Shown here: piece by piece, positions 1 to 64,000 of the stretch | How the letters are laid out: the number at the start of each line of letters is the position of its first letter | How positions within the stretch are numbered: the first letter of the stretch is position 1 | Assembly: GCA_963782055.1 (NCBI GenBank) | Contig: CAWAIF010000003.1 | Location: forward strand, 4,416,001-4,480,000 | Direction of reading: 5' to 3' | Source: an uncultured delta proteobacterium | Lineage (GTDB): Bacteria > Myxococcota_A > Polyangia > Polyangiales > Polyangiaceae | DNA: 64,000 bases | Made by a program: the position numbers and the translations under genes | The notes under the pieces: generated by a model | Seen by the model: only the letters and a program-made list of their open reading frames with translations | Databases searched by the model: none | What the model was told of the DNA's origin: nothing

Positions 1-80
1 AAGACGAGCAGCACGTAGCCGACGACGCAAACGAGGATCGTGGCGAGCGCGACACGCAGACTGGCGAGGAGCGATTGCAT
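1..80 (-). CDS. kdpC: K+-transporting ATPase subunit C, 5' end only (runs off window)
   Basis: ATG at 80, MQSLLASLRVALATILVCVVGYVLLV; hydrophobic KdpC-like N-terminus directly after kdpA. Confidence 0.65.
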   Translation of the reverse strand, partial: MQSLLASLRVALATILVCVVGYVLLV

Positions 81-90
81 GGCTTTACCC

Positions 91-1767
91 TCAGTGCATG
101 AACTGGAAGTGCTCGGCGATGGGACCGAGCGCCGCCACCGGGAAGAAGGTGAGCGCTCCGACCACGACGATCGTCGCGGCGAGCATCACCCCGAAGGTGC
201 TGTCGCGCACGCCGAGCGTCCCGCTGGACTCCGCCGTGGCCTTCTTCGACGCGAGTGACCCGGCGATCGCGAGCGGAAGGATGATGGGGATGAAGCGCGC
301 GAGCATCATGACGACGCCGGTCGCGATGTCCCAGGGCGCCGTCCCGTCGCCGAGGCCCTCGAACCCCGAGCCGTTGTTGGCGCTCGCCGAGCTGAACTCG
401 TAGAGCATCTCGCTGAAGCCGTGGGGGCCGGTGTTGTTCAGCGTCGTGGTCCCCCAGGACGTCACGGCGAAGATCGCCGTGCCGCCGAGGACGAGGAACG
501 CATGAGCGAGGAGCGCGAGCGCCGCGAGCTTCACCTCCCGCGCCTCCACGCGCCGGTTCAAGTACTCCGGCGTGCGGCCCACCATCATCCCGGCGATGAA
601 GACCGCGATGACGATGTAGAGGAACATGTTGATCATCCCGACGCCGACGCCGCCGAACGTCTCGTTGAGCCACATCCCGATCATCGGAAAGAGCCCGGTC
701 ATCGGGTTGAGGCTGTCGTGCATCGCGCCGACCGAGCCGTTGCTCGTCGAAGTGGTCATGACCGCCCAGAGCGGCCCGGTGGCCGCGCCGAAGCGGAGCT
801 CCTTGCCCTCGAGGTTCGGCAGATGCGTGATCGGCAGGCCCGCGAAGGCCGCCGTCGGCGCCTGCTCGAAGTGGACCGCGCCGCCGACCTTGACGAGCAG
901 GAGCGCCATCATGACGGCGAAGACGACCGTCGCGTGACCCATGCGCGAGGTCATGCGGCCGAACATCCACACGCACGCCATCGGGATCTGGGTGATCGCG
1001 ATCAGCTCGACGGCGTTGGTCCAGAACGACGGGTTCTCGAACGGATGCGTGCTGTTCGGGCCGAAGAAGCCGCCGCCGTTGGTGCCGATCTGCTTGATGG
1101 CCACGAAGGCTGCAACCGGACCTCGGGCGATGAGCTGCTCGGCGCCTTCGAGCGTCGTCGCGTGGGCCGCGCCGTGGAAGGTCATCGGCATCCCGCCCAG
1201 GGTCAGGAGGAAGGCGACGCCGACCGCGACCGGCAAGAAGACGAGGAAGGTCGCCCGCTGGAGGTCGACGAAGAAGTTCCCGAGCTGCTTGCGCCCGGCG
1301 AGTCCGCGCGCCATCGCCGCGAGCGCGGCGACGCCGGTCGCCGCCGAGACGAACTGGAGCCACATCAGCGCGAAGAGCTGCGAGAGGTAGCTCATCTGCT
1401 GCTCGCCGGAGTAGTGCTGGAGGTTCGTGTTCGTGGTGAACGACGCCGTCGTGTTGAAGACGGTGTGGGGCTCGAGCGCCTTCATCCCGTCCGGGTTGAG
1501 CGGCAGGTGCTGCTGGAGCGCCATCACGCCGTAGCTCACGACGAACATGACGACGTTGAAGACGAGCATGTCGACCGCGTACCGCTTCCAGCCGTGCTCT
1601 TCGCGGCCGAGCTTGCCGGCGACGGCCACGAAGAGGCGGTCCAGCCGCTCGCGGCGCGGACCGGCGCTCTCGCCGGGATCCATGGCCCATTTCATGTAGC
1701 GACCGAGCGGCCACGAGAGCGCCGCGCAGCCGCCGACGATGAGAATGACGAACAGGAGCGCGCTCAT
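91..1767 (-). CDS. kdpA: K+-transporting ATPase subunit A
   Basis: Motifs SFTTNTNLQHYSGE, IKQIGTNGGGFFG, SASANNGSGFEGL; start chosen at MSALLF. Confidence 0.97.
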   Translation of the reverse strand: MSALLFVILIVGGCAALSWPLGRYMKWAMDPGESAGPRRERLDRLFVAVAGKLGREEHGWKRYAVDMLVFNVVMFVVSYGVMALQQHLPLNPDGMKALEPHTVFNTTASFTTNTNLQHYSGEQQMSYLSQLFALMWLQFVSAATGVAALAAMARGLAGRKQLGNFFVDLQRATFLVFLPVAVGVAFLLTLGGMPMTFHGAAHATTLEGAEQLIARGPVAAFVAIKQIGTNGGGFFGPNSTHPFENPSFWTNAVELIAITQIPMACVWMFGRMTSRMGHATVVFAVMMALLLVKVGGAVHFEQAPTAAFAGLPITHLPNLEGKELRFGAATGPLWAVMTTSTSNGSVGAMHDSLNPMTGLFPMIGMWLNETFGGVGVGMINMFLYIVIAVFIAGMMVGRTPEYLNRRVEAREVKLAALALLAHAFLVLGGTAIFAVTSWGTTTLNNTGPHGFSEMLYEFSSASANNGSGFEGLGDGTAPWDIATGVVMMLARFIPIILPLAIAGSLASKKATAESSGTLGVRDSTFGVMLAATIVVVGALTFFPVAALGPIAEHFQFMH

Positions 1768-1859
1768 GGCTTTTGCTCCGTACGCGCCGTCGCGCTGGTG
1801 AGCGCGAACATCAGCGCGAAGCACGCGAGGCCGAGCAGCAGGTAGAGAAGGTTGCTCAT
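1764..1859 (-). CDS. 31-aa membrane peptide of the kdp operon
   Basis: MSNLLYLLLGLACFALMFALTSATARTEQKP; ATGA overlaps with both kdpF and kdpA. Confidence 0.7.
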   Translation of the reverse strand: MSNLLYLLLGLACFALMFALTSATARTEQKP

Positions 1860-1948
1860 TGCATCGACTCCGGTTTCAGCATCGCGAACATCAGGTAGAC
1901 GAAGAGCGCGGCGGCGACGACGAGGCCGATCCAGTAAAGGGGTGTCAT
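1856..1948 (-). CDS. kdpF: K+-transporting ATPase subunit F
   Basis: MTPLYWIGLVVAAALFVYLMFAMLKPESMQ, typical YL..A...PE motif; AGGAG RBS. Confidence 0.88.
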   Translation of the reverse strand: MTPLYWIGLVVAAALFVYLMFAMLKPESMQ

Positions 1949-1961
1949 GGGAGACTCCTGA

Positions 1962-3353
1962 TCAGAACCAGGCGGTGGCGCCGAGGGTGAGGGTGTCTTG
2001 GGAGGTGGTGTTGGGCACGTACGGCGTCGTGACGCCGTCGCCGGTGACCTGACCGCGGAAGAACATGTCGCCGTCGGCATGGTCGTGGCGGTACTCCAGC
2101 CGGATGGAGAGGTGGTCGGGCGTCGGGCGGACGTCGATCGTCGCCGTGGCCGAGCTGACCCAGTCGGTGGGCCAGAGGATGGCGGACGCGCCGGTCGGAA
2201 CGGACTCGTAGAAGGCGTCGCCGCGCGCCGCGAGGTAGAGCCAATCGGCGATCTTCACGCGCGCGTAGAGCGCGCCGGCGGCCCAGCTCGACGTCCCGAA
2301 GCGGTTCGGCTCGAAGCCGCTGTTCGCGTGCAGCAGCATCGAGAAGCGCGAGTTGAAATCGAGCTGAGCGTAGCCGTCGAAGTCGCTCCGCCAGTACGGC
2401 CCCTCCGGCGCTCCGGTCGACCGCTCGACGCCGCCGAAGTAGAGCAGGTGTCCGGTGAAGATGCCCTTCTTGTAATCGACGCTCGTCGAGACCGATTTTT
2501 CGTCGTTGTTGTCGACGACGCTGTTCCAGCCGTTGTAGCCGGCGAGCGTCGCGACGAGACCGTTGCCGAAGTCGTAACTGGCGCGAACGCCCGTGTGATA
2601 GGCCGGCAGCGCGAAGAACACGTCGGAGCGCGACCAGTTCCAGTTGTCCTTGGCCGCGATCCCCTCGGCACCGATCGGAGACAGGAAGAGCCCCGCCTGA
2701 AGCAGCAGCCCGTTTCCGATGGGGGCCTTCCAGCCGAGGTTTGCCTCCTGGACGTACTTCCAGAGATCGCCGTCGCTGGCCGCCGCGCCGCCCGCCCCAG
2801 GCGAAACAGGCTCGCCGAGATAATAGGTCGACGGCGTCTGACCCACTTGCAGCACGACCTTCGCGGTGACGCTCGCGTAGTCGAGCGTGGCGCCGGCGGC
2901 GACGTTCTGGAGCGTGAAGGTGTTGTGGCGGTTGTCGTAGCCGCGATAGTTCGTGATGCCGTTGGACGGCTCGTTGAAGTTCCACGAGTACGCCGTCTCG
3001 ACGTAGCCGAGCGGCGTCACCTTGGCCTCCGGCGCCGCGTCGGTCTTCACCGCGGGGGCCACCTGCGCGGGCGGCGCGGCGGAGGACTGCGCCGCCGACG
3101 CGGTGGGTTGCGCGGCGCTGGGCTGCGCAGCGGCGGTCGTGGCCGGCGGCGGGGGCGCGGTCTGCGACGGGGCGGCGCTGCCCTGCTGGGCGGTCGAGGT
3201 CGGCTGTCCTGCGTCCACCGTCGCCGTCGCCTGCGCCGTCTCGCTCGGCGCGGGCTGCGCGAGCACCGGAACGGCGAACGCGACGACCGAAAGGCACGCG
3301 ACACCGGCGAGGATTCGAGAGCGAGAGTGGGTCATGGCTTTTGAGGAGGTCAT
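1962..3353 (-). CDS. Outer-membrane beta-barrel porin, kdp-associated
   Basis: Signal peptide, Ala/Pro linker, beta-strand pattern, RLEYRHD, C-terminal aromatic F. Confidence 0.8.
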   Translation of the reverse strand: MTSSKAMTHSRSRILAGVACLSVVAFAVPVLAQPAPSETAQATATVDAGQPTSTAQQGSAAPSQTAPPPPATTAAAQPSAAQPTASAAQSSAAPPAQVAPAVKTDAAPEAKVTPLGYVETAYSWNFNEPSNGITNYRGYDNRHNTFTLQNVAAGATLDYASVTAKVVLQVGQTPSTYYLGEPVSPGAGGAAASDGDLWKYVQEANLGWKAPIGNGLLLQAGLFLSPIGAEGIAAKDNWNWSRSDVFFALPAYHTGVRASYDFGNGLVATLAGYNGWNSVVDNNDEKSVSTSVDYKKGIFTGHLLYFGGVERSTGAPEGPYWRSDFDGYAQLDFNSRFSMLLHANSGFEPNRFGTSSWAAGALYARVKIADWLYLAARGDAFYESVPTGASAILWPTDWVSSATATIDVRPTPDHLSIRLEYRHDHADGDMFFRGQVTGDGVTTPYVPNTTSQDTLTLGATAWF

Positions 3354-3370
3354 GTCGATGGCGCGTGGAC

Positions 3371-3406
3371 GTTAAGGACCGGCGAATAAAGAAACGATAA
3401 ATTCGG
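3371..3406 (-). promoter_or_regulatory. Putative KdpE-type operator/promoter, copy 1
   Basis: AT-rich 36-bp motif (minus strand TTTATCGTTTCTTTAT) upstream of porin-kdp operon, repeated at 3782-3817. Confidence 0.55.
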
Positions 3407-3557
3407 CGTTTCGCCGCGCGCGGTCGCTCGAGGGCAGCAAGGCATGGGCCACCTCTGCAGAGCGCGCATGTCCCCTTCGCGGGAAGCGCGCGCCCACGCG
3501 TAGCACGTGTGCGGGTGGGTCATGCGCTCACGCCATGCACCCAGCGACGGACCACGG

Positions 3558-3770
3558 TCAGTGTCGCGCCGCAGGCGCGGCTTGTGTCTCCGCTGACTCT
3601 TGAAAGAGGGGTCGAGCTCCAGCGCGCGCGCCGCGCTCCGACTGGGCCGCGATCGACGCCACGACCGCGAGCAGGGCGAGCGAGGTGACGAGCGAGCCCA
3701 CCAACCAGGCGATGGGAACGACCGAGTCCACGAGGCGCATGACTTCTGGCGGGGTTACGTCGGGCTTCAT
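3558..3770 (-). CDS. Small membrane protein
   Basis: 70-aa ORF with one hydrophobic helix, downstream of second operator copy. Confidence 0.5.
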   Translation of the reverse strand: MKPDVTPPEVMRLVDSVVPIAWLVGSLVTSLALLAVVASIAAQSERGARAGARPLFQESAETQAAPAARH

Positions 3771-3781
3771 GATGCGATCAC

Positions 3782-3817
3782 GTTAGGAACCGCGCGCCAA
3801 AGAAACGGTAAATTCGG
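3782..3817 (-). promoter_or_regulatory. Putative KdpE-type operator/promoter, copy 2
   Basis: gttaggaaccgcgcgccaaagaaacggtaaattcgg vs gttaaggaccggcgaataaagaaacgataaattcgg. Confidence 0.5.
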
Positions 3818-4028
3818 TTCGGACTCCTCCGTTTGAGCGCGATGGCTCGCGCCCGCCGGCGGCAGCGGCGCGAGCCGGCAACAGAGAGACTACTCTCGCC
3901 GGCGTCCGGTGACTCCGGTTGGCGTTGCGCACCGGCGGGGAGGACGAGGCTGGCTCGGCGAGCGAAGGAAGCGCCAGGTCCGGCCATTTAGTGAGCCTTT
4001 AGCGGTGGCTGGTCATACTGCCTGCGTC

Positions 4029-4268
4029 ATGTCTCACCCTTACCGGACGCCAGCGAGCGAGCCCGAGAGCCCGGCGCCGCGCGACACGCGCGCCGCGCTG
4101 GTGCTCGACGCCGAGATCGTGCTCCTGATCATCTCGACGATTGGCGTCGTGCACGGCTGCCGGCAGGGCTTCACCGCCGTCGACGGCGCCGCCTTCGCGG
4201 CGTTCCTCTTCTCCGCGCGGGAGATTGTCCGCGCCGTGTGGCGCCGGTACCGCGTCGCTCCCGGTTGA
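4029..4268 (+). CDS. Small membrane protein
   Basis: MSHPYRTP start, two hydrophobic segments. Confidence 0.55.
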   Translation: MSHPYRTPASEPESPAPRDTRAALVLDAEIVLLIISTIGVVHGCRQGFTAVDGAAFAAFLFSAREIVRAVWRRYRVAPG

Positions 4269-4306
4269 TCGGACGCCCCCGGGCGTACTGGCGTACCATC
4301 GGTGCG

Positions 4307-4748
4307 ATGAACCCCACCGCAGCGCGCGCCCGCACGCTGGCGCACATGCGTCGTGTGCTCGCCGGCGCCACCGTCGCCGCGGCGGGCTGCTCGCACGAAA
4401 CGGCGCCGCCCACCACCGTGGTGCTGCCGGCGGCTCCGCCCGCGTCGGTCGCCGCGGCGAGCGCCGACGCGGGAGCACCCGCGCCCTCGGGAACAGCGGT
4501 GGCCGCTGCCTCGGCGTCGGCCCGGCGCGTGACGCCGAACCTCAACCCGCTCACGACGCACCCGATGATGGGGTCGGACCCTGTGCCCCCGCCCTCCTAT
4601 TGCCCGGGCGTGGGCAAGGCCTCGAAGGCGTCGGGACGGCTGTTGCACGACGCCGCCGGCACGCTCGTGGAGCTCACCGTCTCGCTCCCCGCCTCCGGCC
4701 CGAACGCCGCGACCTTCTCCGCCGCCGGGCAGCCGTCGGCCGCGCAAC
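4307..4748 (+). pseudogene. Lipoprotein truncated by 100-bp repeat
   Basis: Lipobox AAGC, Ala/Pro linker; frame runs into the repeat at 4749. Confidence 0.6.
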
Positions 4749-4848
4749 CACCCTGGTCCGTCCTTCCAGTGACACCGGACGGCCCCACTTCGCATAAGAT
4801 GGATTCCGTAAACTTTCGCGCCCGACCGCGCTAGGATTTCCTATGCGC
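4749..4848 (+). repeat. 100-bp dif-like unit, copy 1
   Basis: CACCCTGGTCCGTCC...ACTTCGCATAA GATGGA TTCCGTAAACT...TCCTATGCGC. Confidence 0.97.
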
Positions 4849-4850
4849 CC

Positions 4851-6770
4851 ATGACCGACCTCGACAGCCCCCTGTCGACGGTGCCTCACCCCAACGACAC
4901 CCAGGCCATGCGGGCCTACACGCAGACCTACGACTACGACGAGGTCGGCAACATCCTCGGGATGTTCCACACCGCCACCAGCGCCAACTGGAACCGCCAC
5001 TACACCTACGACTCCTCCAGCAACAAGCTCGCCACGACCGAGATGCCCGGCAATCCCTCCGGCGGCCCCTACTCCGGCACCTACTCCCACGACGAGCGCG
5101 GCAACATGACGGCCATGCCGCACCTGTCCACCATCGCGTGGGACTGGGCCGACCGCATGCAGAGTGCGGACCTCGGCGGAGGTGGTACGGTCTACTTCGT
5201 GTACGACTCCGCCGGCCAGCGCGTGCGCAAGGTCTGGGACAAGACGAGCGCCCTGCGCGACGAGCGCATCTACCTCGGCGGGTACGAGATCTGGCGGGAG
5301 TCGACCGTCTCCGGCGGGACTGCCACGGTGCAGGAGGAGCGACAGACCCTGCACGTCATGGACGACGTGCGGCGCATCGCGATGGTCGAGACCCTCACGG
5401 TGACGGGCGGGAGCACCGTGACCTCGCCGACGTCACGGCAGCGCTACCAGCTCGCCGATCAGCTCGAGTCCACGTGCGTCGAGGTCAAGGAGGACGGGAG
5501 CATCATCTCCTACGAGGAGTACTTCCCCTTCGGGGCAACGTCCTTCCGGTCGGAGACCGGGGAGGTCAGCAAGCGCAGGTACCGCTACAACGGCAAGGAG
5601 AGGGACGAGGAGACCGCGCTGCACTACTACGGGGCGCGGTACTACGCGGCGTGGCTTGGGAGATGGACACGACTAGACCCGGTCACCGTTGACGGGCCAA
5701 ACCGTTATGCCTATGTCCGTAACAACCCCGTTCGCATCCGAGATCCTCACGGTCTGGCGGGAGACCCAAGACTCACCAGCCTCGAAAATGCAGCACGGGG
5801 CGCGGTTGCCGTGGTAGCCGGGAGAGTCGGGATTGACCCCGCAGCAGCAGCAAGCGCAACCGCAGACCTAGAACAGCGCGCAAGGGACGCACTGTTCCGA
5901 CAGCAGCGGCAGCACGTGGGGCCGCGACACCTAACGAGCCTCCGACGCACAGACGAGCTAAACGTTCAGACCCCTACGGAGAAACTCCACCTTCCAAAAG
6001 TGCGCTCTGCCACTACACAGGCGTTGACTGCGGGCGGCGAGGGCGGCAACGGCAGCGTACGCATACGCACATACCCAACTGGTCGACCAATACACACTGT
6101 ACCGGATCCGGTGGGACAACCTGGCGCGATCGAGGGAATGATCCCGGTGTGGGGGGCAGGCCGGACTGCCATTGATGAACTCCAGCGCAACCACCCGGTG
6201 GCGGGGATCTTCTGGTCCGGCATGGCGATCAGCGACATCTTCTTCGTCAAAGGCGCAGTGGTCGGGGGCGCGCGTGCGCTTGGCCGTCTCGCGTTCCGGG
6301 AGCTTCTTGAACAGAGCGAGCGAAATAGCGCAGAAGGGTTAGCGCGAGCGGGAAGAACTCTTTATGAGGGAGAAGCTTCGCGCGGCCTGGAGAGCCTCAA
6401 ACAGGAGCAGGGTGCAGGACGAGCCGTGGCGACACAGGAAGAGAGGGCCCTTTTCGATGCAAGCAAGACTACCGACACACTTTACCAGGGAACCGCAACA
6501 ATAGACAACAACGGCGCGCGGTTCATAAAGGCCACGTCGATTTTGGCAAAGATGCAGCTTACCGCAGTCCAGAAGGCTCAAGTAGTTCAGGGCTTTGCAA
6601 CAAAGATTGGGTTCGGATTCGGAGCGGAAGGTCTCGTCAGCAAAGATGCGTATCTACTGCTCCGTTCAGAGGACCACAGATACGCCTTCCGCTTCCTTAG
6701 GGCGACCGGCGCCATTGAGTACGGAAAGTTCGATATGGCAACCATGAACTATGCGTGGAAGCAACTATGA
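4851..6770 (+). CDS. Rhs core fragment with C-terminal putative toxin domain (5'-truncated)
   Basis: YD repeats, RYRYNGKERDEET, YYGARYY, PNRYAYVRNNPVRIRDPHG, then lower-GC tail; starts mid-Rhs 2 bp after repeat. Confidence 0.9.
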   Translation: MTDLDSPLSTVPHPNDTQAMRAYTQTYDYDEVGNILGMFHTATSANWNRHYTYDSSSNKLATTEMPGNPSGGPYSGTYSHDERGNMTAMPHLSTIAWDWADRMQSADLGGGGTVYFVYDSAGQRVRKVWDKTSALRDERIYLGGYEIWRESTVSGGTATVQEERQTLHVMDDVRRIAMVETLTVTGGSTVTSPTSRQRYQLADQLESTCVEVKEDGSIISYEEYFPFGATSFRSETGEVSKRRYRYNGKERDEETALHYYGARYYAAWLGRWTRLDPVTVDGPNRYAYVRNNPVRIRDPHGLAGDPRLTSLENAARGAVAVVAGRVGIDPAAAASATADLEQRARDALFRQQRQHVGPRHLTSLRRTDELNVQTPTEKLHLPKVRSATTQALTAGGEGGNGSVRIRTYPTGRPIHTVPDPVGQPGAIEGMIPVWGAGRTAIDELQRNHPVAGIFWSGMAISDIFFVKGAVVGGARALGRLAFRELLEQSERNSAEGLARAGRTLYEGEASRGLESLKQEQGAGRAVATQEERALFDASKTTDTLYQGTATIDNNGARFIKATSILAKMQLTAVQKAQVVQGFATKIGFGFGAEGLVSKDAYLLLRSEDHRYAFRFLRATGAIEYGKFDMATMNYAWKQL

Positions 6771-7261
6771 TAGACGAGAATCGCAGATGGCTAGCAATCT
6801 ACTTGGAGTGCGCAGGGCCTGGTGCGGCCAGCGCCCGAGCACTCGAACAGTACGGCGCGAGCGCTGTCGCCGCAGCCCGCGCACACTGGGCCGGGCGCTT
6901 TCTCATTGGGCGCACATCTATCGGAGATATACTTGATGAACTGGGCAAGCCGGAGCGCGCCGAGGGAGGCAGACTCTACTACCGACTACCTACGAGGGAG
7001 AGCTACTACTACATGCTGACGGCCAAGAACGACATTTTGGTCGGCGCGGCATTCGTACGAAAGGAAGGGGTCCGACGGCGCCCGTTTAGTCAGTTCGATG
7101 CGAGTGCGGCAGAGTTGCTTCGGCGAATGGGCGCGACTCAAGAGGAGGTCTTTGCTTGGCTTGGGCCGCCCGCGGAGGAGTTTGGTTGGTGGCCGAATGA
7201 GACGTGGAGGTACGGTGACGGCACGTTTCTCGAATTTCGACACGGAATGATGGACTTGTAG
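6767..7261 (+). CDS. Putative Rhs immunity protein
   Basis: ATGA overlap with the Rhs stop; 164 aa. Confidence 0.6.
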   Translation: MIDENRRWLAIYLECAGPGAASARALEQYGASAVAAARAHWAGRFLIGRTSIGDILDELGKPERAEGGRLYYRLPTRESYYYMLTAKNDILVGAAFVRKEGVRRRPFSQFDASAAELLRRMGATQEEVFAWLGPPAEEFGWWPNETWRYGDGTFLEFRHGMMDL

Positions 7262-7376
7262 ACTCAACTGGGCATCGTCCCGCGGCATGTTGAAAGTTGA
7301 GGTGTGTTTGAACAGCGTCACGTAGATCGAGGGAGAGACGCGCCGATCTGGTCACGTTCCGCGAGGGGCGGATAAA

Positions 7377-9031
7377 CCTGGATTTCGCTCGCACCGGTCC
7401 TCGGAGCGGGCGCGGGCGTCGCACGGGTCGGCGCGTCCCGGATCGGTGCCCGGCACGGCTGCCGCGCACGATAAGCGCGTAGCGTGAGCACACGTCCCCC
7501 TTTCCCCCGCCTCGCAAACCAAGTTGTGTGCCGGTCAATTCAGCATCGGGCGAGGAGCGAGTCGCAGCTGCCAGCGACCCCCGACGCGCAGCAGGCGAGC
7601 GGGCACCAGGACGCAGGCGCGACGCATCCAGGTCGCGCGCCAGTGTGCCACGGCGGTCCCCGGGCACAGCGACAGCACCCAGCGACGCATCAGGTTGTAG
7701 GCCAGCAGCTTGAGCAGCAACGCGGCCTCGTTGGCGTCGAAGGTGTTCGTCGGGGCGTAGCCGATGCCGAAGGCGTTCTTGAGCTCGGCGAAGAGCGGCT
7801 CGATCCCCGCCCGGCCGTCGTAGAAGCGCGCCACGTCGTCGGCGTCGCGGTCGTGATCGTTGGTCAGGTAGACCTGCGCCGAGTAGTCGAGGTCCTCCCA
7901 GAGGTGGACCTGCTTGCCGGTGTCGCGCTCGCTGGTCCGCACCGCCACCACGCGCCAGCCGGGAGGCCAGTCGTCGCGGCGGAAGTCCACCACGGCGACC
8001 TGTCGCGTCGGCTCGCCGAAGGCATCGCGATCGGTCGTGCGCCAGCGCGTCGTGCGCGCGACGGCGCTCATCAGGTTGGCGGTCTGCCGCATCTTCGCCA
8101 CGAAGTACGCCCCGCCGCGCTCGACCGCAGAAAGCAGCGCTGCAGACTCTCCGCCGGAGTCGATCCGCATCGTCACCACGGCTTTCGGCGCGGCGCGATG
8201 CAGCCGTCCGATCCACTGCGCGATGTCCTCGACGTCGTCCTCGCCGATGCCCGTGTCGCCCGGCCGCAGCCGCGCTCCGAGCATCGTATCGGTCTCGGCG
8301 ATGCGCGCCAGGATCGGGTGATAGCTCACGCGGCCGTGGTAGCGCGGGTTGTAGCCGACGTGCGCTCCCTCTTGCTCGCCGAACAGCGGCGTCACCGTCG
8401 TGTCCACGTCGATGGTCAGCTCCTTGGCGCGGAGCTTGGTGAGCGGCTCGAGCCCCTGCTCGGCCATCAGCTCTTCCAGCCTCTCGAGCTCGCGGCCCCT
8501 GAAGCGCCGCAGATCGTCGTAGAGCACGTCGATGCTCGGCACGATGCCGCCGGCGAGGTGCCGGAACACCGGGTCCGTCGCGAGCACCTCGAAGTCGAAG
8601 ATGCGCCGCGCTCCCGCCACCGACGCGTCGAGCAGAAGCTGAATCTGCGCCGCCATCGGATAGACCACCTGCGCTCCGGTCTTGAGGTGCCCGAAGTCCC
8701 GCCGAAGCCGACGCCCGAGTCCAATCCCCTGCACGAACGCGTTGAAGGACGCGAGGCCCCCGAGTCCCGACAACCTCGGGTCCGGCCGCCCCACCTCCAG
8801 CCCGCTCGCGCGTGCTCGCCGCACCCGGCGATTCGCCCGCTGCCACTCCCACCCCTCGGGACGCTTGCTTCCGAGCTGCTCTCGTCGCACCTTCTGGGTG
8901 CTCGGCGTGTCGCTTGCTGTTGTCTTCATCAACTCCATCAACCGGCGCGCCGAGCGCTAAATTCCAGGGCGCGCGTCGATTTTCAGGAGCGTGCATCATG
9001 CAACCGTCGCCGGAATGGAGCGAAATCTAGG
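7377..9031 (-). mobile_element. IS1380-family element, complete
   Basis: IRs CCTGGATTTCGCTC / GAGCGAAATCTAGG; 5-bp TSD ATAAA. Confidence 0.92.
7535..8941 (-). CDS. IS1380-family transposase
   Basis: TIDVDTT, GYNPRYHGRVSYHP, MRIDSG, FYDGRAGIE..FAELK. Confidence 0.92.
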   Translation of the reverse strand: MMELMKTTASDTPSTQKVRREQLGSKRPEGWEWQRANRRVRRARASGLEVGRPDPRLSGLGGLASFNAFVQGIGLGRRLRRDFGHLKTGAQVVYPMAAQIQLLLDASVAGARRIFDFEVLATDPVFRHLAGGIVPSIDVLYDDLRRFRGRELERLEELMAEQGLEPLTKLRAKELTIDVDTTVTPLFGEQEGAHVGYNPRYHGRVSYHPILARIAETDTMLGARLRPGDTGIGEDDVEDIAQWIGRLHRAAPKAVVTMRIDSGGESAALLSAVERGGAYFVAKMRQTANLMSAVARTTRWRTTDRDAFGEPTRQVAVVDFRRDDWPPGWRVVAVRTSERDTGKQVHLWEDLDYSAQVYLTNDHDRDADDVARFYDGRAGIEPLFAELKNAFGIGYAPTNTFDANEAALLLKLLAYNLMRRWVLSLCPGTAVAHWRATWMRRACVLVPARLLRVGGRWQLRLAPRPMLN

Positions 9032-9462
9032 ATAAACGAAGCCCCTCAGAAGACTTGTCCGAAGACCTTCTGAGGGGCTCGCCTCCGAGTTGTCGAGACC
9101 GGAGGTGGACATGTTCGACCAGATCGAGCTTGGGAGCGAGTTTTTCGAGGGGCTGACCAAGATCGACGAGCGGATCGCGCGGGCGGTGGCCGCACGGGGC
9201 TGCGTGTGGTGCGGGGGCCCACTGCACCGCGCGGACCATCCCCGCAAGCCACGCGGGCTGATCGCGGTCGCCGCGGAGGCCTTGGGTCGCCTGTAATACC
9301 CCAGCGAGACTCCGGAGCCCCCTCATCAATCCGTCACGTCCAGAATCGCGCCCCCTCCGCCCACACGTCTCCCGTCCTCCCGTCACGCGCGAGACCGCCA
9401 TGTCAAAGACCGAGGCGCCGGACCGACTTCCTCTCCGGCGCCCATCGCTACCCGCTGTTGAA

Positions 9463-10788
9463 CCTGGATTTCGCTCGCACCGGTCCTCGGAGCGGGCGCG
9501 GGCGTCGCACGGGTCGGCGCGTCCCGGATCGGTGCCCGGCACGGCTGCCGCGCACGATAAGCGCGTAGCGTGAGCACACGTCCCCCTTTCCCCCGCCTCG
9601 CAAACCAAGTTGTGTGCCGGTCAATTCAGCATCGGGCGAGGAGCGAGTCGCAGCTGCCAGCGACCCCCGACGCGCAGCAGGCGAGCGGGCACCAGGACGC
9701 AGGCGCGACGCATCCAGGTCGCGCGCCAGTGTGCCACGGCGGTCCCCGGGCACAGCGACAGCACCCAGCGACGCATCAGGTTGTAGGCCAGCAGCTTGAG
9801 CAGCAACGCGGCCTCGTTGGCGTCGAAGGTGTTCGTCGGGGCGTAGCCGATGCCGAAGGCGTTCTTGAGCTCGGCGAAGAGCGGCTCGATCCCCGCCCGG
9901 CCGTCGTAGAAGCGCGCCACGTCGTCGGCGTCGCGGTCGTGATCGTTGGTCAGGTAGACCTGCGCCGAGTAGTCGAGGTCCTCCCAGAGGTGGACCTGCT
10001 TGCCGGTGTCGCGCTCGCTGGTCCGCACCGCCACCACGCGCCAGCCGGGAGGCCAGTCGTCGCGGCGGAAGTCCACCACGGCGACCTGTCGCGTCGGCTC
10101 GCCGAAGGCATCGCGATCGGTCGTGCGCCAGCGCGTCGTGCGCGCGACGGCGCTCATCAGGTTGGCGGTCTGCCGCATCTTCGCCACGAAGTACGCCCCG
10201 CCGCGCTCGACCGCAGAAAGCAGCGCTGCAGACTCTCCGCCGGAGTCGATCCGCATCGTCACCACGGCTTTCGGCGCGGCGCGATGCAGCCGTCCGATCC
10301 ACTGCGCGATGTCCTCGACGTCGTCCTCGCCGATGCCCGTGTCGCCCGGCCGCAGCCGCGCTCCGAGCATCGTATCGGTCTCGGCGATGCGCGCCAGGAT
10401 CGGGTGATAGCTCACGCGGCCGTGGTAGCGCGGGTTGTAGCCGACGTGCGCTCCCTCTTGCTCGCCGAACAGCGGCGTCACCGTCGTGTCCACGTCGATG
10501 GTCAGCTCCTTGGCGCGGAGCTTGGTGAGCGGCTTGAGCCCCTGCTCGGCCATCAGCTCTTCCAGCCTCTCGAGCTCGCGGCCCCTGAAGCGCCGCAGAT
10601 CGTCGTAGAGCACGTCGATGCTCGGCACGATGCCGCCGGCGAGGTGCCGGAACACCGGGTCCGTCGCGAGCACCTCGAAGTCGAAGATGCGCCGCGCTCC
10701 CGCCACCGACGCGTCGAGCAGAAGCTGAATCTGCGCCGCCATCGGATAGACCACCTGCGCTCCGGTCTTGAGGTGCCCGAAGTCCCGC
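9463..10788 (-). mobile_element. Second IS1380 copy, 5'-truncated by the 100-bp repeat
   Basis: Near-identical to 7377-8702; stops at agtcccgc|caccctgg. Confidence 0.92.
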
Positions 10789-10888
10789 CACCCTGGTCCG
10801 TCCTTCCAGTGACACCGGACGGCCCCACTTCGCATAAGATGGATTCCGTAAACTTTCGCGCCCGACCGCGCTAGGATTTCCTATGCGC
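10789..10888 (+). repeat. 100-bp dif-like unit, copy 2
   Basis: Identical to copy 1. Confidence 0.97.
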
Positions 10889-11154
10889 TCGTCGTCCGCT
10901 TCGACGCGAAGACCCCATCCTCGCTGCCGAAGCTCCCTTCGTGGAGTGGGTCGTTTTTCTAAGACGGAGCGCGGTCGCCGAAGGCAGCTAGGTCCGGGAC
11001 TTCCAATCGGGCTCTTCTGGGTTTCGGGTGGCAGCCAACAGCGGACGGCGGTTCCCGCCGTCCCGTCGGTCCCGTCGCATGGTCGGGTGAGGCCGGCGCG
11101 TGGCGCATCAGGGCGCACGGGTTGGCGAGGCGGAGGTCCGAGGGTCTACGATGC

Positions 11155-11254
11155 CACCCTGGTCCGTCCTTCCAGTGACACCGGACGGCCCCACTTCGCA
11201 TAAGATGGATTTCGTAAACTTTCGCGCCCGACCGCGCTAGCATTTCCTATGCGC
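11155..11254 (+). repeat. 100-bp dif-like unit, copy 3
   Basis: 2 substitutions vs copy 1. Confidence 0.97.
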
Positions 11255-11262
11255 TCCTCTGT

Positions 11263-11388
11263 GACATCAGCGTACGCGACGGCTGGGCTGCACGCGAGTC
11301 CGGCAGGTGTGCGAGCGTCGAATGGCAGGACACTGAGCGCGGGGGTAGCACCTACCGCGCAGTCACGCCCTCACCCCACGCGACGGCG
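11263..11388. repeat. 126-bp direct repeat A, copy 1
   Basis: Matches 14996-15121 with a few substitutions; internal hairpin GGTAG-CAC-CTACC. Confidence 0.9.
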
Positions 11389-11520
11389 ACGCACCACCAG
11401 CGCGATCCCCAGCGCGAGCGCCGACAGCGCAGGCCACGAGCCGCGCGAGCTCTCCCCCGCCGCGTGACAGCCGCACCCGCCGTCCTCGTTGATCGGCGGC
11501 GCGCCCAGGCCCTTCGTCGC
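11371..11520 (-). pseudogene. Orphan MYXO-CTERM sorting-signal tail
   Basis: EDGGCGCHAAGESSRGSWPALSALALGIALVVRRRRVG*. Confidence 0.75.
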
Positions 11521-11571
11521 GCACCCTCTGAGCGCGAGGGCGGCGACGAACAGTGCGGCGGGATCGCGGGA

Positions 11572-12390
11572 TCAGTCGTAGCAATCGAGCCCCCCTGGGA
11601 GGGACGCATGGAGCGCGTGGCACACGTCACGATTGAGGCATAGGCCGTTCTGCTTCGCAACGGACTCGTCTCCCGGCGGGGACGGGTACACCGCGCACGT
11701 GTAGTTTCCCACCGTGGGACACGCCGCGATCACGGTGCCTCCCTGCACGACGCAGCGGGGAAAGGACGCAGGATCCTCGGGGTTCCCGCTGCAGCAGAAC
11801 TGCGCGCAGATCCCGATGGGGTGGTCCGGACCCTGCCCCACGCAGCGGTCCAGCGCGCCGTGGGCGGTGTCGCAAGGCCCGCACGGCCCCCCGCACATGG
11901 AGTGATCCTCATGCACGAGGGGATCGGAGTCCGGACATGAGCTGGCTGCTGGGATGGCGCGCCCATCGTACGGGACCTTGTCGCCATACCAGCATACGTC
12001 ACCGGCTCCCAGCTTGCGGAGGTCGTCGCAGACCTCAAGCGGAACGCACTCGAAGGAGCCCTGCGAGCGCTGCACGCAACCCTGCCCGGCGTCGCACACG
12101 GCGCAGGGCGTCTGCCCCCTGTCGGGCAGGTCGGCGAAGCACACGCCGTACGCCGAGTTCGAACCGTCACCCGTCACGAGCGGGATACAGCCACCGGGGC
12201 AGTCGGTCAGGTCACCGCACGTCCCGCCGCAAAGTCGCGCACCGGCCACGGTGCAGGTGGGCCCCGCGTCGATGGCGCCGCTGTATGGAGCAGGGGGCGC
12301 CACCCTTCCGCCGCAGCACACCACCGTCACCGCGACCGCGAAGGTGAGCGGCGCAAGTGCGCCTACGGCCGTCAGCCTACGGCGTTGCAT
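11572..12390 (-). CDS. Cys-rich lipoprotein
   Basis: Signal peptide with Cys, DAG motif, many Cys; resembles 12377-13159 (CGG.CG.C, C.G..PDHP.GIC). Confidence 0.75.
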   Translation of the reverse strand: MQRRRLTAVGALAPLTFAVAVTVVCCGGRVAPPAPYSGAIDAGPTCTVAGARLCGGTCGDLTDCPGGCIPLVTGDGSNSAYGVCFADLPDRGQTPCAVCDAGQGCVQRSQGSFECVPLEVCDDLRKLGAGDVCWYGDKVPYDGRAIPAASSCPDSDPLVHEDHSMCGGPCGPCDTAHGALDRCVGQGPDHPIGICAQFCCSGNPEDPASFPRCVVQGGTVIAACPTVGNYTCAVYPSPPGDESVAKQNGLCLNRDVCHALHASLPGGLDCYD

Positions 12391-13159
12391 CGCAAAGCGC
12401 GCCGCCCGGGTAGTTCGACTGCGCCGCCTGGCAGCCGGCCGCGTCCATGCAGAAGCCATGATTGGCCAACGGCTGTCCGTCAGGCGACGACTTCAGGACG
12501 AAGCACGAGGCCCCCGAGGGACACGGTGACACGCCACCATCCTGGACCACGCACGCCGCGGTGGCCGACCACGTCGGCACGCAGATCCCCCAGGGATGGT
12601 CCGGCGAGCGCCCGATGCACCACTCGTCCACCTTGCATCCGCCGCAGTTGCCACCGCAGATGCGGAAGCCGGGGAAGGTCGGGCAGTTGGAAGGCTCGGG
12701 CAAAGGCGCCCCGGTCCAGGGCTTCCAATCGGCGTAGCGCACGCGGCTCGCACCGCCGTTGTTTGCGAAGAGCACACCGACCTCGTACGGGAAGGCCGTC
12801 CAGGCGTCCGGCGCGAGCGTGGACTCGGCGATGTAGACCTCCCCATCAAACGCAGGTACACGACCCACACCCACCTTGGCCGACTCGCACATACCAACCT
12901 GATCGACGTCGAACGAGAAGCACGACTCACACACGCTACCGCGAGTCTGCTTGTCGGGCGGGAAGCATCCGTGGGTTCCGTTGCAGACTGCATAGATTCC
13001 ATCCGCCGTCACGCACGCATCGGCGACTCCACCGTCCACGGGGATGGCGCTGTCCACGGAGGCATCGCCGCCCGCTGGCGAGACGGTCCCACCGCATCCC
13101 AGGACGAGACAGCCGCCGACCCAGGCGAGCGCCTCCCATCTCTCAATGAAATGTCGCAT
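12377..13159 (-). CDS. Cys-rich lipoprotein
   Basis: Lipobox LGC; paralog of the adjacent gene. Confidence 0.75.
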   Translation of the reverse strand: MRHFIERWEALAWVGGCLVLGCGGTVSPAGGDASVDSAIPVDGGVADACVTADGIYAVCNGTHGCFPPDKQTRGSVCESCFSFDVDQVGMCESAKVGVGRVPAFDGEVYIAESTLAPDAWTAFPYEVGVLFANNGGASRVRYADWKPWTGAPLPEPSNCPTFPGFRICGGNCGGCKVDEWCIGRSPDHPWGICVPTWSATAACVVQDGGVSPCPSGASCFVLKSSPDGQPLANHGFCMDAAGCQAAQSNYPGGALCDATP

Positions 13160-14980
13160 GCGCAAACCCTCGTACCGACTGCGTGCTTGCTGGCGTCCGG
13201 CCACAGAGCTGCTGCACGGCGTTCGGCGCGATATTCGGCGACAACGAACTCAGGGCCAGGTAGATCCCGAACGCTTCGTTCAGGAACTCGTCGGGCGGGA
13301 CACTCTGGAAGTTGGGGCCGTCGAAGAAGACGGCCTCCACGCTATCGGGAAATACATTCAGACGCTTCGCACGAATGATCACCTCGCACACGGGAGCTCC
13401 AGTCTGAATGAGTTTGCCTGTCAGTGGATCCTTGCTCTGATTGTATACGGCACCAGGCAATTCGTATTTCGGATAGAAATTACACCGTACGTTATGGTAG
13501 TAGTTCGGGTCTCCGTTGAACGGCTGGGTAACCGTGTCTGCGAGCGCTTGGGGGTCAGAGACGGGATATGTCGTCCCACCGCCAAGCACAAGCAAGTGGA
13601 GATTGTTTGCCGCGTTGGCACAGAAGTCGGCCTCGTGCCAGCTCGCGCGATCGACTTTGTTCGGATCCCCGATGTCCTCTGCGGGCGAACCCGAATCCGG
13701 ATAGGTACCGGCGGCCCACATCGTCACGGAGTCCGTGCTCTGGCAATGCTGAAAACAGCTCTCGGGGCGCGGACCATTCGTTGCGCTGCAGTTCACTCCA
13801 GCCGGCGGGAAGGGGGCGGGAACCGGCTGAGCCTGTCCTCCCTTGAAGGTCCCTGCAGGTCCTTCGAGCGCCGCTAGTTTGGCTCCCTGGGGCACCTTCG
13901 TCTTGAGCGCCTGGTTCACCTTGTCATGACCGAGGTTGAAGAAGTCCGGACCGGCGAAGTCCCACGTGTTGACGATGGGAGGATCGACGGAGAAGACGCC
14001 GTCGTCCAGGTGGAAAAGGTAAGTTAGATTGGCATCGAAGCGCGCCTGCTCGAGCACCTGGAAGATCACCGGCGTCCACCACAGATCGGCGTGGGTGCTC
14101 AGCACGAAGCCACCCTTCGGCGCGTAGTCCACGAACGATGCCAGACCGACGTCCGAGATGTCATACGCCCAGACCACGTTGTTGCTATGGAACTGCACCG
14201 AGTTCCTCACGGTACTGAAGCTACCCTGAATCGCCTGCCGCTGCGAACAGAGTCCGTGCCGCAGGACCGAGATACCCTTGATCGTCCCACCGAAGTCCGC
14301 CGCGGCGCCGGCGACGTCGGCACTGCAGGCGACGGCACTCGAGCAATTGAGTTGGTTCGGCGGACAGGAGCACGTGAAGTCGTTCTGAATCAGCGGCCAT
14401 TCGAGCTTGGGTGCTTGGGCCTGGTTCGGGAACGGGATACTCACTGCGTTCGGCAGCGTCACGCCGGGTGGCGGCTGCGTCGCCGGGTCGCTCTCTGGCA
14501 CGACCGGCCAGAGATCGCCAGGCGCGAACGTCTCCCGGGCCCAGTCGAGCCACCGACCCAGGTTCAGTGGGTCTGGGTTCGCGCCACCGACGATCGACTC
14601 CAACGTGCGACGGTACTCGACCGGATCGCGCGCCATGACGACGACTTCCTCCTGCATCGGCACGGTAGAGAAATTGTCGGTGTAGCGCACCGAGAGCCGC
14701 GCGGAGGAGAACGGGATCAGCGACGCGGGGCCCAGCGCCTTGTCGTTGTAGAAGAAGGACTGCGCGTACCCCGTCGAGCTGCTGAACGCGACGCTGCCGT
14801 TGGAGAGCACCTGCAAGTTCCCCCCGATGCCGGTGTTCAGGTCGATGCAGGCCGTGGCCCCACCTAGCAGCCCGGCGACGACGAGCGCGGTTCCGCACGC
14901 CCACGCGGCGCGACGCCACGACCTGCGACGACGAACGCTCTCACCCTGCCTGCCTGCCTGCCTGCCTGCGCGATCTTCAT
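13143..14980 (-). pseudogene. Large lipoprotein, start codon out of frame across a (CAGG)6 tract
   Basis: RBS AGGAGG + ATG at 14980; signal peptide ...GGATAC is in frame with the 557-aa ORF but not with the ATG. Confidence 0.65.
14945..14968. repeat. (CCTG)6 simple sequence repeat
   Basis: Six perfect tetranucleotide units. Confidence 0.95.
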
Positions 14981-14995
14981 GCCACCCTCCTCGCC

Positions 14996-15121
14996 GACAT
15001 CAGCGTACGCCACGGCTGGGCTGCACGCGAGCCCCGTACGTGTGCGGGCGTCGAATGGTAGGACACTGAGCGCGGGTGTAGCACCTACCGCGCAGTCACG
15101 CCCTCACCCCACGCGACGGCG
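14996..15121. repeat. 126-bp direct repeat A, copy 2
   Basis: Matches 11263-11388. Confidence 0.9.
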
Positions 15122-15291
15122 GAGCGTACGGGATTTGAGCGCGGTTTTCCACGAGCCTCGAGCCCTCGGGGCACCGCCGGCGGCGGTGTGGTGGTGCGCC
15201 TGAACGTCGCATGGCGGCCGCGGCGGCGGGCGGAGCGCCGGTTTCCACGGGATTCTCGCCTCTCGCGCGCACCGGTCCCTGCCCGAGAGCG

Positions 15292-15655
15292 TCAGGCGGC
15301 GACGATGGCGCCGGCGATGCGGCGGATGACGGCGCTGCGGTAGTAGGGCGGAGCGCGGGCGGGCGCGCGCGGCGGGACGTCGTGCGGCTCGCCGAGCCCC
15401 TCGAGAAACCTCCGGATGCCGCGCGGCTCCTGCACCATCGCGACGAGCTTCATGCGGCCCTCGCACTTCGGGCACTTCTGCACGTCCACCGCGAAGGTCC
15501 GTGCCATGAGCTCCGCCCAAGGCCAGTAGCGCGAGCGCTTCGGCTTGTCGTCGTCCTGCGCTGTCGCCGGCGCGGAGGCGGGCGGGCGGCGGACGATCTT
15601 CGGGCGCACTTTGCTGGCGGAGGCGAGCACGCCGGCGTAGCGGACAATGTGACTC
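15292..15655 (-). pseudogene. IS91/ISCR-type transposase C-terminal fragment
   Basis: HIVRYAGVLA, WAELMARTF.VDV..CPKC.GRM, ARAPP. Confidence 0.8.
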
Positions 15656-15863
15656 TGTACCGGCGTTGGATGCAAAGCCATTTTCTGCTTCTTCTTCGTT
15701 TTCCTGGTCTCGTTTGGTCGTGACGACGATTTGCTCGGCATGGAGGTGTCCCTTCGCCGCTGGTTGGCGGCGCGTGCAGCAGACTGGTCGCGCTCTGGTG
15801 ACGCGCAGCGTCGAGCTTCCCCTCGATTGACTCTTCGCGTTCATCGGACAGCGGGCTCGTCGC

Positions 15864-15963
15864 CACCCTGGTCCGTCCTTCCAGTGACACCGGACGGCCC
15901 CACTTCGCATAAGATGGATTTCGTAAACTTTCGCGCCCGACCGCGCTAGCATTTCCTATGCGC
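15864..15963 (+). repeat. 100-bp dif-like unit, copy 4
   Basis: Identical to copy 3. Confidence 0.97.
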
Positions 15964-16099
15964 CCATCACTCCGCCGGCGTGCTCGGTGAGCCCAGTGAC
16001 CCAGTGAGCCCTCAGGGCTTCCGCGGATCGCAGTCTGTTTCGGGGGCGACTGCACGCTTCTGGGCTATGCTTTGCTGTCTTCCCTTCCAGAGGTCACGA

Positions 16100-16471
16100 A
16101 TGTCCTTCGACCGCCGTTCGCGAAGAACGCTGTCCATCGTCCACCGCGGCACCGTCGCGATCGCGGCGCTCGTCCTTTTGGCTGCAGCGATGGCGACGCT
16201 CTCATGCAGCACCGACTCCTCGGAGTGCAACTCGCCCGACGTGGTCGTCCATTACGACTGCACGCCGCTGGACGCCGGCACCGGTACGCCGGGGTGCTAC
16301 GGGACGTTGCCGTTCCAGGGGAAGTACTACCCGCCGCCGGACTACGACGCGCGCTTCCCGGTCGGCTGCAACGCCCGGCCGCCTGGCTGCGCCAACATCT
16401 CGTGCCAGTGCGGCAGGCCGCTCGGCGACCCGGACGCGCGTCCGGACTGGATGTGCGTGCAGTACCTGTGA
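16100..16471 (+). CDS. Small Cys-rich lipoprotein
   Basis: Lipobox LSC, DAG motif. Confidence 0.65.
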   Translation: MSFDRRSRRTLSIVHRGTVAIAALVLLAAAMATLSCSTDSSECNSPDVVVHYDCTPLDAGTGTPGCYGTLPFQGKYYPPPDYDARFPVGCNARPPGCANISCQCGRPLGDPDARPDWMCVQYL

Positions 16472-16560
16472 CGAGCGGGACCGTTCGTCGGCCCAGACCA
16501 GCAGGCGCAGCAGCACGCGCCAAGCCGTGCCGGCATTTGACGCCGGGCGCGGAGGTTCGT

Positions 16561-17064
16561 ATGGGGCTCTGCATGCGCACGGGACTCGTGGTGGTCGGCT
16601 CGCTCTTCCTCGTCGCGTGCGGGGCGTCGGCGCCGCCGCCCGCCGCCGCGCATCCGTCGCCGGCGGTCGGCAGCGCGCACCCGTCGCTCGCGATCACCGG
16701 CGTGACCTGCGACGACGCGGCGGCGGCGGCGGGCGCGCGGCTGGCGTTCGACCGCGCGAAGGGGGCGCTGGAGCGGCTGCCCGGCGTCGAGTCGGTGTCG
16801 ATCGGGGAGTGCGACGTGTTCTGGGCGGGGCACTTCTATCAGTCGATCGATCCGACCTTCACCGTGCCCGCGGTGGTGGGGCCGGCGCACGAGTGCGGGG
16901 TGCGCGTCGCCTTCCGGGACCAGGAGTCGCTCAGGCACTACGCCGACGCCGCGTTCGTCCTGGGGACGTTCATCCCGTACGGGACGCAGACGGAGGTGAA
17001 GCGCGCGCGGACGTGCGGGGTGCTCGCGGGCGCGCCGGCGGGAGCGGCCGCCGCCTCGAAGTGA
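16561..17064 (+). CDS. Lipoprotein
   Basis: Lipobox LVAC. Confidence 0.65.
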   Translation: MGLCMRTGLVVVGSLFLVACGASAPPPAAAHPSPAVGSAHPSLAITGVTCDDAAAAAGARLAFDRAKGALERLPGVESVSIGECDVFWAGHFYQSIDPTFTVPAVVGPAHECGVRVAFRDQESLRHYADAAFVLGTFIPYGTQTEVKRARTCGVLAGAPAGAAAASK

Positions 17065-17279
17065 GGTAGCGTCGCCGCGGGGCCGCGTAGCAAATGGGCG
17101 CGGGCTGCCATTTGGTTTGGGATCCCGCTAAGTGTAGTCGTGATGGTTGTCGCACGCTTGGTCCATAATCCGTATGGAGGGTTCCGGGTCGTCGCGACGA
17201 CCGACAGGCAAGCGGATGTCGCCTGTGTGAGGCGCGCGGTTGTGGCAACGGGCTGGTCGGAGTTGAAGACGGGGAAGGC

Positions 17280-17479
17280 CACCCTGGTCCGTCCTTCCAG
17301 TGACACCGGACGGCCCCACTTCGCATAAGAGGGATTTCGTAAACTTTCGTGCCCGACAGCGCTAGCATTTCCTATGCGCCACCCTGGTCCGTCCTTCCAG
17401 TGACACCGGACGGCCCCACTTCGCATAAGATGGATTTCGTAAACTTTCGCGCCCGACCGCGCTAGCATTTCTTATGCGC
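17280..17479 (+). repeat. Head-to-tail dimer of the 100-bp unit (copies 5 and 6)
   Basis: 17280-17379 and 17380-17479 with no intervening DNA: CCTATGCGC|CACCCTGG. Confidence 0.97.
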
Positions 17480-17791
17480 CTCGAGGGTGACCGACTGGCC
17501 ACCGAGGCAGATGTCAGCGTCGAGAGCGGGCCCCGTCAACGTCCCGAACGCGGGGACGTAGTACGGCTGCGCCATCACGGCGGCGGAGGTGCACGCGGGG
17601 ATGCCCACGAGCCCCGCGTCGCCCGCGTCGAAGGCGTCCGGCTTCACGCCCGCCTCGGAGACGCAGGTCGCTGCATCCTGGATGGCGGGGGCACCGGCAT
17701 CGACGGGCGCGAGCGGTCGGCCGTGCCGCGAGCTGCAGGCCACGAGCGCGGCGGCGACGGCCACCACGCACAGGATGTTTCGAGCCTCCAT
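17480..17791 (-). pseudogene. Lipoprotein, 3'-truncated by repeat
   Basis: Lipobox LVAC, DAG motifs; frame runs into copy 6. Confidence 0.6.
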
Positions 17792-17944
17792 GTCGTCCCT
17801 CCGACGCAGCATGCCACCCGTCGCGGCGCAGTGCTACGCGCTCACCCGCCACGACGTGGCCATCCTCGTCTTCCGGCCAGTCTCCGCGTCGCGCTGACCA
17901 GACGCGGCCCGGTGCGGCTCTCCCTCAACGGCTGTCGAACGTCG

Positions 17945-18442
17945 TCATTGACAGGTTTCCACGGGGCTCGTTCCGGACCGGCACGCGAGCACCGCCATCG
18001 CAGGCGAGCAGTCGGCGAGCTCCCGCTCGTCTGGACTGTCGCAGGCAGCCGCGCGGCAAGCGCAGGACGCTGCCACGGCGTCGTGACAGCAATGCCCGCC
18101 GCTCGGAGGCGAGCACGAGGGGACCAGCGTCCCTCCGCACACGACGTTGAGGCCGCAGTAGCAGAAGTCGGCTTGCTGACAGCAGCGGATGGCGTCGCTC
18201 GCGCACATGCAGGCGGTGGTCACACCCGCGTCGACGGTCGCGCAGCAGTGTGCAGCGCCGCCGAGTGAGCTGGGCGAGCAGGAGCCCGAGGTGGCGATCG
18301 CCTTCTGGCAGGAACACGTGTAGCCGTCACCGGAGCAGCTCAGGACGGCGTCGCCCACGCCGGAGGAAGAGCAGGCGAGGAGACATGCTGCGGCGATGGG
18401 AAGAACGCTCGCGACGATGTGGCAGGGTCTTTCCGGAGCCAT
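17945..18442 (-). CDS. Cys-rich lipoprotein
   Basis: Lipobox LLAC, >20 Cys. Confidence 0.65.
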   Translation of the reverse strand: MAPERPCHIVASVLPIAAACLLACSSSGVGDAVLSCSGDGYTCSCQKAIATSGSCSPSSLGGAAHCCATVDAGVTTACMCASDAIRCCQQADFCYCGLNVVCGGTLVPSCSPPSGGHCCHDAVAASCACRAAACDSPDERELADCSPAMAVLACRSGTSPVETCQ

Positions 18443-18583
18443 CGATGCCTCCCTTTCCACGATCTTGCAGGTGATACGCTTGCGGTCAATGCGCTGGCGC
18501 TCGCCGCCACACGAGCACCGTGGACCGCGTCGCGGGGAGCAGCAGTTCGTCGACGGTGCTCGAGGGCCGATTCCGAAGACCCC

Positions 18584-19102
18584 ATGGACCGGCTCGACGC
18601 GATGGAGAGCGGGCCGGACCGCAAGGCCACGCGCAAGGCGGACCAGGCCGCGCTGGCGACGCTGGAGAGTCGCGGCCTGACGAAGGAGGCGCGCAAGCAG
18701 GCCAGGGACCTGGTCACCCTGGTGGAGACGACGCCCGCCCCCGCGCCCGTCGAGGAGCAGCCCGCGCCGGAGACGGACCAGCGGATGCTGGCGCTGACGG
18801 AGCTGCACGCCTGGGTGCAGGACTGGTCGGACTGCGCGCGCGCGGTGATCACCCGGCGGGATCAGCTCCTGCGCCTCGGCATCGGCAAGCGCAAGGCGCG
18901 CGGGTCGTCGGCCGCGGCGAAGGCGCGGCCCGCGGCGCCCGCGCCGGTGGTCGCGCCCGCGCCGGAGGTGAAGCCCGCGGCTCCGGCGGGGCCGTCCCTC
19001 ATCGAGATGGGCGGTCCGATCGCGGCGCTTCCCCCCGCGCAGCTCAACGGGAAGAGCAACGGGGTGGTCGCGCTCCCGGTGAACGGAGGTGCGCACGGCT
19101 GA
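18584..19102 (+). CDS. Hypothetical protein (possibly 5'-truncated)
   Basis: High-GC3 codon usage, helical core WVQDWSDCARAVI. Confidence 0.55.
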   Translation: MDRLDAMESGPDRKATRKADQAALATLESRGLTKEARKQARDLVTLVETTPAPAPVEEQPAPETDQRMLALTELHAWVQDWSDCARAVITRRDQLLRLGIGKRKARGSSAAAKARPAAPAPVVAPAPEVKPAAPAGPSLIEMGGPIAALPPAQLNGKSNGVVALPVNGGAHG

Positions 19103-19176
19103 CGAGGCGACGCCGAGATGTTGCGCGGGAGCGCGCGGTCCTCTCCGGAAGAGGGGGCCGCGCGTTTTCCGTTTTG

Positions 19177-19890
19177 TCACCCGGCCATTCCGTTCGCCCG
19201 CGTCGCCGGGCCGAGCCGATATCCCACACCCGAGACCGGTTCGATCTCCACACCCAGAGGGAGCAGCTTCGACCGCAGGCGGCGGAGTGCCTCATGGATC
19301 GCGTGGCGATCGTGCGACGGCTCGTGCCCGAGCCGCACCAGGAGCTCGGCGAATGTCACCGTCTCGGGAAATCGGGCGATGAGCTTCGCCAGCAGAAGGG
19401 CCTGACTCGAGGTGAGGGAGACGGATTCACGGCCGACATGGAGCACCTTGCTTCGCGAATCGAGGAGCAAGGCCGCCGCCGGCGGGCGGGTGACGAGGTG
19501 CTCCCCCGACGTGCGCCGGGCGAGCGCGCGGACCTGCTCGAAGAAGACCGTGAGGTCGGCCAGCGGCGTCGGCATGGTCACGTCCGCGCCGGCGCGCAGA
19601 CCCTCCGCCCGATCCTCCACGGACCAGTCCCTCGCGGAGTAGAGAAGCACCGGCGTCCGCGCGACGGCCCGGATCGCGCGCGCGACGTCTACGCCGTTCA
19701 TCTGGCCACGGCCGAGGTCCCAGTCGGTGGCGACGACGTCGAACTTGCCGTCGCGCACGAGGGAGAGCGCCTCCTCGGGCGACGCGGTCAGCAGCCAGTC
19801 CCACGTCGCCGCAGGATGATGGGCGATCTCCCGCGCGAAGGCTCGCCGGATCAGATAGTCGTCGTCGACCAGCAGTACCCGCATCCCCAC
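19177..19890 (-). CDS. OmpR-family response regulator
   Basis: RVLLVDDD receiver; winged helix LRRLRSKL...IEPVSGVGYRL. Confidence 0.85.
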   Translation of the reverse strand: MGMRVLLVDDDYLIRRAFAREIAHHPAATWDWLLTASPEEALSLVRDGKFDVVATDWDLGRGQMNGVDVARAIRAVARTPVLLYSARDWSVEDRAEGLRAGADVTMPTPLADLTVFFEQVRALARRTSGEHLVTRPPAAALLLDSRSKVLHVGRESVSLTSSQALLLAKLIARFPETVTFAELLVRLGHEPSHDRHAIHEALRRLRSKLLPLGVEIEPVSGVGYRLGPATRANGMAG

Positions 19891-20034
19891 CTCCTGGCTA
19901 CGAGCCTACCACCTTCTCATGGCCAGGGCGCGCTAGACATCACTCGTACAATCCGTCAGTGACTGGCCGCGGACGTGGATGTGACGATCCGGCGACGACT
20001 GGGTGCGCGTTTCCGTAGACCCGCCTACACCCGC

Positions 20035-21438
20035 CTACTGATCCGCGGCAAGCGGGATGTCGGCAACGGGATTCTGCTGGATCCCGAGCTCCGGGCCATT
20101 CTGGTCCCACTGGCTCCACAGCACGTCGTTGATGACGCTCCCTCCCATGATGAACTCGTACTTCACCGGTTGCAGCTCCCGGCGGGTGCCGTCCGCCAAC
20201 CGCAGAAGCTCGACATCAGGCCCCCTTTGGGAGGACCCGCCGCCCCCGCCCCACATCAAATAGCCGTCGCTCATCCGCGAGCCGCAGCCTCCGCCACAGA
20301 GAGCCTCGCCCACGCCCACCACCGGCTGCACGGACGCGGGGTCCGGCGTATAGGGGCTGGTGTAGAGTACGTTGCTCGCGTAGTTGTTCGAGGACTCGAT
20401 CCAGGTGATCGCGGTCCCGTCAGTCGCGAGATCGTGGGCGACAGTGCCTTGCGGGAGGTTCGGACGAAACGGCCGCACGCCGTTCGTCTGATCCCACACG
20501 TAGGCCTGGTCGGCGCCATCGAAGACGCCATCGAAGAAGACCGCTCCGTCGTCGTTCACAGTCACGTGGAGGTCCGCGATGGACAGCGGCTGTCCGCTGT
20601 ACTTCAACGCCGTGAGCTGCTTGGTCGCCCGATTCTCGATGACGATGGCGCCGGTAGAATCGAAGATGTGGGCGACGTACGCTTTCCCGGGGTAGCTGCT
20701 GTCCAGAAGCGTGTTCGCGGTGGGCACGCTGTTGCCGGGGATCAAGGAGTCCGGGCTTGTCTTGGCCAGCAGCTCGTCCGCGGTGCCGATGATCTCGCGG
20801 TACTCCTTCACCTGGCTGCCCGCGTCCACACCGGGTCGTACCGATTGGACGAGGACCGCGGTGTCGCCGTACAGCGTGCTGATGGACTCCAGGCAGGGAT
20901 CGTCTCCGTCGTGTCGCCAGGCGCCGATGATCCCCGCGTTCTGCCGCCACAGCACGAACTCCCGCTGGTACGGGGCGTAGTCCCTGCCGAAGAAGAGCAA
21001 CACGTCGCCCTGGCTGGACCGGGTCGCGTCGAGGCGAGCGAGCTGCATTCCCTTGACCGGTGTCCAGTCCTGCACGAGCTGCTGGCAACCCGGACGCCCG
21101 GAGGAGCACGCCTTCCAGTGCAGGGGTGGAACCTGCGCGAGCATCGCCTTGTCCGCCGGCTGGTAGAGGCCGCAGCCGGGGTCCGACCACGGCGCCTTCA
21201 CCCAGCCGTCGACGAAACCGGGCACCGTCCCGTCGGACAGCGCGGCGTCGGCAGCGCCGGTGTCCGGCCCCGCCTCCGGCGGGCCCGCGTCACGGCGTGT
21301 CTTGCCGTACGAGTCGGGGCCGCCATCGGCGGGCTGGGCCCCCGGATCGCTGCACGATCCGGCCGCCATCAGTACGCCCAGCGCGGCGACGGCCGCCGCT
21401 GGAAGCGCCCACGCGAACCGCCGCCTCATGATGCGCAT
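20035..21438 (-). CDS. Lipoprotein, possible beta-propeller
   Basis: Signal peptide AGSC, DAG linker. Confidence 0.7.
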   Translation of the reverse strand: MRIMRRRFAWALPAAAVAALGVLMAAGSCSDPGAQPADGGPDSYGKTRRDAGPPEAGPDTGAADAALSDGTVPGFVDGWVKAPWSDPGCGLYQPADKAMLAQVPPLHWKACSSGRPGCQQLVQDWTPVKGMQLARLDATRSSQGDVLLFFGRDYAPYQREFVLWRQNAGIIGAWRHDGDDPCLESISTLYGDTAVLVQSVRPGVDAGSQVKEYREIIGTADELLAKTSPDSLIPGNSVPTANTLLDSSYPGKAYVAHIFDSTGAIVIENRATKQLTALKYSGQPLSIADLHVTVNDDGAVFFDGVFDGADQAYVWDQTNGVRPFRPNLPQGTVAHDLATDGTAITWIESSNNYASNVLYTSPYTPDPASVQPVVGVGEALCGGGCGSRMSDGYLMWGGGGGSSQRGPDVELLRLADGTRRELQPVKYEFIMGGSVINDVLWSQWDQNGPELGIQQNPVADIPLAADQ

Positions 21439-21618
21439 TCTGGCCCGGACAGGCCCGGGCGGCCACAGAAAAGCTGGGCCATCGTCACTGGCACAGCGAC
21501 GACACGGAGCCGAAGGAGACCGGGGCCGGGGTCACCGCCACGTCGTCGAATAGAGTGTAAGTGGCGTCCCCGGGCCAGCCGTCGTCGTGGCTGGTGAGCG
21601 TCAGGGTGTAGCTGTCGC

Positions 21619-21718
21619 CACCCTGGTCCGTCCTTCCAGTGACACCGGACGGCCCCACTTCGCATAAGATGGATTCCGTAAACTTTCGCGCCCGACCGCG
21701 CTAGGATTTCCTATGCGC
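21619..21718 (+). repeat. 100-bp dif-like unit, copy 7
   Basis: Identical to copy 1. Confidence 0.97.
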
Positions 21719-21784
21719 CCGGAGGCGTACCTCGATAGTGGCCTAGGAGCAAGCCTCCCCGGCGCCCGCTGGCGACTGCCTGTT

Positions 21785-21973
21785 CCCCGCGCCGAGGTCC
21801 GCCCCGTGCAGCACACCAGCCTCCCCGATGGCGCGCGCGAGCGCGACATCGAGGGGAGGGGCGCCACGCGCAGGGCTCGCGCGCAAGCCGTCGTGCGTGC
21901 CGTAGTCCGTGCTCATGCACCCACCGCCGGCACGCGCGACGGCGAGCACGAGCCCGAGCATGGCGCCCGGAGG
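21785..21973 (+). repeat. ~190-bp repeat B, copy 1
   Basis: Similar to ~46811-47002; both are followed by Rhs fragments. Confidence 0.8.
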
Positions 21974-23437
21974 GGGAATGTCCCCGGCGATGTTGAACTT
22001 CTGAAGTTGTAGCGGCGGCTCCTTGGCCGGCCTGAGAATCGGGTCGACCAAGAACCAACTGCCCGGGACGGGGCAAGGAGCCGCCATGAAGAAGAGAGCC
22101 GCAAAGAGGAACAGGAAGCAAGAGGCGTCGGCGGGGGCCGCGCTGCCGGAGGCGTTCCGGCAGATGGTCCTGCCGATGATCGCCGGCATCGAGGTCACTC
22201 GGAGCGGCTTGCTGGCGTTCGTCCACGCGATGGGTCGCGCCGCACTCGACGAGCTTCTTCGGGGCGAGGCCGAGCGCGTCGCTGGCCCGAAGGGCAAGCA
22301 CGTCGCTGGTCGTGCCGCGCACCACTGGGGTACGACCCACACGCCGCTGCCGTTCGGTGGGCGTGACATCGTCGTGCAGCGGCCGCGCGTCCGCAGCAAG
22401 GACGGGCGCGAGGTCGCCTTGCCGTTGGTGGAGGAGCTTCGTCGTCGCGACCCGCTGCCCGACCGGGTCGCCGAGCAGATCGTGCTCGGCGTCTCGACGC
22501 GCGGCTACGAGCGGAGCCTGGAGCCGGTCGCGGCCGGAACCAGGACGCGGCGCGCGAGCAAGAGTGCGGCGAGCCGGGCGCTCGTGGACAAGACCACGGA
22601 GAGGATGAGCGCGTTCCTCCGCCGCCGTCTTGACGCGCTCGACATCGTGGCGATGTTCGCCGACGGACTGGAGGTGGCGAGCCAGACAGTCATCGTGGCC
22701 CTCGGCGTCACGGCCGACGGGACGAAGGTGCCGCTGGGCCTCTGGCTCGGCTCGACGGAGAACGCGGCGGTCTGCACCTCGCTCGTGCAGAACCTGGTCG
22801 AGCGGGGGCTGAGGATCGACGGCAAGATCCTGTGCGTGATCGACGGCGGCAAGGGGCTGCGCAAGGCGCTCTGCGACGTGCTCGGGTCGAGCGCGGTGCT
22901 GCAGCGCTGCCAGGTCCACAAGACGCGCAACGTCCGCGACCATCTGCCCGACTCGCGCAGGGCGTACGTGAGCGGCCAGATGCGCGAGGCGTACCGGACG
23001 CGCAACGCGAAGGTCGCCAAGAAGCGCCTGCTTCAGCTCGCGTCGTGGCTCGACAAGAACGGCGAGGACGCGGCGGCCGGCAGCCTGCGCGAGGGTCTCG
23101 ACGAGACGCTCACCGTGCTCAAGCTCGGCCTCCATCCCACCCTCTGCCGCACCTTCGCGACGACCAACGCCATCGAGAACATGAACGGGACCATCCGCCG
23201 CATCACGCGCAACGTGAAGCGCTGGCGCGGCGGCCCGATGATCCGCCGCTGGGTCGCCCTCGCGGTGGTCGAAGCGCAGAAGAAGTTTCGGCGCGTGAAG
23301 GGTCACGCCCACATGTCCGCGCTCGTCCGCGCCCTGCGCCCCGAGCAGCTCCCCGTTGCCGACGAGGAGAAGGTCGCGTAGTCCATCAGACCGCCGCCGG
23401 TGCGACTGCCAAGTTCAACACGGCGTGGGACATCCCC
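21974..23437 (+). mobile_element. IS256-family element
   Basis: IRs GGGAATGTCC...TGTTGAACTT / AAGTTCAACA...GGACATCCCC; 8-bp TSD CCCGGAGG. Confidence 0.93.
22086..23381 (+). CDS. IS256-family transposase
   Basis: GVSTRGY, FADG, VIDGGKGL, QRCQVHK.RN, TTNAIE. Confidence 0.95.
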   Translation: MKKRAAKRNRKQEASAGAALPEAFRQMVLPMIAGIEVTRSGLLAFVHAMGRAALDELLRGEAERVAGPKGKHVAGRAAHHWGTTHTPLPFGGRDIVVQRPRVRSKDGREVALPLVEELRRRDPLPDRVAEQIVLGVSTRGYERSLEPVAAGTRTRRASKSAASRALVDKTTERMSAFLRRRLDALDIVAMFADGLEVASQTVIVALGVTADGTKVPLGLWLGSTENAAVCTSLVQNLVERGLRIDGKILCVIDGGKGLRKALCDVLGSSAVLQRCQVHKTRNVRDHLPDSRRAYVSGQMREAYRTRNAKVAKKRLLQLASWLDKNGEDAAAGSLREGLDETLTVLKLGLHPTLCRTFATTNAIENMNGTIRRITRNVKRWRGGPMIRRWVALAVVEAQKKFRRVKGHAHMSALVRALRPEQLPVADEEKVA

Positions 23438-23445
23438 CCCGGAGG

Positions 23446-23681
23446 GGCATCCCTCCTCCATGCGCTCGTACACCCAGACCTGCGACTACGACGAGGTCGG
23501 CAACATCCTCGGGATGTTCCACACCGCCACCAGCGCCAACTGGAACCGCCACTACACCTACGACTCCTCCTCCAACAAGCTCGCCACGACCGAGATGCCC
23601 GGCGATCCCTCCGGCGGCCCCTACTCCGGCACCTACTCCCACGACGAGCGCGGCAACATGACCGCCATGCCCCACCTGTCT
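23446..23681 (+). pseudogene. Rhs fragment, truncated by repeat
   Basis: Near-identical to 4908-5128. Confidence 0.9.
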
Positions 23682-23781
23682 CACCCTGGTCCGTCCTTCC
23701 AGTGACACCGGACGGCCCCACTTCGCATAAGATGGATTTCGTAAACTTTCGCGCCCGACCGCGCTAGCATTTCTTATGCGC
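23682..23781 (+). repeat. 100-bp dif-like unit, copy 8
   Basis: Ends TTCTTATGCGC. Confidence 0.97.
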
Positions 23782-24026
23782 CTCCTCAGGAGAGCTGGGA
23801 GACCCGTCGCAGGCGTCGCCGGAGAAGGAAGAAGAACAAGCCATGCAGTTGTCTCTGCTACCGCAAGGGCTGGGGCCCAAGCGCGCTGGGACAAAAGGAT
23901 AGCCCAGATGATTGCAAGTCCGCGTGTCAGGATAGTCCCGTTGGTCCCTACGACGCCTACAAATACGGTGGCTCGAATCCCACATGGTTTGACTGAACCC
24001 GATTGTGGGGCGGCGGGAGCTGAGGC

Positions 24027-24512
24027 ATGACGGTGTTGGGTCCTGATAGCTTTTGGACCACCGCGTCGATGGTCGCGAGGCGACCTGCATGGGTCCCGGT
24101 GCAAGCCGCCTATGAGCTGAAGCGCCCAGTGCTCGTGCTGGGAAGGCAGTGGACGCTTTGTTGCAAGCTGCACCTAATACCGGTCCTTCGCCGGCGCCGG
24201 CCTTTGGGCAGTGTGGCTATTCGTGCTAGTGTCACAATGTGGCCGCCACGATACGCAGCCAAGTACCGAGAACGGCTGAAGCAAGCTGGTTGGTACAAGG
24301 TGGTGGCCGCGGAACTGCGAGTGCTTGGGTACCACGGCACGTGGTGCGATTGGGAGAACGGGAAGATGGCTGATTTCTGGAAGGATATTGCCTCGGCTGA
24401 CGACGTTGGCCGCGAACTCGCACAACTGGAGCAGTTCGATCCCGCCACTCCGGAGCCGGCGGACGAGCGAAGCCGGTTGCCCAACCGCCGAACGTCCCGC
24501 GCACGGCCGGGC
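24027..24512 (+). CDS. Hypothetical protein running into repeat
   Basis: ORF with GAGG RBS; lower GC. Confidence 0.5.
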
Positions 24513-24612
24513 CACCCTGGTCCGTCCTTCCAGTGACACCGGACGGCCCCACTTCGCATAAGAGGGATTTCGTAAACTTTCGCGCCCGACCGCGCTAGGA
24601 TTTCATATGCGC
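24513..24612 (+). repeat. 100-bp dif-like unit, copy 9
   Basis: Spacer GAGGGA. Confidence 0.97.
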
Positions 24613-25101
24613 CTCATGAACCAGCACGATCCTGGCGCGCCCTTCTACGCGGACTTCGGTCGCGTCGGCGCGACCAACCTGACCGGGCAGGATCTTGGCC
24701 GTTACGTCCATGGGGCGATTGGCCAGAAGTACGTGGACATGTGGGGACCCATGCGCCTGCTCGAGCGGCCGCTCTCCGCCGAGCAGGACAGCCACAGGCC
24801 GGGGTCCACGCGCAACGACTTCGAGCACGGGTACATCCTCTTCGGCCCCGGGGGTGCGTTCGAGGTGCATGGCGCGATCGCGGACGCCTACGCCTGGGGC
24901 TACGGCAACCCCACGTTCGGGCACCCTACGCTGGACGGCGGGTGGCTGGGGCTGCCCACCTCGGACGAGAAGGACGTCCCTGAGTGGTTCTCTCTCTGGT
25001 GCGCCGGCGGCCGGGTGAACGACTTCGAGGGCGGATCCATCACGTGGTGCCCGCACCGAAATTCGGAGATCCAGTTCTGGAAGGGGGTGTGGTTCTCATG
25101 A
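24613..25101 (+). pseudogene. LGFP-repeat protein, 5'-truncated
   Basis: VHGAI twice, LGLPTSDE, NDFE.G.I.W. Confidence 0.75.
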
Positions 25102-25346
25102 CGTGCGGAACGCTGCGAGCTTGCAAGGGCCTGGCGGCTGCCCTCATCACGGCCTTGGCCGGGTGTAGTTCCACCGGGCGTGTGGTGGATGCCGGAACGA
25201 CTGATGCCGGTGGTTCCGATGCCACAAGGCCCTGCGCCCCGGCCGGGGAGGGGTGCGGTATTCAAGGAAGCTATGGCGAAAGTAACTGCTGTCCTGGCTT
25301 CAACTGCATCAAAACGAACCCGGCCTCCGTGCCCCATTGTCTGTGA
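25098..25346 (+). CDS. Small Cys-rich lipoprotein
   Basis: Lipobox LAGC, DAG repeats, CC..C tail. Confidence 0.55.
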   Translation: MTCGTLRACKGLAAALITALAGCSSTGRVVDAGTTDAGGSDATRPCAPAGEGCGIQGSYGESNCCPGFNCIKTNPASVPHCL

Positions 25347-25376
25347 AGGCGAACGTCTGACTTTGGATGCCATGCT

Positions 25377-25425
25377 CACCCTGGTCCGTCCTTCCAGTGA
25401 CACCGGACGGCCCCACTTCGCATAA
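25377..25425 (+). repeat. Left half of 100-bp unit (copy 10), ends at the XerC-like arm
   Basis: ...ACTTCGCATAA then foreign sequence; right half at 31012. Confidence 0.95.
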
Positions 25426-26053
25426 GTAAGAGTCGATTGCGTGAGCGCGCCGGGTCGCGGCGGCGGTCGCGTGGCGCGGGTGCGCGGTCGCGAAATCGAC
25501 GGTTGGACGAAGCCGGTGCGCGGCAGCGGCGAGGCGGTGGCCTCGGAGCCCTATGGGGAAGTTGGCGGCGTGTGGGTCACGTGTGCGGGTGCGCGAGGTG
25601 CGGAGCGGGCGGCGGGACGGCGCTCGACGCGGGCGTCCCGGAGCGCGCAGCGGGCAGCCGTGCGTGCTCGGAGGCCGGGTTTTCGTGGCGTGGATGGACA
25701 GGGGCCTGGGCCGCACTCGTGGAGCGAGCGCAGTGGAGCACGACGCGGGGAGATCATGCGGCCCCCGGCGGGTCGCGAGCTCGGGGCTCCGGCAGCGCGG
25801 TACGCACGAGGGCAGGCGTGTGGCAAGCGGGGCAGCGGTGCAGGTCGATGCCCGCGATTCGCAGCAGCAGGTCGGCGGCGTCGACACGGCGCACCGGTCG
25901 CGCAGCGGGCGCCGCGTGCGGACCCAGTCTGCGGCGTGCGGTCTCGAGGCGCGTGGTGGCGTGGCTGGCGGAGTGCAGGGTAACCCATCGGTGATCTGAC
26001 GTACTCCCCGGCGGGACGGATCCCCGCTACGCGCATTGGCGGAGGTCAGCGCG

Positions 26054-26386
26054 ATGGGAAAGCGGGACGGTGCGCGGCAGTGGCGGCAGTGGACGGAGCA
26101 GCAGGCGCGGGCGGCCCTCGCGGAGCTCGCGGCGAGCGGTGAGAGCGCGGCGGGCTTCGCGCGGCGCAAGGGCGTGTCGTCGCAGCGGCTCGCGTACTGG
26201 AGGGGCCGCCTCGCGCGTCCGGCGAGCACGGAGTTCGTGGCCGTGGAGCTTGCGGGCGACAGCCTGGCGCGGTGGATGGAGATCGTCGTTGGGGGTGTGG
26301 TCGTTCGCGTGCGGGAGGAGCTGGACGCGGAGCGGGTGGCGCAGCTGGTGAGGGCGCTCGGGCGGCAGGTGGGCGGCGCGTGCTGA
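26054..26386 (+). CDS. IS66 accessory protein TnpA
   Basis: [24 protein letters not shown]. Confidence 0.85.
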
Positions 26387-26754
26387 CGCTGCCGCCCGGC
26401 GTGCGCGTGTTCGTCGCGACCGAGCGCGTCGACGGGCGCAAGGGGATCGACGGGCTCTCGGTGCTCGTGCGGTCACGGTTCGCCGAGGACCCGCTCTCGG
26501 GGACGATGTTCGTCTTCTTCTCGCGTCGCGCCGACCGCGTGCGAGTCCTGTACTGGGATCGCGACGGCTACGTGCTCATCACCAAGCGGCTGGAGAAGGG
26601 AAGCTACCGGTTGCCGTGGCCCGGCGAGGGAGGGCGCGCGGTCATCGAAGCGGCGGAGCTGCTCCTGGTGCTCGAGGGGATCGAGCTTCGCGGGGCCGGC
26701 CGGCGGATGCGCTGGTCGCCCTCCCCCCGTGTGCGACCGGCGCCCACTTTGTGA
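26380..26754 (+). CDS. IS66 accessory protein TnpB
   Basis: [30 protein letters not shown]. Confidence 0.92.
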
Positions 26755-26822
26755 GATCCATCTTCGTGGCTGCGATCGAATCGTCTTTCCATCGGGCGCG
26801 CCCTGCGGCAAAGAGGATCAGC

Positions 26823-28424
26823 GTGTCCGCGTCGAGCAACAAGCACCCGCCCATCACCAGCGCGATCGAGCCCGATCTCGGCGCGGTGAGGAAGTTCATC
26901 GCGGACATGATCGCCAGGGGCGCCGTCGCCGAGCTGATCGCTGCGGTCGTGGGGTTGCTCGTGCGCATGCGCGAGCTCAACACGGAGTTGATGCGCAGGG
27001 TCGCGAGCAAGTCGCGCAGGCGCCCGCCCAACGAGGCGATGCGGCGCCTGCAGATGGAGCTGCCGTTTCTGTGCGCGCCCGCCGCCAACGATGGCGCCAA
27101 ACCCGGCCTCCCCCGGGAGAAGAAGCCGAGGAAGCGCGGCGCCCACAAGCCCACGCCGCATGGCCGGCCCAAGCTGCCGGCGCACCTGCCGCGCGTCCCC
27201 AACGTGCTCCTGGTCCCCGCCGCCGATCGCGTGTGTCCGGACTGCGACGTCGCGCTCACGCGCGTCTGCCTCAAGACCACGGCGGAGAAGCTCGACGTCA
27301 GGCCGTCGGAGTACATCGTCGTGCAGACGCAGCTCGAGACGTGCTCCTGTCCCAAGTGTCGCCGCTACCTCGTGACCGCGCCCACCCCGGACGAGGTCGT
27401 GGATCGTGGGCTGCTCGGCGACGAGCTTCTCGTGCAGGCGCTGGTGGATCACTACCAGGACGCGGTGCCGTGGGAGCGGATGGAGCGCAACGCGCGACAA
27501 CAGGACGTGCCGCTCGCCGCCAACACGGTGGCGTCCTCCGTCGGGAAGGTGATCGACCTGTTCGACCCCGTCGTGCGCCACATCCGCGAGGCGTGCCTGT
27601 CGTCGAGCTTCACCGCGCTCGACGCGACGCGCATGCCCGTGCTCGACCCGACGCATCCGCTCGGCATCAAGAGCGGCGCGCTCTGGCTCATCGAGGGGGA
27701 TCATCGCCATGCGTGCTTCCTCTACGCGCCGAGCGGCCACGCCGAGCACCTGAAGAAGTTCTTCGAGGGCCGCACGCTCCGCAGCGTGATGTGCGATGGG
27801 TCGCCCACCAACAACTGCGTCGAGCACGCCGGCGGCCATCGTGGCGGCTGCAACGCCCATGGCCGGCGCGGCCTGGTCGAGGCGCTTCGTCGCGGCGACG
27901 CGCGCGCCGTGCCCGGGCTGGAGCTCTACGCCAAGATCTTCCACGTCGACGCCCAGTCCAGGCGCGCAGGCGAGAGCATCGACCGGCGCTTCGAGCGGCG
28001 CCTCGAGGACAGCGCGCCCATCGTGGCCGAGCTTCGCGCCTGGCTCTCCCTGCGCCTCGCCGACGTCGAGCCCAGGAGCGTGCTCGGCCAGGCGCTCCGC
28101 TACCTCGATCGCCAGTGGTCGCGCCTCACGGCCTTCCTTCGCGATCCGCGCATGGAGCTCACCAACAACGAGGTCGAGGCCGGACTTCGGACCTGGGTCC
28201 TCGATCGCAAGACGTGGCTCTTCGTCGGCCACGAGCAGAGCGCACGCCGCGCCGCCGACGCCCTCACCCTCCTCACCACGTGCAAGAAGATGGCGATCGA
28301 CCCGCGCGCCTACTTGCGCGACACCCTCGCGAGGATCCTCGCTGGTGAGAAGAGCCTGGCGGCGCTGCTGCCGGAGACCTACGCGGCCTCGCGCGCCGAG
28401 CGGGCGCCACCCCGCGCCGCGTAG
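26823..28424 (+). CDS. IS66 transposase TnpC
   Basis: LPAHLPR, CPDC, DAT, CNAHGRR, TNNEVE, RKTWLF. Confidence 0.93.
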   Translation: MSASSNKHPPITSAIEPDLGAVRKFIADMIARGAVAELIAAVVGLLVRMRELNTELMRRVASKSRRRPPNEAMRRLQMELPFLCAPAANDGAKPGLPREKKPRKRGAHKPTPHGRPKLPAHLPRVPNVLLVPAADRVCPDCDVALTRVCLKTTAEKLDVRPSEYIVVQTQLETCSCPKCRRYLVTAPTPDEVVDRGLLGDELLVQALVDHYQDAVPWERMERNARQQDVPLAANTVASSVGKVIDLFDPVVRHIREACLSSSFTALDATRMPVLDPTHPLGIKSGALWLIEGDHRHACFLYAPSGHAEHLKKFFEGRTLRSVMCDGSPTNNCVEHAGGHRGGCNAHGRRGLVEALRRGDARAVPGLELYAKIFHVDAQSRRAGESIDRRFERRLEDSAPIVAELRAWLSLRLADVEPRSVLGQALRYLDRQWSRLTAFLRDPRMELTNNEVEAGLRTWVLDRKTWLFVGHEQSARRAADALTLLTTCKKMAIDPRAYLRDTLARILAGEKSLAALLPETYAASRAERAPPRAA

Positions 28425-28486
28425 CCCTCACGGACATGCGCTCCGGGGGGCTGACGCGCCGCCGGGGCCGTGCTTTCGTGCACGTC

Positions 28487-28945
28487 ATGTTGCCGCTCGA
28501 AGGCTCGTTGCTGGAGAAGTTGCGCAAGATCGAGGCGCTCCACGCGGGCACGCGCGTGGATGGCGAGCGCGAGGCCGCGCGGCGCGCCGCCGAGCGCATT
28601 CGTGCCCGGCTCGCCGAGCTTCGCGGCCGCGAGCAGGACACCCTGCTCCACTACACCCTGCCCGATCCCTGGACACGCAGGCTCTTCGTCGCGCTGTGTC
28701 GCCGCTACGGTCTCGTCCCCTTTCGCGAGAGCGGCCGCCGGTACACCACCGTCCAGGTGCGCGCACCCAAGGCCTTCCACGACCACACGCTCTGGCCGCA
28801 GTTCCTCGCGCTCTCCGAGGAGCTCAACGCGCACCTCGACGAGCTCACCACCCGCGTCATCCGCGAGGCGATCAACGACGACGTGAGCGACCCGCAAGAC
28901 GGCGCTCCGCCCAAGGCGCTGCCCGAGCCGACTCGCGGCGCCTGA
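28487..28945 (+). CDS. IS66 passenger hypothetical protein
   Basis: LLEKLRKIEALHAG..GEREAA; inside the IS66 IRs. Confidence 0.7.
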   Translation: MLPLEGSLLEKLRKIEALHAGTRVDGEREAARRAAERIRARLAELRGREQDTLLHYTLPDPWTRRLFVALCRRYGLVPFRESGRRYTTVQVRAPKAFHDHTLWPQFLALSEELNAHLDELTTRVIREAINDDVSDPQDGAPPKALPEPTRGA

Positions 28946-29985
28946 CGCCGTCATGGCTCCAGCCGACGGCGGGCGGACAGCACGCGCCAGTCGCCGGATC
29001 AACAGGCCCCGTGGACGTCGATCACCGATGGGTTACGGTGCAGGCCGTAGTGGCGGATCTTGACGAAGCCGCGCGGCAGCACGTGCTGGACGAAGCGCGC
29101 GAGCAGCTCCTCGGCCGGGACGGTGACCGACTTGCCGTCTCTGGTGCGGAAGGTGACGCCGCGCTCGCCCATCGAGACGAAGCGGTGGTTGGAGATGCCG
29201 ACGCGGTGAGTGTAGCGACCGAGGTAGCGGATGACCTGAGCGGGGCCGCCGAAGGGTCGCTTGGCGTAGACGACCCAGGCCTTGCGTCGGAGCGCCAGCA
29301 GGTCGACGCCGCCCAGGTCGACGAGGCCGCGCGCGTGGGCGCGCTCGAGAGCGGCGAGCATCTTGCCGCGAAAGAGCGCGCCCATCACGCGCACGGGGAA
29401 GAGGAAGCGACGGCGCGCGCGCACCCAGCGCGCGGCGTGGCCGGTGAGTCCGCCGCCGGTGACGATGGCGTGCACGTGGGGGTGGAAGAGCAGCGCGCGC
29501 GTCCAGGTGTGCAGGACCATCGTGACGCCGAGCTCGGCGCCGAGCCACTTCGGATCCCGCGCGAGGGTGGCCAGCGTGTCGGCCGCGCTCGCGAAGAGCA
29601 TGTCGAAGACCCGCGCGCGCGAGCGCCGCGCGACGGCGCGCAGCTCGGCGGGGAGCGTGAAGACGACGTGGAAGTAGTGCACGGGCAGAATGCGCTCGAG
29701 CCGCGTGGCGACCCACCGCGCCTGCGCGAGCGACTGGCACTTGGGACAGTGCCGGTTGCGGCACGAGTTGTACGACGGTCGCTCGAGCCCGCACGCGGTG
29801 CACACGTCCAGATGTCCGCCCAGCGCGGCGGTCCGGCATCGCTCGATCGCCCGCAGCGCCGACCGCTCCTCGGGACGCAGCACGCGGCCGCCGGCGAAGG
29901 CCTCGCCGTGGGCGCGCACCACGTCCGCGAGCTCGATGGGCGCCGCGCGCGTGCGCGCGGGCGCACACGACGGGTGCATCGGGGC

Positions 29986-30831
29986 TCAGGGCAGCGCGTC
30001 GAGGGGGCTCTGAATCGACTGCACGCGGGCGGTGCTCACGTGCAGGTAGGCCATCGTGCTCCTGAGCGACGCGTGCCCGAGCAAGACCTGCAACGTGCGA
30101 AGGTCGGTCCCTGCGTCGAGCAGGTGCGTGGCGAAGCTGTGGCGCAGCGTGTGCGGCGACACGCGCCGGGTGATGCCCGCGCGCCGCGCCGCCTTGAGGA
30201 TCGCCCGGTGGACGGCCGCGCGCGTGAGGAGCGTCCCGGGCACGCGCCCCGGAAACAGTTGCGGTCCTGCGGGTCGTGACGCCTTCCAGTACGCGCGCAG
30301 CGTCGCCAGCAGCCTCGCGCTGAGCATCACGTAGCGCTCACGCCCGCGCTTGGTGTGCCGCACGTGCAGGAGCATCCGCTTCGGATCGATGTCGTCCACC
30401 CGGAGCTTGCACACCTCGCTCACGCGCAGCCCCGCCCCGTAGGCGAGCATCACCAGGGCCCGGTGCTTGTGGCTCGTGAGCGACGCGAGCAGCCGCGCCA
30501 CCTCCGCGCTCGTCAGCACCACCGGCACGTGCATCGGCACCCGCATGCGCGCCATCCCCAGCGTCGCCTCCGGCCGCTCCAGCGTCACCTCGTAGAGAAA
30601 CCTCAGCGCGGCCGCGTGCACGTTGACCGTCAGCGCCGCCAGCCTGCGCTCCGCCACCAGGTGCAAAAGGAACGTCCGGATCTCCGCCGCCCCCAGCGCG
30701 CACGGCGACCGCCCGTGGTACTGCGCGAACCGCCGCACGCACCCCACGTACGTGGCGATCGTGTTGGCGCTCATCCCTCGCAGCGCGAGGTCCTCGCTCA
30801 TCGTGTCCCGCAGTCTTCGCTTCGCACCCAT
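29986..30831 (-). CDS. Tyrosine recombinase (SAM-like N-terminus)
   Basis: GAGLRVSE, TKRGRER, HTLRHSFATH, LLGH, Y; full catalytic set. Confidence 0.95.
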   Translation of the reverse strand: MGAKRRLRDTMSEDLALRGMSANTIATYVGCVRRFAQYHGRSPCALGAAEIRTFLLHLVAERRLAALTVNVHAAALRFLYEVTLERPEATLGMARMRVPMHVPVVLTSAEVARLLASLTSHKHRALVMLAYGAGLRVSEVCKLRVDDIDPKRMLLHVRHTKRGRERYVMLSARLLATLRAYWKASRPAGPQLFPGRVPGTLLTRAAVHRAILKAARRAGITRRVSPHTLRHSFATHLLDAGTDLRTLQVLLGHASLRSTMAYLHVSTARVQSIQSPLDALP

Positions 30832-31011
30832 CGCGGCCTCCTTCGGCTCCGCGCGCGCCCACGAGCGGGCGGCGCGCGCCGCAGGATCGCCCGCATCACG
30901 GCACGCGAGGGCTACGAGGCGGGCTCGTCAGCGCGCACACGGCTCGCGGGGCTCCCGGGTCGCGAGCGAGCTTGATGCGGAGCCACGCTGCCGCGCAGCG
31001 GCTTCGTCCAA

Positions 31012-31062
31012 GATGGGTTTCGTAAACTTTCGCGCCCGACCGCGCTAGGATTTCCTATGCGC
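31012..31062 (+). repeat. Right half of 100-bp unit (copy 10)
   Basis: GATGGG TTTCGTAAACT...CCTATGCGC preceded by element arm GCTTCGTCCAA. Confidence 0.95.
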
Positions 31063-31118
31063 CGGCGGATGCGTTGCTGCGGGTGACCTCGACCTGCCGC
31101 ACCGGGCCGCCCTGGCGC

Positions 31119-31495
31119 TCAGCGCGCGAAGGCGATGACGTGGCCGTCGGGATCGAAGAGGTACGCGACGCTCGCGCCCCAGTCGCGCGGCTGGAGCTCG
31201 CTGATCATCCGTGCCCCCGCGGCGAGCGCGCGCGCCACGTGGGCCTCCGCGTCGGGCACGACGAGGTAGATCTCCGCTCGCGGTGCGCCGCTCGCACGGG
31301 AGGGGTCGACGGCATCACCGAGCAGCCGCGCGACGCCGCGCTCGGGCATGAGCCGAGCACGCAGCCGCCGAGGTCGAACTCGGTCATGCCGGGCACGTCG
31401 AGCGACGGCGCGACGTCGAAGACGCGGCTGTAGAAGTCTCGGCTCGCCGCCTGATCGCGGACGTAGAAGATGAAGTGCGCGCGCGACACGGTCAT
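31119..31495 (-). pseudogene. VOC/glyoxalase family protein, frameshifted
   Basis: ILYVRDQAASRDFY..DVPGMTEF in one frame, RDWG..AYLFDPDGHV in another; shift near 31350. Confidence 0.8.
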
Positions 31496-31615
31496 CTCGC
31501 GAGAATCGCACGGCGGGCTCGAAACGTCGCGCGTGGGCTCTACACGGAGCCCGCTGCGACGTCGGCGCGGCACGAGAGGCTTGTTGGACGACGGAGACTT
31601 CGCGCAGCCCGCGAA

Positions 31616-32329
31616 TCAGGCGACGTTCGCGGCGGCGCCGGCGGCCCAGAAGGCTCTCGCGGCCGCGAGCGGACCCGCGCCGAGGATCGCCACCATGACG
31701 GCGGTGAGCTGACGCGTGACGCCGTCATCGGTCGCCGTCTCCACCAGCGTGCGCACGCCAGCGTGCGGATCGGTGCCGTGGGCGGCCAGGATGGAGAGCA
31801 GCCGGCGCTCGCCGAGCGCGTCGACGAGGTCGTTCGACGCGAGGAGGAAGACGTCGCGCTCGCGGACGTCGGTGACCGTGGTGGGGATCTCGGGCGGTGC
31901 CTCCATGCCGAGCGCCCGCACCAGCACGTTCCGAGGGAACGCGGCGCGGGCCTCGAGGTCGGCCGCCTGCACGGCACCCTGGTCGGCGAGGTGGTTCAAG
32001 AGGGAGTGCGGTCGCGTCAGCTCCGTCAGCTCGCCCCCGCGCAGCCGGACGACGTGGACGTTGCCAAGCCACGCGACCCTCGCGCCGGGGTGCACGAGCG
32101 AGAGCGCGGCCGCCGAGCAGCCGGTGCCGGGCATCTCGTGCAGGGCGCACGCGCGGAGCACGGCGGCGTTGGCGTCCGCGAGCGCGAGGGCCGGATCGCC
32201 GTCCTCGCAAAGCCGCGCGCGCAGCGCGTCGCGTGCGGCGCGCGTGACCGGAAGCTCGCCCTCGTCACCGAGAGGATCCAGCACCGCGTAGCTCGTGGCC
32301 TCCACGATCAGGGTCGGCGCGTCCATCAC
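31616..32329 (-). CDS. PP2C-like phosphatase (degenerate motifs)
   Basis: WLGNVHVVRLRGG..LTRPHS, RNVLVRALG, DVFLLASNDL. Confidence 0.75.
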   Translation of the reverse strand: MMDAPTLIVEATSYAVLDPLGDEGELPVTRAARDALRARLCEDGDPALALADANAAVLRACALHEMPGTGCSAAALSLVHPGARVAWLGNVHVVRLRGGELTELTRPHSLLNHLADQGAVQAADLEARAAFPRNVLVRALGMEAPPEIPTTVTDVRERDVFLLASNDLVDALGERRLLSILAAHGTDPHAGVRTLVETATDDGVTRQLTAVMVAILGAGPLAAARAFWAAGAAANVA

Positions 32330-32438
32330 CGCCCGGCGTGCACGCGCCGCGCCCGGACGTCAAGGGCCCCGCCGGGCCCGCCATGGCGATCAGGCCTTCC
32401 TGTGGACCACGAGCCGTCGGCTGCGGCACCATCGTGAA

Positions 32439-33230
32439 ATGAGCGCGCGCTACGCAGAGTACAGGCCCGCGCCCGCGCTTCGCGCGCGCGTCGAGTGCTA
32501 CTGGACGCTGGCGGGCGAAGACGTCGGCGCGCACCGCGTGCTGCCCGACGGGTGCATGGACGTGCTCTTCGATCTCGCGGCGCCGCGCGAGGTCGCGACG
32601 CTGGTCGGCACCATGACGACGGCGCTCGCCGTGCCGGAGGCGGCGCGGGCGCGCTACGTCGGCGTGCGCTTTCGGCCGGGGGAGGCGTTCGCGATGGTGG
32701 GCGTCCACGCCGGCGAGGTCACCGATCAGTCCATTCCGCTCGAAGACGTGCTCGGCGCGCTCGCGCGCTCCCTCGCCGACGAGGTGGCCTCGGCGAAGGA
32801 CGACGCGGCGCGCTTCGCCGCGCTGGACAGGCGGCTCGGCGCGCTCCGGCCGCGTGCCACGGACGCGCGCGTGCGGCGCGTCGTCGCGCGCATCCTCGAC
32901 TCGCCAGCGGCGGCGCGCGTCGCGTGGCTCGCGCGCGAGGTCGGCGCGTCCGAGCGCCACCTCGAGCGGATCTTCGCCGAGCGGGTGGGCGTCGGCCCGA
33001 AGCAGCTCGCGCGTGTGGTGCGCCTCCGGGCGCTGCTCTCGCTCGCCGACCAGGCGCCGCGCGCGCCGTGGAGCGCGCTCGCGCTCGACGCGGGTTACGC
33101 CGACCAGGCCCACATGATCCGCGAGGTCAAGCGGATGACCGGTCTCACCCCCGCCGCCCTCGCCCGCTCGCGCGCCGTGTCGGATTCGTTCAATCCGGCT
33201 GCGCCGGGCTCGGCTACGACCGGCGCATGA
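32439..33230 (+). CDS. AraC-family regulator
   Basis: VLPDGCMD, SERHLERIF, GYADQAHMIRE. Confidence 0.9.
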   Translation: MSARYAEYRPAPALRARVECYWTLAGEDVGAHRVLPDGCMDVLFDLAAPREVATLVGTMTTALAVPEAARARYVGVRFRPGEAFAMVGVHAGEVTDQSIPLEDVLGALARSLADEVASAKDDAARFAALDRRLGALRPRATDARVRRVVARILDSPAAARVAWLAREVGASERHLERIFAERVGVGPKQLARVVRLRALLSLADQAPRAPWSALALDAGYADQAHMIREVKRMTGLTPAALARSRAVSDSFNPAAPGSATTGA

Positions 33231-33613
33231 AGACCCGCAAAGCGACTCCCCTCTTCGTCGTCGACGCCATCACACCCGCCACGATCGCGTTCTGGGAGAA
33301 GACCGGCTGGAAGAAGCAGGTCGAGGTCCCGCACGAGGGCGCCGCCGGCTTCGTGCTCCTCGAGAACGACGGCCGCGAGGTCATGCTCCAGACGCGCGCG
33401 AGCGTGCGGGCGGACCTCGGCGTCCCGGACCTCGATCCGCCGTGCGCGCTCTACTGCGACGTCGCGAGCGTCGCCGAGGCGCGCGAGGCGGCGAGGACGG
33501 CCGGCGCGCGCGTGCTCATCGCGGAGCGGGAGACGTCCTACGGCGCCAGGGAGAGCTGGGTGCTCGACCCGGCGGGGACGCTCGTGGGGTACGCCGAGAT
33601 GAAGGGGGGGTGA
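33227..33613 (+). CDS. VOC-family protein
   Basis: ETSYGARE..VLDPAG; ATGA overlap with AraC gene. Confidence 0.8.
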   Translation: MKTRKATPLFVVDAITPATIAFWEKTGWKKQVEVPHEGAAGFVLLENDGREVMLQTRASVRADLGVPDLDPPCALYCDVASVAEAREAARTAGARVLIAERETSYGARESWVLDPAGTLVGYAEMKGG

Positions 33614-33789
33614 GGCGCCGCCCCGCTCATGCTCGCGCGCGTGCGTGCCGGCGGGGTGCGCAGCGAGGCCATGCCCGGGCAGTTGGAAGAAGCCCGCCGG
33701 GCTTCCCTGGCGGGGCCCGACTGTCCGTTAGCGGACGGCCCGGGTGGGGAGTTCTCAATTGCCCGCGTCGCCCACAAGACGGATCATGG

Positions 33790-34454
33790 TGCCGGCGGCC
33801 ATGGGCAAGGCGGTGAAGAGGCGACGGCGCATCGGGCCGCACCGGCAGCACCTGCCTGAGCGCGAAGAACATGTCCGCGAGCGCGTGCGGGAGCTTCGGC
33901 GAGCCATGCAAGAAGTGTGAGGGCGCCGGGGCGTTTTGCTTGGGGAAGACCGGATCGTGCATCACGCCGGTGAGCCACTGCGGACCGAACGACTGCACGG
34001 GCTGCTGTCTCGACGACACGCACTGCGCGGACGGCAACGAGTACTACGAGTGCGGCTCGCACGGCGGCGCGTGCGACTACTGCTACGGGCGCGCGTGCGT
34101 CCCCCGCGACGGCGGGGGCGGCGCGTGCGAGGACATCCCGAGCTGCGGGCCGAACAACTGCGCGGGGTGCTGCTACCTGGGCAAGTGCGTGAGCGGGCAC
34201 AGCGTCGTCGAGTGCGGGACCAACGGCGCGGTGTGCGAGGCATGCCCCGAGGGCACGGCGTGCGTGTCGCCGGGGACGACCGGGGGCGCGACGTGTCAGG
34301 CGCAGCCCTTCCGCACGCCGCTGACATGCAAGACCTGCTGCGCGGGAACGTCTGCATGCCCGGCGACACCGACACCGCCTGCGGCGGCGGCGCGGTCACC
34401 GCGTGCCGCAACACCCAGCTGGGGAGGAAGTGCGTGAACCACGCGTGCCAGTGA
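33790..34454 (+). pseudogene. Cys-rich repeat protein fragment, frameshifted near 34330
   Basis: CGPN.C.GCC repeats. Confidence 0.55.
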
Positions 34455-34559
34455 CCCACGCGAGCCGTCTGGCGTGGCGCCCGGCACGCGAGCGCGGAGC
34501 GCTACTCTCCTGACACCCCTTATCCGGATCCCGGATGGGCCAGGCGAAGAGTGTAGTGC

Positions 34560-34608
34560 CACCCTGGTCCGTCCTTCCAGTGACACCGGACGGCCCCACT
34601 TCGCATAA
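34560..34608 (+). repeat. Left half of 100-bp unit (copy 11)
   Basis: Ends TCGCATAA (the IS66 TSD). Confidence 0.95.
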
Positions 34609-36124
34609 GTCTCTGCTTAGCGGCCGGAAGACGGCCCGCGGCCCGGGCGTGACGTCGACCGTCGGAGGACTCGCCGGCTAGTGGGCAAAGACAGACGGAG
34701 GCGGCTTGCCGTGGAGGTGACTTTCGTACAGCCCGATGACGAAGCCCCGAAGCGGGAGCTGGCACTTGCGCCGCGTCTGCGTGATGCTCATCCAGTGCGC
34801 CAGGGTGGCGCTGCCGGCGGCCGAGCGCGTTCCGCCGGTCATCGCGCGGTGCCGCCCGTGGGCGCGGATGTCGCGTTCGGTCGCGTTGTTCGTGGCCGGG
34901 ACGTCGGGGCGGTCGATGAAGAGCGTCACCCCCACCTTGTGCTCGTCGAGGCGCTCCTGCAGCCGGACGATGTCCGGGAACTCCACGAAGTTGGTGCTGC
35001 TGATGAGATGGCCGAGGCGGATGCGCGCGCCTCGGCGCTGCTCGGGATCGCCGCTCGCCGCGGCGTGCTTGCCCGCGACGTAGAAGCCGATGAGTCGGTC
35101 GCGGAACTCCTCGGTCGCGGCGCACGGGGTGAGCTCGGCGATCTTCTTGGCCTCGCGGATGGTGTGCGCACCGCAGTAGGCGTGGGTCCAGCCGTCGTGA
35201 CTCGTGTACACGCCGTAGAAGTCGGTGCACAGGACTCCTTTGAAGCTCGCGCCGAGCATCGACTCGGCGACCCACGCGCCGCGCGACAGCTCGGCGCGGA
35301 AGACCGAGACGCGGTCGGTGCGCATCAGCCACATCCAACCCGGCACGCCGTCCTGTCGATGGCCGCTCTCGTCGAGGCCCGCCACGGGCGATGCGCGCAC
35401 CGCGTCGACCAGCTCGTCGTAGCTCGGCGCCGAGCGGCGTCGCAATCGGTCGAACATCTGCGCCAGGCCGCCGGTCGTGATCGAGATGCCGAGCCACTGT
35501 CCGAGGAACGCACTGATCTTGCCCAGCGGCATGTCGCGCTCGAAGCGCAGGTCCAGCGCCATCGCCTGCACGTTGGGGCCGAACGACACCGCGGCGACGC
35601 TCTTGCCCGCCGCCGGCGCGCCCGGCAGCTTCGCGACCACGCGCTTGTGGCACACCTCGCAGCTGCCGACGTGCGCCACGTGATGCGTCTGCCGCGGCTG
35701 CACCACTGGGATGTCGGTGACGACTGTGCTGTCCGTCTCGCCCGTCGCCACGACTGCCCCGCCACAGCTGCACGTCGCCGGCATCTCGTGCACGACTTCG
35801 TCGTCGACGTGGGCCGGTGCGGCGGGCCGCGATCCGACATGGCCCACCTTGCGGCCGCGCGGCTTGCCCGAGGGCGCCCGCCGACCCTCGGAGCGCGACG
35901 TCCGCCGCTTCCCGCGCTCCCGGAACCCGCGCTTCCACTCCTCGATCTCCTTGCGCAGCTTCGCCAGCTCTTCGCGAAGCGCGGCGTTCTCCTGCTCCAG
36001 CTCCTGGATCCGCTGCTCGGGCGTCACGTGATCCGGGATGCTCCCGATCAGGTCCCATGGAAAGAACTTCTCGCATCAGGAACGAAGAATGGACCCACAG
36101 TGTGCGACACCGCTAAGCAGACAC
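34609..36124 (-). mobile_element. Single-ORF IS66-family element inserted in the dif-like site
   Basis: IR GT(C/G)TCTGCTTAGCGG; 8-bp TSD TCGCATAA at 34601-34608 and 36125-36132. Confidence 0.93.
34678..36027 (-). CDS. IS66-family transposase
   Basis: Coiled coil, GLDESG, CTDFYGVY, CGAHTIRE, TNNATERDIR. Confidence 0.93.
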   Translation of the reverse strand: MTPEQRIQELEQENAALREELAKLRKEIEEWKRGFRERGKRRTSRSEGRRAPSGKPRGRKVGHVGSRPAAPAHVDDEVVHEMPATCSCGGAVVATGETDSTVVTDIPVVQPRQTHHVAHVGSCEVCHKRVVAKLPGAPAAGKSVAAVSFGPNVQAMALDLRFERDMPLGKISAFLGQWLGISITTGGLAQMFDRLRRRSAPSYDELVDAVRASPVAGLDESGHRQDGVPGWMWLMRTDRVSVFRAELSRGAWVAESMLGASFKGVLCTDFYGVYTSHDGWTHAYCGAHTIREAKKIAELTPCAATEEFRDRLIGFYVAGKHAAASGDPEQRRGARIRLGHLISSTNFVEFPDIVRLQERLDEHKVGVTLFIDRPDVPATNNATERDIRAHGRHRAMTGGTRSAAGSATLAHWMSITQTRRKCQLPLRGFVIGLYESHLHGKPPPSVFAH

Positions 36125-36183
36125 TCGCATAAGATGGGTTTCGTAAACTTTCGCGCCCGACCGCGCTAGGATTTCCTATGCGC
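36125..36183 (+). repeat. Right half of 100-bp unit (copy 11)
   Basis: TCGCATAA GATGGG TTTCGTAAACT...CCTATGCGC. Confidence 0.95.
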
Positions 36184-36224
36184 TTATTCGCTGAAACACA
36201 GAGTAGAGCCACCGAGAGGGACCC

Positions 36225-37108
36225 ATGTACAGGATCGAGCACGACGTCTTCTCGCACATTCATTCGACCAAGCTTGAATACCCGAAGAGAGGCTTCGGCG
36301 ATCCAAGGTCAAAGCGCTACCAAGGCTCGGAATGGTGTTCGGTCGCAAAAGTGCGACAGAGTTACGGATGCGACGTCGGGTCGTTTAGAGACCTCGTGGG
36401 GCTAGTTGCCGAGATTGGATTCCGAAATAGAGCCTTCAACCTCCTGTTTCGTGGGCAAGGTACGGACTACAAGGACAGCAACGACCGAACGAAATCCTGC
36501 CAGCGCTTTTTCGTCCAAAGCTGGGTAAGCGTTCCCTGCATCGGTCCACACTTGCGGCTCGCATCATTGAGCTGAACAAGGCAGTCGACACTCTCCGAGC
36601 CAACCGCCATAGACTCGGCGACGGATTGGGCCCTGGCCTGTTCAAGTACCGGGAATATCAATATGCACTGCTACAGCATTATCTTCTCCGAAAGACGCCA
36701 GTACTGGACGCAACCCACTCGCTCCGAGTTGCTACAAGCTTCGCGCTTTTTGGCAAGCGGGACGATGGCTTCCTATACGTTTTCGGAATGCCGCATCCAC
36801 AGGGTAGCATCTCCCATGTCGTCGACAGCGACATCGCGCTAGTCAAGCTCCAGAATGTCTGTCCACCCAGCGCCCTCAGACCGCACTACCAGGAGGGCTA
36901 CATGATCGGTCGACTGAGCTTTCGCGAGGAAAAGACCGCTGGTGACAACGCGGCGTATCGTCTCATTGCAAAGTACCACCTCGATAATTCATCGAAAAAG
37001 TTCTGGGACAAAGACTTTCGCCCCGTCCCAGATGGAGCCCTGCTTCCCGAGGTCGATCCGTTCGGCGAGACGCTGCGCTCCATCGTTGGGCCGGATCCCA
37101 CGACGTGA
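36225..37108 (+). pseudogene. FRG-domain protein, 1-nt frameshift near 36490
   Basis: LLFRGQ in frame 1; ALLQHY...TPVLDAT.SLRVA.SFA in the second frame; lower GC. Confidence 0.85.
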
Positions 37109-37154
37109 CGCGGCGAAGTGCGAACGGCGGAGACGTCGAGTCGACCACCGACGG

Positions 37155-37655
37155 TTACAGCACCGCATACGAAGAAGTGGCTGCATCCTCTTGAAGCCAC
37201 TCGAACAGTAGCGGCGCGTACCACTTGTTGAGCGCCTTCTCGTTGCGGGCGGCGACTTGAGTCACGCGAGCCCCAAGGCGACCACGCGCGAGGTCCACGA
37301 GGCGGTGAATCGCTTCAACGCTGGTCCTCTCCCGATGCAGAGCGGTGATTGACGCCCAGATAGCGTCGGCGTCGACGCTCCTGCGGAACGCGAGGGACTC
37401 AGCAGGAGCCGTTTCATCCCGAATGAATTGGCGTGTGCCTTCGCCAATGATCGACAAGACGAAGGCGCAGTGCGTGGCTCCAGCGGGCCCCACTAGCAGC
37501 CGGTAGATGTCATCGGCCCAAGACGGTGCCGCTCGCGCTAATCCGTAGGTCGGGATGCCGAGGAAGTCGGACGTGTCGTCACGGAGGTACGCCAGCTTGA
37601 TCTCCAGGTAGAGCTGCGGCGTCGCGGCGTCGGGGGCTTCGTTATCGGTGGGCAC
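37155..37655 (-). CDS. Hypothetical protein (possibly tail of a frameshifted gene)
   Basis: ORF with YLEIKLAYL, weakly PD-(D/E)xK-like. Confidence 0.45.
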   Translation of the reverse strand: MPTDNEAPDAATPQLYLEIKLAYLRDDTSDFLGIPTYGLARAAPSWADDIYRLLVGPAGATHCAFVLSIIGEGTRQFIRDETAPAESLAFRRSVDADAIWASITALHRERTSVEAIHRLVDLARGRLGARVTQVAARNEKALNKWYAPLLFEWLQEDAATSSYAVL

Positions 37656-38265
37656 CAGATGTCTGCGAGCGCCTTGGCGACCTTGCCACCTACGTCCTTC
37701 CGCCAGCGACGACCGTAGTATCGCTCAACGATGAGCCTCTCTCGGCGCGAGAAGGCTCGCAAGAACGTGCGAGTGCTGGTGCTCGTTCACGACCCCTTCG
37801 AGCGTTGCGACGGTGGCGGACCTGAGCCACCGATCGAGGTAGGTTGCGAATCGCGTGGGCAGATCCTCCACGGTTTCCATCCTACCTTCGTCGGGCGAGT
37901 GTAGGGCCTCGCCTTCCCTCGTGATCCCCCGCTTGGTCTCTCCCGGTCTCTGTGCCCGTTCAATCGCCTGAGACGTTGGCGCAGTCCGGCACCTGAGACG
38001 CGGCGCAGGCCGGCGGCGATCACCAGGAATTCGTGGTGAGACGTGCCGGCGCGCGAGCATGCGTCGGACAAAAGGAGTGAGCCCGCACGTCTGGACCACG
38101 TGCGGGCTCGTGTCAGCGCCGTGCAAGTTCTGTGGAAATGCCCGCTCTCCGACGAGGGCTACGTTCATGGCCAGATCCTTTGGACATAACGTGGCGGAAT
38201 GATGGAAATAAATCGGGCGCCTTTCTCGTTGTTCGGTTGCGACACCAACAAGGAGAGGACGCCCG

Positions 38266-39597
38266 ATGACGACGAGAGCTACCCGAGCCACGAGCAGCCG
38301 TCCAGACCCGAGCGAAGAGGCGAGCGCGGTGGAGGAGCAGCTGCAGCGGACCTTCACGCCGGCGGTCATCGACGAGCTTCGGGGCCGCACCGGCTACAAC
38401 CCGCGGCAGCGGCGCGCCACCGCGTTCCGCCTGGTGCTCACGGTCGTCGAGGGGTTCCTCGCGGGCCAGACGCTGTCGTTCGAGTCGCTGCGGGCGATCT
38501 TCGTGAGGCGCTTCGGCTTCATGCGCCCGTGCCCGTTCCAGAAGCGGTTCAAGCAGGAGTCGGCGGCGGCGTTCTTCCGCGCGGCGCTCGAGCACCTCGT
38601 GGCGTCGGTGACGAAGGCGGCGGGCCTGGAGCTGAGCGGGCCGCTCGCCCGCTTCGAGGACGTGCGGGTCTACGACGGTACGGGGCAGCGCGTGCCACCG
38701 CGCGGGCGCGAGCTGCTGCCGGGATGCACCAAGGGCAAGGCCGGCACCAAGTGGGTGATGGGCTACAGCATCAAGACCGGCCTGCTCGAGCACGGCGTCT
38801 CCGACGCGGAGACCGCGTCGGAGACGCCGCTGTGGCGGAAGCTGGTCCCGAGCTTCACGCGCGGGGTGCTCTACCTCTTCGACCTCGGCTTCTTCGAGCG
38901 CGCTCTGTTCACCCAGGCGAAGGCTGCCGGCGCGCACGTGCTGATGCGCCTCAAGACCACGGCGAAGGTACGCGTGACCGCGCACATCTCGGAGAACGGC
39001 CACACCCCGCTCCACAACTGGTCGCTTGGCTACTACCTGCAGAGCGTGTCGCGCAAGCGCGGGACGATCTTCGACCTCGACGTGACGTGGGGCAAGGGCA
39101 AGGACACCGTCGCATTGCGGCTCGTGGGACTCGCGCACAAGTCGACCGTCATCCGCTGGTACCTGACCACCGTGCCGCGCAGCGTGCTCTCGCCACGGCA
39201 GATCATCCAGACCTACCGACTCCGCTGGCTGATCGAGCTGCTCTTTCGCGAGCTGAAGCAGACCGCCGACCTCGGCCGCTCCTTCACCGCCGATCCCCAC
39301 GCGATCAAGGCGCTCACCTACGGCGCGATGCTCGCCCACGCGCTCGTGCGCTCGGTCAGGATCCAGGCTGCACTCGCGCGCGACGTCCCTCTCGAGCAAC
39401 TGCGCCCCCTGGCGACGTTGCACGTCGTGCGCGCCTACGCGCGGGACCTGGTCGACGCCCTCGTCTCCCTGAGCACCGCCGCGTGGACTGCCGTCGTGAC
39501 CACCGTGGGCGCGGCACTCGTCGCTCTGGCACGCGAACGACAACCTTCACGCTCCAGGAAACGAATCGCCCTCAAACTTGGGGCGATCGGTGCTTAA
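38266..39597 (+). CDS. IS4-family transposase
   Basis: VYDGT, LFDLGF, YRLRWLIELLFRELK (YREK). Confidence 0.93.
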   Translation: MTTRATRATSSRPDPSEEASAVEEQLQRTFTPAVIDELRGRTGYNPRQRRATAFRLVLTVVEGFLAGQTLSFESLRAIFVRRFGFMRPCPFQKRFKQESAAAFFRAALEHLVASVTKAAGLELSGPLARFEDVRVYDGTGQRVPPRGRELLPGCTKGKAGTKWVMGYSIKTGLLEHGVSDAETASETPLWRKLVPSFTRGVLYLFDLGFFERALFTQAKAAGAHVLMRLKTTAKVRVTAHISENGHTPLHNWSLGYYLQSVSRKRGTIFDLDVTWGKGKDTVALRLVGLAHKSTVIRWYLTTVPRSVLSPRQIIQTYRLRWLIELLFRELKQTADLGRSFTADPHAIKALTYGAMLAHALVRSVRIQAALARDVPLEQLRPLATLHVVRAYARDLVDALVSLSTAAWTAVVTTVGAALVALARERQPSRSRKRIALKLGAIGA

Positions 39598-39607
39598 GAG
39601 ATCGGGC

Positions 39608-41643
39608 ATTGGTAGATCCTTACACCTTGGCCGCCCTACGGCGGCGGTTGGAGTCAAGACCCCCTCTCAAACCGTGCGTGCGGATTTCCCGCACACGGCT
39701 TACCGGTGGTCTCTCGTGACGCGGCATTACGCGGCCTCCGGGTAGCGGATGGTCCCGCGCAGGCGGTGGAGCCCGAAGCCTTCGACGAAGTAGTCGCGGG
39801 TCCAGCGCTCGGCTTGTCCGGCCTTGAGCTTCGAGCCGGCCCGTTTCAGGCGCAGCGCTCGAAGCCGTTCGTACACGTACTCGTCGAGTCGGTTGAACTT
39901 CACGTCGGCGTTCCCGGTGCGAAAGTACTCGCCCCAGCCACGCAGCACGGGGTTGAGCTGCGCGACGACGTCGCGCAGGTCCGCGTGGCAGCGTGATCGC
40001 GGGGTGAGGTCCCTCACGCGCTGCCGGATCCGCTTCATCGCGCGAGCCGATGGCCAGCGCTGGAGGAAGTACACGCGTTTGCGCGACCTCTCCCAGATGG
40101 ACCCGCTCAAGCGTTTCCGCAGGTGGCAGCCGAGGAAGTCGAACCCCTTCTTACCCCAGGAGAGGTCCAGCTTCCTCGTCTTGTCCGGGTGCAGCTCAAG
40201 CCCGAGTCGCGTCATCACGTGCTTCACGCGAAGCTCGGCCTCGTCGACGTCACGCTTCGTCCTGCACATCACGACGAAGTCGTCCGCATAACGAACCAGC
40301 TCGCCAAGATGCGCGCACCGCTTCGTCCACACGTCGTCGAGCACGGCGAGGTAGATGTTCGAGAGCAGCGGCGAGATCACCCCGCCCTGCGGCGTGCCGC
40401 TGGAGGGGTTGGTCACCGTGCCTTCGTCCATCACCCCCGCCGTGAGCCACTGCCGCAGCAGCTTGAGCACCCTCCGGTCCGAGATGCGCCGCTCGACGAG
40501 CTTCATCAGCTTGTCGTGATCGATGCTCCCGAAGTAGTCACGGATGTCGGCGTCGAGCACGTGGTTGTACCCCTTCGCGCCGAGCTTCCTCAGCGTCTCC
40601 AGGGCGTCCGTCGCGCTCCGCCCGATACGGAAGCCGTACGAGCACGAGCGAAAGCTCGCCTCGAAGATCGGCTCCAGCACGAGCTTCGTCGCCATCTGCA
40701 CCACCCGGTCTCGGACCGTCGGGATCCCAAGCGGCCGCTTCTTCCCATCGGCCTTCGGGATGTACCGGCGCAGCACCGCTGCCGGCCGGTACCTGCCTGC
40801 ACGGAGCACGTCATGGATCTCTCCGAGGAGTCGATCCACTCCGTACACCTCGAGCGCCGCGATCGTCTGGGCATCGACGCCCGCGGCTCCCTTGTTCCTC
40901 CTTACCCGCTTCCACGCTTCCGCGAGGACGTCACGCCTCGCGATGCGGTCATACAGCGCGTGGAATCGGCGCTCCGGATGCCGCTTGGCCGCGGCACACA
41001 GCCGGCGTTGCAGTTGTCGCACTTTGTCCATGGGCTGTCGCCGATGGGGGTGGTTGGGACCGGTCTCGCCGGCCATGCCCTCGCGCTTACCTGCTCCGCC
41101 GACACGACCACTGCAGGGGTCTTTCCCTCCTGCCGCGTTGTTCTTCACGGCGTTCGTTCGCGAAGCTCGCGCCTCGCTCTTCGGTACAGTGACCCCCTCG
41201 GACTCCCGCTGCGCAGCGGCCGACTTCGCCTCTGGCTTATACGACGCGCCTTGCCCCGACGAGGGCGACGCAGACGGGCCTCCCGAGTTCCGCACTCCTC
41301 CTTGCACGCGTGCTGCGCTCCCTACCCCGCCGGGACCGACGGCGCGTTTCGGATCTGGCGCCGCCGATATTGCCTTCGCCGCGACATGATCGGCTCGGCT
41401 CCCGGTTTGTAGATCTGACGAGGCTGCAAGCTTCACTTCATGTTGCGGCCCGCGTGCTCGCTCGGTCCGTGGACCCTTTCGACGCCCCGCTCGGCCGACG
41501 GGATCTCTCCCGCTCGGCTGGGGCCTGCTACCCGGCGCTCCGACGCTTACCGGTGCGGGACTCTCACCCGCTGGAGAAGCGCAGCTTGAGGCAGGTCGTT
41601 CGTCGGGCATGCCCGACGGACGACCTGCTTCTTCACGGCGCAC
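39608..41643 (-). mobile_element. Group II intron
   Basis: 5' GTGCG at 41643; domain V AAGCCGTGTGCGGGAAATCCGCACGCACGGTT; 3' end CTACCAAT. Confidence 0.92.
39727..41031 (-). CDS. ltrA: Group II intron reverse transcriptase/maturase, no endonuclease domain
   Basis: NKGAAGVD, RPLGIPTVRDR, GTPQGGVISPLL, YADD, LRGWGEYF. Confidence 0.95.
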   Translation of the reverse strand: MDKVRQLQRRLCAAAKRHPERRFHALYDRIARRDVLAEAWKRVRRNKGAAGVDAQTIAALEVYGVDRLLGEIHDVLRAGRYRPAAVLRRYIPKADGKKRPLGIPTVRDRVVQMATKLVLEPIFEASFRSCSYGFRIGRSATDALETLRKLGAKGYNHVLDADIRDYFGSIDHDKLMKLVERRISDRRVLKLLRQWLTAGVMDEGTVTNPSSGTPQGGVISPLLSNIYLAVLDDVWTKRCAHLGELVRYADDFVVMCRTKRDVDEAELRVKHVMTRLGLELHPDKTRKLDLSWGKKGFDFLGCHLRKRLSGSIWERSRKRVYFLQRWPSARAMKRIRQRVRDLTPRSRCHADLRDVVAQLNPVLRGWGEYFRTGNADVKFNRLDEYVYERLRALRLKRAGSKLKAGQAERWTRDYFVEGFGLHRLRGTIRYPEAA

Positions 41644-42303
41644 CATGGGGCTACGTTACTCAACGTGCGTGGGAAAGCGCAATTCTCGACAGCTGCCCGT
41701 TCCACCCGGAGGGCGGTTGCGGCCTCGAGAAGCTCGGGAGCTACCCCCGCGTCGAGCCCGCAGGCGTGCGCGTCGCGCGCTGGTGGTGCCCCAGGCAGCG
41801 GGCGTCGATCAGCCTCTTGCCGTCGTTCCTCGCGGCGCGGCTCTCCGGCACGCTCGCCGCGGTCGAAGACGTCGTCACCGCGGTGGAGGCCGCCGGCGGT
41901 GTCGCGGCGGCGGTGGACGCGGTGCACCCGCCGGACGCCGACGACGCCGTCGGGCTCGTGTGCGCGCTGAGGTCGATCCGTCGGCGGGCATCGGCGGTGC
42001 GCGCCGCGCTGCTCGCGATCGCGACGCTGATGCCCGAGCGGTTCGCAGGCGTCAGGCCGACGCTCGCCGCCTTCCGCGAGGCGCTCGGGTGCCATCGCGT
42101 GCTCGTCGTGCTGCGCGAGCTCGGCGAGCGGCACCTCGGTGCGTTGCCCGTCCCTCTCGGATTGCGCACGCGGGCGACCGGGTGACCGGGGGTCGCCGCG
42201 GCCGGCCCACACGAAAGGGTGCCGGCTGCCGGCGGCGATCTCGCCGAGCTTGCCGGCACGCCGCTCGGAAAGGGTCCGGGCGAGCGCACCGAAGGCATCC
42301 GCC

Positions 42304-43191
42304 ATGCACACCGATTCCCACGACACACCGACACCCGAGATCGACGAGCGCCGGCGCGAGATCGCGCTCTTCCGCTACGGCGTCATCGCCGACCTCGTGC
42401 ACCTCGAGCCGCACCACCGCGGCCTCTATGCGCTGCTCGCAAAGAAGGCCGAGCTCGACTACACGATCCCCGGCTCGCTGCGCCGGCACGTCGCGCCGGA
42501 GACGATGCGCGGCTGGCTCCGTGCCTACCGCCAAGGTGGCTTCGATGCACTCGCGCCGCGCGTACGAGCCGACCAGGGCAGCACGCGGTCGATCCCGATG
42601 CACGTCGTCGACCTGCTCTGCCAGATGAAGGAGGACTCGCCCGAGCTCTCGATCCCCGCGCTGATCAAGGTCGCACGCGCCGACCACGCCCACGTCGTCA
42701 CCGACGAGGTCGCGCTCCCCGAGTCGACGGTGCACCGCGTGCTCGCGCGCCGCGGGCTCATGAAGAAGCAGCCCGAGGAGCCGACGAGCAAAGACCGGCG
42801 TCGCTTCGAGCACGAGAGCGCCGGCGACCTCTGGATGAGCGACGACTCCGAGAACCGCCTAACCGTCGTGCTCGTCGGCCATCCCGAGCTGCGCCGCCGC
42901 ATGAGCATGGCAGCCCTCGACGCCCTCGCGCAGCGCGTCGTCGTGCGCGCCCACGTCCGCGGGCTCACGCGCGAGGAGATGGGCCCGTACCTCGCCCATC
43001 GCCTCCATCTCGCCGCCTCCGACGTCCCACTCTTCGAGCCGCCGACCGTCGAGGCGATCTTCCAGGCGTCGAGCGGCTTGCCGCGCAAGGCCAACGGGCT
43101 CGCCCATCACGCACTCTTCGCCGCCGCCATCGCCAAGGCGAAGTCCGTCACCACCGAGCATGTCCAGGCGGCGATGCAGGAGGTCGCGTAG
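42304..43191 (+). pseudogene. Deletion fusion: DDE transposase N-terminus + ExeA-like ATPase C-terminus
   Basis: IALFRYGVI...RRRFE..GDLWMSD joined in frame to DSENRLTVVLVGHPEL...SSGLPRKAN. Confidence 0.8.
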
Positions 43192-43569
43192 AGCCACCCG
43201 CACCGGTCACCGACGACGTCGGGGGGCTCGCGCTCGTACCGCGGTGCCCCGGCGTCTCGCTCTTGTCCCACGGCTCCCACCGCGGGAAGCGATCACGCAG
43301 ACCGAGAGCGCAGCCCGGTGGCGTCACGACGGAGCGTGGGGCGCTGGCGGTGGAAGAGCGTGGGAGACAACATCTCGTCGATGACCTCGTCGGTCGCGTC
43401 GAACAGCGACCACTTCAGCGAGCTCGACCCGACGTTCAGCGCAAGGACACGATCCAGCATCACTCTCCGTGCGGTCGTTCACGCGGTGGTTCCGGGCGGA
43501 GGTCGGCGTCTCCCCGCATCGCCCCGCCGTGCCGCGGAGCGAGTCGCCAGACGCCGGAACGACGAGGTG

Positions 43570-43821
43570 CTTCGGGCCCCCGCACCAGACGCAGCCCCGC
43601 GCAGCCACCGCCCGGGCCATCGCCTCGTCGATCTTCGTCAGCCTCCCGAAAAACTCGCTCCCGAGCTCGATCTGGTCGAACATGTCCACCTCCGGTCTCG
43701 ACAACTCGGAGGCGAGCCCCTCAGAAGGTCTTCGGACAAGTTTTCTGAGGGGCTTCGTCTATCCGCCCCTCGCGGAACGTGACCAGATCGGCGCGTCTCT
43801 CCCTCGATCTACGTGACGCTG
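43570..43821 (-). mobile_element. Second copy of the unclassified transposon end; truncates the integrase
   Basis: Reverse complement of 7313-7376 + 9037-9220. Confidence 0.75.
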
Positions 43822-44362
43822 CTCACCAGTACGCGCGCAGCGCCTCGAGCAGTCGTGGGCTGAGCATCACGTAACGCTCGCGCCCGCGCTTGGTGTGGCG
43901 CACATGCAGCAGCATGCGCTTCGGATCGATGTCGTCGACGCGCAGCTTGCAGACCTCGCTGACGCGCAGACCGGCACCGTAGGCCAGCATCACGAGCACC
44001 CGGTGCTTGTCGGTCGCGAGCGCGCCGAGCAGCTTCTCCACCTCGACGTGCGTCAGCACCACCGGCACGTGCATCGGCACCCGCATGCGTGGCATCAGGG
44101 CGATCTCCTTGGGCCGCCCGAGCGTCACCGCGTACAGGAACTTCAGCGCCCCGGCGTAGACGTTGAACGTCGCGGCGGCCACCCGGCGCTCCTGCGCGAG
44201 GTGTAGCAGGAATGTGCGGATCTCGTCGGCGCCCATCGCGCACGGGGAGCGACGGAAGTGCTCGGCGAACTTCCGCGCGCACCGCACGTAGGCGTCGATC
44301 GTGTTGGCGCTCATGCCTCGCAGCGCCAGGTCCTCTCGCATCTTGTCGCGTAGTCTTCGCAT
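43822..44362 (-). pseudogene. Second tyrosine recombinase, 3'-truncated
   Basis: Close paralog of 29986-30831; stops after LRAYW, lacks HxxR/H/Y. Confidence 0.9.
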
Positions 44363-44533
44363 CGCGGCCTCCTTCGGCTCGCGCGCGCCCGAGAGCGGGC
44401 GGCGCGAAGACTCAGGATCGCAGGGGCGGGCAGGAGCTACGAGACGGACTCGCGCCGCCGCTGCGAGGGCGACCTGTCAAGCAGGCCACGGCGTCCATGC
44501 GAAGCGATGCTGCCGCGCAGTGGCTTCGTCCAA

Positions 44534-44585
44534 GATGGATTTCGTAAACTTTCGCGCCCGACCGCGCATAGGATTTCCTATGCGC
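44534..44585 (+). repeat. Right half of 100-bp unit (copy 12)
   Basis: Preceded by the same element arm GCTTCGTCCAA (44523-44533). Confidence 0.93.
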
Positions 44586-44758
44586 CCGGCGCCATCGTCG
44601 CCGCCTGACGCTCTGCCCCTCCTCACCCAGACCACCCGATCCACGCGTGCGGCCCGCGAGCGGGCCGTGGGGGCCCCCCCACCCATCCCCGTATGGGTCC
44701 GCAGACTGCGGGCAGCTGAGGGCTGACGTATCGATGCGGCTGTGCTAGCTCGGACCGC

Positions 44759-45772
44759 ATGCGTACCTCCGCCGTTCGACGTCCTGTTTTCCTCGCCTTC
44801 GTGCTCGCGACTGGCTCGGCCAGCTATCTCCTCGCCTGTGGGGGCGGCGATGGAGACACCAACGACGCGGGCCTGGACGTGCAGACGACCGACCAGAGCG
44901 TACCCGACGTGATGGTCCCCGACAGCGGCTCCGACGCCGCCGCCGATGCGCCCGTCGAGACGGGCCCGGCGTGCAACCTGTCGGACCCTTTCGCGACGCC
45001 GACGGTGCTCTCGTCGCTCAACAACGACGCCGGCGCGAACACGCGCGGCGCCCGCCTGTCGACCGATTACCTCACCGCGTACTACCAGTACGGCAACCTC
45101 CTCTTCACCGCGAAGCGGTCGTCGCCCAGCGGCGACACGTTCGGCTCGTATACCGAGCTGTCCTCGCTCAACGCCGACGCAGGCGCGAGCTCCAACCCGA
45201 CGGTGTCCTCGGATCAGCTCACCATCTACTTCGCCTCGACGCGGGCGGGGACGTCGCAGATCTACTTCGCGACGCGCGCATCGACGAGCGACCCGTTCGG
45301 GTCGCCCGGTCTCGTCGCCGGCTTGCCGACCGGGGCGCTCTCGGCGCCGTTCCTCCAGGGTGACGGCAGCACGCTTTACTTCGTCGCCTCGGGCGTCGCC
45401 GACGCGGGAACCGGCAGCGCCGACATCTGGAGCGCGAAGGTGAACAGCGCCGGCTCGGTCACGAACCCGGTCGAGGTCGCCGAGCTGAACACCACCGGCC
45501 CCGACGGCCCGGTCGGCGTCACCGCCGACGGCCTCACCGCCTACTTCTCTCGACTCCAGTCGATCGACGGCGGGCCGGCGAACCACTTCAAGATCTGGAA
45601 AGCGACGCGCACCAGCACCTCGGATCCGTTCTCCAACATCGTCGCCGCCGCCGAGCTCGAGGGGCCCGACTCGGTCAACGACGACATGGCGTGGGTCTCG
45701 AACGATGGATGCCAGGTCACCCTGTCGAGCTTCCGCACCGGCGGGAGCAACATCTTCATCGCCAACAAGTAG
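44759..45772 (+). CDS. PD40/TolB-like beta-propeller lipoprotein
   Basis: Lipobox LLAC; repeats S.D.LT.YFAS.R and ATR.STSDPF. Confidence 0.8.
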   Translation: MRTSAVRRPVFLAFVLATGSASYLLACGGGDGDTNDAGLDVQTTDQSVPDVMVPDSGSDAAADAPVETGPACNLSDPFATPTVLSSLNNDAGANTRGARLSTDYLTAYYQYGNLLFTAKRSSPSGDTFGSYTELSSLNADAGASSNPTVSSDQLTIYFASTRAGTSQIYFATRASTSDPFGSPGLVAGLPTGALSAPFLQGDGSTLYFVASGVADAGTGSADIWSAKVNSAGSVTNPVEVAELNTTGPDGPVGVTADGLTAYFSRLQSIDGGPANHFKIWKATRTSTSDPFSNIVAAAELEGPDSVNDDMAWVSNDGCQVTLSSFRTGGSNIFIANK

Positions 45773-46430
45773 ACGACGGGGGCCTGGGCCAGGCGATGGA
45801 GCGCCGCCGCGTACGTGCCGTCGGCCCGCGCGACCGCGAGCTCGTGGAGCAGGCGCGGGACGCGCGCGCAGAGCGCCCGGAAGCCGTGGCGGCACGCGGC
45901 CTGCGCGAGCGCGGCGCCAAGGTAGCTCTTGCCGACGCCGGTGTGGCCGACGGCGATGACGTTCTGCTTGGTGCGCACCCACTGGCACGTCGCGAGGCTG
46001 CGCACGACGGCGCGGTCCAGACCGCGCTCCGGCTCGCACGACACGTCCTCCAGGCAGGCGTGGAGCCCGAGCTTGGCTTGCTTGATCCGGCGCGCGAGCG
46101 CCTTGTTCTGCCGGTCGTTCCACTCGCAGTCGACGAGCAGCCCGAGCTGCTCCTCGAAGGAGAGCCGGTGCCCCGGCGGCTTGTTCGCGAGCTCCCGGAG
46201 CGCGTCGCGCCATCGCCCGCATCCTGAGCTCATGCAACTTCTTGATCGTTTCCTCCAGAATCATCGCTCGTCTCCTTCTTGTCGAAGTGCTCGCCCCCGC
46301 GGATGTTCTCGTGGACGACGATGCGGGGAGCGGTCTCGTCGTCGAGCGGTGCGCGGTCGAGACCGCGCTTCAAGATCGCCTCGACGCTCTTGCGCGTCGG
46401 GGCTCCGATGGCGACCGCGCGGCGGCCCCC
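45773..46430 (-). pseudogene. IS21 remnant (istA 3' end + frameshifted, truncated istB)
   Basis: MILEETIKKLHEL, LSFEEQLGLLVD.E, Walker A GHTGVGKS. Confidence 0.85.
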
Positions 46431-46810
46431 GTCTTCGACTTCATCCCATCAGTTTCGAGGAACTCCCGCAGCTTCTCCAGATGTAGCTCCGCCCGAGCAC
46501 ATGCTGCCGCCGAAACTTCACCCCGCATAACTTCCGCCCCTTGAGCGCCCGCCAATCATCTCCTCCGACCGTGTAGCTCCCTCCCGCCGCATCCGGCGCG
46601 CATACGTGTGAAGGAGAAAGAGCGAGGGGGCTTCGTGCGGTGCCATGCCCTCCCACAGCGGAAGAATCATGACGGCCGCAGTCACCCCTCCCCCTGGTCC
46701 ACCAAGAAGGCCGGCGGGATTCTTCCGCGGCTCGGCGTGGCACCGCACGAAGCCCCCTCGCGACGCCCAGACGCGTTCGACGAATCGGAGGAGGGCCCTG
46801 TCCCCCTCGT

Positions 46811-47002
46811 CCCCCGCGCCGAGGTCCGAACAGGGGGGCACCCAGCCTCCCCGATGGCGCGCGCAGCGCGACATCGAGGGGAGGGGCGCCACGCGCAGGG
46901 CTCGCGCGCAAGCCTTCGTGCGTGCCGACGTTGTTGCATTCTGCACCCATCGACGGCGCGCGCGAAGGCGAGCACGAGCCCGAGCATGGCGCCTGGAGGG
47001 GC
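46811..47002 (+). repeat. ~190-bp repeat B, copy 2
   Basis: Similar to 21785-21973. Confidence 0.8.
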
Positions 47003-47004
47003 CC

Positions 47005-47145
47005 CCTACTCCTACGAGCCCGACACCTTCCGCCTCACCGAGCAGACCACCACCCGGGCGAGCGACAGCGCCACACTCCAGGACGCCACCCTCACCTACG
47101 ACCCCGTCGGCAACATCGTGGAGATCGACGACGGCGCCGAGCTGG
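47005..47145 (+). pseudogene. Rhs fragment
   Basis: YSYEPDTFRL...LQD..LTYDPVGNIVEIDD. Confidence 0.75.
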
Positions 47146-47231
47146 CCGGTGAGGACCAACATGCGGCACTCGCCGCCGTCGCTCGCGTACTTCCACGCGC
47201 TGAAGGGCGGCCCCCGATGATGCCTATTCTC

Positions 47232-47943
47232 TCAGTGAGCGCGCGGGCACCTGCGCCGCTTGACCGACTCGAGCTCGACTTCGGTGTCGATCGGCACGCG
47301 GACGTCGCGCGGAGCGCCGAGCACTGCGTCCGCCGGGACGAGCGCGACCACCGGTGCGCGCGGGCGTGTGCCGCATCCCGGGTTGCCGCACGCGTTGACG
47401 CACTCCCTCACGACGCGGAGGCGCGTGGCCACGAGGACGGGCGTCGCCACGAAGACCTCGTGCGACGAGGTCATCGCGACCGTGGGCAGCGCCGCGCACG
47501 AGGGAGGCGCGACGACGAGCCAATGACTTCCGCGGTAGAGCGCCGGGCGGTTGCCGGCGGCGGACGACGCCAGCTCGACCTCCCGCGTGACGCTCAGCGG
47601 CACGAACGCCTGGGCGCGCAGCGCAGCATCGACGGCCGCGGCCCTGCGCTCGTCCTCGTAAGCCTGATCTCGCTCGGGCGTGTTGCGGCACGTCGCGGAC
47701 GCGGGCGTCGGCGGACCCGGTGCAGGGAGCGGGTCTGGCGGCGTGAAGACGATCGACGTGGGCCGTGTCGCCTCCGACGCGTCGCCGGCGTCGATCGGCG
47801 CGACCTCGCGCGCCGCGCTCGGCTGCTCGACGGCGTCGTGGGCAGCGGGTGTCGGGGACGGCGGCGGCCGTGAAGGCGCGCACGTCACCGGAACGGTGAG
47901 GGTCACGAAGAGGGCGGCGAGCGCGGAGCGCGGCGTCGGCATG
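47232..47943 (-). CDS. Putative exported protein
   Basis: Hydrophobic N-terminus with Cys, Pro-rich linker, DAG. Confidence 0.55.
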
Positions 47944-48071
47944 AGCTCGTTGATCCAGCGCACCATGCTAGCGCGCTTCGGCGAGCCCCGTGCCGGTGAA
48001 GCTCATCGGCGTGCGTCCGCGGTCGAAGCGGAAGGAGAGCGGCGACCGCGGACGTTGCCGTCGACGGCGGG

Positions 48072-48610
48072 GTGGACGGCGCGGCGGACGCCGGGGGCCG
48101 CTGCGATCCGAACAAGCCTTTCGGCGCGCCGCAACCGGTGCCCGAGCTGAACAGCGCGTTCGACGACAGCAGCCCGCACCTCTCGTGGGACGAGCGCATC
48201 GTCTACTTCTCCAGGCGGCCCACGTCCGATACCGACCCGTTCAAGATCTACTGGGCGCAGCGAAGCTCGCCCTCGGATCCGTTCGGCACGGCGGCGCTGG
48301 TCCCCGTCGTCAACACCGCGCCGGACAGCGGCGCCAGCGACGTTCAGCCGATGGTGACCAAGAACAATCTCGTCCTCTATTTCACGTCATTCCGAAACGG
48401 CACGGACGACCTCTTCACGGCGACTCGCGCGACCGGCGGCTCGCCGGCGACCAACCCGTTCGGGAACGTCACGCCCCTCGCCAACCTCAACAACTCCAAT
48501 CGTGGCGACGCCCACGCGTTCCTGTCAGCCGATGGAAGCGAGCTCTGGTACACGTCGAGCGTCGCCAAGGGTCAGCCCGAAGCAATCTATCGAGCCCTGG
48601 GCCCGGCGTT
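48072..48610 (+). pseudogene. PD40-type propeller fragment
   Basis: Paralog of 44759 and 62670; lacks both ends. Confidence 0.7.
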
Positions 48611-48619
48611 CGCCTCTTG

Positions 48620-49005
48620 CGGGCGCCAAACCCGAGCTCGCCCTTCGCCTTCGCGGCCGCGTTGAGCGCCTTGCCCGCGTCGTACGCGATGGGATAGTCG
48701 GGCACGTCACGGGGGAGCACGTCGCGGCCGGGCGCGGTGAAGCGATTGGCCACGCTCCTCGCGGGTCGTCCGGAGATGGCGCGCGTCATCACGGTGTGCC
48801 CCGCGGCGTCGCTCTGGAGCGCGGCCCTGTATCCGGCGTCGGCGTGCGACTCGTCGCACCCGACGAACGCCGTGCCCAGCTGTGCCGCGCTCGCGCCGAG
48901 GCGAAGGACCGCGGCGATGCCCGCGCCGTCCATGACGCCGCCGGCGGCGATGACCGGCCAATCCACCTCGCGCACCAGCAGCCGCGTCAGCGCCAGCGTA
49001 CCGAG
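48620..49005 (-). pseudogene. Nitronate monooxygenase fragment
   Basis: PVIAAGGVMDG, LGA.AAQLGTAF, T.AISGRPAR. Confidence 0.85.
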
Positions 49006-49043
49006 ACGGTTCACGGTGTGCCCGCGGCGTCGCTCTGGAGCGC

Positions 49044-49080
49044 GGCCCGTCCGGTCTCAGCGGAAGGACGGACCAGGGTG
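49044..49080 (-). repeat. Partial 100-bp unit (left hairpin), reverse
   Basis: Reverse complement CACCCTGGTCCGTCCTTCC...CCGGACGG. Confidence 0.85.
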
Positions 49081-49230
49081 ACGCGTGCGTCGCCTGGCTC
49101 TTGCCCGAGGCCCAGGGCACCAGCTCCACGGTGACGCCGCAACGCGGGCAGTCCACGCGGCGCAGGGCAGGGACGCCCACACGCTCCTGCGGTGCGAGCC
49201 CCGTGACGAGCGCCGAGCGATCCGCTTCAC
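49081..49230 (-). pseudogene. ISL3 transposase zinc-finger fragment
   Basis: RRVDCPRCGVTVELVPWA. Confidence 0.65.
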
Positions 49231-49337
49231 GTCAACCCGCGGATCCGGCGGGGGGCCCTCATTTGAGGTCCGAGGTGCCCGTCGCCAGTGACCTTGTCGC
49301 GCATTGTTGAAGAGCGGCCAGTTGCCGCCTGTCGTAG

Positions 49338-49856
49338 TCAATCGTTGTTGAAGCGATCCACCAAGACGACGCGCGCGCCGTCTTCGATCGTGATCTCGAA
49401 GAGATCCTCGCCGTCCATCCCGTCGGCAAACTCCACGCGGACGTGATCGTAGAGGTGGCCTGCAACGATGGCCGGCGCGCTGCCCGCGCGCGGCGGACCG
49501 GCGAGCGACCTGCGTTCGTCGTCGACGGCGCGACGGGCTTCGGCGCCGGCCTTCGGCTCTTGCCACTCGGCGACGACGAGGAGCGGTCTACCGCGATCGG
49601 CGGGCGCGATGAGGTGCTGCACCGCGTACGCGCGGGCGACCGCGCACGCTACGGGCCGCGCTGGCGGCGCTCCCACTGCGGCGATCTCGGCCTCCATCGC
49701 CCGGCGGACGAGCTCGTCGTCGACATCGGCGCGCACCGGCGGGGGTCGAGGCGCGCTCGCGACGGGAGGCGTTGGCAGCGGCAGCGGCTCGGGCGCCACG
49801 ACGGGCGGGTGCGAGCACGCCGTGGCAACGATTCCGAACACCAGCGCGAGCCGCAC
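49338..49856 (-). CDS. Lipoprotein
   Basis: Lipobox ATAC, Pro-rich linker. Confidence 0.6.
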   Translation of the reverse strand: MRLALVFGIVATACSHPPVVAPEPLPLPTPPVASAPRPPPVRADVDDELVRRAMEAEIAAVGAPPARPVACAVARAYAVQHLIAPADRGRPLLVVAEWQEPKAGAEARRAVDDERRSLAGPPRAGSAPAIVAGHLYDHVRVEFADGMDGEDLFEITIEDGARVVLVDRFNND

Positions 49857-50028
49857 CCTCTCATGTACGCGGCCCCCGCGCCCCGGCTTCCCCTGGCCCG
49901 GAGCGTTCCTCCGACGGACGTGTGTGCGGGTCTCCGCGGCCGGCGGCCCGTGCCACCCCGACGCGGCCGCCGTCTGCGACGCGGGCTTGATCTGCGCTTC
50001 CTCCGAAGCGCGCGTGCCGTGGCGCGAT

Positions 50029-51156
50029 TCAGGGCGCGAGGTCGGCGCAGCGCACGGCGGCGCGCTGGAAACCCAGGAGCGGAAAGAAGACCTCGACGCC
50101 GCAGAAGGTCGCGCCGCTCGGGGTGTCGACGTTGTAGGCGACGACGTTGGCGCGGACGAACGCGATGCGCTCGACGCCGCCGGGGTCGTAGAGCCACGTG
50201 CCGCGTCGGAGGGTGGCCTGGGAGGCGTCGGACATGGTGCCGAAGCCGTCGAGGGAGATCCCGTCGACGCGCTCGAGCACGTCGGGAGCGATGCGCGTCA
50301 CGTCGCGCTCCGCGACCAGGCCCTCGATGCTCGCGCGCTCGCTCGCCGGAAAGCGAACGGCGACGAAGCCGCGCGGGGCGCCTGGCCGCGTGGCGACGTA
50401 CATCCAGCCGTCGCTCGACGTACCGGCGCGAACGACGAGCGACGCGACGGTCGACCCGCTCGGGCTCGCGAGCACCGTCGCGCCGGCTCGCACGCGCGCG
50501 TCGACCGCCGAGCGCGAAGGCGCGTCGGTGGGCGCAAAGAGGTCTCCGAGGTCCGATTTCGCGAGCCAGCCGGCGAAGCGCGCCTCGTCGAGCGTCGCGC
50601 GAACGTGGCGCAGCGCGCCGCGTTCGACGGAGCCGCGGGCGTCGTCGGCCTCGTGGATCTCTTGGACCTCGGCGCCGGGGAGGAGCGTGACGCCAGCGCG
50701 CGGGTCCGCCGCGGCGCAAGGCGCGAGCGCCAGCGTCGTTCGCTGGATGACCGTGAGCCCCAAGCTCGACCGTGGAAACCATGCGAGGGCGCGAAGGCGG
50801 CTCCCCTCCAGGCGAAGGCGAACGGCGGTCCCGTCCGCGGCGATCACGGCGAGCTCGCTCGGCTGCGGCGGGACCGGCTCGCGCTCGGACGACGCGTCGC
50901 CGAGCGCTTCACGCGTCCACGCGTGGCGACGCGGATCGACGAGGTACGCGTGAACGCGCAGCGCGGCGAGATCGCTCCGGAGCGCCTCCTCGGCGCCCAG
51001 GCTCGCGACGTGCACCGGCGAAGGGGCCCTCCGCGCCGCGGAGTCGCACGCGGCCACCTGGTGGACCTCGAGCAGCGGAAGCACGGCGCGCGGCGCCGCC
51101 GGCGGAGTGGCGCAAGCGCCGAGCCCGGCGAGCCCCACGAGGAAGAGCGACTTCAC
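50029..51156 (-). CDS. Lipoprotein
   Basis: Lipobox LGAC, 375 aa. Confidence 0.6.
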   Translation of the reverse strand: MKSLFLVGLAGLGACATPPAAPRAVLPLLEVHQVAACDSAARRAPSPVHVASLGAEEALRSDLAALRVHAYLVDPRRHAWTREALGDASSEREPVPPQPSELAVIAADGTAVRLRLEGSRLRALAWFPRSSLGLTVIQRTTLALAPCAAADPRAGVTLLPGAEVQEIHEADDARGSVERGALRHVRATLDEARFAGWLAKSDLGDLFAPTDAPSRSAVDARVRAGATVLASPSGSTVASLVVRAGTSSDGWMYVATRPGAPRGFVAVRFPASERASIEGLVAERDVTRIAPDVLERVDGISLDGFGTMSDASQATLRRGTWLYDPGGVERIAFVRANVVAYNVDTPSGATFCGVEVFFPLLGFQRAAVRCADLAP

Positions 51157-51292
51157 GCGGAGACGGACAGCTCAGGCCGTCGCGCGGTTCCCGCTCGCCC
51201 GACGGCATGGCCCGGCGGCGTACGAATTTCCTCCCGCGGCGTGTCGATCGGCGAGCGCGCCGTTCGTCGCAAGGGTAGCAAGGAGCACTGCC

Positions 51293-51661
51293 ATGCGTTT
51301 CATGATGATCGTCAAGCCGCCGCCGTACACCGATCGGCCCCCGCCCGAGGAGCTCGAGGCGATGGGGCGCTTCAACGACGAGCTGCGCCGGGCGGGCGTC
51401 CTGGTCGAGCTCAACGGCCTCGAGCCGCCCGACAAGGGCGCGAAGGTGAAGTTCAGCGGCAGCCAGCGGACCGTGCTCGACGGCCCGTTCAGCGAGACGA
51501 AGGAGCTGATCGGCGGGTACTGGATCATCGAGGTGCAATCGAAGGAAGGAGCGGTCGACTGGGCCAAGCGCATCCCGTTCGGCATTGAGGTCCACCCGGG
51601 CCAAGAGGTCGAGGTCGAGATCCGACAGGTGTTCGAGGTCGGTCCGGGGAGGGCGAGATGA
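51293..51661 (+). CDS. YciI-family protein
   Basis: MRFMMIVK, DGPFSETKELIGGYW. Confidence 0.9.
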   Translation: MRFMMIVKPPPYTDRPPPEELEAMGRFNDELRRAGVLVELNGLEPPDKGAKVKFSGSQRTVLDGPFSETKELIGGYWIIEVQSKEGAVDWAKRIPFGIEVHPGQEVEVEIRQVFEVGPGRAR

Positions 51662-52293
51662 TCACCATCACCGCGTTCGATCGGTCGCCCGATGGCGGCA
51701 AAGGCCTCGCACGCGACACGCGGGTGCGCTGGGCCCTCGAGGAGGTCGACCAGCCGTACGACGTTCGGCTCGTCACGTCTTCGGCGATGAAACAGCCCGC
51801 CCACCTCGCGCTGCATCCGTTCGGCAAGATCCCGACGTACGAGGAAGGCTCCCTCGTGCTCTTCGAGACGGGCGCGATCGTCCTTCATCTCGCCCAGAAG
51901 CATCGCGGCCTGCTGCCCGCCGACGCCGACGCGCGAGCCCGTGCCATCGTGTGGATGTTCGCGGCGCTCAACACGGTCGAGCCGCCCATCCTCGAGCTCT
52001 CCATCGCGAAGATTCTCGAGCGCGACAAGCCGTGGGCCGCGGAGCGCTCGCCGCTCGTGAGGGATCGCGTGCGCGACGTGATGCACCGGCTCGCGGCGCG
52101 CCTCGGCGACGCGGAGTGGCTCGATGGCGCATTCTGCGCCGGCGACCTGATGATGGTCTCTGTGCTGCTGCGGCTTCGCCCGTCGGGCATGCTCGACGAG
52201 TTCCCCACCCTCTCGGCCTTCGTCGCGCGAGGCGAAGCGCGGCCCGCGTACCAGCGCGCGTTCGCGGCGCAGCTGGCCGTGAACACCCGCTAG
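51658..52293 (+). CDS. Glutathione S-transferase
   Basis: RVRWALEE, HPFGKIP, LFETGAI, F.AGD. Confidence 0.92.
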   Translation: MITITAFDRSPDGGKGLARDTRVRWALEEVDQPYDVRLVTSSAMKQPAHLALHPFGKIPTYEEGSLVLFETGAIVLHLAQKHRGLLPADADARARAIVWMFAALNTVEPPILELSIAKILERDKPWAAERSPLVRDRVRDVMHRLAARLGDAEWLDGAFCAGDLMMVSVLLRLRPSGMLDEFPTLSAFVARGEARPAYQRAFAAQLAVNTR

Positions 52294-52296
52294 GGT

Positions 52297-52396
52297 GCGC
52301 ATGGGCAATGCTCGCGCGGTCGGGCGCGAAGGTCTACGAAAGCCCTCTGGTGCGAAGTGGGGCCGTCCGGTCTCGCTGGAAGGACGGACCAGGGTA
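52297..52396 (-). repeat. Full-length diverged 100-bp unit, reverse
   Basis: dif-like core decayed to ACTTCGCACCA GAGGGC TTTCGTAGACC. Confidence 0.9.
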
Positions 52397-52486
52397 GCGT
52401 CCGAGCTCCAGCAGCGCGACGGCGTCGGGGCACGTCCGAAGAATGCGAACGTGTGCTGCGTTGACCGGGCGGGTACGCTCCATACC

Positions 52487-53355
52487 GTGGACGACACCGT
52501 CGACGAGCTGGCGAACACCCTTGCCGCGACCCTGACCGTCGGGAGCCCCGTGGACGTCAAGGGCACGCTGGTGCCGGTGCGCGTCCGCCCGAGCCGCGCC
52601 ATCGCCGCGGCATCCGGCATCGACCTGGGCACCACCATCGGCACGGGCGGCATGGGCGTGGTGCGCGAGGGCGTGCAGCGCTCGCTCGAGCGCGTCGTCG
52701 CGGTCAAGACGCTGCGCGACGAGCTGCGAGGGCACACCGAGCCGGCGGCCGAGCTGCTGCGCGAGGCGCGCCTGACCGGCACGCTGGAGCACCCCAACGT
52801 GGTGCCGGTGCACGACGTGGGCGTGGACGAGCACGGGGCGCCGATGATCGTGCTCAAGCGCATCAGCGGCATCACGTGGAGCGAGCTCATCCGCGACGCC
52901 GACCGCGTGCGCGAGCTCGCACCCTCCGGCGACCTGCTGGAGTGGAACTTGCGCACGCTCATGCAGGTGGCGAGCGCCATCCACTTCGCCCACAGCCGCG
53001 GCGTGATCCACCGCGACCTCAAGCCGGACAACGTGATGATCGGGGAGTTCGGGGAGACCTACGTGGTCGACTGGGGGATCGCGGTGCCGCTCGAGGACCT
53101 GAAGGCGGGCGCGACGGCGAGCAGCCCGGCGGGCACGCCTTGCTACATGGCCCCGGAGATGCTCGGCCAGGACGGCCCGCCGCCGCCGTCGGTTGCGACG
53201 GACGTCTACCTGCTCGGGGGGGTGCTCTTCGAGATCGTCAGCGGGCATCCTCCGCACGACGGTACCGGGCTCGTCGACGTGCTGCGCAAGATCCTCACGG
53301 TCGACCCCGAGCCGCCCGCGGACGCGCCGGAGGAGCTCGCGGCGATCCTTCGACC
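52487..53355 (+). pseudogene. Ser/Thr protein kinase, 3'-truncated
   Basis: GTGGMGVV, VAVK, IHRDLKPDN, DWG, GTPCYMAPE. Confidence 0.9.
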
Positions 53356-53380
53356 AGCCCCTCCAGGCCGTTCGCGTCGC

Positions 53381-53416
53381 CTTTCGCGCCCGACCGCGCT
53401 AGGATTTCCTATGCGC
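53381..53416 (+). repeat. Partial 100-bp unit (right arm)
   Basis: CTTTCGCGCCCGACCGCGCTAGGATTTCCTATGCGC. Confidence 0.9.
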
Positions 53417-53454
53417 CAGGTCCAGGAACGCTTCGGTTGAGCGAGGTTCTTGCC

Positions 53455-55300
53455 ATGCTCGATCGATTGAACGCGGTGCCATGGGATACGCTGGCCACGG
53501 TCTACCAGAGAGGTTCCGACCTTCCGAAGCTGCTGAAGAAGCTGACGTCGCGATCGGAATCGGTGCGACAGCAGGCCATGTTCGACCTACGTGAGGAGCT
53601 GTTGCACCAGGGCCACGTGATGCCCGAGGCCGCGGCGGCGGTGGCACCGTTTCTGATGGAGTTCGTCCAGGCTCCGAAGATGTCGGAGCGTGCCGCCGCT
53701 CTCCGCATGCTGGCGGATATGGCCGCGTGGGGATCGACGTTCCACTATCTCACTGGTGCCGTTGGTGAGCCCTTCCGCGACCTGATTGCTTCCGTCATCG
53801 ATCCCCATCCGCAGGCCTGGCGCTCGCTGCTGCGCGACGCGGATCCACGCGTGGTCGCGGCGACGACGGCGGTCGTCGCATTCGCGAGCAGCGGTGGCGA
53901 TTGGGTCGAGCCGCTGAGCCAGCTCGCCTCATCGGGCGATCCCCTGGTGCGCTGCAGCGCCCTGCTCGCGCTCCACGTGCTCGGCAAGCGCGGCGTCAAC
54001 GTGGAGGCGGCGCCCTTTGCGGCCGCGATGTCCAGCTCCGATCGCCTGGTCGAGAGCGCGGCGCTGATCGGGCTGACGCGCGCCGATCCCTCCCGGTTGG
54101 ACGACGAAGCGTTTCTCCAAGCCGCCGAACTCGCCGAGCCGAGGCCGCCAGTGGAGGGCCTCCCTTGGGGCGACGGACACCTCGACCATCTGGTGGCCCA
54201 GGCGGTCTCGGCCGTCGCGTTGGCGGCGCAGCGTTTGGACGTCGTCTGGCTCTTCATCGACGCTCGCTCTGGCGCGCTCCTGGGCTCCCACGAGCTCGCG
54301 GCCGAGCTGGTGGCTCGACAGAATCGCGCCCTGGGACGGCCCGCGCCTGCGTCGCGCCGACGACCTCGCACCGGCGGAACGCGAGCTCCTGGTTGAGTTG
54401 GCGCGACGCGGCATGCTGACGCGTGCCATGGAACCTGTCCTCCACAGAGCGGGGCTCTTCCCTTCCCTCGCGCCGCTGGCCAGGCTCCTGGGCGTGGCGG
54501 GCCAGGGGCCCCTCGACGCGATTGTGGACACCGAGCCACTTTGGCGCAGCTTCAACGATCATCTCAACGGTCGCCTCGGCATGGCCGAGCTCGAGAAGAG
54601 CGTGGACCACATGGCATGCGAAGCCGACGATCTCTTCGAGCTGATGTTCGACGTGGTCACAGGGTACCCCGTGGCGCTCCTGTGGCCGATCTCGGAGCGC
54701 GGCGACGCGAACCTCGCGGGCGGATGCGAGGTGGCATCGTCGTTACTTGCCCGAGGGATCTCCCGAGAACGGATCGCGGCCGAGCTTCGCGAACCACGCA
54801 CGGGCAAGCCCCAACACCCTCTCGTTCACCTCTGGGTTACCGCTCTGCTGCTCGCGCTCGCGAGAACGTCCGACGCGGAACTCCTCGTCCGCGACCCGGA
54901 ACTCCACGAGCGCTTCCTCCATGCCGCCGACACCACCGCCTCGTGGTCGATCGAGATCGCTCGGCGCGTGGTGGAGCTGCAGAGCGCGGATCTGCGCTGG
55001 CAGCTGGTCAAGACGCTCCCCTTCTACCAGCACTGGAGCTCCCTCGATCGCAGGCGGGTCGTCCGCGGCGCCTGGAGCTTCACCGATTTCGTGCCAGCAG
55101 TGCCGGAAGCGGCGGAATGGCTGCTCGACGCACTCGAACAGTGCGAGCCGGAAGCGACCCCCATCGACAGGCTCGCAGAAGGCATCGCGCATCTCGGCGA
55201 GGCCTGGACGCAGGCATTCGACCAGCGGCGCTCGCGCCTGGCACCCCACCAGCTCGAAGCGGCGGCGCAGGCGAGACGAGCAATCGGAGCTTCCCGATGA
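53455..55300 (+). pseudogene. HEAT/alpha-solenoid-like protein, frameshift near 54320
   Basis: L..VPW.TL...Y, LLHQG; second frame continues to 55300. Confidence 0.6.
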
Positions 55301-55379
55301 GGCAACGACCAGGTCGCCACGATCGGGCTGGGGCGGAGCCGCTTGAATCGAATGTGGATGTTGTCCTTGCCTGACTGCG

Positions 55380-55530
55380 TTCCGTTCGTAGTTGTCGCTG
55401 GGGTAGTTGTCGTCGTCGAGGCTGTCGGTGCTCCTCTCTTCTTGGCTTGATCCGCCCTCACGCTCCCGCTGGTCATCTCCAGGATGACCGAGTGATGCAC
55501 GAGGCGGTCGATGGCCAGCTTCTCGTGCGC
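55380..55530 (-). pseudogene. IS21 istB 3' fragment
   Basis: AIDRLVHHSVILEM...SVR. Confidence 0.7.
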
Positions 55531-55750
55531 GGGGGCGAGGTCGGCAGAGAAGTCCGCTCCGAGGTTGCGAGTTGCTCGGTCGAATGACGCCAGCACGTCG
55601 TTGACTGCCCATGCCATGTCACCCTCGTGGCTCCTACCACCCTGCGACGAGAGCGCACGTCACTCGGGCGCACCGTCGCCTCCTGAAAGTCGGCCCAGCG
55701 CACCGGAAGTCGTCGCGCGATCGAGCGAGGAGGGGGACATGGTCCCCGTG

Positions 55751-55797
55751 ATGCGAAGTGGGGCCGTCCGGTCTCACCGGAACGACGGACCAGAGTG
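55751..55797 (-). repeat. Partial 100-bp unit (left half), reverse, diverged
   Basis: ATGCGAAGTGGGGCCGTCCGG...GACGGACCAGAGTG. Confidence 0.85.
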
Positions 55798-55829
55798 GGA
55801 GCACGAGCGGCCGCCCGGCGCGCGACGCC

Positions 55830-56306
55830 TCACTTGCTCTGCTTGGTGTACGTCCCGGTGCTGGCCGCGGTGCACCCCGTCCCATCGTCCGCCGCGGATT
55901 CCTTCGACGTCAGCGTCGACTTGTCGTCGCTCAGGGTCAGCGTCCAGGAGTCGAGCTTCACCGTTTCCCCGGCGTCCACCGTGCAACTCTGCCCGGCGCG
56001 TGCCGTCGCGACGTTCCCCGAGAGGTCGAAGTCGAACGGGCAAGGCGTCGTGGAGCTGGAGACCGCGAGCGCCGAGCCCGTGCCTGCGGCGATCACGATG
56101 GTGTGCGCAACGGTGTCCGATTGCAGTCCACCGTCACACATGAACGTCACCGTGTCGGTGCCCTGCCACGTGCCGATGAGCTCGGCTGCGGCGCTGCCGC
56201 CGTCGCCGCTCGCTCCGCCGGGGTCGGTGCTCCCGGAGCTGCCGCAGGCAGCCGAACCGATCACGGCGATCCACGCCGTCACGATCGTCAACGCGATGCG
56301 CTTCAT
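55830..56306 (-). CDS. Lipoprotein
   Basis: Lipobox AAC, LIGTW. Confidence 0.7.
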   Translation of the reverse strand: MKRIALTIVTAWIAVIGSAACGSSGSTDPGGASGDGGSAAAELIGTWQGTDTVTFMCDGGLQSDTVAHTIVIAAGTGSALAVSSSTTPCPFDFDLSGNVATARAGQSCTVDAGETVKLDSWTLTLSDDKSTLTSKESAADDGTGCTAASTGTYTKQSK

Positions 56307-56464
56307 GGTTTCGTCGCTCCTTGTGCTGCGCGGCTGGTCCGCGCGCGCCGTGGCCGTGCGGACCTCCGCAGGTGCGTCGATGCACGCGCGGCTGCCGCAC
56401 GACAACGCCATTAGCAGCGCGCGCGACGAGCGTCACAGCCAAGGGGCTGGACTGGACACATTCG

Positions 56465-57751
56465 TCACGCCGTGCGTTCCCGGAGCAGCACCCCCAGCTC
56501 GATGCGCGTGCCCACGCCGAGCCGCGCGTACGCTCGTCGCAGCTGGTTCGAGACGGTGTACCGTGAGAGCCCGAGCCGCTCGGCGATGTCCCGGTCCCCG
56601 AGGCCGGTGAGCGCAAGCTCCACGGCCCGCTGCTGCGCGGGAGTCAATGCCGCCAGCGCGCCGACAGGCTCTCGGGACGAGGCAGTGTCCAGGTCGAAGG
56701 CCAGGACCGCCACGTCAGGAGCGAGATCATGCGCCCGCAGCCGGCGTGCCGGCATCAGCTCGAGTGCCGCGCCACCCCCGCCGGGCGCCGGGTGGGAGGC
56801 CCGGAACGCTCGCGTCAGGGCGACGTGAGAGGGGAGCGCGAGCTTCCCGAGCGCCGCCGCGAGCTGGTTGGCGACGGTGCTGCGACTCACGCCGAGCGTG
56901 TAACCAATCCACTTCTCGCTGCGGCCGTCGCTCGCGAAGGCGGCGACCAGGGCCTCTCGGGGCGTGAGTGCGCGGCCGTCGCGCGAGGGGCGCGCGTGGG
57001 GCATGGCGATGACGTACCGGCGCCCCGCCGCTTCATGACGATCGATGCAGGACCACGATCCGTGCACGAGACCGCGCCAGACCTCACGAGCACGCTCGTC
57101 GGACGACGCGGGGCCACGCTCGCCCATGTCCACGGCACGGGCCGCGCCGCGCAGTCGCTCCACGACGGAGGGCGCCGGCGCCGGCGTCTCGAGGCAGGGC
57201 GAACCGGTGTCGTCACTCGACGACCTGGCCAGCGCCAGGGCCCTGGTCTGGACACGAAGGGCGCTCTCGAAGCGACGAGAAGCGACCTGCCAGAGCCGAC
57301 CGCTCCAGGGCGTCGCCAGCGGGCGCCGGGTGATCAAGCCGAGGCTCACCCAGAGGTCATTCCCGTCGTGCGCGGTGACGTGCAACATGTCGTGGACGCC
57401 CGCGCGCGTGAAGCGCTGGACGAGTTGCTGGAGGTAGGCGTCACGGTCGGCGGACGAGAGCGTCTGGCGCGTACCACGCGGCCCGTTGGTGGAGAGCAGG
57501 AAGTCCAGCCGGTGCGCGGACCGCAGCCGATGCGTCTCGTAGGCGTCGTGGACGCGAGGGTCGTCGACGTGGATGGCGTAGTCCCCCATGGTCGTTCCCT
57601 GCCGGGCGTCCAGGATCCGCCCGACCGCACCATACTGCTCGGGCAGCAGGGTCGAGGCCCCGGACGTCAGCCCGTCGAGCCACTCCTGCAGGCTGTCCTT
57701 GACGCAGTACGCCGACTGGAGCGCCGCCAGGAAGTCGTGTCGTGCCTTCAT
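56465..57751 (-). CDS. LuxR-family regulator with two HTH domains
   Basis: LTPRE..IGYTLGVSRSTV and LTPAQ..IAERLGLSRYTV. Confidence 0.85.
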   Translation of the reverse strand: MKARHDFLAALQSAYCVKDSLQEWLDGLTSGASTLLPEQYGAVGRILDARQGTTMGDYAIHVDDPRVHDAYETHRLRSAHRLDFLLSTNGPRGTRQTLSSADRDAYLQQLVQRFTRAGVHDMLHVTAHDGNDLWVSLGLITRRPLATPWSGRLWQVASRRFESALRVQTRALALARSSSDDTGSPCLETPAPAPSVVERLRGAARAVDMGERGPASSDERAREVWRGLVHGSWSCIDRHEAAGRRYVIAMPHARPSRDGRALTPREALVAAFASDGRSEKWIGYTLGVSRSTVANQLAAALGKLALPSHVALTRAFRASHPAPGGGGAALELMPARRLRAHDLAPDVAVLAFDLDTASSREPVGALAALTPAQQRAVELALTGLGDRDIAERLGLSRYTVSNQLRRAYARLGVGTRIELGVLLRERTA

Positions 57752-58217
57752 CTCTTCAAGTCGGGCCCCGCGCCTCGTCACGCTCCGGCATGCCCGGTTC
57801 CCCGCGGGATACGGGGCGACTCTAGCGCCGACCAGCTCATCCGCCAATCGTACGCTCCCGCCTCGCGCCCCCCCCGAGTCGAGCGGAGCTCCGTGCCCGA
57901 CGACGCGCCGCATCGTCTCCGGCCCGGTGACGGCCACGAACTCGCCGGCCCAGAGGTCCAGGCTGACGGAGCGGAGGTCGTGCGTGCGCCGCGGCACCGT
58001 CGGGGCTCCCCGAGGGCGAGTCGCTGCACGCAGCGGCGCCGTACCCTTGCTCATCGCGAAGAGCGCGCCTTGGCGTTGCATCATTTACAGTGTATATATT
58101 GCGCGAAGACTCGTCGCGAGTCGCGACCCCGTCTGATCCGGAGCTGCAACGTGCGCGCCAGTTTCGCCTCCTCAACGTTGATGCGCCAGCCGCGGCGCGT
58201 ACGGGTAAGATGACATC

Positions 58218-60251
58218 ATGCCGTCCTGGTCGGCATCTCTCGGGTTTGCTCTTCTCTGCGGCTGCACGCTGCTGACGCCGCTCGACGATCTCGCGTCGGG
58301 CGGCCACGCCGTCGGCGGGACGGTCGACGGTCTCGCCGGCGCCCACGTCGGCGTCGTCCTCAACGGCGGGCCGCCCCTCGACGTCACCGACGGGTCGTTC
58401 ACCTTCCCCGCGCGCCTGGCAGACGGCGCCGCGTACGTGGTCACCGTCTCGAACCCGCCCGCCGCTCACGTCTGCGCGGTGCAGAGAGGCAGCGGCGTCG
58501 TCGCGGGCGCGGACGTCTCGGTGGCCGTTCACTGTCCCTCCACCGTCACCACGCTGAGCGACCTCTCGCTCTCCGCCGGCGCGCTCTCGCCGGCGTTCGA
58601 TCCCGCCGAGCTCACCTACGACGTCGGCCCGATCGACAGCCGCCTGCTCGGCTCGCCCACCACCACGGTCACGGCGACGACGAGCGCCGCGAACGCGACG
58701 CTCACCATCGACGGCGCACCGGCGATCTCGGGCGTCGCGAGCGCGCCGATCGCGCTCGGCCCCGGCGCGAACCCGATCCCGGTCGTCGTCACGACACCCG
58801 ACGGCGCGACCCAGGCGAAGTACGTGGTGACCGCCACGACGTCCCCGCAAGTCGACTACGTCAAGGCGTCGAACACGCGCAGCGGCGACAACTTCGGAAC
58901 GGCGGTCGCGATCGACGGCGATACGCTGGTCGTCGGCGCGGCCAACGAGTCGAGCGGGGCCAGCGGCGTCGGCGCCAACCAGAACGACACCTCCGCGCCG
59001 ATGGCGGGCGCGGTCTACGTCTACGTGCGTGTGGGCTCGACGTGGACGCAGCAGGCGTACATCAAGGCGTCCAACGCGCGTGCCTCGGCGCTGTTCGGGC
59101 GAGCGGTCGCGCTCTCGGGCGACACGCTCGTCGTCGGCGCGCCGGGCGAGTCGAGCAACGCGACCGGGATCAACGGCAACCAGGCCGACACCTCGGCGCC
59201 CAACAAAGGCGCGGCCTACGTCTTCACGCGCACCGGCGCCGTGTGGAAGCAGACCGCGTACCTGAAGCCGTCGAACGCGGGCGGATACTTCGGCGTGACC
59301 GTCGCCCTCTCCGGCAACACCCTCGTCGTCGGCGCGCCGAGCGAGGCGAGCAACGCGCGCGGCGTGAACGGCGACCAGACCAACAGCCTCACGCCTTACG
59401 CGGGCGCTGCGTACGTGTTCGTGTCGTCGAATGGCTCCTGGCAACAGCAGGCGTACCTCAAGGCGTCCAACACCCTCGCGGCGGCAGGCCCAGGCGAGGG
59501 GCTCTTCGGGTGCGACGTCTCTCTCGTGGGCGACACGCTCGCGGTCGGCGCTTACGGCGAGGGGAGCGCCGGCAAGGGTATCGGCGCAAACCAAGACAAC
59601 GACAAATCGTTCAATCAAGCCGGAGCCGTCTACGTGTTCCAGCGCTCGGGCACCGCGTGGGCGCAGCAGGTCTACATCAAACCGTCGAATACCCAGCCCG
59701 ACGAGTGGTTCGGCTGGTCCGTCGCGCTCGACGGCAGCGCCGGCACGCTCTTCGTCGGCGCCGAAACCGAGAGCAGTCACGCGACGGGCGTCAACGGCGA
59801 CCAGGGCGACGAATCGATGCCCGCGGCCGGCGCGGTGTACGTCTTCGTGTCGTCCGGCGGGGCGTGGAAGCAGCAGGCGTACCTGAAGGCCTCCAACACG
59901 CGCGCGAATCAACAGTTCGGACATAGCCTCGCCGTCATCGGCGACACGCTCGTGATCGGCGCCAACGAAGAAGCCAGCAGCGGCGTCGGCGTCGGTGGCA
60001 TCCAGAACGACACCGCGGCCTTCGGCTCGGGCGCGGCGTATTGGTTCGAGCGCGCCGGCACGCAATGGGCGCAGTCCGCGTACATCAAGGCGCCCAACGC
60101 GAGCGCCAACGCGGGGTTCGGGTGGGACATGGCCGTCTCGGGGACGACGCTGGTGATCGCCGCGCGCCTCGAAGCGAGCGCGGCGATCGGTGTGAACGGC
60201 GACGAGAGCGACACCTCGGCCAACGGCGCCGGTGCCGCCTACGTGTACTGA
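58218..60251 (+). CDS. FG-GAP repeat / cadherin-like beta-sandwich lipoprotein
   Basis: Repeats Y.KASN..FG..VA..GDTLVVGA..E, AGAVYV; LSPAFDP. Confidence 0.9.
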   Translation: MPSWSASLGFALLCGCTLLTPLDDLASGGHAVGGTVDGLAGAHVGVVLNGGPPLDVTDGSFTFPARLADGAAYVVTVSNPPAAHVCAVQRGSGVVAGADVSVAVHCPSTVTTLSDLSLSAGALSPAFDPAELTYDVGPIDSRLLGSPTTTVTATTSAANATLTIDGAPAISGVASAPIALGPGANPIPVVVTTPDGATQAKYVVTATTSPQVDYVKASNTRSGDNFGTAVAIDGDTLVVGAANESSGASGVGANQNDTSAPMAGAVYVYVRVGSTWTQQAYIKASNARASALFGRAVALSGDTLVVGAPGESSNATGINGNQADTSAPNKGAAYVFTRTGAVWKQTAYLKPSNAGGYFGVTVALSGNTLVVGAPSEASNARGVNGDQTNSLTPYAGAAYVFVSSNGSWQQQAYLKASNTLAAAGPGEGLFGCDVSLVGDTLAVGAYGEGSAGKGIGANQDNDKSFNQAGAVYVFQRSGTAWAQQVYIKPSNTQPDEWFGWSVALDGSAGTLFVGAETESSHATGVNGDQGDESMPAAGAVYVFVSSGGAWKQQAYLKASNTRANQQFGHSLAVIGDTLVIGANEEASSGVGVGGIQNDTAAFGSGAAYWFERAGTQWAQSAYIKAPNASANAGFGWDMAVSGTTLVIAARLEASAAIGVNGDESDTSANGAGAAYVY

Positions 60252-60417
60252 TCGGCCTGCCCGACGAGGACCATCCCGTTCTCGCGTTGCAGAGGCGGGT
60301 GGCCCATCGCGACCCCGTCCCGATCCCCGATCCGTTGGGTCGAAGGAGTGTCAGCTCCAGCTGAAGACGCGGCAGAGCTCCTCCTCGCGGGCGCGGCTGC
60401 GGCGGGTCATCGGCTCC

Positions 60418-60447
60418 CGCTCGACCGCGTTAGGATTTCCTATGCGC
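60418..60447 (+). repeat. Partial 100-bp unit (right arm)
   Basis: CGACCGCGTTAGGATTTCCTATGCGC. Confidence 0.8.
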
Positions 60448-60538
60448 AACAACGCTAAAACTGTGGACTGAAGTGAGTGAGACGCACCTCCGCCGACAAA
60501 GTCACGCGCGGCGTTGCCGTTTGCCTTAGTGTGTGCAC

Positions 60539-61216
60539 ATGGCATCGGTGGCAACGTTCGGTAGGGGCGTGCTTCACGTCGCGGGCGCGGCGCTCGCGGT
60601 GCCGGCGTGGGTGATGGCGGCGTTCTTCGTCTCGAACGTCTACCGCAACCAGAATCACTATCTGGCCGACGACGTCGCCGGCATCCAAGGGAGCGCGCTC
60701 GGACTCGCTGCGGGAATCGTCATCTGGATCGGCCTCGCGGCGCTGTTCCGCTCGACACCCGGCACGCCGCTCGCCCCCTCGGTGCGAAGCGGCGGCTGGG
60801 GGGCCGCCGTCGGTTTGGCCGCGCTCGCGTTCGTCGGGCTTCTTCTCGTGTCGGCGGTGGTGTGGGCCGTGGCCGGCACGCAGCTCGACCCACTCCCGGT
60901 CGCACACACGCGCGCGCTCCGCGTGAGCGTCGGCGCCGGTGCTATCGAGCTCGGGAGCTTCGTGGTCTGGGTCCTCACAGCTCGCGCCATCGTTCGCTTC
61001 GCACGGACGCCCGCTTCGGTGGACCTCGCGCCGATGCGTCTGGGCTGCGGTGGCGCCGCGCTCATCGCGTGCGGCGCGCTCGCCGGCCTGGTCGCGTTCG
61101 TGAATCGGGGAGGCCTGACCCTTCCCGTCGGTTTCGCCCTCGCATTCGCCCTGATCTCGGGCGGGACCACGCTCGCCGTCCGCGCGACCCGAAGGCGCGC
61201 GCGGACGGTCGAGTGA
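60539..61216 (+). CDS. Membrane protein
   Basis: About 6 hydrophobic segments. Confidence 0.65.
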   Translation: MASVATFGRGVLHVAGAALAVPAWVMAAFFVSNVYRNQNHYLADDVAGIQGSALGLAAGIVIWIGLAALFRSTPGTPLAPSVRSGGWGAAVGLAALAFVGLLLVSAVVWAVAGTQLDPLPVAHTRALRVSVGAGAIELGSFVVWVLTARAIVRFARTPASVDLAPMRLGCGGAALIACGALAGLVAFVNRGGLTLPVGFALAFALISGGTTLAVRATRRRARTVE

Positions 61217-61467
61217 CGCGCGTGCAGCCTCCTCGACACACCGCCGGGCCGGTTGTCATCGACGACTGTCGTCTCACGCCAGGCGCGCGGGAAGTGCTAG
61301 CGCGACCGGGCGCGGTGGACATGCTTACTACGCTCGACGCCATTCGAGACGAGCTCGCAAGCCTTGAGCTCGTCGTCGCCGAGGAGAAGCTCCGCAACGT
61401 CAACGAGCGCACCCTTCACGGCGGGATGAACGCGGTGCTGCAGATCATCGCCCGCAAGCCGCGCTGA
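61213..61467 (+). CDS. Hypothetical protein / fragment
   Basis: GTGA overlap; MLTTLDAIRDELASLE...HGGMNAVLQIIARK. Confidence 0.4.
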   Translation: MTRVQPPRHTAGPVVIDDCRLTPGAREVLARPGAVDMLTTLDAIRDELASLELVVAEEKLRNVNERTLHGGMNAVLQIIARKPR

Positions 61468-62546
61468 CTTTCCTGAAACTCGCCGCGCGCAGGTCGATCA
61501 CCGTCGACTGAACGCTACCGCGCCGTGCCGAGGTCGAATTGCGGGAAGGACGGCCGCGGGGCGTCCAGGGCCGAGACCATCGACTGGAAGTCCACGTCTG
61601 GGGTCGCCGATACGCTGATAGAGCTTCCTCAAGCTCTGCAACGTCGATCCTTGCGTCCGTCGCGAGCCAGAAGACCGGTGACGGCAGACTCCGATGGAGC
61701 GGCTCGTGCCGGCAGAGCGCGTCGAGGAGTACATAGGCGCGATACCAGGGCTGTTCAGTCGGGTGTTCGAAGCTCCGGCAATCCGTCGTCGGTAGTTCGC
61801 CGAGCGCTAGCAGCGCGAGCCGGAGGACCCGACGCGCGTCGAGCCCGGCGCTCGCCTCCATGTCGACGTCGAGGTGGTCGGCCGCCCACGCGTGGGGTCG
61901 TGTCACGAGCCCCTGCGTGAACCTGGCGTAGGCCTCCGCCAGCGTGACGCCGTCGCTCACCTCCCACGCATCACCGACCTCCTCGGCGAGGACGTCCGGA
62001 ATGTCCAAGATGGCCGACCATACCACCCGGCGTGCACGCCCACCGCGCGCGATGGTCGCACGACCGACCTCCGTGCCAGCATCACGGGTCCCGCGGGCAT
62101 CCCGCGGGGGCGCCCACGAAGATGCATACGGCCGAGGCTCGCCAACGCTGGCGCCATGATCGTCCCACCGCCGGGGAACGAACACGACCGCGCGACCGTA
62201 TGCGTGCGCACCTGGTACGAGGAACAGAGCCCTTGAGCGCACCCTACCGAGCCCCAGCCCCGCCCGGGCCGCCGAGAAAGCGCGGTCATGAGCTGACCGT
62301 GTTGCTCGGTGCGGCGGGGACGCTGGTGTGGTTGGGGGTTCTCGCGGTGGTGTTCACCGCGGTCGGGTTCGTGGCGATGATCCTGGCGTACGCGATGATG
62401 CACGCCCCACCGCACTCGGGGCCGCCCGGGTACGGGGGCGACGCCGGTGTGGCGAGCGTCGACGCGGCGAGCGACTGAGGGCGCCGTACGCGATCAATCT
62501 GGCAGCGCATCGTCGGAAGAAACCGCCGCGTGACGCGGCACGGAAC

Positions 62547-62592
62547 TCTTATGCGAAGTGGGGGCCGTCCGGTCTCACTGGAAGGACGGACC
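62547..62592 (-). repeat. Partial 100-bp unit (left half to XerC-like arm), reverse
   Basis: Reverse complement GGTCCGTCC...ACTTCGCATAAGA then foreign sequence. Confidence 0.88.
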
Positions 62593-62669
62593 CCTTGCCG
62601 CGTCGCGCGAGAGGTGCGACCGTCGCAAGCTCGGGGCGCCACGACGCCGCCAGGAGCTTCGGAAAAACA

Positions 62670-63725
62670 ATGACTTCGCCGTCCCGTCGCCCGCTCGCCG
62701 CCCTGATGCTCGCCGTCGCCGCCGGTGGCGGGCTCGGCTGGGCATGCGACGGAGACGACGCCTCCGGGGACGGCGGCCCGGACGTGGCTACTCCGGACGC
62801 TACCTCGCCCGAGGCCGGTCCCGACGGGGCCGACGCCTCCGACGCCTCCGACGCCTCCGCGGGCTGCGACACCACGGCGCCGTTCGGCGCGCCGGTCCTG
62901 GTGAGCGAGCTCGTGGGTGCGGGCTCCGAGGTCGGCGCGCGCCTGTCGGCCGACGGTCTCACCGTCTACTTCGCGAGCAACCGCGCCCTCGGCGACGCCG
63001 GGTCGTCCGGCTTCTTCACGTTCGACAGCCCGTTTGCCGTCTACCGGGCCACGCGGACCGCCGTCGACCAGGCCTTCGGGACGCCGATCCTCGCCGACGA
63101 CCTCGACGGCGACGCGGGCGACGCGTACGCGTCCCTGCCGCTCGGCGGTCTCACGGTGTACTTCGCGTCGCGGCGCGACGTCTCCGGCGCCGTCCGTCTC
63201 TTCTCCGCCGCGCGCGCCGCCACGAACGACCCGTTCGGGGCGGCGAGCGAGATCCCGGGGGTTTCGTCCGGGCCGCTGTCCGACGATCAGCCGTACGTGA
63301 CGCCCGACGAGTCGGCGCTCTACTTCAGCTCGGCGCGCGTGAGCGACGCCGGCATCAGCGGCTTCCACGTGTATCGTTCGGCGATCGACGCGGGCGTGGT
63401 CGGTTCGCCCGTGCTCGTTCCCGTCCGCACCAACGACGCCGGGCTGGCGGTCGTCTCGTTCTCTCCGGTGGTCAGCGCCGACGACCTCACTCTCTACTTC
63501 GCGTCGCCGGCGGCGGGGGCCGGCGAGCACGACATCTGGCGGGCCACGCGCGCGAGCGCGTCGGATCCGTTCTCCAGCCCCACGCCGGTATCGGAGCTGA
63601 ACACGAGCTCGTTCGAGGCGCCGTCGTACCTCACGGCGGACGGCTGCGCGCTCTACCTTTACAGCAACCGCATGGGTGGAGCCGCCCAGTTCCACATCTA
63701 CCGCTCGAGCAAGCCCCCGAAGTGA
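62670..63725 (+). CDS. PD40/TolB-like beta-propeller lipoprotein
   Basis: Lipobox WAC; SADGLTVYFAS, ATRASASDPF. Confidence 0.8.
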   Translation: MTSPSRRPLAALMLAVAAGGGLGWACDGDDASGDGGPDVATPDATSPEAGPDGADASDASDASAGCDTTAPFGAPVLVSELVGAGSEVGARLSADGLTVYFASNRALGDAGSSGFFTFDSPFAVYRATRTAVDQAFGTPILADDLDGDAGDAYASLPLGGLTVYFASRRDVSGAVRLFSAARAATNDPFGAASEIPGVSSGPLSDDQPYVTPDESALYFSSARVSDAGISGFHVYRSAIDAGVVGSPVLVPVRTNDAGLAVVSFSPVVSADDLTLYFASPAAGAGEHDIWRATRASASDPFSSPTPVSELNTSSFEAPSYLTADGCALYLYSNRMGGAAQFHIYRSSKPPK

Positions 63726-64000
63726 GCTCGGCGCGGCCGCTGCCGCGCGCGTGGAGTATGTGGGCCACGGCTTTCGAGCTCACGGTGAACGTCCTCCGCC
63801 GATCGCGCCAGCATTCCCATGCGCCGCGCGGGCCTCGAGAAGGTGGCGGCCTGGTCACGACGGTCGAGGAGGTCCTGCGCGTGACCGTCTGAGACCCCTC
63901 GCCCCTTCCCCGTGATCGCGCGCGACGCGCTTCGCGATGCGCGCCACGTGGTCCATCACGAAGCGCACCGACTCGTCGTCGTCGAGCGCGCTCCGCCAGA

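What the first reader, a model, noticed from the sequence alone, without database searches (positions are those of the whole stretch)
4749..44585. Array of 100-bp units, each carrying a dif-like site, separating kb-scale captured DNA
Seen: an exactly 100-bp non-coding unit in direct orientation at 4749, 10789, 11155, 15864, 17280, 17380, 21619, 23682 and 24513, split copies at 25377/31012 and 34560/36125, and a half copy at 44534. Intervening cargo is 0 to ~8 kb of unrelated DNA, many pieces being truncated genes. Left and right flanks of a copy never belong to the same gene and there is no conventional TSD, so these are not simple MITE insertions. Inference: a gene-capture array that is neither CRISPR nor an integron. 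The unit inserts in arbitrary DNA, and tyrosine-recombinase (Xer-like) exchange between units excises and concatenates the bracketed segments. This would also offer a route for how dif modules arise.
Basis: partly seen in the sequence, partly recalled or inferred. Interest (0 to 1): 0.95.

Follow-up and report, generated by a model that had tools for sequence, protein, structure and literature searches.

The report
dif-mimic landing pads of IS91-recombinase element
The 100-bp repeat is a small mobile "landing pad" that imitates the chromosome's own dimer-resolution site (dif) and hosts a rolling-circle jumping gene carrying an integron-like recombinase; pads have piled up in one orientation in a junk-rich island, where they mark broken and reshuffled DNA.

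Summary
There are nine 100-bp copies at the stated coordinates (95-100% identical, all + strand), plus the split and half copies. None has a duplication over 2 bp, and their flanks are unrelated.

- **dif mimic.** The unit's centre copies the lineage's true dif, which I located 0.86 Mb away at the GC-skew peak.
- **Split copies.** One is a 2.6-kb IS91-family element (Y2 transposase plus IntI/Xer-like tyrosine recombinase) sitting exactly at the XerC-arm/spacer border, with an IS66 nested inside. The other is an IS66-type insertion with an 8-bp duplication.
- **Occupancy.** All 13 copies of that element's left end in the genome lie in a pad, and empty and occupied pads share three haplotypes.
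- **Sister species.** It has the same design: its empty pad and the right junction share a 6-bp spacer, and its left junction carries the same or a near-identical one. That is tyrosine-recombinase logic.
- **Flanks.** Many are deletion scars or truncated duplicates (kdpD', an IS, a 284-aa gene, Rhs pieces).
- **Capture.** Capture by pad-to-pad exchange is possible (uniform orientation, one split insertion site, a sandwiched 340-bp copy) but unproven. No cassette occurs twice and no circle junction was found.
- **Terminus.** There is no clustering at the terminus.

This is a new variant of known kinds (IS91 family, IMEX-like).

The parts
4749..4848 (+). Empty pad (100-bp unit). The dif mimic ACTTCGCATAA-GATGGA-TTCCGTAAACT lies at 4787-4814.
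10789..10888 (+). Empty pad. Its left flank is an IS4-like copy cut at base 1336 of 1664.
11155..11254 (+). Empty pad.
15864..15963 (+). Empty pad.
17280..17479 (+). Two pads in tandem with no cargo between them. They differ at 5 positions, so this is one copy inserted after the ...GCGC end of another.
21619..21718 (+). Empty pad. Its right flank is one half of an insertion site whose other half lies at C3 5244668.
23682..23781 (+). Empty pad. Its left flank is an Rhs fragment that stops at the pad.
24513..24612 (+). Empty pad.
25377..31062 (+). Occupied pad. Layout: left half 25377-25426; IS91-family core 25427-25979 and 29038-31012; right half 31013-31062. A 3-ORF IS66 element is nested at 25980-29037.
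   Evidence: joint 25972->29038
29986..30831 (-). Tyrosine recombinase, 281 aa, of IntI/Xer type.
   Evidence: Pfam; NCBIfam TIGR02249 at 198.9 bits (cut-off 265); PDB matches 4a8e and 2a3v
28999..29979 (-). IS91-family Y2 HUH transposase. Its C-terminus is cut by the nested IS66; intact copies elsewhere are 385 aa.
   Evidence: NF033538 at 371 bits (cut-off 125)
34560..36183 (+). Pad interrupted by a 1.5-kb single-ORF IS66-family IS, with an 8-bp duplication CGCATAAG and inverted ends.
43812..44585 (+). Remnant of a diverged core (about 80% identity; recombinase fragment at 43823-44362) with its right pad half at 44524-44585.
52297..52395 (-). Diverged pad, 87% identity.
55698..55797 (-). Diverged pad, 75% identity.
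4849..6770 (+). Cargo: Rhs C-terminal fragment (core domain plus a variable tail) that begins at the pad's edge. Paralogues lie at C3 5.247-5.254 Mb.
17480..17819 (-). Cargo: the first 115 codons of a copy of a 284-aa gene (C3 6961338-6962192). The rest is nowhere in the genome.

Best explanation
The 100-bp unit is a non-coding mobile 'landing pad'. Its central ~28 bp imitate the host's dif site: the XerC arm is identical and the XerD arm has two inner changes. Its outer 40-50 bp are element ends: a hairpin on the left, and on the right a subterminal palindrome ending in GCGC.

A 2.5-kb IS91-family rolling-circle element sits precisely at the XerC-arm/spacer border of the mimic (after ...CGCATAAG). 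It encodes a Y2 HUH transposase and an IntI/Xer-like tyrosine recombinase.

Inferred steps:
- The recombinase moves the coding core in and out of pads. It may act on the folded single-stranded circle that the HUH enzyme makes, as in CTXphi.
- The HUH transposase spreads pads, with or without the core, to new sites after a C or CT, without duplication.

The 'array' is a pile-up of at least 17 same-orientation pads in an accessory island full of other insertion sequences. Flanks are uncoupled because DNA beside or between directly repeated pads has been lost, and perhaps exchanged, by pad-to-pad recombination.

Shown: anatomy, dif mimicry, occupancy, truncated flanks. Inferred: which enzyme does which step, and how the flanks were uncoupled.
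For: **The true dif and the mimic.**
- The true dif is a single perfect site at C3 3558763, at the cumulative GC-skew maximum.
- Single-copy dif sites TCGCATAA-GATGCA-TTATGTAAAC are found in 5 of 5 genus genomes, with 0 control matches. Four family genomes show the same kind of site.
- The pad reads TCGCATAA-GATGGA-TT(C/T)CGTAAAC.

**Occupancy.**
- The core's left end occurs 13 times and always follows a pad left half; 11 of these halves are whole and 2 are cut by other elements.
- Protein identities: NF033538 at 371 bits against a cut-off of 125; the recombinase is nearest to integron integrase and XerA models and to PDB 4a8e and 2a3v.
- Host XerD and a XerC-like gene exist, together with 9 intact element recombinases.
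- At pad positions 58/87 the haplotypes are C-G 10, T-C 7, T-G 2 in 19 empty pads, and T-G 4, T-C 4, C-G 1 in 9 occupied right halves. This implies repeated interconversion.

**Sister species (G004 = G074).**
- The empty pad is CTTCGCATAA-CGGGCG-TTCCGTAAAC.
- The right junction of two copies on one contig is GGCTTCGTCCAA-CGGGCG-TTCCGT....
- The only left junction seen (a copy on another contig) is ...CGCATGA-CGGGCG-TTTAATC..., and that copy's own right junction has CAGGCG, a 5-of-6 match.
- Spacers differ by lineage: GATGGA, CGGGCG, CAGGCG, GGGGCG, GGCGCG.
- The terminal motifs CA... and ...CTAYNCNC are conserved.

**Folding.** The core's circle junction folds as a forked hairpin: -69.0 kcal/mol against -46.0 +/- 2.8 for shuffles, z -8.3; for L015, z -5.6.

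**Pad junctions.**
- No duplication over 2 bp in 25 copies.
- 30 of 30 left flanks tallied by eye end in C or CT; one diverged left half in that listing ends in G and one off-register entry was not tallied. GC accounts for 16 of the 30, against a genome GC-dinucleotide frequency of 0.14.

**Scars.**
- kdpD is cut at Pfam position 101 of 210 at pad C3 4412889-4412988, and the remainder is nowhere in the genome.
- An IS copy is cut at base 1336 of 1664.
- A copy of a 284-aa gene stops at aa 115.

**IS91 biology read in passages of PMC13181058:** no duplication, a target tetranucleotide, subterminal palindromes, single-stranded circles, and one-ended transposition.
Against: - In this genome the left junction lacks the spacer and second arm that the sister species has (CGCATAA-GT-AAGAG against CGCATGA-CGGGCGTTTAATC-AAGAG). 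Recombinase-driven excision here is therefore doubtful, and an HUH cut after TAAG/CAAG fits as well.
- No circle junction exists in the assembly.
- I found no clear example of a pad as a simple insertion in an otherwise intact gene. The joined-flank open-frame test is too noisy in 69% GC DNA.
- Deletion alone does not explain why 17 of 18 and 17 of 17 pads in two clusters point the same way.
- Deletion alone also does not explain a 340-bp piece, 100% identical to C2:3479-3818, that lies between two pads.
- Of 10 right-flank sources, 4 do not fit the pad's own insertion rule even if a 1-bp overlap is allowed.
- Which transposase moves the pads is unknown. A second IS91-like element abuts the pad's left end in 3 copies here and 2 of 3 in the sister species.
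Confidence: 0.6

Rival explanations
1. One reading: a gene-capture array. Recombination at the dif mimic between two direct pads excises a circle (one pad plus the DNA between them). The circle re-enters at any other pad, so arbitrary DNA is collected and concatenated between same-orientation pads. This resembles IS26 translocatable units or pdif modules, but is driven by a Xer/IntI-type recombinase.
For: - Integration of such circles must give direct repeats, and 17 of 18 pads at 4.411-4.461 Mb are + while 17 of 17 at 5.177-5.265 Mb are -.
- The left flank of the pad at C3 5244667 and the right flank of window pad 21619 are the two halves of one site. That site is contiguous in two empty paralogues (5247796 and 5250752, at the hairpin GGTACGC|CGGAGGCGTACC). 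It was the only such pair among 57 continuations tested.
- A 340-bp piece, 100% identical to C2:3479-3818, is bounded on both sides by pad ends.
- Cargo at 15964-17279 is a circular permutation (P-Q-pad) of Q-pad-P at C3 1.40 Mb, at 76-86% identity.
- Recombinase-type sites with matching spacers are present.
Against: - None of 31 right flanks is shared between copies. Only 3 of 32 left flanks are, and those are a neighbouring IS91-like element.
- No circle junction is present.
- The right flank of the pad at 5244568 is not the Rhs continuation that a simple excision predicts.
- Many cargo pieces are truncated genes or other insertion sequences rather than units that look selected.
- The kdp operon beside the array is simply cut.
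- The same hairpin could have been hit twice independently.
Confidence: 0.28
2. ISCR-like capture by one-ended rolling-circle transposition. Replication starts at one pad end, misses the other end, and carries neighbouring DNA to a new site. Repeated events next to existing pads then build the array.
For: - The IS91 family does this at 1-14% of events (passages of PMC13181058).
- In the sister species an empty pad (L026) and a full copy (L013b) share the right half plus 682 bp of right flank at 99.6% identity.
- The tandem pads at 17280/17380 show insertion directly after another pad's GCGC end.
Against: - In this genome none of 31 right flanks is shared.
- The source loci of duplicated cargo carry no pad.
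Confidence: 0.1
3. Assembly artefact: a repeat-induced chimeric assembly joins unrelated DNA at each unit.
For: Only short metagenome contigs were available, and none bridges a pad by 31 letters on both sides.
Against: - The window lies in a 7.0-Mb contig of a 3-contig assembly, and a 100-bp repeat is trivial for such an assembly.
- Copies differ by SNPs.
- The same architecture, both empty and occupied, occurs in an independent assembly of a sister species.
Confidence: 0.02

Closest known systems
IS91 family (IS91, IS801, IS1294, ISCR), including the little-studied members that carry a tyrosine recombinase
   Same: - A Y2 HUH transposase over the family cut-off.
- No target duplication.
- Unlike ends with subterminal palindromes.
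- The same tetranucleotide class at the target (TAAG|) and at the far end of the core (CAAG|).
- Recombinases of IS91 elements are placed next to IntI in preprint 10.1101/542381 (passage read).
   Different: - The core always sits in a dif-mimicking pad.
- Empty pads outnumber cores and form arrays.
- A role for the recombinase has not been described in the papers I could search.
IMEX elements (CTXphi, TLCphi, VGJphi, gonococcal island) that integrate at dif
   Same: - A dif-type attachment site.
- Crossover at the XerC-arm/spacer border.
- A degenerate XerD-side arm.
- A rolling-circle HUH enzyme in the same element, as RstA is in CTXphi.
- A forked hairpin at the circle junction.

The CTXphi features are from abstracts in the listing and from recall.
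   Different: - It carries its own recombinase.
- It does not use the true dif, which is intact, but about 30 portable copies of a mimic far from the terminus.
pdif (dif) modules of Acinetobacter plasmids
   Same: Short XerC/D-type sites bound unrelated DNA segments.
   Different: - Here the sites are chromosomal.
- They are all in direct rather than alternating orientation.
- Each is embedded in a 100-bp unit with its own ends and is linked to a transposase-recombinase element.
Integron cassette arrays and CALINs
   Same: - A same-orientation repeat separates unrelated DNA.
- The recombinase's best family model is integron integrase.
   Different: - The score is below the family cut-off (198.9 against 265) and matches in two stretches, so the IntI-specific insert is lacking.
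- The unit does not fold as an attC-like hairpin (z -1.3 to -1.4).
- There is no attI or Pc.
- Cargo is often truncated genes.
IS26 arrays built from translocatable units
   Same: Direct-orientation copies, no duplications, unrelated segments between copies.
   Different: Those depend on a DDE transposase and a 820-bp IS. Here the repeat is 100 bp and non-coding, with a recombinase site.

Membership tests
IS91 family (the 2.5-kb core) | Y2 HUH transposase with a zinc-binding N-terminus | tested here: met
   Pfam Y2_Tnp 5.6e-48 and Zn_Tnp_IS91 3.3e-30; NF033538 at 371 bits against a cut-off of 125.
IS91 family (the 2.5-kb core) | No target-site duplication; unlike ends with subterminal palindromes; a target tetranucleotide like the far-end cleavage tetranucleotide | tested here: met
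   The core lies between ...TAAG| and ...CAAG|. There is a palindrome GCTGC-CGC-GCAGC before the right end and a 75-nt hairpin at the left. The rule itself was read in passages of PMC13181058; the strand convention was not checked.
IS91 family (the 2.5-kb core) | Rolling-circle transposition through single-stranded circles | not testable with these tools
   Needs experiments.
MITE (the 100-bp unit) | Terminal inverted repeats and a target-site duplication | tested here: not met
   The ends CACCCTGG... and ...CCTATGCGC are not inverted repeats. Duplications are 0-2 bp in 25 copies.
Integron | IntI over the family cut-off, attC hairpins, attI and Pc | tested here: not met
   TIGR02249 scores 198.9 against 265. 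The unit folds with z -1.3 to -1.4. No attC finder was available.
IMEX | Integration at the chromosomal dif by host XerCD, with no recombinase of its own | tested here: not met
   The true dif at C3 3558763 is unoccupied. The element encodes its own recombinase.
pdif/dif modules | 28-bp XerC/D-type sites | tested here: met
   An 11-6-11 layout; the XerC arm equals the host dif and the XerD arm has 2 mismatches.
pdif/dif modules | Modules bounded by sites in alternating (C/D, D/C) orientation, on plasmids | tested here: not met
   All 14 hits between 4749 and 44585 are + and lie on a 7.0-Mb chromosomal contig.

The most novel reading that the evidence does not exclude
A two-tier cassette system. 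A rolling-circle transposase seeds portable dif mimics into arbitrary DNA. An integron-integrase-like recombinase, possibly acting on folded single strands as IntI does on attC and XerCD on CTXphi, then moves both its own coding core and any DNA bracketed by two pads between pads. This would be a chromosomal route by which dif modules, and perhaps attC-type arrays, arise.
Probability: 0.22. Interest if true: 0.9.

Novelty: new variant of a known kind. Interest (0 to 1): 0.62.

Why it matters
- **The recombinase's job.** IS91-family elements with a tyrosine recombinase are catalogued, but I found no paper in the searchable library that says what the recombinase does. This locus offers a concrete, testable answer: it couples the element to portable copies of the host's dif site.
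- **A missing step for dif modules.** It shows how Xer-type sites can be scattered through a chromosome by a transposon. That is the step missing from accounts of how dif modules form.
- **A natural test bed.** With about 30 pads and 9 intact recombinases in one genome, it can be asked whether recombination between such sites reshuffles DNA.
- **Integron relevance.** The link between an HUH single-strand enzyme and the closest relatives of integron integrase bears on the origin of integron recombination on folded single strands.

Tried and rejected
- **Empty sites in relatives.** DNA searches of 20 relatives with 4000-23999 and 23700-26000, and a protein search of 60 family genomes with ORF 24027-24512, found no orthologous sites. 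The kdp operon beside the array is only 42-48% identical to relatives' KdpA, so synteny cannot be used.
- **Sequencing runs.** One soil metagenome run (share 0.17) kept as contigs; no pad was bridged, so there is no verdict on the assembly or on excision.
- **Metagenome scans.** The 28-mer of the pad gave 0 matches. The degenerate dif-mimic pattern gave 2 loci that look like ordinary single dif-type sites.
- **Terminus clustering.** Rejected.
- **Orientation and replication direction.** Clusters on the same side of dif differ in orientation. GC skew and gene-strand bias are too weak to reveal local inversions.
- **Joined-flank open-frame test for simple insertions.** Too many false positives at 69% GC.
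- **tblastx of cargo against the 1.40-Mb locus.** Mostly noise. Pfam found nothing in that locus's P, Q and neighbouring ORFs.
- **The unit as an attC-like or other known RNA/DNA structure.** Fold z -1.3 to -1.4; no Rfam family.
- **The unit as a MITE of the neighbouring IS91-B element.** No likeness of ends.
- **Circle junction in the assembly.** 0 hits.
- **Right-flank asymmetry.** My first reading, that right flanks never obey the insertion rule, was weakened. With a 1-bp overlap, 6 of 10 fit.


Full report
**1. The observation**

A blastn of window 4749-4848 against the whole 7.58-Mb assembly gives 67 hits. The window is C3:4416001-4480000.

They are 95-100% identical and all on the + strand.
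- The split copies are 25377-25426 with 31002-31062, and 34560-34609 with 36125-36183. The half copy is 44524-44585.
- In 25 copies the longest flank duplication is 2 bp.
- The series is longer than reported. More pads lie just upstream of the window, and diverged or partial copies lie at 49-63 kb, several on the - strand.
- Genome-wide there are 19 near-identical whole units, in about seven clusters. Orientation is uniform within clusters: 17 of 18 + at 4.411-4.461 Mb, and 17 of 17 - at 5.177-5.265 Mb.

**2. The dif-like site is a true mimic**

A search of 60 family genomes with the unit found no whole unit. It did find single 30-bp matches to unit positions 39-72 in four genomes. These read TTCGCATAA-GATGNN-TTATGTAAACTTT.

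- The same pattern occurs once, perfectly, in this genome at C3 3558763: CGCATAA-GATACA-TTATGTAAA.
- That position is the maximum of cumulative GC skew. dnaA is on another contig.
- Five of five genus genomes have exactly one such site, with no reversed-pattern control matches.
- So this site is the lineage's dif. The unit carries TCGCATAA-GATGGA-TT(C/T)CGTAAAC: an identical XerC arm, another spacer, and two inner changes in the XerD arm.
- The window is 0.86 Mb from dif, so the terminus-clustering idea fails.
- The host has XerD (343.5 bits, over the cut-off) and a XerC-like gene.

**3. What the split copies are**

The insert at 34610-36124 is a single-ORF IS66-family element with inverted ends and an 8-bp duplication CGCATAAG. 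It has about 13 other copies.

The insert at 25427-31012 is a 2.5-kb element, itself broken by a three-ORF IS66 at 25980-29037.

- It encodes, on the - strand, a 281-aa tyrosine recombinase (29986-30831) and an IS91-type Y2 transposase (28999-29979).
- The transposase passes NCBI's IS91 model (371 bits against 125).
- The recombinase is nearest to the integron-integrase and XerA models but below both cut-offs. Its closest solved structures are 4a8e (XerA-like) and 2a3v (IntI4).
- A preprint places the recombinases of IS91 elements beside IntI (10.1101/542381, passage read).
- Intact 2.6-kb copies lie at, for example, C3 5977204-5979818 and 5238336-5240954.
- The genome holds 6 full and 4 internally deleted Y2 genes of this type, and 9 intact recombinase genes.
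- Every one of the 13 copies of the core's left end follows a pad left half, 11 whole and 2 cut by other elements.
- The junctions are ...CACTTCGCATAAG|TAAGAGTCG... and ...GGCTTCGTCCAAG|ATGGATTTCGTAAAC....
- The empty unit is exactly the occupied form minus the core. The core sits at the XerC-arm/spacer border.

**4. Who moves the core?**

Relatives of the recombinase (74-76% identity) were found in Myxococcales MAGs. One of them (G074) is the same assembly as G004, a species of the window's genus.

Their right inner site is conserved: GCTGCCGCGCAGC-GGCTTCGTCCAA, then a 6-bp spacer, then TT(C/A)CGT. The spacer differs by lineage.

That genome also has empty pads. The sites compare as follows:

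| Site in G004/G074 | Sequence |
|---|---|
| Empty pad (L026, L032) | CTTCGCATAA-CGGGCG-TTCCGTAAAC |
| Right junction (L013 copies) | GGCTTCGTCCAA-CGGGCG-TTCCGT... |
| Left junction (L015 copy, another contig) | ...CGCATGA-CGGGCG-TTTAATC... |

- L015's own right junction has CAGGCG, a 5-of-6 match to its left spacer.
- A common spacer in the empty site and both junctions is the signature of tyrosine-recombinase exchange, not of an HUH cut.
- In the window's genome the left junction is 11 nt shorter and lacks that spacer and second arm. Here a cut after TAAG/CAAG by the HUH enzyme fits equally well, since the IS91 family's target resembles its far-end cleavage tetranucleotide (PMC13181058, passages).
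- Empty and occupied pads share all three haplotypes at positions 58/87: 10/7/2 among 19 empty pads, and 1/4/4 among 9 occupied right halves. Occupancy has therefore changed more than once, unless gene conversion did it.
- The core also carries an inverted copy of its right arm 75 nt inside its left end. In a circle the two would pair. The junction folds as a forked hairpin: -69.0 kcal/mol against -46.0 +/- 2.8 for shuffles, z -8.3; in the relative L015, z -5.6.
- This recalls the folded attachment site of CTXphi, another element that joins an HUH replication enzyme to Xer-type integration. That comparison rests on abstracts in the listing and on recall, and it is an inference.

**5. Are the pads themselves mobile?**

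- The boundaries are base-exact in 19 contexts.
- 30 of 30 left flanks that I tallied end in C or CT. One diverged left half in that listing ends in G, and one off-register entry was not tallied. GC accounts for 16 of the 30, against a genome frequency of 0.14.
- 23 of 25 right flanks begin with a pyrimidine.
- One pad lies directly after another's GCGC end, and the two differ at 5 positions.
- The right end has a subterminal palindrome (GCGCTAGGA-TT-TCCTA-T-GCGC) and the left end a hairpin.
- The terminal motifs are kept in the sister species although the rest of the halves differs.
- This behaviour is transposon-like and IS91-like. Which transposase acts is not known.
- A second, single-gene IS91-like element (1865 bp) abuts the pad's left end in 3 copies here and 2 of 3 in the sister species. 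Its own ends are unlike the pad's.

**6. The flanks**

Homology to paralogues stops exactly at pad edges and does not resume on the other side.

- An IS copy is cut at base 1336 of 1664.
- Rhs fragments stop at 4849 and 23681.
- A copy of a 284-aa gene ends at aa 115, and its remainder is nowhere in the genome.
- Just upstream of the window, kdpD is cut at Pfam position 101 of 210 by a pad. Its remainder is absent, and an intact paralogue lies at 2.35 Mb.
- These are deletion scars.
- The DNA between pads is a mix: other insertion sequences (IS4-like, IS256, IS66, IS21, a group II intron), Rhs orphan pieces, partial duplicates of loci at 6.95-6.96, 6.78 and 1.40 Mb, and unique sequence.

**7. 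Capture or scars?**

*For capture.*
- Orientation is uniform within clusters.
- The left flank of a pad at C3 5244667 and the right flank of window pad 21619 are the two halves of one site that is intact in two paralogues. It was the only such pair among 57 continuations tested.
- A 340-bp piece, 100% identical to C2:3479-3818, lies between the right ends of two inverted pads.
- One cargo segment is a circular permutation of a locus at 1.40 Mb.
- 4 of 10 right-flank sources do not fit the pad's insertion rule.

*Against capture.*
- No right flank is shared among 31 copies.
- There is no circle junction in the assembly.
- The partner flank predicted by a simple excision is not there.

*One-ended transposition.* This is known for the family. 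It is supported in the sister species by 682 bp of shared right flank at 99.6% identity, but by nothing here.

I therefore rank deletion and exchange between pads in an island first, capture by re-insertion second, and one-ended transposition third.

**8. Literature and earlier notes**

- Five full-text searches found no paper linking IS91-family elements to dif-type sites or to such arrays. Subscription papers and ISfinder/TnPedia texts are not in that library.
- My memory that ISfinder lists IS91 members with an integrase gene is recalled, not checked.
- Earlier notes of this scan on other genomes report IS91-plus-recombinase elements landing in dif-like or attC-like sites. They made me re-read the core as the IS91 element proper and the pad as its partner site. 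I checked that reading here only through the junction anatomy.

**9. Verdict**

The feature is real and is misread only in part. It is a new variant of known kinds: IS91 family, with IMEX-like use of a dif-type site. The capture idea remains open and testable.

Noticed in passing
C3 4409624-4411488 (just upstream of the window; locus L043 4624-6488), C3 5265263-5267127, C3 2741240-2742415: A second, single-gene IS91-like element (1865 bp) always abuts the left end of a pad. Its left end begins GGGTGTCCGG twice. A similar end abuts pads in the sister species (L015, L026).
   Followed up: partly
window 15964-17279 and C3 1398156-1401383: The cargo pieces P (16016-16328) and Q (16536-17041) lie as P-Q-pad in the window. 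At 1.40 Mb they lie as Q, a diverged pad (1399596-1399663), then P. This is a circular permutation at 76-86% identity. The ORFs have no Pfam family.
   Followed up: partly
C3 4411589-4411928 (upstream of the window): A 340-bp piece, 100% identical to C2:3479-3818, lies exactly between the right ends of two pads in inverted orientation. The C2 locus has no pad.
   Followed up: partly
window 21779-21975: A ~200-bp repeat with about 30 copies in the genome (82-97% identity). It lies upstream of Rhs orphan modules at 5.247 and 5.250 Mb.
   Followed up: no
C3 5244668-5253582: A tandem array of about 3-kb Rhs orphan modules (blocks X-A-B-C), paralogous to window 4849-5681, 21719-21975 and 23438-23681. 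A pad sits at the X|A hairpin of one module.
   Followed up: partly
window 39606-41650: A group II intron with a reverse transcriptase/maturase, with about 7 near-identical copies in the genome. It is inserted next to an IS (38166-39609) that has about 12 copies.
   Followed up: no
window 91-1824 and C3 4412985-4415529: A second kdp operon (kdpA, kdpB, truncated kdpD) whose KdpA is only 42-48% identical to that of genus relatives. It is probably acquired DNA.
   Followed up: partly
window 58893-60101: Five copies of a 186-201-nt repeat (65-72% identity) inside ORF 58218-60251. This is probably a repeated protein domain.
   Followed up: no
window 4843-4851, 24607-24618: The pad's right end reads AGGA-N6-ATG-CGC, pointing outward. 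Real-looking ORFs start 2-9 nt beyond it in two cases. The AGGA is polymorphic (G in 12 pads, C in 7).
   Followed up: no

Follow-up and report, generated by a model that had tools for sequence, protein, structure and literature searches.

The 28-bp core at positions 4787–4814 of the window (the whole 64,000-nt stretch of soil-bacterial DNA analysed here) raises the question of whether it is a dif-like XerC/XerD recombination site, as had been predicted from its letters, and, if so, what recombines there. The window reads ACTTCGCATAAGATGGATTCCGTAAACT at this position, and the predicted 11-6-11 layout was confirmed, with arms and spacer ACTTCGCATAA-GATGGA-TTCCGTAAACT. The core is centred in a 101-nt unit (unit 1, 4748–4848, + strand) that consists of a left accessory part (4748–4786), a left, XerC-type arm (4787–4797), a 6-bp spacer (4798–4803), a right, degenerate XerD-type arm (4804–4814) and a right accessory part (4815–4848). 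The core is both the part that matches dif and the position of the insertion junctions described below, from which we infer that crossover in unit 1 would fall between 4797 and 4798. The outer boundaries of the unit were sharp ((C/T)CACCCTGG and TATGCGC), the left accessory part held a hairpin stem of 6–9 bp, and the two core arms showed dyad symmetry at only 6/11 positions. When either strand of the unit, or of one of its halves, was folded as single-stranded DNA, the result did not improve on shuffled sequences (z −0.3 to −1.6), and on these grounds the unit was rejected as a single-strand-folded integron attC; changes in the CGCATA/TATGCG end pairing of a diverged unit type of this genome (V-type) were of the wobble type only and not compensatory. 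An Rfam gathering scan of the window matched none of the units, its sole match being a group II intron (39641–41573, − strand).

Nine intact unit copies lay on the + strand of the window. Besides unit 1, these were unit 2 (10788–10888, core 10827–10854), unit 3 (11154–11254, core 11193–11220), unit 4 (15863–15963, core 15902–15929), units 5 and 6 (17279–17479, cores 17318–17345 and 17418–17445), which form a head-to-tail tandem with a 1–2-nt overlap, unit 7 (21618–21718, core 21657–21684), unit 8 (23681–23781, core 23720–23747), adjoined on its left by a truncated Rhs fragment, and unit 9 (24512–24612, core 24551–24578). The tandem of units 5 and 6 has the form of an 'empty cassette' of ~100 nt. 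A further + strand unit was occupied, its left half (attL side, 25376–25425) ending in ...CGCATAA and its right half (attR side, 31012–31063) comprising the spacer GATGGG, the right arm TTTCGTAAACT and the right accessory part. Another (34559–36183, + strand) was interrupted within its core by an IS66-family element (34610–36124) with the target duplication TCGCATAAG, and a diverged unit with 87% identity lay on the − strand (52297–52397, core ACTTCGCACCA-GAGGGC-TTTCGTAGACC). Sequence variants listed in the original prediction were present in the genomic copies: the right arm began TTC in 10 and TTT in 9 of 19 near-identical copies, and two spacer variants occurred, GAGGGA (units at 17279 and at 24512) and GATGGG (31010 and 36125). 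An invariant left arm beside a variable spacer had also been claimed, and this pattern was uninformative within the set of near-identical copies because all of them were at least 95% alike across the whole 101 nt; it did hold in the V-type unit and in other genomes, as described below.

Likeness to dif had first been judged by arm scores of 8/11 against E. coli dif (left arm) and 9/11 against B. subtilis dif (right arm), and both are arithmetically correct against the sequences quoted for them. The quoted E. coli site is identical to the one in the table of PMC2731167. When the 7.58-Mb genome was scanned with the family dif consensus (fuzzy match, ≤5 substitutions in 26 nt), 21 matches were obtained, namely 20 unit cores and one unique chromosomal dif, with no random matches, so that the resemblance of the core to dif is far beyond chance. 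The chromosome's own dif candidate was a single site (contig C3, 3,558,765; AATTCGCATAA-GATACA-TTATGTAAACT) at the maximum of cumulative GC skew (3.50–3.60 Mb), ~0.86 Mb from the window and unoccupied by element insertions. Since that site is unique and the 20 cores form arrays around 2.7, 4.4 and 5.2 Mb, the unit was ruled out as the real chromosomal dif.

The unit core matched the chromosome's own dif at 23/28 positions and dif of relatives at up to 25/28, the left arm agreeing with relatives' dif at 11/11 positions and the right arm at 9/11; it thus has an 11-6-11 layout with lineage-type XerC and XerD arms. A BLAST search of the unit against 80 other family genomes returned one short match in each of 8, all at unit positions 38–73, and 7 of these 8 were single-copy dif-type sites of the form nnTTCGCATAA-N6-TTATGT(A/T)AACT. 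The dif pattern was found in 51 of 401 genomes of the order, mostly in single copy, and a reversed-pattern control gave 0 matches in every one of the 401. The D arm of the published M. xanthus dif (table in PMC2731167) is the same as in the family dif sites. On the enzyme side, the host encodes a XerD above cut-off (343.5 bits), and a XerC-like gene is also present in the genome. These comparisons support the reading of the unit core as a close copy of the lineage's own dif, and in this respect the dif-like interpretation was borne out.

Units in other genomes and the V-type unit separated the arms from the remainder of the sequence. Those of a same-genus genome read ACTTCGCATAA-CGGGCG-TTCCGTAAACT, with both arms conserved at 11/11 positions and an entirely different spacer and flanks; the V-type core (TTTTCGTATGA-CGTGTG-TTTCGTAAACT) likewise combined conserved arms with a changed spacer. 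The arm-versus-spacer pattern, whose absence the original prediction had counted towards its refutation, is thus present in homologous units. Genome G024 carried three copies of TGCGCATAA-CGCGGC-TTCCGTAAAC with flanks of their own. The original prediction had cautioned that the D arm departs from dif at its normally conserved inner bases, and this caveat proved apt: the change from TTATG to TTCCG/TTTCG is conserved across genomes, its TTCCG form being identical in this genome, the same-genus genome and G024. An intact-unit pattern scan of three MAGs returned chance-looking matches only. Empty-site comparison with same-genus genomes was set aside, since the flank of unit 1 was ~66% identical there and thus too diverged for synteny.

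The recombinase gene at 29986–30831, which had been proposed as a candidate enzyme, turned out not to be free-standing and belongs to an IS91-family element of the ISAzo26 type (25426–31011, − strand; GTAAGAGTCG...GGCTTCGTCCAA) inserted in the occupied unit. Intact copies of the element are 2.5 kb long; the copy in the window is enlarged by a nested IS66-family element (~25980–29037), which removed the 3' end of the IS91 Y2 (HUH) transposase gene (28999–29979, − strand). The transposase matched NF033538 at 371 bits (cut-off 125) as well as Pfam Y2_Tnp and Zn_Tnp_IS91, and intact copies elsewhere are ~385 aa. Directly upstream, separated by 6 nt, lies the gene for Int (29986–30831, − strand), a 281-aa tyrosine recombinase of the Xer/integron-like group in which the R..HxxR..H..Y motifs are present; 9 copies retain it intact. 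Among NCBIfam profiles it was closest to integron integrase, XerA and XerD, each below cut-off; against TIGR02249 it scored 198.9 bits (cut-off 265) in two stretches, the better of which joined residues 9–183 to profile positions 4–179 of 315 and so covers the N-terminal part only. Recombinases carried by IS91 elements have been placed in an 'Integron-like' subgroup that contains IntI, although they are without the IntI-specific insertion (bioRxiv 10.1101/542381). The same layout, Int followed by the Y2 gene, was found in annotated ISAzo26 on plasmid 2 of Aromatoleum aromaticum EbN1 and at 5 further plasmid loci, with copies in Paraburkholderia, Caballeronia and Acidiphilium, and the gene pair spans Alpha- and Betaproteobacteria to Myxococcales MAGs. 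A Cloacimonadota contig carried an Int homologue with 38% identity, its transposase being detected only by nucleotide similarity. Element boundaries could not be fixed from the flanks at that contig (L007) or at one Acidiphilium locus (L105), and a Bradyrhizobium match (H8) was left out, its recombinase being unpaired with IS91.

Element anatomy was that of the IS91 family, with a Y2 HUH transposase, no target duplication, a subterminal palindrome at the ter end, and an ori end, next to a conserved tetranucleotide, that holds a large palindrome and an inverted copy of the ter arm (junction hairpin −74 kcal/mol). IS91 elements are described as having a tetranucleotide with T at position 2 beside oriIS and a subterminal palindrome at terIS (PMC13181058); here the tetranucleotides were TTAT (target) and TTGG (ter), not GTTC/CTTG. 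A truncated copy of a second, diverged element lineage (~77% nucleotide identity; 43823–44587, − strand) was joined to the right half of a unit at the position used by the first (GTCCAA|GATGGA, ~44533).

The insertion point was constant. At 12 or more of 13 junctions the element sat in the unit core, always at the boundary of left arm and spacer (CATAA^G, unit position 50 of 101), which is the XerC cleavage position; in dif, the half-sites and the 6-bp central region are described as setting the cleavage positions, with the left-arm enzyme cutting the top strand (PMC5357621). All 13 ori-end junctions followed ...ATAA(G), 12 of them within recognisable unit left halves, and of 14 ter-end junctions 11 were followed by the right half of a unit and the other 3 by a group II intron. 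An occupied/empty pair of the V-type located the crossover on the 5' side of spacer base 1. The same core has received two diverged element lineages, several copies that are 99–100% identical, a group II intron and IS66. Outside this lineage, the ori end of betaproteobacterial ISAzo26-type copies adjoined (C/G)ATAA or CATAG in 5/5 cases, and YTATSG lay 6 nt past the ter end in 3 of the 4 copies with a readable ter flank. The circle junction of this genome's element (GTCCAA-GTAAGA-GTCGATTGCGT) agrees with the unit at only 3/6 spacer positions, and a right arm could not be recognised in it. The circle junction of the same-genus element, known from two ori ends only, one of them at a contig end, carries the spacer CGGGCG, the same as the same-genus units, and such a match is what a tyrosine recombinase would require. 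The further caveat of the original prediction, that a different recombinase or XerC-driven exchange may apply, agrees with these junctions, as the sole readable crossover, at the boundary of C arm and spacer, fits one-strand exchange either of the XerC type or by the element's own recombinase.

Along the 7.0-Mb contig the units were strongly co-oriented (16/16 at 5.18–5.27 Mb and 17/18 at 4.411–4.452 Mb), in arrays ~0.8–2.8 Mb from the chromosomal dif. The 24 segments between units measured 0.26–11.9 kb, including one near-zero interval (the tandem units), and often held several genes or gene fragments; a recombinase was recognised in none of the plain cassettes. The same 4-kb cargo occurred in three arrays with differing cargo/unit boundaries, and such variable boundaries would not be expected if cassettes were cleanly excised and integrated at the core. 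In the public soil run X1, 0.18 of sampled words were found, in short contigs; cover was patchy, with one joint inside an IS and none at units.

We consider it probable that the core is a dif-mimic site used by a Xer-family recombinase, whether the element's Int, host XerC/XerD or both, through one-strand exchange. The 28 bp would then be a working dif/Xer-type recombination core, copied from the chromosome's dif into a mobile 101-nt unit, and a Xer-family recombinase on the left arm, whose sequence equals that of close relatives' dif XerC arm, would cut and exchange the top strand at CATAA^GATGGA. The acting enzyme is most likely the element's integron-like Int, possibly joined or replaced by host XerC/XerD. 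Because the right arm is an off-consensus XerD arm (TTCCG/TTTCG for TTATG) and the partner spacer is non-homologous in this genome, exchange would probably be limited to one strand pair and be completed by replication, as in the integration of CTX/VGJ-type integrative mobile elements exploiting Xer (IMEX) and the insertion of integron cassettes. The two enzymes of the element may divide the labour, with the HUH transposase probably making a circular copy of the 2.5-kb element and the tyrosine recombinase pasting it into a unit, and recombination from unit to unit could build and reshuffle the co-oriented arrays of gene-bearing segments. Several observations weigh against this explanation. The junctions fit the IS91 rule equally well, and the element keeps a full IS91-type ori/ter anatomy; in addition, no Int homologue at E ≤ 1e-30 was found in G024 or G280 despite their multi-copy dif-like units, which is weak evidence because both assemblies are fragmented. 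The poor spacer match and missing right arm of this genome's circle junction, the low dyad symmetry of the core arms, the variable cargo/unit boundaries and the non-significant folds also count against it.

The first of these observations keeps alive a rival that we regard as unlikely yet worth weighing, in which the Y2 (HUH) transposase acts alone by rolling-circle insertion. It would nick single-stranded DNA 3' of ...ATAA (TTAT in transposase orientation), join oriIS there and end at its own ...CCAA, the unit serving as a landing pad whose left half mimics terIS with a hairpin and a cleavage motif; the likeness to dif would follow because dif arms contain TTATG/CATAA, and some other task, for example the resolution of tandem copies, would fall to the tyrosine recombinase. 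The canonical anatomy and the transposase score above the family cut-off fit this account, as do target and ter tetranucleotides whose second base is T, a pattern shared with IS91, IS801 and IS1294 (PMC13181058), and the resemblance of the element's ter end (hairpin and CTTCGTCCAA) to the unit's left half (hairpin and CTTCGCATAA). Spacer homology would not be needed, in agreement with this genome, and the varying cargo/unit boundaries recall one-ended transposition. However, a target of 4–5 nt leaves unexplained why 12 of 13 insertions fell in one 101-nt unit family, and equally why a right arm at a fixed 6 nt is conserved at 11/11 positions across genomes while the spacer is fully changed. 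Same-genus units are without the hairpin-forming left-half sequence of this genome, and so a ter-like structure is apparently not conserved, as judged from the sequence. Finally, it is precisely this IS91 subgroup that carries a Xer-like recombinase.

Less probable still is a pure host-Xer system of the IMEX or pdif type, in which XerC/XerD alone recombine the units, cassettes and element exploit them, and Int is idle at the core. Its appeal lies in a left arm that equals the relatives' XerC arm and a right arm that keeps 9/11 XerD-arm bases, in the XerD and XerC-like genes of the host, in the occurrence of units where Int was not found (G024, G280), and in known IMEX sites, described in PMC5357621 as keeping the XerC side with a divergent XerD side. 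The change of TTATG to TTCCG is nevertheless held identical in three genomes, which suggests selection for something other than XerD; ~20 identical direct sites distant from the terminus would invite Xer-driven deletions; and the targeting element brings its own Xer-like enzyme in a widely conserved gene pair. For A. aromaticum EbN1, PMC2731167 reports no dif/Xer system, yet ISAzo26 there has flanks of the same kind, at one locus with inferred boundaries. The idea of an inert dispersed repeat (REP/MITE-like), dif-like at its centre by descent or chance and with no recombinase acting, can draw on the non-significant folds and on an uninformative lack of excision joints in the patchy short contigs of run X1, but is very improbable given the repeated occupation of the core by two element lineages, near-identical copies, a group II intron and IS66, the conservation of its arms across genomes with all else changed, and a co-orientation (16/16 and 17/18) unexpected of a passive repeat.

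Taken as a dif mimic on which a Xer-family recombinase acts, the core suggests a system for shuffling genes that has borrowed a housekeeping site. Hijacking of Xer/dif is known from plasmid pdif modules and from a handful of terminus-integrating phages and islands. In the present genome the dif core itself has been copied into a mobile unit and spread in arrays over the chromosome, and that core is the precise landing point of a widespread, functionally unexplained IS91 subgroup with an integron-type recombinase. We found no description of such a dif-mimic unit system in print. A larger, tentative possibility is a platform that shuffles genes much as integrons do but was built independently, in which a sister-group recombinase borne by IS91, the dif-mimic 101-nt unit as universal attachment site, circles copied out by the HUH enzyme and one-strand paste-in by the tyrosine recombinase would build and reshuffle arrays made from any chromosomal segments, fragments of Rhs toxins among them. 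If true, the platform would be a living intermediate form that links Xer/dif, IMEX and integrons, and the recombinase of the ISAzo26 group would gain a function. Testable now are the role of the ISAzo26-type recombinase, HUH copy-out versus tyrosine-recombinase paste-in, and the origin of cassette arrays outside integrons from a housekeeping recombination site, while the conserved change of TTATG to TTCCG offers a simple handle on how sites avoid or redirect host XerD.

Among known systems, IMEX (CTXphi, VGJphi, TLCphi and the gonococcal genetic island with difGGI) are described in PMC5357621 as sharing the dif-like 11-6-11 core, in which the XerC side is conserved and the XerD side or the spacer diverges, integration at the Xer cleavage position, and the possibility of one-strand, XerC-type exchange without spacer homology; their tandem arrays arise by serial integration. 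Here, in contrast, the sites lie in several arrays and not at the chromosomal dif, the target is a mobile 101-nt unit in ~20 copies, phage genes were not noted, and the element encodes its own Xer-like recombinase and HUH transposase, whereas IMEX rely on host XerC/D. Acinetobacter pdif modules resemble the arrays in that genes lie between XerC/XerD-type sites, in modules that site-specific recombination is believed to shuffle (PMC9771954); pdif sites flank their modules in inverse, alternating orientation on plasmids, whereas the units here are direct repeats on the chromosome, with ~40 nt of conserved accessory sequence per side and a dedicated recombinase-bearing element. The plasmid multimer-resolution sites cer and psi also combine a Xer core with flanking accessory sequence, and XerC-only exchange there yields a Holliday junction resolved by other means (PMC5357621), but their accessory parts are ~180 bp against ~40 nt here, where the sites are chromosomal, multicopy and used as insertion points. 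With the ISAzo26 subgroup the element shares the gene pair (tyrosine recombinase upstream of Y2) and IS91-type ends; our literature search found neither a recombinase role nor a dif-like target for that subgroup, and classical IS91 members differ in using a tetranucleotide target only. Integrons are likewise arrays of co-oriented segments with repeats of ~100 nt, one per cassette, and one fixed crossover by ...AA^(G/C), the GTCCAAC of the same-genus element conforming to RYYYAAC; their repeats, too, are homing targets of group II introns and IS elements, and Int falls in the subgroup that contains IntI (bioRxiv 10.1101/542381). The present system departs from integrons in that Int is without the IntI-specific insertion and below the integron-integrase cut-off, crossover is mid-repeat rather than at the attC 3' end and without a significant attC-like hairpin, segments range over 0.26–12 kb with boundaries that are not fixed, and the recombinase resides in a multicopy IS rather than beside a single attI.

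The 28-bp core at window 4787–4814 (ACTTCGCATAAGATGGATTCCGTAAACT), which the original prediction had read as a dif-like XerC/XerD site, consists of two 11-bp arms around a 6-bp spacer and lies at the centre of a 101-nt unit (window 4748–4848, + strand) with sharp outer ends, (C/T)CACCCTGG at the start and TATGCGC at the end. A BLAST search with this unit found nine full-length + strand copies in the window (starting at 4748, 10788, 11154, 15863, 17279, 17379, 21618, 23681 and 24512), a diverged full-length copy on the − strand (52297–52397, 87% identity), and half-units consisting of the left or right side. Across the whole 7.58-Mb assembly there were 63 matches at E ≤ 0.01, which clustered on the window's contig (C3) at 2.72–2.74, 4.41–4.49, 5.18–5.27, 5.98, 6.17–6.20 and 6.33 Mb, and units pointed the same way in 16/16 cases at 5.18–5.27 Mb and in 17 of 18 at 4.411–4.452 Mb. 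Four further units were located just upstream of the window (C3 4,411,489–4,412,989), one inverted and one of a diverged type (V-type), and kdpA and the porin gene at the window start (1–4747) therefore fall in a 7.8-kb interval bounded by two units. One unit (C3 5,199,284–5,199,375, − strand) lacked exactly 12 nt, ACTTCGCATAAG, which take in the left arm as far as the crossover region, such that the hairpin ran straight into ATGGATTTCG.

When 80 other genomes of the family were searched with the unit (BLAST-type search), eight gave one short match each, all confined to unit positions 38–73, i.e. the core alone, and seven of these read nnTTCGCATAA-N6-TTATGT(A/T)AACT (e.g. ACTTCGCATAA-GATGCA-TTATGTAAACT). 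The M. xanthus dif, as published, has the same right arm as these dif-type sites (PMC2731167). Across the order, 51 of 401 scanned genomes had matches, mostly single per genome and with the arm TTATGTAAAC; the reversed-pattern control gave zero. A fuzzy scan of the window's own genome returned 21 matches, namely 20 unit cores and one unique site at C3 3,558,765 (− strand; AATTCGCATAA-GATACA-TTATGTAAACT), which coincided with the peak of cumulative GC skew at 3.50–3.60 Mb of the 7.0-Mb contig. We take this site, ~0.86 Mb from the window, to be the chromosomal dif. The core was identical to it at 23/28 positions (10/11 in the left arm, 4/6 in the spacer and 9/11 in the right arm) and to the dif of a relative at 25/28. 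The genome also encodes XerD, which scores above the curated cut-off at 343.5 bits, and a protein resembling XerC that falls slightly short of it at 322 bits. The core is thereby shown to be a dif mimic, a copy of the lineage's dif.

The core variants listed in the original prediction were present among the copies in this genome. Within-genome variation was uninformative on arms versus spacer, because these copies are at least 95% alike over all 101 nt, and the predicted contrast emerged only when unit families and genomes were compared. The main type (left arm ACTTCGCATAA, spacer GATGGA, right arm TTCCGTAAACT) was set beside the V-type, intact at C3 4,412,528 (TTTTCGTATGA, CGTGTG, TTTCGTAAACT), the unit of a same-genus genome (ACTTCGCATAA, CGGGCG, TTCCGTAAACT) and three copies of the ~110-nt unit of genome G024 (TGCGCATAA, CGCGGC, TTCCGTAAAC). 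The same-genus genome is represented by G001 and G407, apparently the same assembly as contig numbers and coordinates are identical, and its dif reads ACTTCGCATAA-GATGCA-TTATGTAAACT. Compared to the main type, each of its unit arms was 11/11 identical, the spacer was unrelated and the accessory flanks had diverged nearly past recognition; therefore, the off-consensus TTCCG (for TTATG) stayed constant while the spacer changed wholly. The four families kept their arms and changed their spacers, which shows constraint on the arms and not on the spacer, and is the pattern expected of protein-binding arms flanking a crossover region. It is the reverse of the outcome, no arm-versus-spacer pattern in homologous units, that the original prediction named as counting against it.

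From their junctions, the half-units can be recognised as the two sides of insertions rather than recombinant oddities. A 2,517-bp element sat inside units at several places, at one constant point. All 13 ori-end junctions were preceded by ATAA(G); 12 were in recognisable unit left halves (one of them V-type), and one was in non-unit DNA, yet ending CCATAAG. The 14 ter-end junctions led to an ordinary right half (10), a V-type right half (1) or, at its 5' end, a group II intron that had inserted at GTCCA/A (3). The V-type site read TATGA-CGTGTG when empty and TATAA/GTAAGAG...GTCCAA/CGTGTG when occupied, which puts the crossover 5' of spacer base 1 and delimits the element as GTAAGAGTCG...GGCTTCGTCCAA. 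Read as an 11-6-11 site, the left arm meets the central region at this point, and it is here that the recombinase on the left half-site of dif-type sites cuts the top strand (PMC5357621). The window's element copy (25426–31011) contained a nested IS66-family element (~25980–29037) that truncated the transposase gene at its 3' end (~385 aa in intact copies elsewhere), and a second, truncated element lineage (~77% identical) met a unit right half at the same point (window 44532). Thus a mobile element bringing a predicted Xer-type recombinase is shown to be joined to the core at the left-arm cleavage position.

Other interruptions of units were also observed. Another IS66-family element (window 34610–36124; transposase 34678–36027, − strand; 9-bp duplication TCGCATAAG; terminal repeats GT(C/G)TCTGCTTAGCGG) split a unit at 34559/36125, within the core left arm. 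At window 62547–62599 (− strand), a unit left half ended in CGCATAAG and was followed by unrelated AGTTCCGTGCC, not by a unit right half or the IS91 element. The group II intron at the element ter/unit junction (5' end GTGCGCCCAGCATGG) was found at C3 2,272,360 (+), 5,216,048 (−) and 6,186,554 (+); on a Paraburkholderia plasmid (L049) an intron adjoined the ter hairpin of an ISAzo26-type element, and at locus L101 an ltrA gene lay upstream of one. By analogy with class C introns and attC, this suggests that introns home to the element/unit site. Outside units lay a group II intron encoding a reverse transcriptase/maturase (window 39641–41646, − strand; Rfam D1–D4 and domain V–VI matches).

The gene pair of the inserted element, a tyrosine recombinase (Int; window 29986–30831, − strand) 6 nt upstream of a Y2 transposase (28999–29979, − strand; Pfam Y2_Tnp and Zn_Tnp_IS91; NCBIfam NF033538 371 bits, cut-off 125), is the known ISAzo26 arrangement, and the element belongs to the ISAzo26 subgroup of the IS91 family. 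On plasmid 2 of Aromatoleum aromaticum EbN1, the tyrosine recombinase of the annotated ISAzo26 is directly upstream of the transposase, a layout shared by Paraburkholderia, Caballeronia and Acidiphilium plasmid copies. Recombinase homologues occurred in 623 plasmid records (tblastn, E ≤ 1e-20), every one below 60% identity. The recombinase carries RHRY-type motifs, is intact in nine copies in this genome, and had integron integrase, XerA and XerD as best NCBIfam matches, the first with 198.9 bits against a cut-off of 265 and in two stretches, the better spanning the N-terminal part only. IS91 tyrosine recombinases have been classed as an 'Integron-like' subgroup without the IntI-specific insertion (bioRxiv 10.1101/542381). 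The anatomy was that of a full IS91 element, with target duplication absent, a small palindrome at the ter end and an ori end in which a 77-nt palindrome precedes the ter arm in inverted form, so that the single-stranded circle junction folds as one long hairpin (170 nt, −74.3 kcal/mol). ISAzo26 shares this architecture, its sequence being unrelated.

We propose that a tyrosine recombinase bound to the left arm would exchange the top strand, and that exchange would probably halt after one strand pair and be completed by replication, since the right arm is off-consensus and the element and unit spacers (GTAAGA and GATGGA) differ at 3/6 positions. One-strand exchange finished by replication has been described for CTX/VGJ-type IMEXs and cer (PMC5357621). 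The HUH transposase probably makes a circular copy, and circular IS91 forms that carry an ori-ter junction have been documented (PMC13181058); unit-unit recombination might then build and reshuffle arrays. The main rival is that an IS91 enzyme preferring a TTAT target would itself cut at Xer positions, because dif arms contain TTATG/CATAA. The junctions (TTAT beside oriIS, TTGG at terIS) also fit the IS91 rule, under which the tetranucleotide targeted beside oriIS has T as its second base and a related one lies at terIS (PMC13181058), although this leaves unexplained why a single unit family was chosen in 12/13 cases and why a conserved right arm lies at a fixed distance. We favour the element's own recombinase as the acting enzyme, perhaps with host XerC/XerD, because the IS91 elements at such sites are of the recombinase-carrying subgroup, because TTCCG is retained in the right arm although the host consensus differs, and because unrestrained action of host Xer on ~20 identical direct sites would be a hazard. 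Counting against our reading, the element's junction in this genome had no recognisable right arm, dyad symmetry between the two unit arms was just 6/11, and no Int homologue was found at E ≤ 1e-30 in the fragmented assemblies of G024 and G280, two compared genomes in which units are present.

Similar junctions were seen in other bacteria. Among five MAG relatives (L001–L005, ~77% nt identity), four had the ter end GT(C/T)CAA, a 6-nt spacer and then TTCCGTAAACT, TTACGTCAC, TTACGTGGA or TTACGTCTT, and the remaining one (L002) had GTAACGGCG in that place. The ori side in the same-genus genome was ACTTCGCATGA/CGGGCG, and the circle junction spacer there thus equals the unit spacer CGGGCG. In five betaproteobacterial copies, with boundaries inferred by analogy and not from empty sites, the ori terminus ((T/A/G)GCAGAG) adjoined GCATAA, GGATAA, CGATAA, ACATAG or GCATAA, and TTATGG, CTATGG or TTATCG lay 6 nt beyond the ter end in three of the four with a readable ter flank. 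The betaproteobacterial plasmid loci L048, L101 and L103 (also L049 and L102) had a second, separate tyrosine recombinase gene 150–500 nt from the ISAzo26-type element, whose target there may be that recombinase's own site. PMC2731167 reports no dif/Xer system in EbN1; nevertheless, ISAzo26 on its plasmid (L048) was flanked by ACTTTGCATAA/ and /CGACCC-TTATGGAAAGC, then a perfect 32-nt palindrome.

Inter-unit segments (0.26–11.9 kb) contained genes on either strand and gene fragments, including Rhs (YD-repeat) fragments at window 4851–6770 and 23400–23680. The 11.9-kb segment (C3 5,244,669–5,256,605) contained the same Rhs region three times over, and window segment 21721–23680 comprised a 487-nt piece of that locus and an IS256-family insertion. 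One ~4-kb cargo, 99.9–100% identical, occurred in three arrays (C3 5,223,819–5,227,859; 2,731,520–2,738,675; 5,256,708–5,263,902) with different neighbours and units joined at different positions; one boundary was shifted by 150 nt, another by 22 nt, one side was without a unit, and two junctions came after TCGAG. These varying boundaries are not predicted by clean cassette exchange at the core and also count against our reading. Outside this context, five ~200-nt tandem repeats (window 58893–60101, 65–72% identity) lay within an FG-GAP/cadherin-like protein gene (58218–60251).

To our knowledge, ISfinder and TnPedia give no target for the ISAzo26 subgroup. Such elements are themselves already known, and we found no description of a dif-like target or recombinase function for this subgroup in the full-text literature. 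That the core is the actual chromosomal dif was ruled out by the copy number and position of the unit, in both of which it differs from a chromosomal dif. The core is predicted to work like an IMEX attachment site or plasmid Xer site. In contrast to IMEX sites, the units are not at dif and the element has its own recombinase; compared to pdif modules, they differ in orientation and replicon; and unlike integrons, the system has no IntI domain, no attC fold and a crossover in the middle of the repeat.

Follow-up and report, generated by a model that had tools for sequence, protein, structure and literature searches.

The ends of a 100-nt repeat unit are joined to other DNA at an exact nucleotide in many places of the 7.58-Mb genome studied here (G000), and these joints are plausibly the work of a rolling-circle (HUH, Y2) transposase of the ISCR/IS91 type whose gene stands ahead of every large array, at a distance of 36 nt upstream of its first unit. 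The comparisons described below support the view that the unit ends act as a reaction site of their own, apart from the dif-like core at the unit centre, and they partly support the view that the joining is a variant of ISCR/IS91-type end joining. The catalysis, the strand, and the direction of the joining are inferred. The original prediction had proposed a second reaction of low specificity at the unit ends, with HUH-like or IS110-like end joining as examples. What has stood is the exactness of the unit side, a preference of 1-2 nt in the partner DNA, and a candidate enzyme of the HUH type; the IS110-like option found no support.

A profile search with a model made from nine copies in the window, that is, the whole 64-kb stretch of contig C3 that was analysed, gave 62 matches to the unit in the genome. 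The matches are grouped into a few arrays. Three of these are large, with all their units in one orientation, and are found on contig C3 near 2.73-2.74, 4.41-4.49, and 5.18-5.27 Mb. In a set of 41 related genomes, G000 was the only one with the whole unit, and a Rfam scan gave no family for the unit, the sole matches being group II intron domains at 39.6-41.6 kb of the window. On the unit side the boundary does not shift by a single nucleotide: CACCCTGGTCCGTCC opens the 33 canonical left ends, and TATGCGC closes the 36 right ends. A distance of 50 nt separates each end from the dif-like site at the unit centre. The units of the window referred to in this work are the following (positions are those of the window unless a contig is named, and a slash within a sequence marks a joint):

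4749..4848, + strand: unit whose right end adjoins an Rhs C-terminal frame, two bases ahead of its ATG
10789..10888, + strand: unit that cuts off an IS1380 copy at its left end; nhmmer model positions 1-100, E=1.2e-32; starts CACCC at 10789
11155..11254, + strand: unit
15864..15963, + strand: unit
17280..17479, + strand: head-to-tail dimer of two units with zero bases between them, TATGCGC/CACCC at 17379/17380
21619..21718, + strand: unit whose right flank continues site X; the left flank of site X is at another unit, in a different array
23682..23781, + strand: unit that cuts off an Rhs fragment at its left end
24513..24612, + strand: unit
25377..25426, + strand: left half of a split unit; the insert follows
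31013..31062, + strand: right half of a split unit
34560..36183, + strand: unit split at the central site by an IS66-family element (34610-36133), with TCGCATAA on both sides

Subterminal hairpins are predicted in the unit at positions 7-36 and at positions 80-100, the latter reaching the last base, with fold energies no better than those of shuffled sequences (z=-1.39 and -1.30). As a separate observation, the right end of the unit (10872-10888; unit positions about 84-100 elsewhere) reads AGGATTTCCTATGCGC, with an RBS-like AGGA seven bases before an ATG. The frames listed at 10883, 17474, 21713, and 24607 begin at this right-end ATG, and AGCA replaces AGGA in some copies.

The segments between the units are copies, at 79-100% identity, of other loci, and genes are severed at the unit ends. 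A donor that carries an identical unit-plus-flank was looked for and not found. Two right ends are joined to one source at points 23 nt apart, as nested joints. Just upstream of the window (C3:4411489-4412028), a 340-nt segment that is 100% identical to C2:3479-3818 is held between the right ends of two inverted units. About 350 nt from C2:3479-3818, contig C2 also has part of a frame that resembles a Y2 transposase. Among the severed genes is the transposase gene of an IS1380-family element, of which the genome has five full copies and one truncated copy. Three features of the window define this joint:

7375..9031, - strand: intact IS1380-family element, the unbroken form with which the joint is compared; NF033539, 246.6 bits
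about 9461..10789, - strand: truncated IS1380 copy, with the 5' part of the transposase gene missing; 99.9% identical over 1329 nt to the intact copy
10781..10793, + strand: joint of the truncated IS1380 with the left end of the unit, AGTCCCGCC/ACCC; the break is ambiguous by one C

The strings from which the original prediction had been drawn were read again in the window. The intact IS1380 has AGTCCCGCCGAAG at 8695-8707, the truncated copy has AGTCCCGCCACCC at 10781-10793 (one base off from the start given before), and the dimer junction reads as it had been described. The Rhs sequence is indeed altered at 23682: the window has CACCTGTCT/CACCC and four paralogs have CACCTGTCC/ACCATCG (joint 23681/23682), with a T in the flank where the four paralogs carry a C. 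The missing 5' part of the truncated IS1380 was found nowhere else in the genome. The DNA that flanks the intact IS1380 (7309-7377 with 9030-9100) is contiguous in a second copy at 43694-43825 (- strand), beside a truncated integrase gene, and this copy is an empty site for the intact IS1380 with about 8 nt overlapping. The 61-aa frame at about 9112-9296 had no match in NCBIfam.

To describe the flanks, the canonical unit ends of the whole genome were deduplicated on 12 nt of flank, which gave 31 unique left ends and 36 unique right ends. In the window, GC had been counted ahead of eight of 11 left ends, and the same count was obtained here from the flanks CAAC, CCGC, ATGC, TCGC, AGGC, GCGC, TCGC, GTCT, GGGC, TGCT, and GTGC. 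Genome-wide, GC stands before 17 of the 31 unique left ends, against 11.4% expected before CAC (p=5e-9), and before 16 of 29 when the transposase-linked contexts and the dimer are left out (p=1.3e-8). A pyrimidine occupies -1 at 30 of the 31 unique left ends (53.5% expected, p=1e-7) and +1 at 33 of the 36 unique right ends (C 21, T 12, G 2, A 1; 42% expected after GCGC, p=7e-10). A looser logo was made over 15 positions on each side from 42 left and 48 right unique ends, some chance matches among them; it holds 0.67 bit at -1, 0.37 at +1, and 0.12 at -2, with the other positions at 0.22 or less, so that no information is seen further out than -2 on the left and +1 on the right. Such a logo had been named as the check on the prediction, with flanks that show no enrichment over the GC background as the outcome that would speak against it, and the enrichment is real. 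Since the flanks are otherwise unrelated, the signal is not explained by shared ancestry. Comparison of the -1 base with the +1 base of the same unit was not informative (agreement in 16 of 26, about 14 expected, counted by hand).

The joints were then compared with partners, that is, uninterrupted copies of the flanking DNA, which are genome paralogs and one allelic site; most of them are paralogs at 79-100% identity and not proven ancestral sites. At the GC-type left joints (IS1380, site X, and C3 6168320, 5256706, 5223817, and 5977204), the GC is already present in the uninterrupted partner in six of six (chance 8e-6), and the GC at the left joint belongs to the partner DNA. Of ten left joints compared, six have a partner with GC at the join, two a partner with AC, and two a partner with TC, so that C precedes the join in all ten; in seven of them the partner continues with a further C. 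At Rhs 23682 and at C3 4412889, the left joint has a T in place of the C of the partner. This T may have been carried over from the native context of the unit behind the transposase gene, ...GTGCT/CACCC, because a T directly precedes the unit there. The right joints behave differently. Their first flank base (+1) equals that of the partner in nine of nine informative comparisons, and immediately before the join the partners carry A, G, G, T, G, C, G, A, and T. C thus occurs there in one of nine, whereas 23 of 31 left flanks have C at -1 (Fisher p=0.0012). Since the partner bases differ between left and right, the joints are not two faces of one blunt insertion after GC.

Two points of the original prediction have to be revised on this evidence. 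A common end rule does not hold, as left and right joints share no rule in the partner DNA. The proposed GCC micro-homology keeps a sound part, the enrichment of G followed by a pyrimidine on the left and of a pyrimidine on the right, but it was overstated, two joints (including Rhs) having a T that is absent from the partner. Two models are compatible with the joints: an overlap of one pyrimidine, or one-ended joins made separately. Site X is the sole site with both flanks known; it has a one-base overlap, and its flanks are now at units of different arrays. The dimer fits no one-base duplication. With regard to a target-site duplication, no unit has both its flanks on one empty site, and the overlap at site X is of one base across two units.

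The search for empty sites in related strains, also suggested at the outset, succeeded in one allele pair from a metagenome and failed in the six congeneric genomes: a 20-kb array query against them found paralogous families at 67-77% identity and no orthologous sites. The allelic site is C3:2236357 (locus L083, position 558). One soil-metagenome contig reads ...GATCTC/CACCC at this place and runs into the left half of a unit with an IS91 insert, whereas G000 reads ...GATCTCCGTCTT unbroken; the comparison covers the left joint only. A second metagenome contig, 96% identical, passes straight through the site. No contig was found to reach the right joint of this insertion, runs X2 and X3 yielding none at the site, and the contigs that match window positions 9000-17600 span parts of that region. 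One metagenome run thus has both forms, and G000 has the empty form.

If the units belong with the IS91/ISCR group, they should be linked to an HUH/Y2 transposase, and such a gene stands at the head of the arrays. Its frame of 573 aa matches Pfam Y2_Tnp with 98.7 bits (cut-off 20.9) and Zn_Tnp_IS91 with 60.3 bits (cut-off 26.3). The best NCBIfam model is ISCR clade Ia (275 bits, cut-off 925), and IS91 gave 101 bits (cut-off 125), both scores being below the cut-off. The gene has the same spacing to the first unit and is co-oriented with it in three of three copies (arrays at 4.41, 5.27, and 2.74 Mb), one of which is truncated at the N-terminus. Contig C2 carries a diverged remnant of the transposase together with a diverged unit, and, of 121 genomes examined from the order, 50 have homologs of the array-head transposase. 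Where a unit is linked to the transposase, its left end is an internal point, and its orientation to the gene is unlike that of a textbook IS91.

A similar arrangement was found in a genome of another genus (G130). It has five Y2_Tnp genes, and behind three of them stands a unit that is 181 nt long, differs in sequence from the unit of G000, and has a dif-like centre (..GTTGCATAA GGGCAA TTATGTAAAC..). Within 27 kb there are four nearly identical copies of this unit in one orientation; three of the four are solo, and the ends are exact. The left flanks have a pyrimidine at -1 in eight of eight examined and T at -2 in seven of eight. All five Y2_Tnp matches are low, at 35-73 bits, and resemble the array-head type. 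A Y2 transposase gene and units are thus linked and co-oriented in two genera. Another candidate analogue, a 93-nt repeat with a tandem copy in genome G038, was rejected, as it is the terminus of a longer repeated element.

In the mechanism that we propose, the ISCR-like HUH enzyme would nick at the unit boundaries, and the nicked unit ends would be joined to DNA cut at loosely matching pseudo-sites, as members of the IS91 family do with their target tetranucleotide. Nicking and joining of this kind would yield the severed genes (IS1380 and Rhs), the nested joints, and the head-to-tail dimer. Units would later recombine with one another, through their homology or through the dif-like core, and the two flanks of one event would then be parted. 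The junction of abutted ends expected of the IS91/ISCR group is present as the one dimer, and no circle was observed. Against a rolling-circle reaction, the enriched motif has 1-2 nt and is far weaker than the CTTG/GTTC of IS91, and the conserved target tetranucleotide that IS91/ISCR elements have beside one end is replaced here by these 1-2 enriched nucleotides. The unequal left and right joints, the T at two left joints, the internal position of the left end in the transposase-linked copies, and the fold energies at the level of shuffled sequences speak against it as well.

Many units are split by a different element, an integrase-bearing member of the IS91 family of 2.4-2.6 kb. The copy in the window lies between the two unit halves listed above:

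25427..31012, - strand: IS91-family element in the unit centre, interrupted by an IS66-family element; integrase-like recombinase at 29989-30927, Y2 transposase at 29002-29985

The Y2 transposase of this element is an IS91 equivalog (371 bits, cut-off 125) with HPHVH and YLGRY motifs. Its recombinase, of 313 aa and found in several intact copies, belongs to the integron-like/Xer group and has 198 bits, in two stretches, against the integron-integrase cut-off of 265 bits. Two length forms were seen, of about 2.4 and 2.6 kb (C3 5221391-5223817 and 5238336-5240954), and the short one is without the part of the transposase gene for residues 203-269. The IS66-family element at 34610-36133 is inserted within one base of the IS91 insertion point in the unit centre.

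The presence of this second Y2 transposase raises the question of whether the unit is the fused end pair of the integrase-bearing IS91, so that the transposase of that element acts on the unit ends. All ten copies that retain its transposase gene have it at the same site between the unit halves and in a single orientation, the gene points to the left end of the unit, which would place the flank motif, as it does in IS91, next to the end that lies downstream of the transposase, and the protein is a clear IS91 equivalog. The inner junctions of the insert tell otherwise. In its own orientation the insert reads CCAT/CTTGGACGAAGCCGC...GACTCTTA/CTTATGCG, with an IS91-like CTTG start and a CTTA target, so that the ends of the element are these inner junctions (CTTG.../...CTTA/CTTA), which also speaks against the unit as its MITE-like derivative. 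Related IS91 elements in other genomes stop at a homologous GGAC.AA.CCGC palindrome without unit halves, and the unit profile found nothing convincing in 79 loci of such elements (best E=1.6). G130 has unit arrays without this element, and its five Y2_Tnp proteins are unlike the integrase-linked transposase. The integrase-bearing IS91 has been inserted into the unit centre, and the unit ends do not belong to it. We dropped the fused-end reading, which we consider quite improbable, on the ends of the relatives, the inner junctions, and the G130 arrays, and the array-head Y2 transposase fits the unit ends better than the integrase-linked one. It is also unlikely that a tyrosine recombinase, either the integron-like one of the IS91 insert or the host XerC/XerD, joins the ends at weak secondary sites. 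Integron integrases use short secondary sites, the 313-aa recombinase is at hand, and the one-base overlap of site X would suit an exchange reaction, but neither the unit ends nor the dimer junction have inverted binding arms around a spacer. The cores of an integron attC (RYYYAAC ... GTTRRRY, with an integrase) are absent from the unit ends, where no GTTRRRY-type core was found, and the recombinase is under the integron-integrase cut-off. The unit ends of G130 are exact too, and the site suited to Xer is the dif-like one at the centre, 50 nt away from either end.

The joints might be made with no dedicated end enzyme at all, by illegitimate recombination of the host (slippage or deletion at short homologies) beside a repeat that stalls replication, which we regard as rather unlikely. 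It would account for the 0-4 nt shared at the left joints (a single C in seven of ten; at Rhs, CACC in the partner and CACCC in the unit) and for the missing part of the IS1380, whose absence from the rest of the genome is what a plain deletion would produce. Slippage would scatter the breakpoints, whereas the unit side is one nucleotide in 31 and 36 independent contexts; the right joints have no shared bases on the unit side, and the same exactness is repeated in G130 with a different unit sequence. Nor do we give much weight to the idea that the boundary was set two bases too far in, with GC (or CT) as a degenerate part of the unit and the enrichment as a trace of shared ancestry. The native context ...GTGCT/CACCC does hold GC and T, and the T at -2 in seven of eight left flanks of G130 could be unit sequence, but the GC was already in the uninterrupted partners in six of six, and the flanks were deduplicated and are unconserved from -3 to -15, which makes such a shift very improbable. 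An insertion of the IS110 type, by a DEDD transposase with a guide RNA, is hardly credible: it has in its favour a general likeness to site-specific insertion without duplication, but none of the 167 frames of the window matched an IS110-type transposase in Pfam, none is linked to the units as a DEDD transposase would have to be, and the element side is without coding capacity.

ISCR elements are held responsible for the movement of resistance genes, and we know of no established rules for their joining. ISCR1 has a sharp oriIS boundary against variable DNA, mostly truncated IS transposase genes, and transposition has never been demonstrated for any ISCR element (PMC6218425). Similar to ISCR1, ISCR2, and their relatives, the array heads have a gene of the Y2 rolling-circle type and, downstream of it, a short end region that stops sharply; past this edge lies variable DNA, often truncated IS transposase genes (PMC6218425). 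The best NCBIfam model of the array-head protein is likewise ISCR clade Ia, but its score is far under the cut-off of that model. Unlike in ISCR, the end piece is here a free-standing 100-nt unit in many copies and co-oriented arrays, it has a dif-like centre, and both of its ends are exact rather than one.

The IS91 family is described as having insertion without target duplication, a tetranucleotide beside oriIS with a related cleavage site at terIS, one-ended transposition, and circle junctions with the ends juxtaposed (PMC13181058). The units resemble IS91 proper (IS91, IS801, and IS1294) in having no evident long target duplication, a junction of abutted ends, two unlike ends each with a subterminal hairpin (here a predicted one), a short motif beside one end that is similar to the final bases of the opposite end (GC and ...GCGC), and adjacent DNA that is severed or may be carried along (PMC13181058). 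They are unlike it in that the motif is loose and 1-2 nt long, where IS91 has a conserved tetranucleotide with T at position 2, in that the left end is on the transposase side, and in that the left and right joints misfit one blunt insertion. Helitrons share with the units the rolling-circle mode proposed here, ends that are exact, a host motif of very few bases at the joints, and the capture of host fragments in arrays (PMC5714925). Helitrons are eukaryotic and insert between A and T, and they have a helicase fusion, a domain not seen here. What integron cassette arrays and Xer-dependent modules (pdif modules, IMEX) have in common with the units is the co-oriented short repeats between cargo and a dif-like site in each repeat. 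They differ from the units, whose joints are 50 nt off the dif-like centre, which have no attC-type core, and whose cargo consists mostly of gene fragments and not of whole cassettes.

Put more broadly, and as a tentative picture that we ourselves regard as doubtful, a clade of ISCR-like transposases in myxobacteria-like soil bacteria may build integron-like arrays in which a short unit tags each captured piece of DNA, with the outer unit ends as sites of HUH nick-and-join with a one-base pyrimidine overlap and with a centre that mimics dif, so that two enzymes would share the work, capture falling to the HUH enzyme and exchange to a Xer or integron-like one. The material offers many independent joints in one genome, with exact ends, a measurable partner preference, and at least one pair of filled and empty alleles, and the arrangement is repeated in a second genus. 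Target choice, joining, and array building could be tested on such substrates as both boundaries of the unit and the junction of abutted ends.

Some other features of the window were recorded. A group II intron is present at 39641-41655 (- strand), with Rfam matches to D1-D4 and to the catalytic core and a frame with reverse transcriptase and maturase domains. A second family of short repeats, seen at 21786-21975 and 46865-47001, numbers about 20 copies genome-wide, which are 82-92% identical. Finally, seven tandem repeats of about 200 nt at 58905-60248 lie within a frame that has FG-GAP repeats and a cadherin-like domain.

Follow-up and report, generated by a model that had tools for sequence, protein, structure and literature searches.

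Site-specific insertion of an IS91-family element with an integron/Xer-like recombinase gene into dif-like array sites

The int + Y2 element and its array site

The window, the 64,000-nt stretch of DNA analysed here, contains an array of repeats of about 100 bp with dif-like cores. One of these repeats, copy 10, holds a 2,521-bp element of the IS91 family (window 25426-31011) that encodes a tyrosine recombinase, Int, and a Y2 transposase, and that is itself interrupted by a 3.06-kb IS66-family IS. The element is flanked by ACTTCGCATAA on the left and GATGGG-TTTCGTAAACT on the right, within the one repeat. The features are:

25377..25425, + strand: left half of array repeat copy 10, the same as the left halves of the nine intact window repeats
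25383-25391 and 25405-25412, + strand: hairpin of this left half, GGTCCGTCC...GGACGGCC
25415-25425, + strand: XerC-like arm ACTTCGCATAA of copy 10
25426..25528, + strand: ori-side terminus of the int + Y2 element (linker GTAAGA, hairpin, inverted ter-arm copy)
25754..25979, - strand: C-terminal part of the Y2 (IS91-type) transposase, an open frame ending ...GIDLHRCPAC..., severed by the IS66-family insertion
25980..29038, + strand: IS66-family IS nested in the Y2 gene, with ORFs at 26036-26386, 26272-26754, 26616-28424 and 28436-28945
29039..29979, - strand: N-terminal 313 codons of the Y2 transposase (Zn_Tnp_IS91 and Y2_Tnp), gene start at 29979
29986..30831, - strand: int, 281-aa tyrosine recombinase of the integron/Xer-like group
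30987..31011, + strand: ter-side terminus, with palindrome GCTGCCGCGCAGC (30987-30999), G, and C-like arm GCTTCGTCCAA (31001-31011)
31012..31062, + strand: right half of copy 10, with spacer GATGGG, XerD-like arm TTTCGTAAACT (31018-31028), then ttcgcgcccgaccgcgctaggatttcctatgcgc
34598..36149, + strand: following array site; a different IS66-family IS (about 34609-36124), with 8-bp target repeat TCGCATAA, interrupts its core
43826..44550, - strand: second element copy, diverged and truncated (int fragment 43826-44476, 75% aa identity)

The gene pair proposed in the initial annotation is borne out by profile matches. Int scores 137 bits against Phage_integrase and 67 bits against SAM_4, and its stop codon lies 6 nt ahead of the start of Y2, which scores 164 bits against Y2_Tnp, 104 bits against Zn_Tnp_IS91 and 371 bits against NF033538 (cut-off 125). 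All six catalytic residues of Int are kept, and R136, K161, H227, R230, H253 and Y262 are invariant in five homologues (41-76% identity). Its best family match is the integron integrase, with TIGR02249 matched in two stretches at 198.9 bits, below the cut-off of 265; Int lacks the IntI-specific insert or extra domain and is not classed as an IntI-type integrase. According to a preprint, recombinases borne by IS91 elements fall in an 'integron-like' subgroup (10.1101/542381). A Y2 gene stands directly behind int in 37 of 79 loci with Int homologues, from many phyla, and plasmid records carry the paired annotation 'IS91 family transposase' and 'site-specific integrase'. To our knowledge, the integrase of this widespread IS91 subgroup has no assigned role. 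It is nearly certain that the window insert is a rolling-circle element of the IS91 family, from the subgroup with an integron/Xer-like int just upstream of the Y2 HUH transposase.

The window copy is disabled by the nested IS66-family IS (TnpB_IS66, 105 bits; DDE_Tnp_IS66, 180 bits), which has inverted ends GTAACCCATCGGTGATC and a target repeat (A/G)GTGCAGG. This IS is missing from the other element copies, and one more partial copy of it is present in the genome. The Y2 frame is intact, at 388 codons, in genome copies A, B and C, and int is 100% identical across nine genome copies, including those in which Y2 is deleted.

Read directly, ACTTCGCATAA closes the left half of the repeat, at 25425, and is followed by GTAAGAGTCGATTGCGT; on the right, GCTTCGTCCAA (31001-31011) runs into GATGGG-TTTCGTAAACT (31018-31028) and the remainder of the repeat. 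Copy 10 is thus split after ACTTCGCATAA and has the right junction first described for it. When these junctions are set against intact ACTTCGCATAA-GATGGA-TTTCGTAAACT sites, AAG alone is ambiguous and the duplication is zero. The initial annotation's remark that only AAG is shared therefore holds for the window copy; over all element/target pairs the constant is the AA before the joint only. Its view that the element supplies its own C-like arm also stands, with the conserved ter arm making the right junction read 11-6-11. The second window copy has the same ter arm (44523-44533), adjoining GATGGA-TTTCGTAAACT of another repeat.

At the ori end, the linker GTAAGA is followed by a conserved imperfect hairpin of about 72 nt (25432-25502), whose lower stem is invariant in seven sequences and whose upper stem is variable yet mostly paired. 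An inverted copy of the ter arm and a small palindrome follow at 25503-25528; the ter end finds its inverted partner there, at 25503-25527 and 77 nt in from the ori end, with a match of 24/25 positions. The ter arm, conserved between phyla, terminates precisely where the element does. It agrees with the XerC arm of dif at 6/11 positions, and the opposite side has no XerD-like arm. The rejoined ends had been read as an imperfect inverted repeat; their best ungapped complementarity is 12/23, which is about chance. In the computed fold of the + strand, the ter/ori joint reaches -74.3 kcal/mol vs -41.1 +/- 2.8 for 100 shuffles, and the final 26 nt of the ter end pair with ori positions 78-103.

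The true dif of the chromosome, AATTCGCATAA-GATACA-TTATGTAAACT, lies at C3:3558740-3558767, within 20 kb of the cumulative GC-skew maximum. There is no element beside it, and all copies in the genome lie in dif-like array sites elsewhere. The array core is identical to dif at 23/28 positions, and the D-like arms of the target sites differ from it systematically (..CG.. vs ..TG..). Target left arms agree with the dif arm in 7-11 of their 11 positions, and with the ter arm in only 4-7. Intact ACTTCGCATAA-GATGGA-TTTCGTAAACT sites gave 10 matches at up to three mismatches, with 0 expected from shuffles, and the window array comprises nine intact and three split sites, all in direct orientation. 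These 28-bp dif-mimicking cores are the seams of cassette arrays. In layout the left half of the array repeat (hairpin, 13 nt, cut) resembles the ter end (palindrome, 12 nt, cut); as a single strand, the 111-nt array unit is no more stably folded than its shuffles (z -0.9 and -0.4), and its left hairpin alone is stable. About a third of the array sites are occupied by the int + Y2 element, an invader-like distribution, and copy F is a solitary occupied repeat that belongs to no array. The element had been suggested as the enzyme source of the array. This is doubtful: int + Y2 is probably not that source, because three array regions start with a different, divergent IS91-type Y2 gene of their own, which ends 37-39 bp before the first repeat.

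Junctions in the genome and in relatives

We found 13 ori-end and 14 ter-end junctions of the element in the whole genome. All 13 ori ends are preceded by ...(A/T)AA, the left arm being ACTTCGCATAA in eight, ATTTCGCATAA in two, and TTTTCGTATAA, ATTTACCATAA and an arm with an extra A in one each; the copy with ATTTACCATAA has a perfect right half and a left flank that lacks the hairpin. Read 5' on the tnpA-sense strand, TTAT adjoins ori in 12 of the 13, where the flank ends ATAA (one with an extra A). At the other end, a 6-bp spacer and a D-like arm T(T/G)(T/C)CGTAAACT adjoin 11 of 14 ter ends, and the remaining three have a group II intron at the ter arm. The 13 ori and 11 ter junctions share one bond within the repeat and a single orientation, and differ in their outer flanks, a pattern far beyond chance. 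In every junction read, the left side keeps the element's linker and the right side keeps the target's spacer, placing the crossover always on one strand. Linker sequences are NNAAGA (NN being GT, TC or AT), against target spacers of GATGGA, CGTGTG, CGGGCG, CGCGCG and GAGGTC, and the two never match beyond chance. The ter arm is constant while target left arms vary, and co-variation is absent. Copy C, its element 98.7% identical to the others, occupies a diverged repeat in which hairpin and spacer are both different.

Relatives occupy the same point in other dif-like sites whose outer repeat parts are unrelated. In a sister genome (G004; Int 75%), the ter arm adjoins CGGGCG-TTCCGTAAACT twice and CAGGCG-TTACGTCACTT once, and an intact ACTTCGCATAA-CGGGCG-TTCCGTAAACT is also present. 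Among 13 ori junctions from metagenomes, flanks end in ATAA in 12 and in ACAA in one, with four arm families, AATTCGCATAA among them; three complete metagenome elements (Int 85%) have CGCGCG-ATCCGTCCCCT or GAGGTC-TTACGGTAACT on the other side. In these relatives with 75-85% Int identity, the flanks are not generic tetranucleotides lacking a dif-like context. Further afield, the ter motif ccgcgNagc-GGCTTCGT(T/C)CAA occurs upstream of int in loci from several phyla, and in homologues with 41-55% Int identity the inverted ter-arm copy could be placed, though not the exact ori terminus. Across 27 distant loci, partly related to one another and scored against two reference arms, one of them an assumed motif, XerD-arm likeness of the flank peaks exactly 6 bp from the ter end, with a mean of 4.56 vs 2.4-3.6 elsewhere; scores of at least 7/11 occur at this offset in 7 of these 27 loci, and in 0-1 at the 33 other offsets. 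Site-specific insertion of the int + Y2 element is well supported: the pair is site- and orientation-specific, unlike generic IS91, as the initial annotation had proposed.

A search of the genus for an empty site at copy F yielded no orthologous empty locus; the two flanks of this copy proved paralogous to each other. Among public reads, the stretch was present only in four metagenome runs, as contigs (best share 0.32). These contained neither an empty site, an excision product, a circle nor a ter|ori joint, a neutral outcome; one 'skip' joint among them was rejected because its placement was ambiguous, two right halves being identical. G004 copy L003 could also be read as an attP with spacer identity, a less economical reading given the 13 metagenome junctions of the pattern ...TAA|NN-AAGAGTCG. 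The lone 'dif' candidate site of G004, in L004, has zero synteny with the dif region of G000.

Which enzyme joins the strand

XerC cuts at the boundary of arm and spacer, and a XerC-type recombinase on the left arm would cut where the element is joined, in agreement with the predicted cleavage point. We tentatively favor a model wherein an Int-type single-strand exchange of a Y2-made circle joins the DNA, and place it only slightly ahead of joining by Y2 alone. Copying out of a single-strand circle by the transposase has been shown for IS91 itself, and Y2 would here likewise copy out one strand as a circle. The ter/ori joint of that strand may then fold as computed, presenting the conserved ter arm double-stranded beside the unpaired linker and the conserved 72-nt hairpin. 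Int, bound to the ter arm and to the target's dif-like arms, would exchange one strand at the arm/spacer boundary, and replication would finish the insertion, a route known from CTXphi at dif and from cassettes at attI. The observed insertions have a single orientation and no target duplication, and the joint falls precisely where the XerC-like arm meets the spacer of the 28-bp dif-mimicking core. Consistent with this model are the position of the joint, the ter arm that ends at the boundary across phyla, the XerD-likeness peak at offset 6 in the 27 partly interrelated loci, the kept catalytic residues and invariant int of nine copies, the integron integrase as best, if below-cut-off, family match, and the joint's stability over shuffles.

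Other observations argue against an Int exchange, and several of them are what joining by Y2 alone would produce. That alternative is quite possible, if somewhat less probable: Y2 would nick both its own ter end and the target after ...AA, and join the single-stranded circle there. Int would then select the site through arm binding, sharpen ter recognition from the place where IS91 has orf121, or catalyse cassette exchange, excision or resolution as a reaction of its own at the hybrid right junction. Tyrosine recombinases usually need 2-3 matched bases beside the cut, whereas total spacer heterology is expected of an HUH nick; the mismatched spacer suits HUH nicking as well as IntI/CTX-like single-strand exchange. 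Joining by Y2 would also account for the zero target duplication, the subterminal palindrome beside the ter cut, the ori end downstream of tnpA with its two palindromes, the same-strand crossover in all junctions read, the likeness of the repeat's left half to the ter end, and the IS91-type gene at the head of arrays. An Int exchange would require Y2 and Int to act on the same two bonds, and the constant ter arm does not co-vary with the target left arms; the metagenome contigs (best share 0.32), though neutral, showed no circle, empty site or excision product, and the offset-6 peak draws on partly interrelated loci and an assumed arm. According to PMC13181058, IS91 TnpA alone inserts the single-stranded circle, and the ter cleavage tetranucleotide resembles the target tetranucleotide, a logic that the similar bases before the two cuts here (...CCAA and ...ATAA) fit.

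Joining by Y2 alone is in turn difficult to reconcile with target left arms that are nearer to the dif arm than to the ter arm, with the copy whose hairpin-less left flank (ATTTACCATAA) accompanies a perfect right half, and with a target beside ori of 5'-TTAT, not CTTG or GTTC. We know of no reason for an HUH enzyme to read an arm 3' of its cut; the D-like arm in that position persists in G000, G004 and the metagenomes, and distant loci show an enrichment of it at offset 6. The catalytic residues of Int are conserved, so Int cuts DNA somewhere in the life cycle. Strand exchange by host XerC/XerD, as for CTXphi, with Int accessory, is improbable, despite target cores so close to host dif, a joint at a XerC-type cut, and host XerD (343.5 bits, over the cut-off) and XerC-like (322.1 bits, just under) genes. 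The initial annotation called the element IMEX-like; in the strict sense it is not an IMEX, as it brings its own recombinase of that clade, intact by its catalytic residues, the true dif is unoccupied, the ter arm resembles the XerC arm of dif at 6/11 with no XerD-like arm opposite, and the D-like arms depart from dif. Least probable is that the repeat halves are the outer ends of a longer element, and the 'intact' 100-bp repeats internally deleted miniature copies. The halves do flank every copy, and copy F is an occupied repeat alone; against this, in copy C they diverge independently of the element, the outer repeat parts in G004 and the metagenomes are unrelated around an unchanged joint, and in three arrays the first repeat comes directly after another gene. 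We therefore rejected the MITE reading of the array repeats as largely refuted.

Comparison with known systems

Like IS91, IS801 and IS1294, the element encodes a Y2 transposase with a Zn-binding N-terminus (NF033538), makes no target-site duplication, has its ter end upstream and ori end downstream of tnpA, and bears a palindrome 1 nt before the ter arm, with the 72-nt hairpin and a second small palindrome at ori; subterminal palindromes are described for IS91 ends in PMC13181058. An extra gene likewise precedes tnpA, in the orf121 position, but here it is a 281-aa catalytic-type tyrosine recombinase, and a recombinase-type arm of 11 bp forms the ter end. A dif-like core of 28 bp serves as target in place of a tetranucleotide, which beside oriIS is 5'-CTTG or GTTC (PMC13181058), or GTCC. 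The gene pair and its order are shared with ISAzo26, ISShvi3 and ISWz1, which, with others in ISfinder, are IS91-family elements with an upstream 'phage integrase' gene. These differ from the present case, in which the target, seen at 13 + 14 junctions, is the dif-mimicking seam of IS91-type arrays. ISShvi3 was reported beside an attC site (PMC9229058). Our literature search found no description of site-specific insertion by the IS91 subgroup with an upstream integrase. With about 13 recent copies at one bond of a dif-mimicking site, this genome is a natural experiment on the role of that integrase, and this placement hints at the purpose of the extra recombinase.

Other elements also use Xer sites. 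The IS1202 family (ISAjo2) targets pdif and dif sites in Acinetobacter (PMC10132070) and shares a fixed position and orientation relative to Xer sites; it is DDE-type, sits 5 bp away from the XerC arm and, by an unrelated mechanism, generates target repeats. In Acinetobacter-type pdif modules the sites alternate (inverted), whereas those of the window array are all direct. CTXphi integrates at dif by one XerC strand exchange, and its DNA is made with an HUH replication protein. The int + Y2 element similarly combines an HUH enzyme with a Xer-type site, a joint at the XerC-type cut, a folded single strand that offers one good arm, and a crossover always on one strand. It differs in having its own recombinase, dif mimics as targets and no spacer homology, and in being an IS, not a phage.

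Int is the nearest relative of IntI, which inserts folded single-stranded attC into attI. As in integrons, int is divergent from the hybrid site and cassettes follow that site, and unlike spacers in a single-strand exchange are the rule there; by contrast, Int lacks the IntI-specific insert and is accompanied by an HUH transposase, and by eye the array repeats show the 11-6-11 core of a dif-like site and not the box pattern of attC. A broader synthesis, which we consider possible though rather unlikely, is that int + Y2 is a two-enzyme transposon in which the HUH enzyme copies a strand out and the IntI-like recombinase pastes the folded strand into Xer/integron-type sites. The arrays that it invades would be a second cassette platform of tandem IS91-type modules, with their own Y2 gene at the head and ori|ter seams that evolved to mimic dif and recruit Xer-type recombinases. 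If so, IS91 elements, integron cassettes and IMEX phages would have a living link in this element. Pasting by Int would show how a low-specificity rolling-circle IS became an element that integrates at safe sites, and the origin of IntI-like single-strand recombination outside integrons; pasting by Y2 would mean that an HUH transposase can be guided to sites of Xer type. In both cases, cassette arrays with dif-mimicking seams and an HUH gene at their head would be a gene-shuffling platform distinct from integrons.

An int and Y2 element inside an array core

The window covers C3:4416001-4480000 in a genome of 69% G+C. Its array spans ~4.7-36 kb and is built of repeats of ~100 bp, all on the plus strand. 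Each repeat carries a hairpin (GGTCCGTCC..GGACGGCC), a 28-bp core and 34 further conserved bases. The core, ACTTCGCATAA-GA(T/G)GGA-TT(T/C)CGTAAACT, comprises a XerC-like arm, a 6-bp spacer and a XerD-like arm, and its pattern has 10 matches in the window and none in shuffled sequence. Copy 10 of the repeat is split, as the initial annotation had it: ACTTCGCATAA closes the left half at 25425, and the right half restarts at 31012 with GATGGG-TTTCGTAAACT. The mobile element between the halves, 5,586 bp long and coding on the minus strand, encodes a tyrosine recombinase (Int) and an IS91-type HUH transposase (Y2). Without its IS66 insertion it measures 2,521 bp, the length of the genome's other, intact copies, to which it is 99.6-99.8% identical in the right part and 98.7% in the left.

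Features of the window
29986-30831, minus: int
From 29979, six bases after int, with the rest at 25979-25754, minus: IS91-family Y2 transposase
25980-29038: IS66-family insertion sequence interrupting the Y2 gene
~34609-36124 (within 34598-36149): IS66-family insertion sequence with a single ORF, splitting the next array core; transposase at 34681-36075, minus
39730-41655, minus: group II intron reverse transcriptase/maturase (RVT_1, GIIM)
42031-43188, plus: HTH-type transposase-like ORF
7538-8956, 9624-10880 and 38212-39594: DDE_Tnp_1
22005-23378: Mutator-type transposase
17318-17445: two repeats exactly 100 bp apart with nothing in between, an 'empty cassette'

This region is a graveyard of mobile elements. 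The 8-bp target repeat of the single-ORF IS66-family element, TCGCATAA, ends at the same arm/spacer boundary, and the intron and HTH-type ORFs lie between the array and a truncated second int copy. Pfam has no match for most of the window's cassette ORFs. In the array at 2.74 Mb, one cassette (C3:2739480-2741120; 2480-4120 of locus L131, minus strand) encodes the tip of an RHS-repeat protein, including colicin-DNase and WHH nuclease domains, and therefore at least some cassettes look like interbacterial toxin modules.

Element termini and the bond they share

The element has an ori end, 3' of the Y2 gene, and a ter end, upstream of int.

Anatomy of the element ends
Ter end: 13-nt palindrome, one base, then the 11-bp arm GCTTCGTCCAA, finishing at the element boundary
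Ori end, outermost: 6-nt linker NN-AAGA, where NN is GT in the window copy and TC, AT, CC or AC in relatives
Ori end, second: conserved imperfect hairpin of ~72 nt, its lower stem invariant in seven sequences
Ori end, innermost: inverted copy of the ter arm and its palindrome (24/25 match)

The plus strand of the presumed circle joint has a computed fold of -74.3 kcal/mol versus -41.1 +/- 2.8 for 100 shuffles. In this fold the ter end pairs with ori positions 78-103, placing the joint between a 25-bp stem and the hairpin. An inverted repeat formed by the two extreme ends, which had been proposed, is absent (12/23).

Nine int genes in the genome encode a 100% identical protein, and we located 13 ori-side and 14 ter-side termini. 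All 13 ori termini are preceded by (A/T)AA; the flank is ACTTCGCATAA in eight, ATTTCGCATAA in two, TTTTCGTATAA and ATTTACCATAA in one each, and carries an extra A in the last. Beyond the ter terminus, 11/14 continue with a 6-bp spacer and T(T/G)(T/C)CGTAAACT, and in the remaining three a group II intron interrupts the ter arm one base short of its end. Orientation is constant, with the ori end beside the left half of the repeat and the ter end beside the right. Because the DNA outside the repeat halves differs among copies, these are separate insertions, and a map of half-repeats gives ~21 intact versus ~12 occupied sites. The observation of an element at one bond of a dif-like repeat is real and strongly replicated, and the proposal of a site-specific integrative rolling-circle element is supported by 13 ori and 11/14 ter junctions at one bond and in one orientation. 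We consider it very improbable that the repeat halves belong to the element: the repeat around copy C has diverged, with a hairpin of different sequence and the spacer CGTGTG, while its element is still 98.7% like the rest, and in other organisms the outer repeat parts are unrelated while the joint is identical. The repeat halves are the target, separate from the element.

Copy F (C3:5976388-5980805, locus L095) occupies a repeat that stands by itself, away from the arrays. Over ~0.8 kb its two flanks are paralogous to each other (75-93%), and the left paralogue breaks off exactly at the start of the repeat's left half.

Among 41 related genomes, the core pattern and a close Int (75%) are confined to this genome and its sister, G004. 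In G004 the ter arm GCTTCGTCCAA adjoins CGGGCG-TTCCGTAAACT twice and CAGGCG-TTACGTCACTT once, the DNA beyond the fourth ter end is unrelated after an initial CGGGCG, and an unoccupied ACTTCGCATAA-CGGGCG-TTCCGTAAACT is present, so the arms are kept and the spacer is different. A contig scan with 24 bases of the ori end recovered 14 metagenome loci, several of which are one site sampled more than once. The left flank, available for 13/14, ends in ATAA in 12 and ACAA in one, and the left arms fall into four families: AATTCGCATAA; TGATCGTATAA behind a hairpin; GGTTGACA(T/C)AA; and GAA(C/T)GCATAA. Complete elements (Int 85%) are present at three loci, where the ter arm is followed by CGCGCG-ATCCGTCCCCT or GAGGTC-TTACGGTAACT. 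The initial annotation had named insertion at generic targets with no dif-like context as evidence against its reading; this is not what we find in close relatives, because the junctions in G004 and the metagenomes are dif-like and keep the same joint.

Y2 lies directly behind int at 37/79 loci of Int homologues, spread over many phyla. Distant loci share a conserved ter motif, made of a small palindrome followed by GGCTTCGT(T/C)CAA, at 95-250 bp upstream of int. In 27 distant loci where this motif was found with <=3 mismatches, partly kin to one another, the flank most resembles a XerD arm exactly 6 bp from the ter end. Scored against two reference arms, one of them a motif brought in from outside this data set, mean likeness is 4.56 at offset 6 versus 2.4-3.6 at 33 other offsets, and scores >=7/11 occur in 7/27 loci at offset 6 versus 0-1 at any other.

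The array's own gene and the chromosomal dif

A divergent IS91-type gene, Y2L (573 aa; Y2_Tnp 99 bits, Zn_Tnp_IS91 60 bits), heads three array regions of the genome.

Y2L loci
C3:4409731-4411452, plus: upstream of the window's array
C3:5265299-5267020, minus
C3:2741278-2742660, minus

Y2L reads toward the array and ends 37-39 bp ahead of the first repeat. A 1.97-kb platform with Y2L is 97.6% identical between two arrays and borders on unrelated chromosomal genes upstream. Y2L homologues are present in 91/401 sampled genomes of the phylum. We inspected five of their loci; the contigs of three end too soon downstream, and in both of the others a segment of 2.1-2.9 kb close downstream is enclosed by two direct repeats of 92 or 135 nt. 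The position of Y2L at array heads, together with these repeat-bounded segments, suggests that array repeats may be ori-ter seams of IS91-type modules. On that view the int and Y2 element would have invaded these seams rather than built them, and its suggested role as enzyme source of the array finds no support, given three arrays headed by a different IS91-type gene.

A genome-wide arm-6-arm scan returned, besides array sites, one lone site, AATTCGCATAA-GATACA-TTATGTAAACT (C3:3558740-3558767), <20 kb from the cumulative GC-skew maximum of the 7.0-Mb contig. We regard this site as the true dif; 23/28 positions of the array core agree with it (left arm 10/11, right arm 9/11). None of the element copies in this genome lies at the true dif, and the label IMEX, for mobile elements exploiting Xer, was not upheld.

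The joining enzyme and known systems

Int falls in the integron/Xer-like group. Among protein families it matches integron integrase best, though its 199 bits stay below the cut-off of 265, and XerA comes next; among solved structures, a XerC-like protein and IntI4 are closest to it. Five homologues, 41-76% identical, all keep the six catalytic residues. Four element copies at four sites (D, E, G and a copy at C3:6328xxx-6330256) share an in-frame 201-bp deletion inside the Y2 domain with int intact, and therefore a Y2-defective derivative has spread.

In the mechanism we tentatively propose, Y2 would make a circle that Int joins to the target by single-strand exchange, a reading we hold as plausible at slightly under even confidence. 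The bond is where a Xer-type enzyme bound to the left arm would cut, the ter arm terminates at the element boundary, and an arm-6-arm site is always restored at the right junction. However, the linker never matches the target spacer, with only the AA before the cut in common, and in IS91 itself TnpA alone suffices to insert the single-stranded circle (PMC13181058). IS91 also has palindromes of the same kind at its ends, and its ter cut resembles the target tetranucleotide (PMC13181058). That Y2 makes the joint, with Int in targeting or in a separate role, is only slightly less likely. Joining by host XerCD is quite unlikely. The host genome encodes XerD, which exceeds its cut-off at 343.5 bits, and has a XerC-like gene that falls narrowly short of it at 322.1 bits.

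One group II intron is present three times in the genome (C3:2272361, 6186555 and 5216047), each time at the same point of the ter arm, between GGCTTCGTCCA and A. The recombination arm of the element is therefore its homing site, in much the way that attC sites are for class C introns.

The literature searched held no description of site-specific insertion by the int-carrying IS91 subgroup. The nearest published cases are ISShvi3, next to an attC site (PMC9229058), and the IS1202 family at pdif/dif (PMC10132070), whose members are DDE-type, whereas the element studied here combines Y2 with Int. A preprint (10.1101/542381) places IS91-borne recombinases in an 'integron-like' subgroup that, unlike the integron integrases, lacks the IntI insert.
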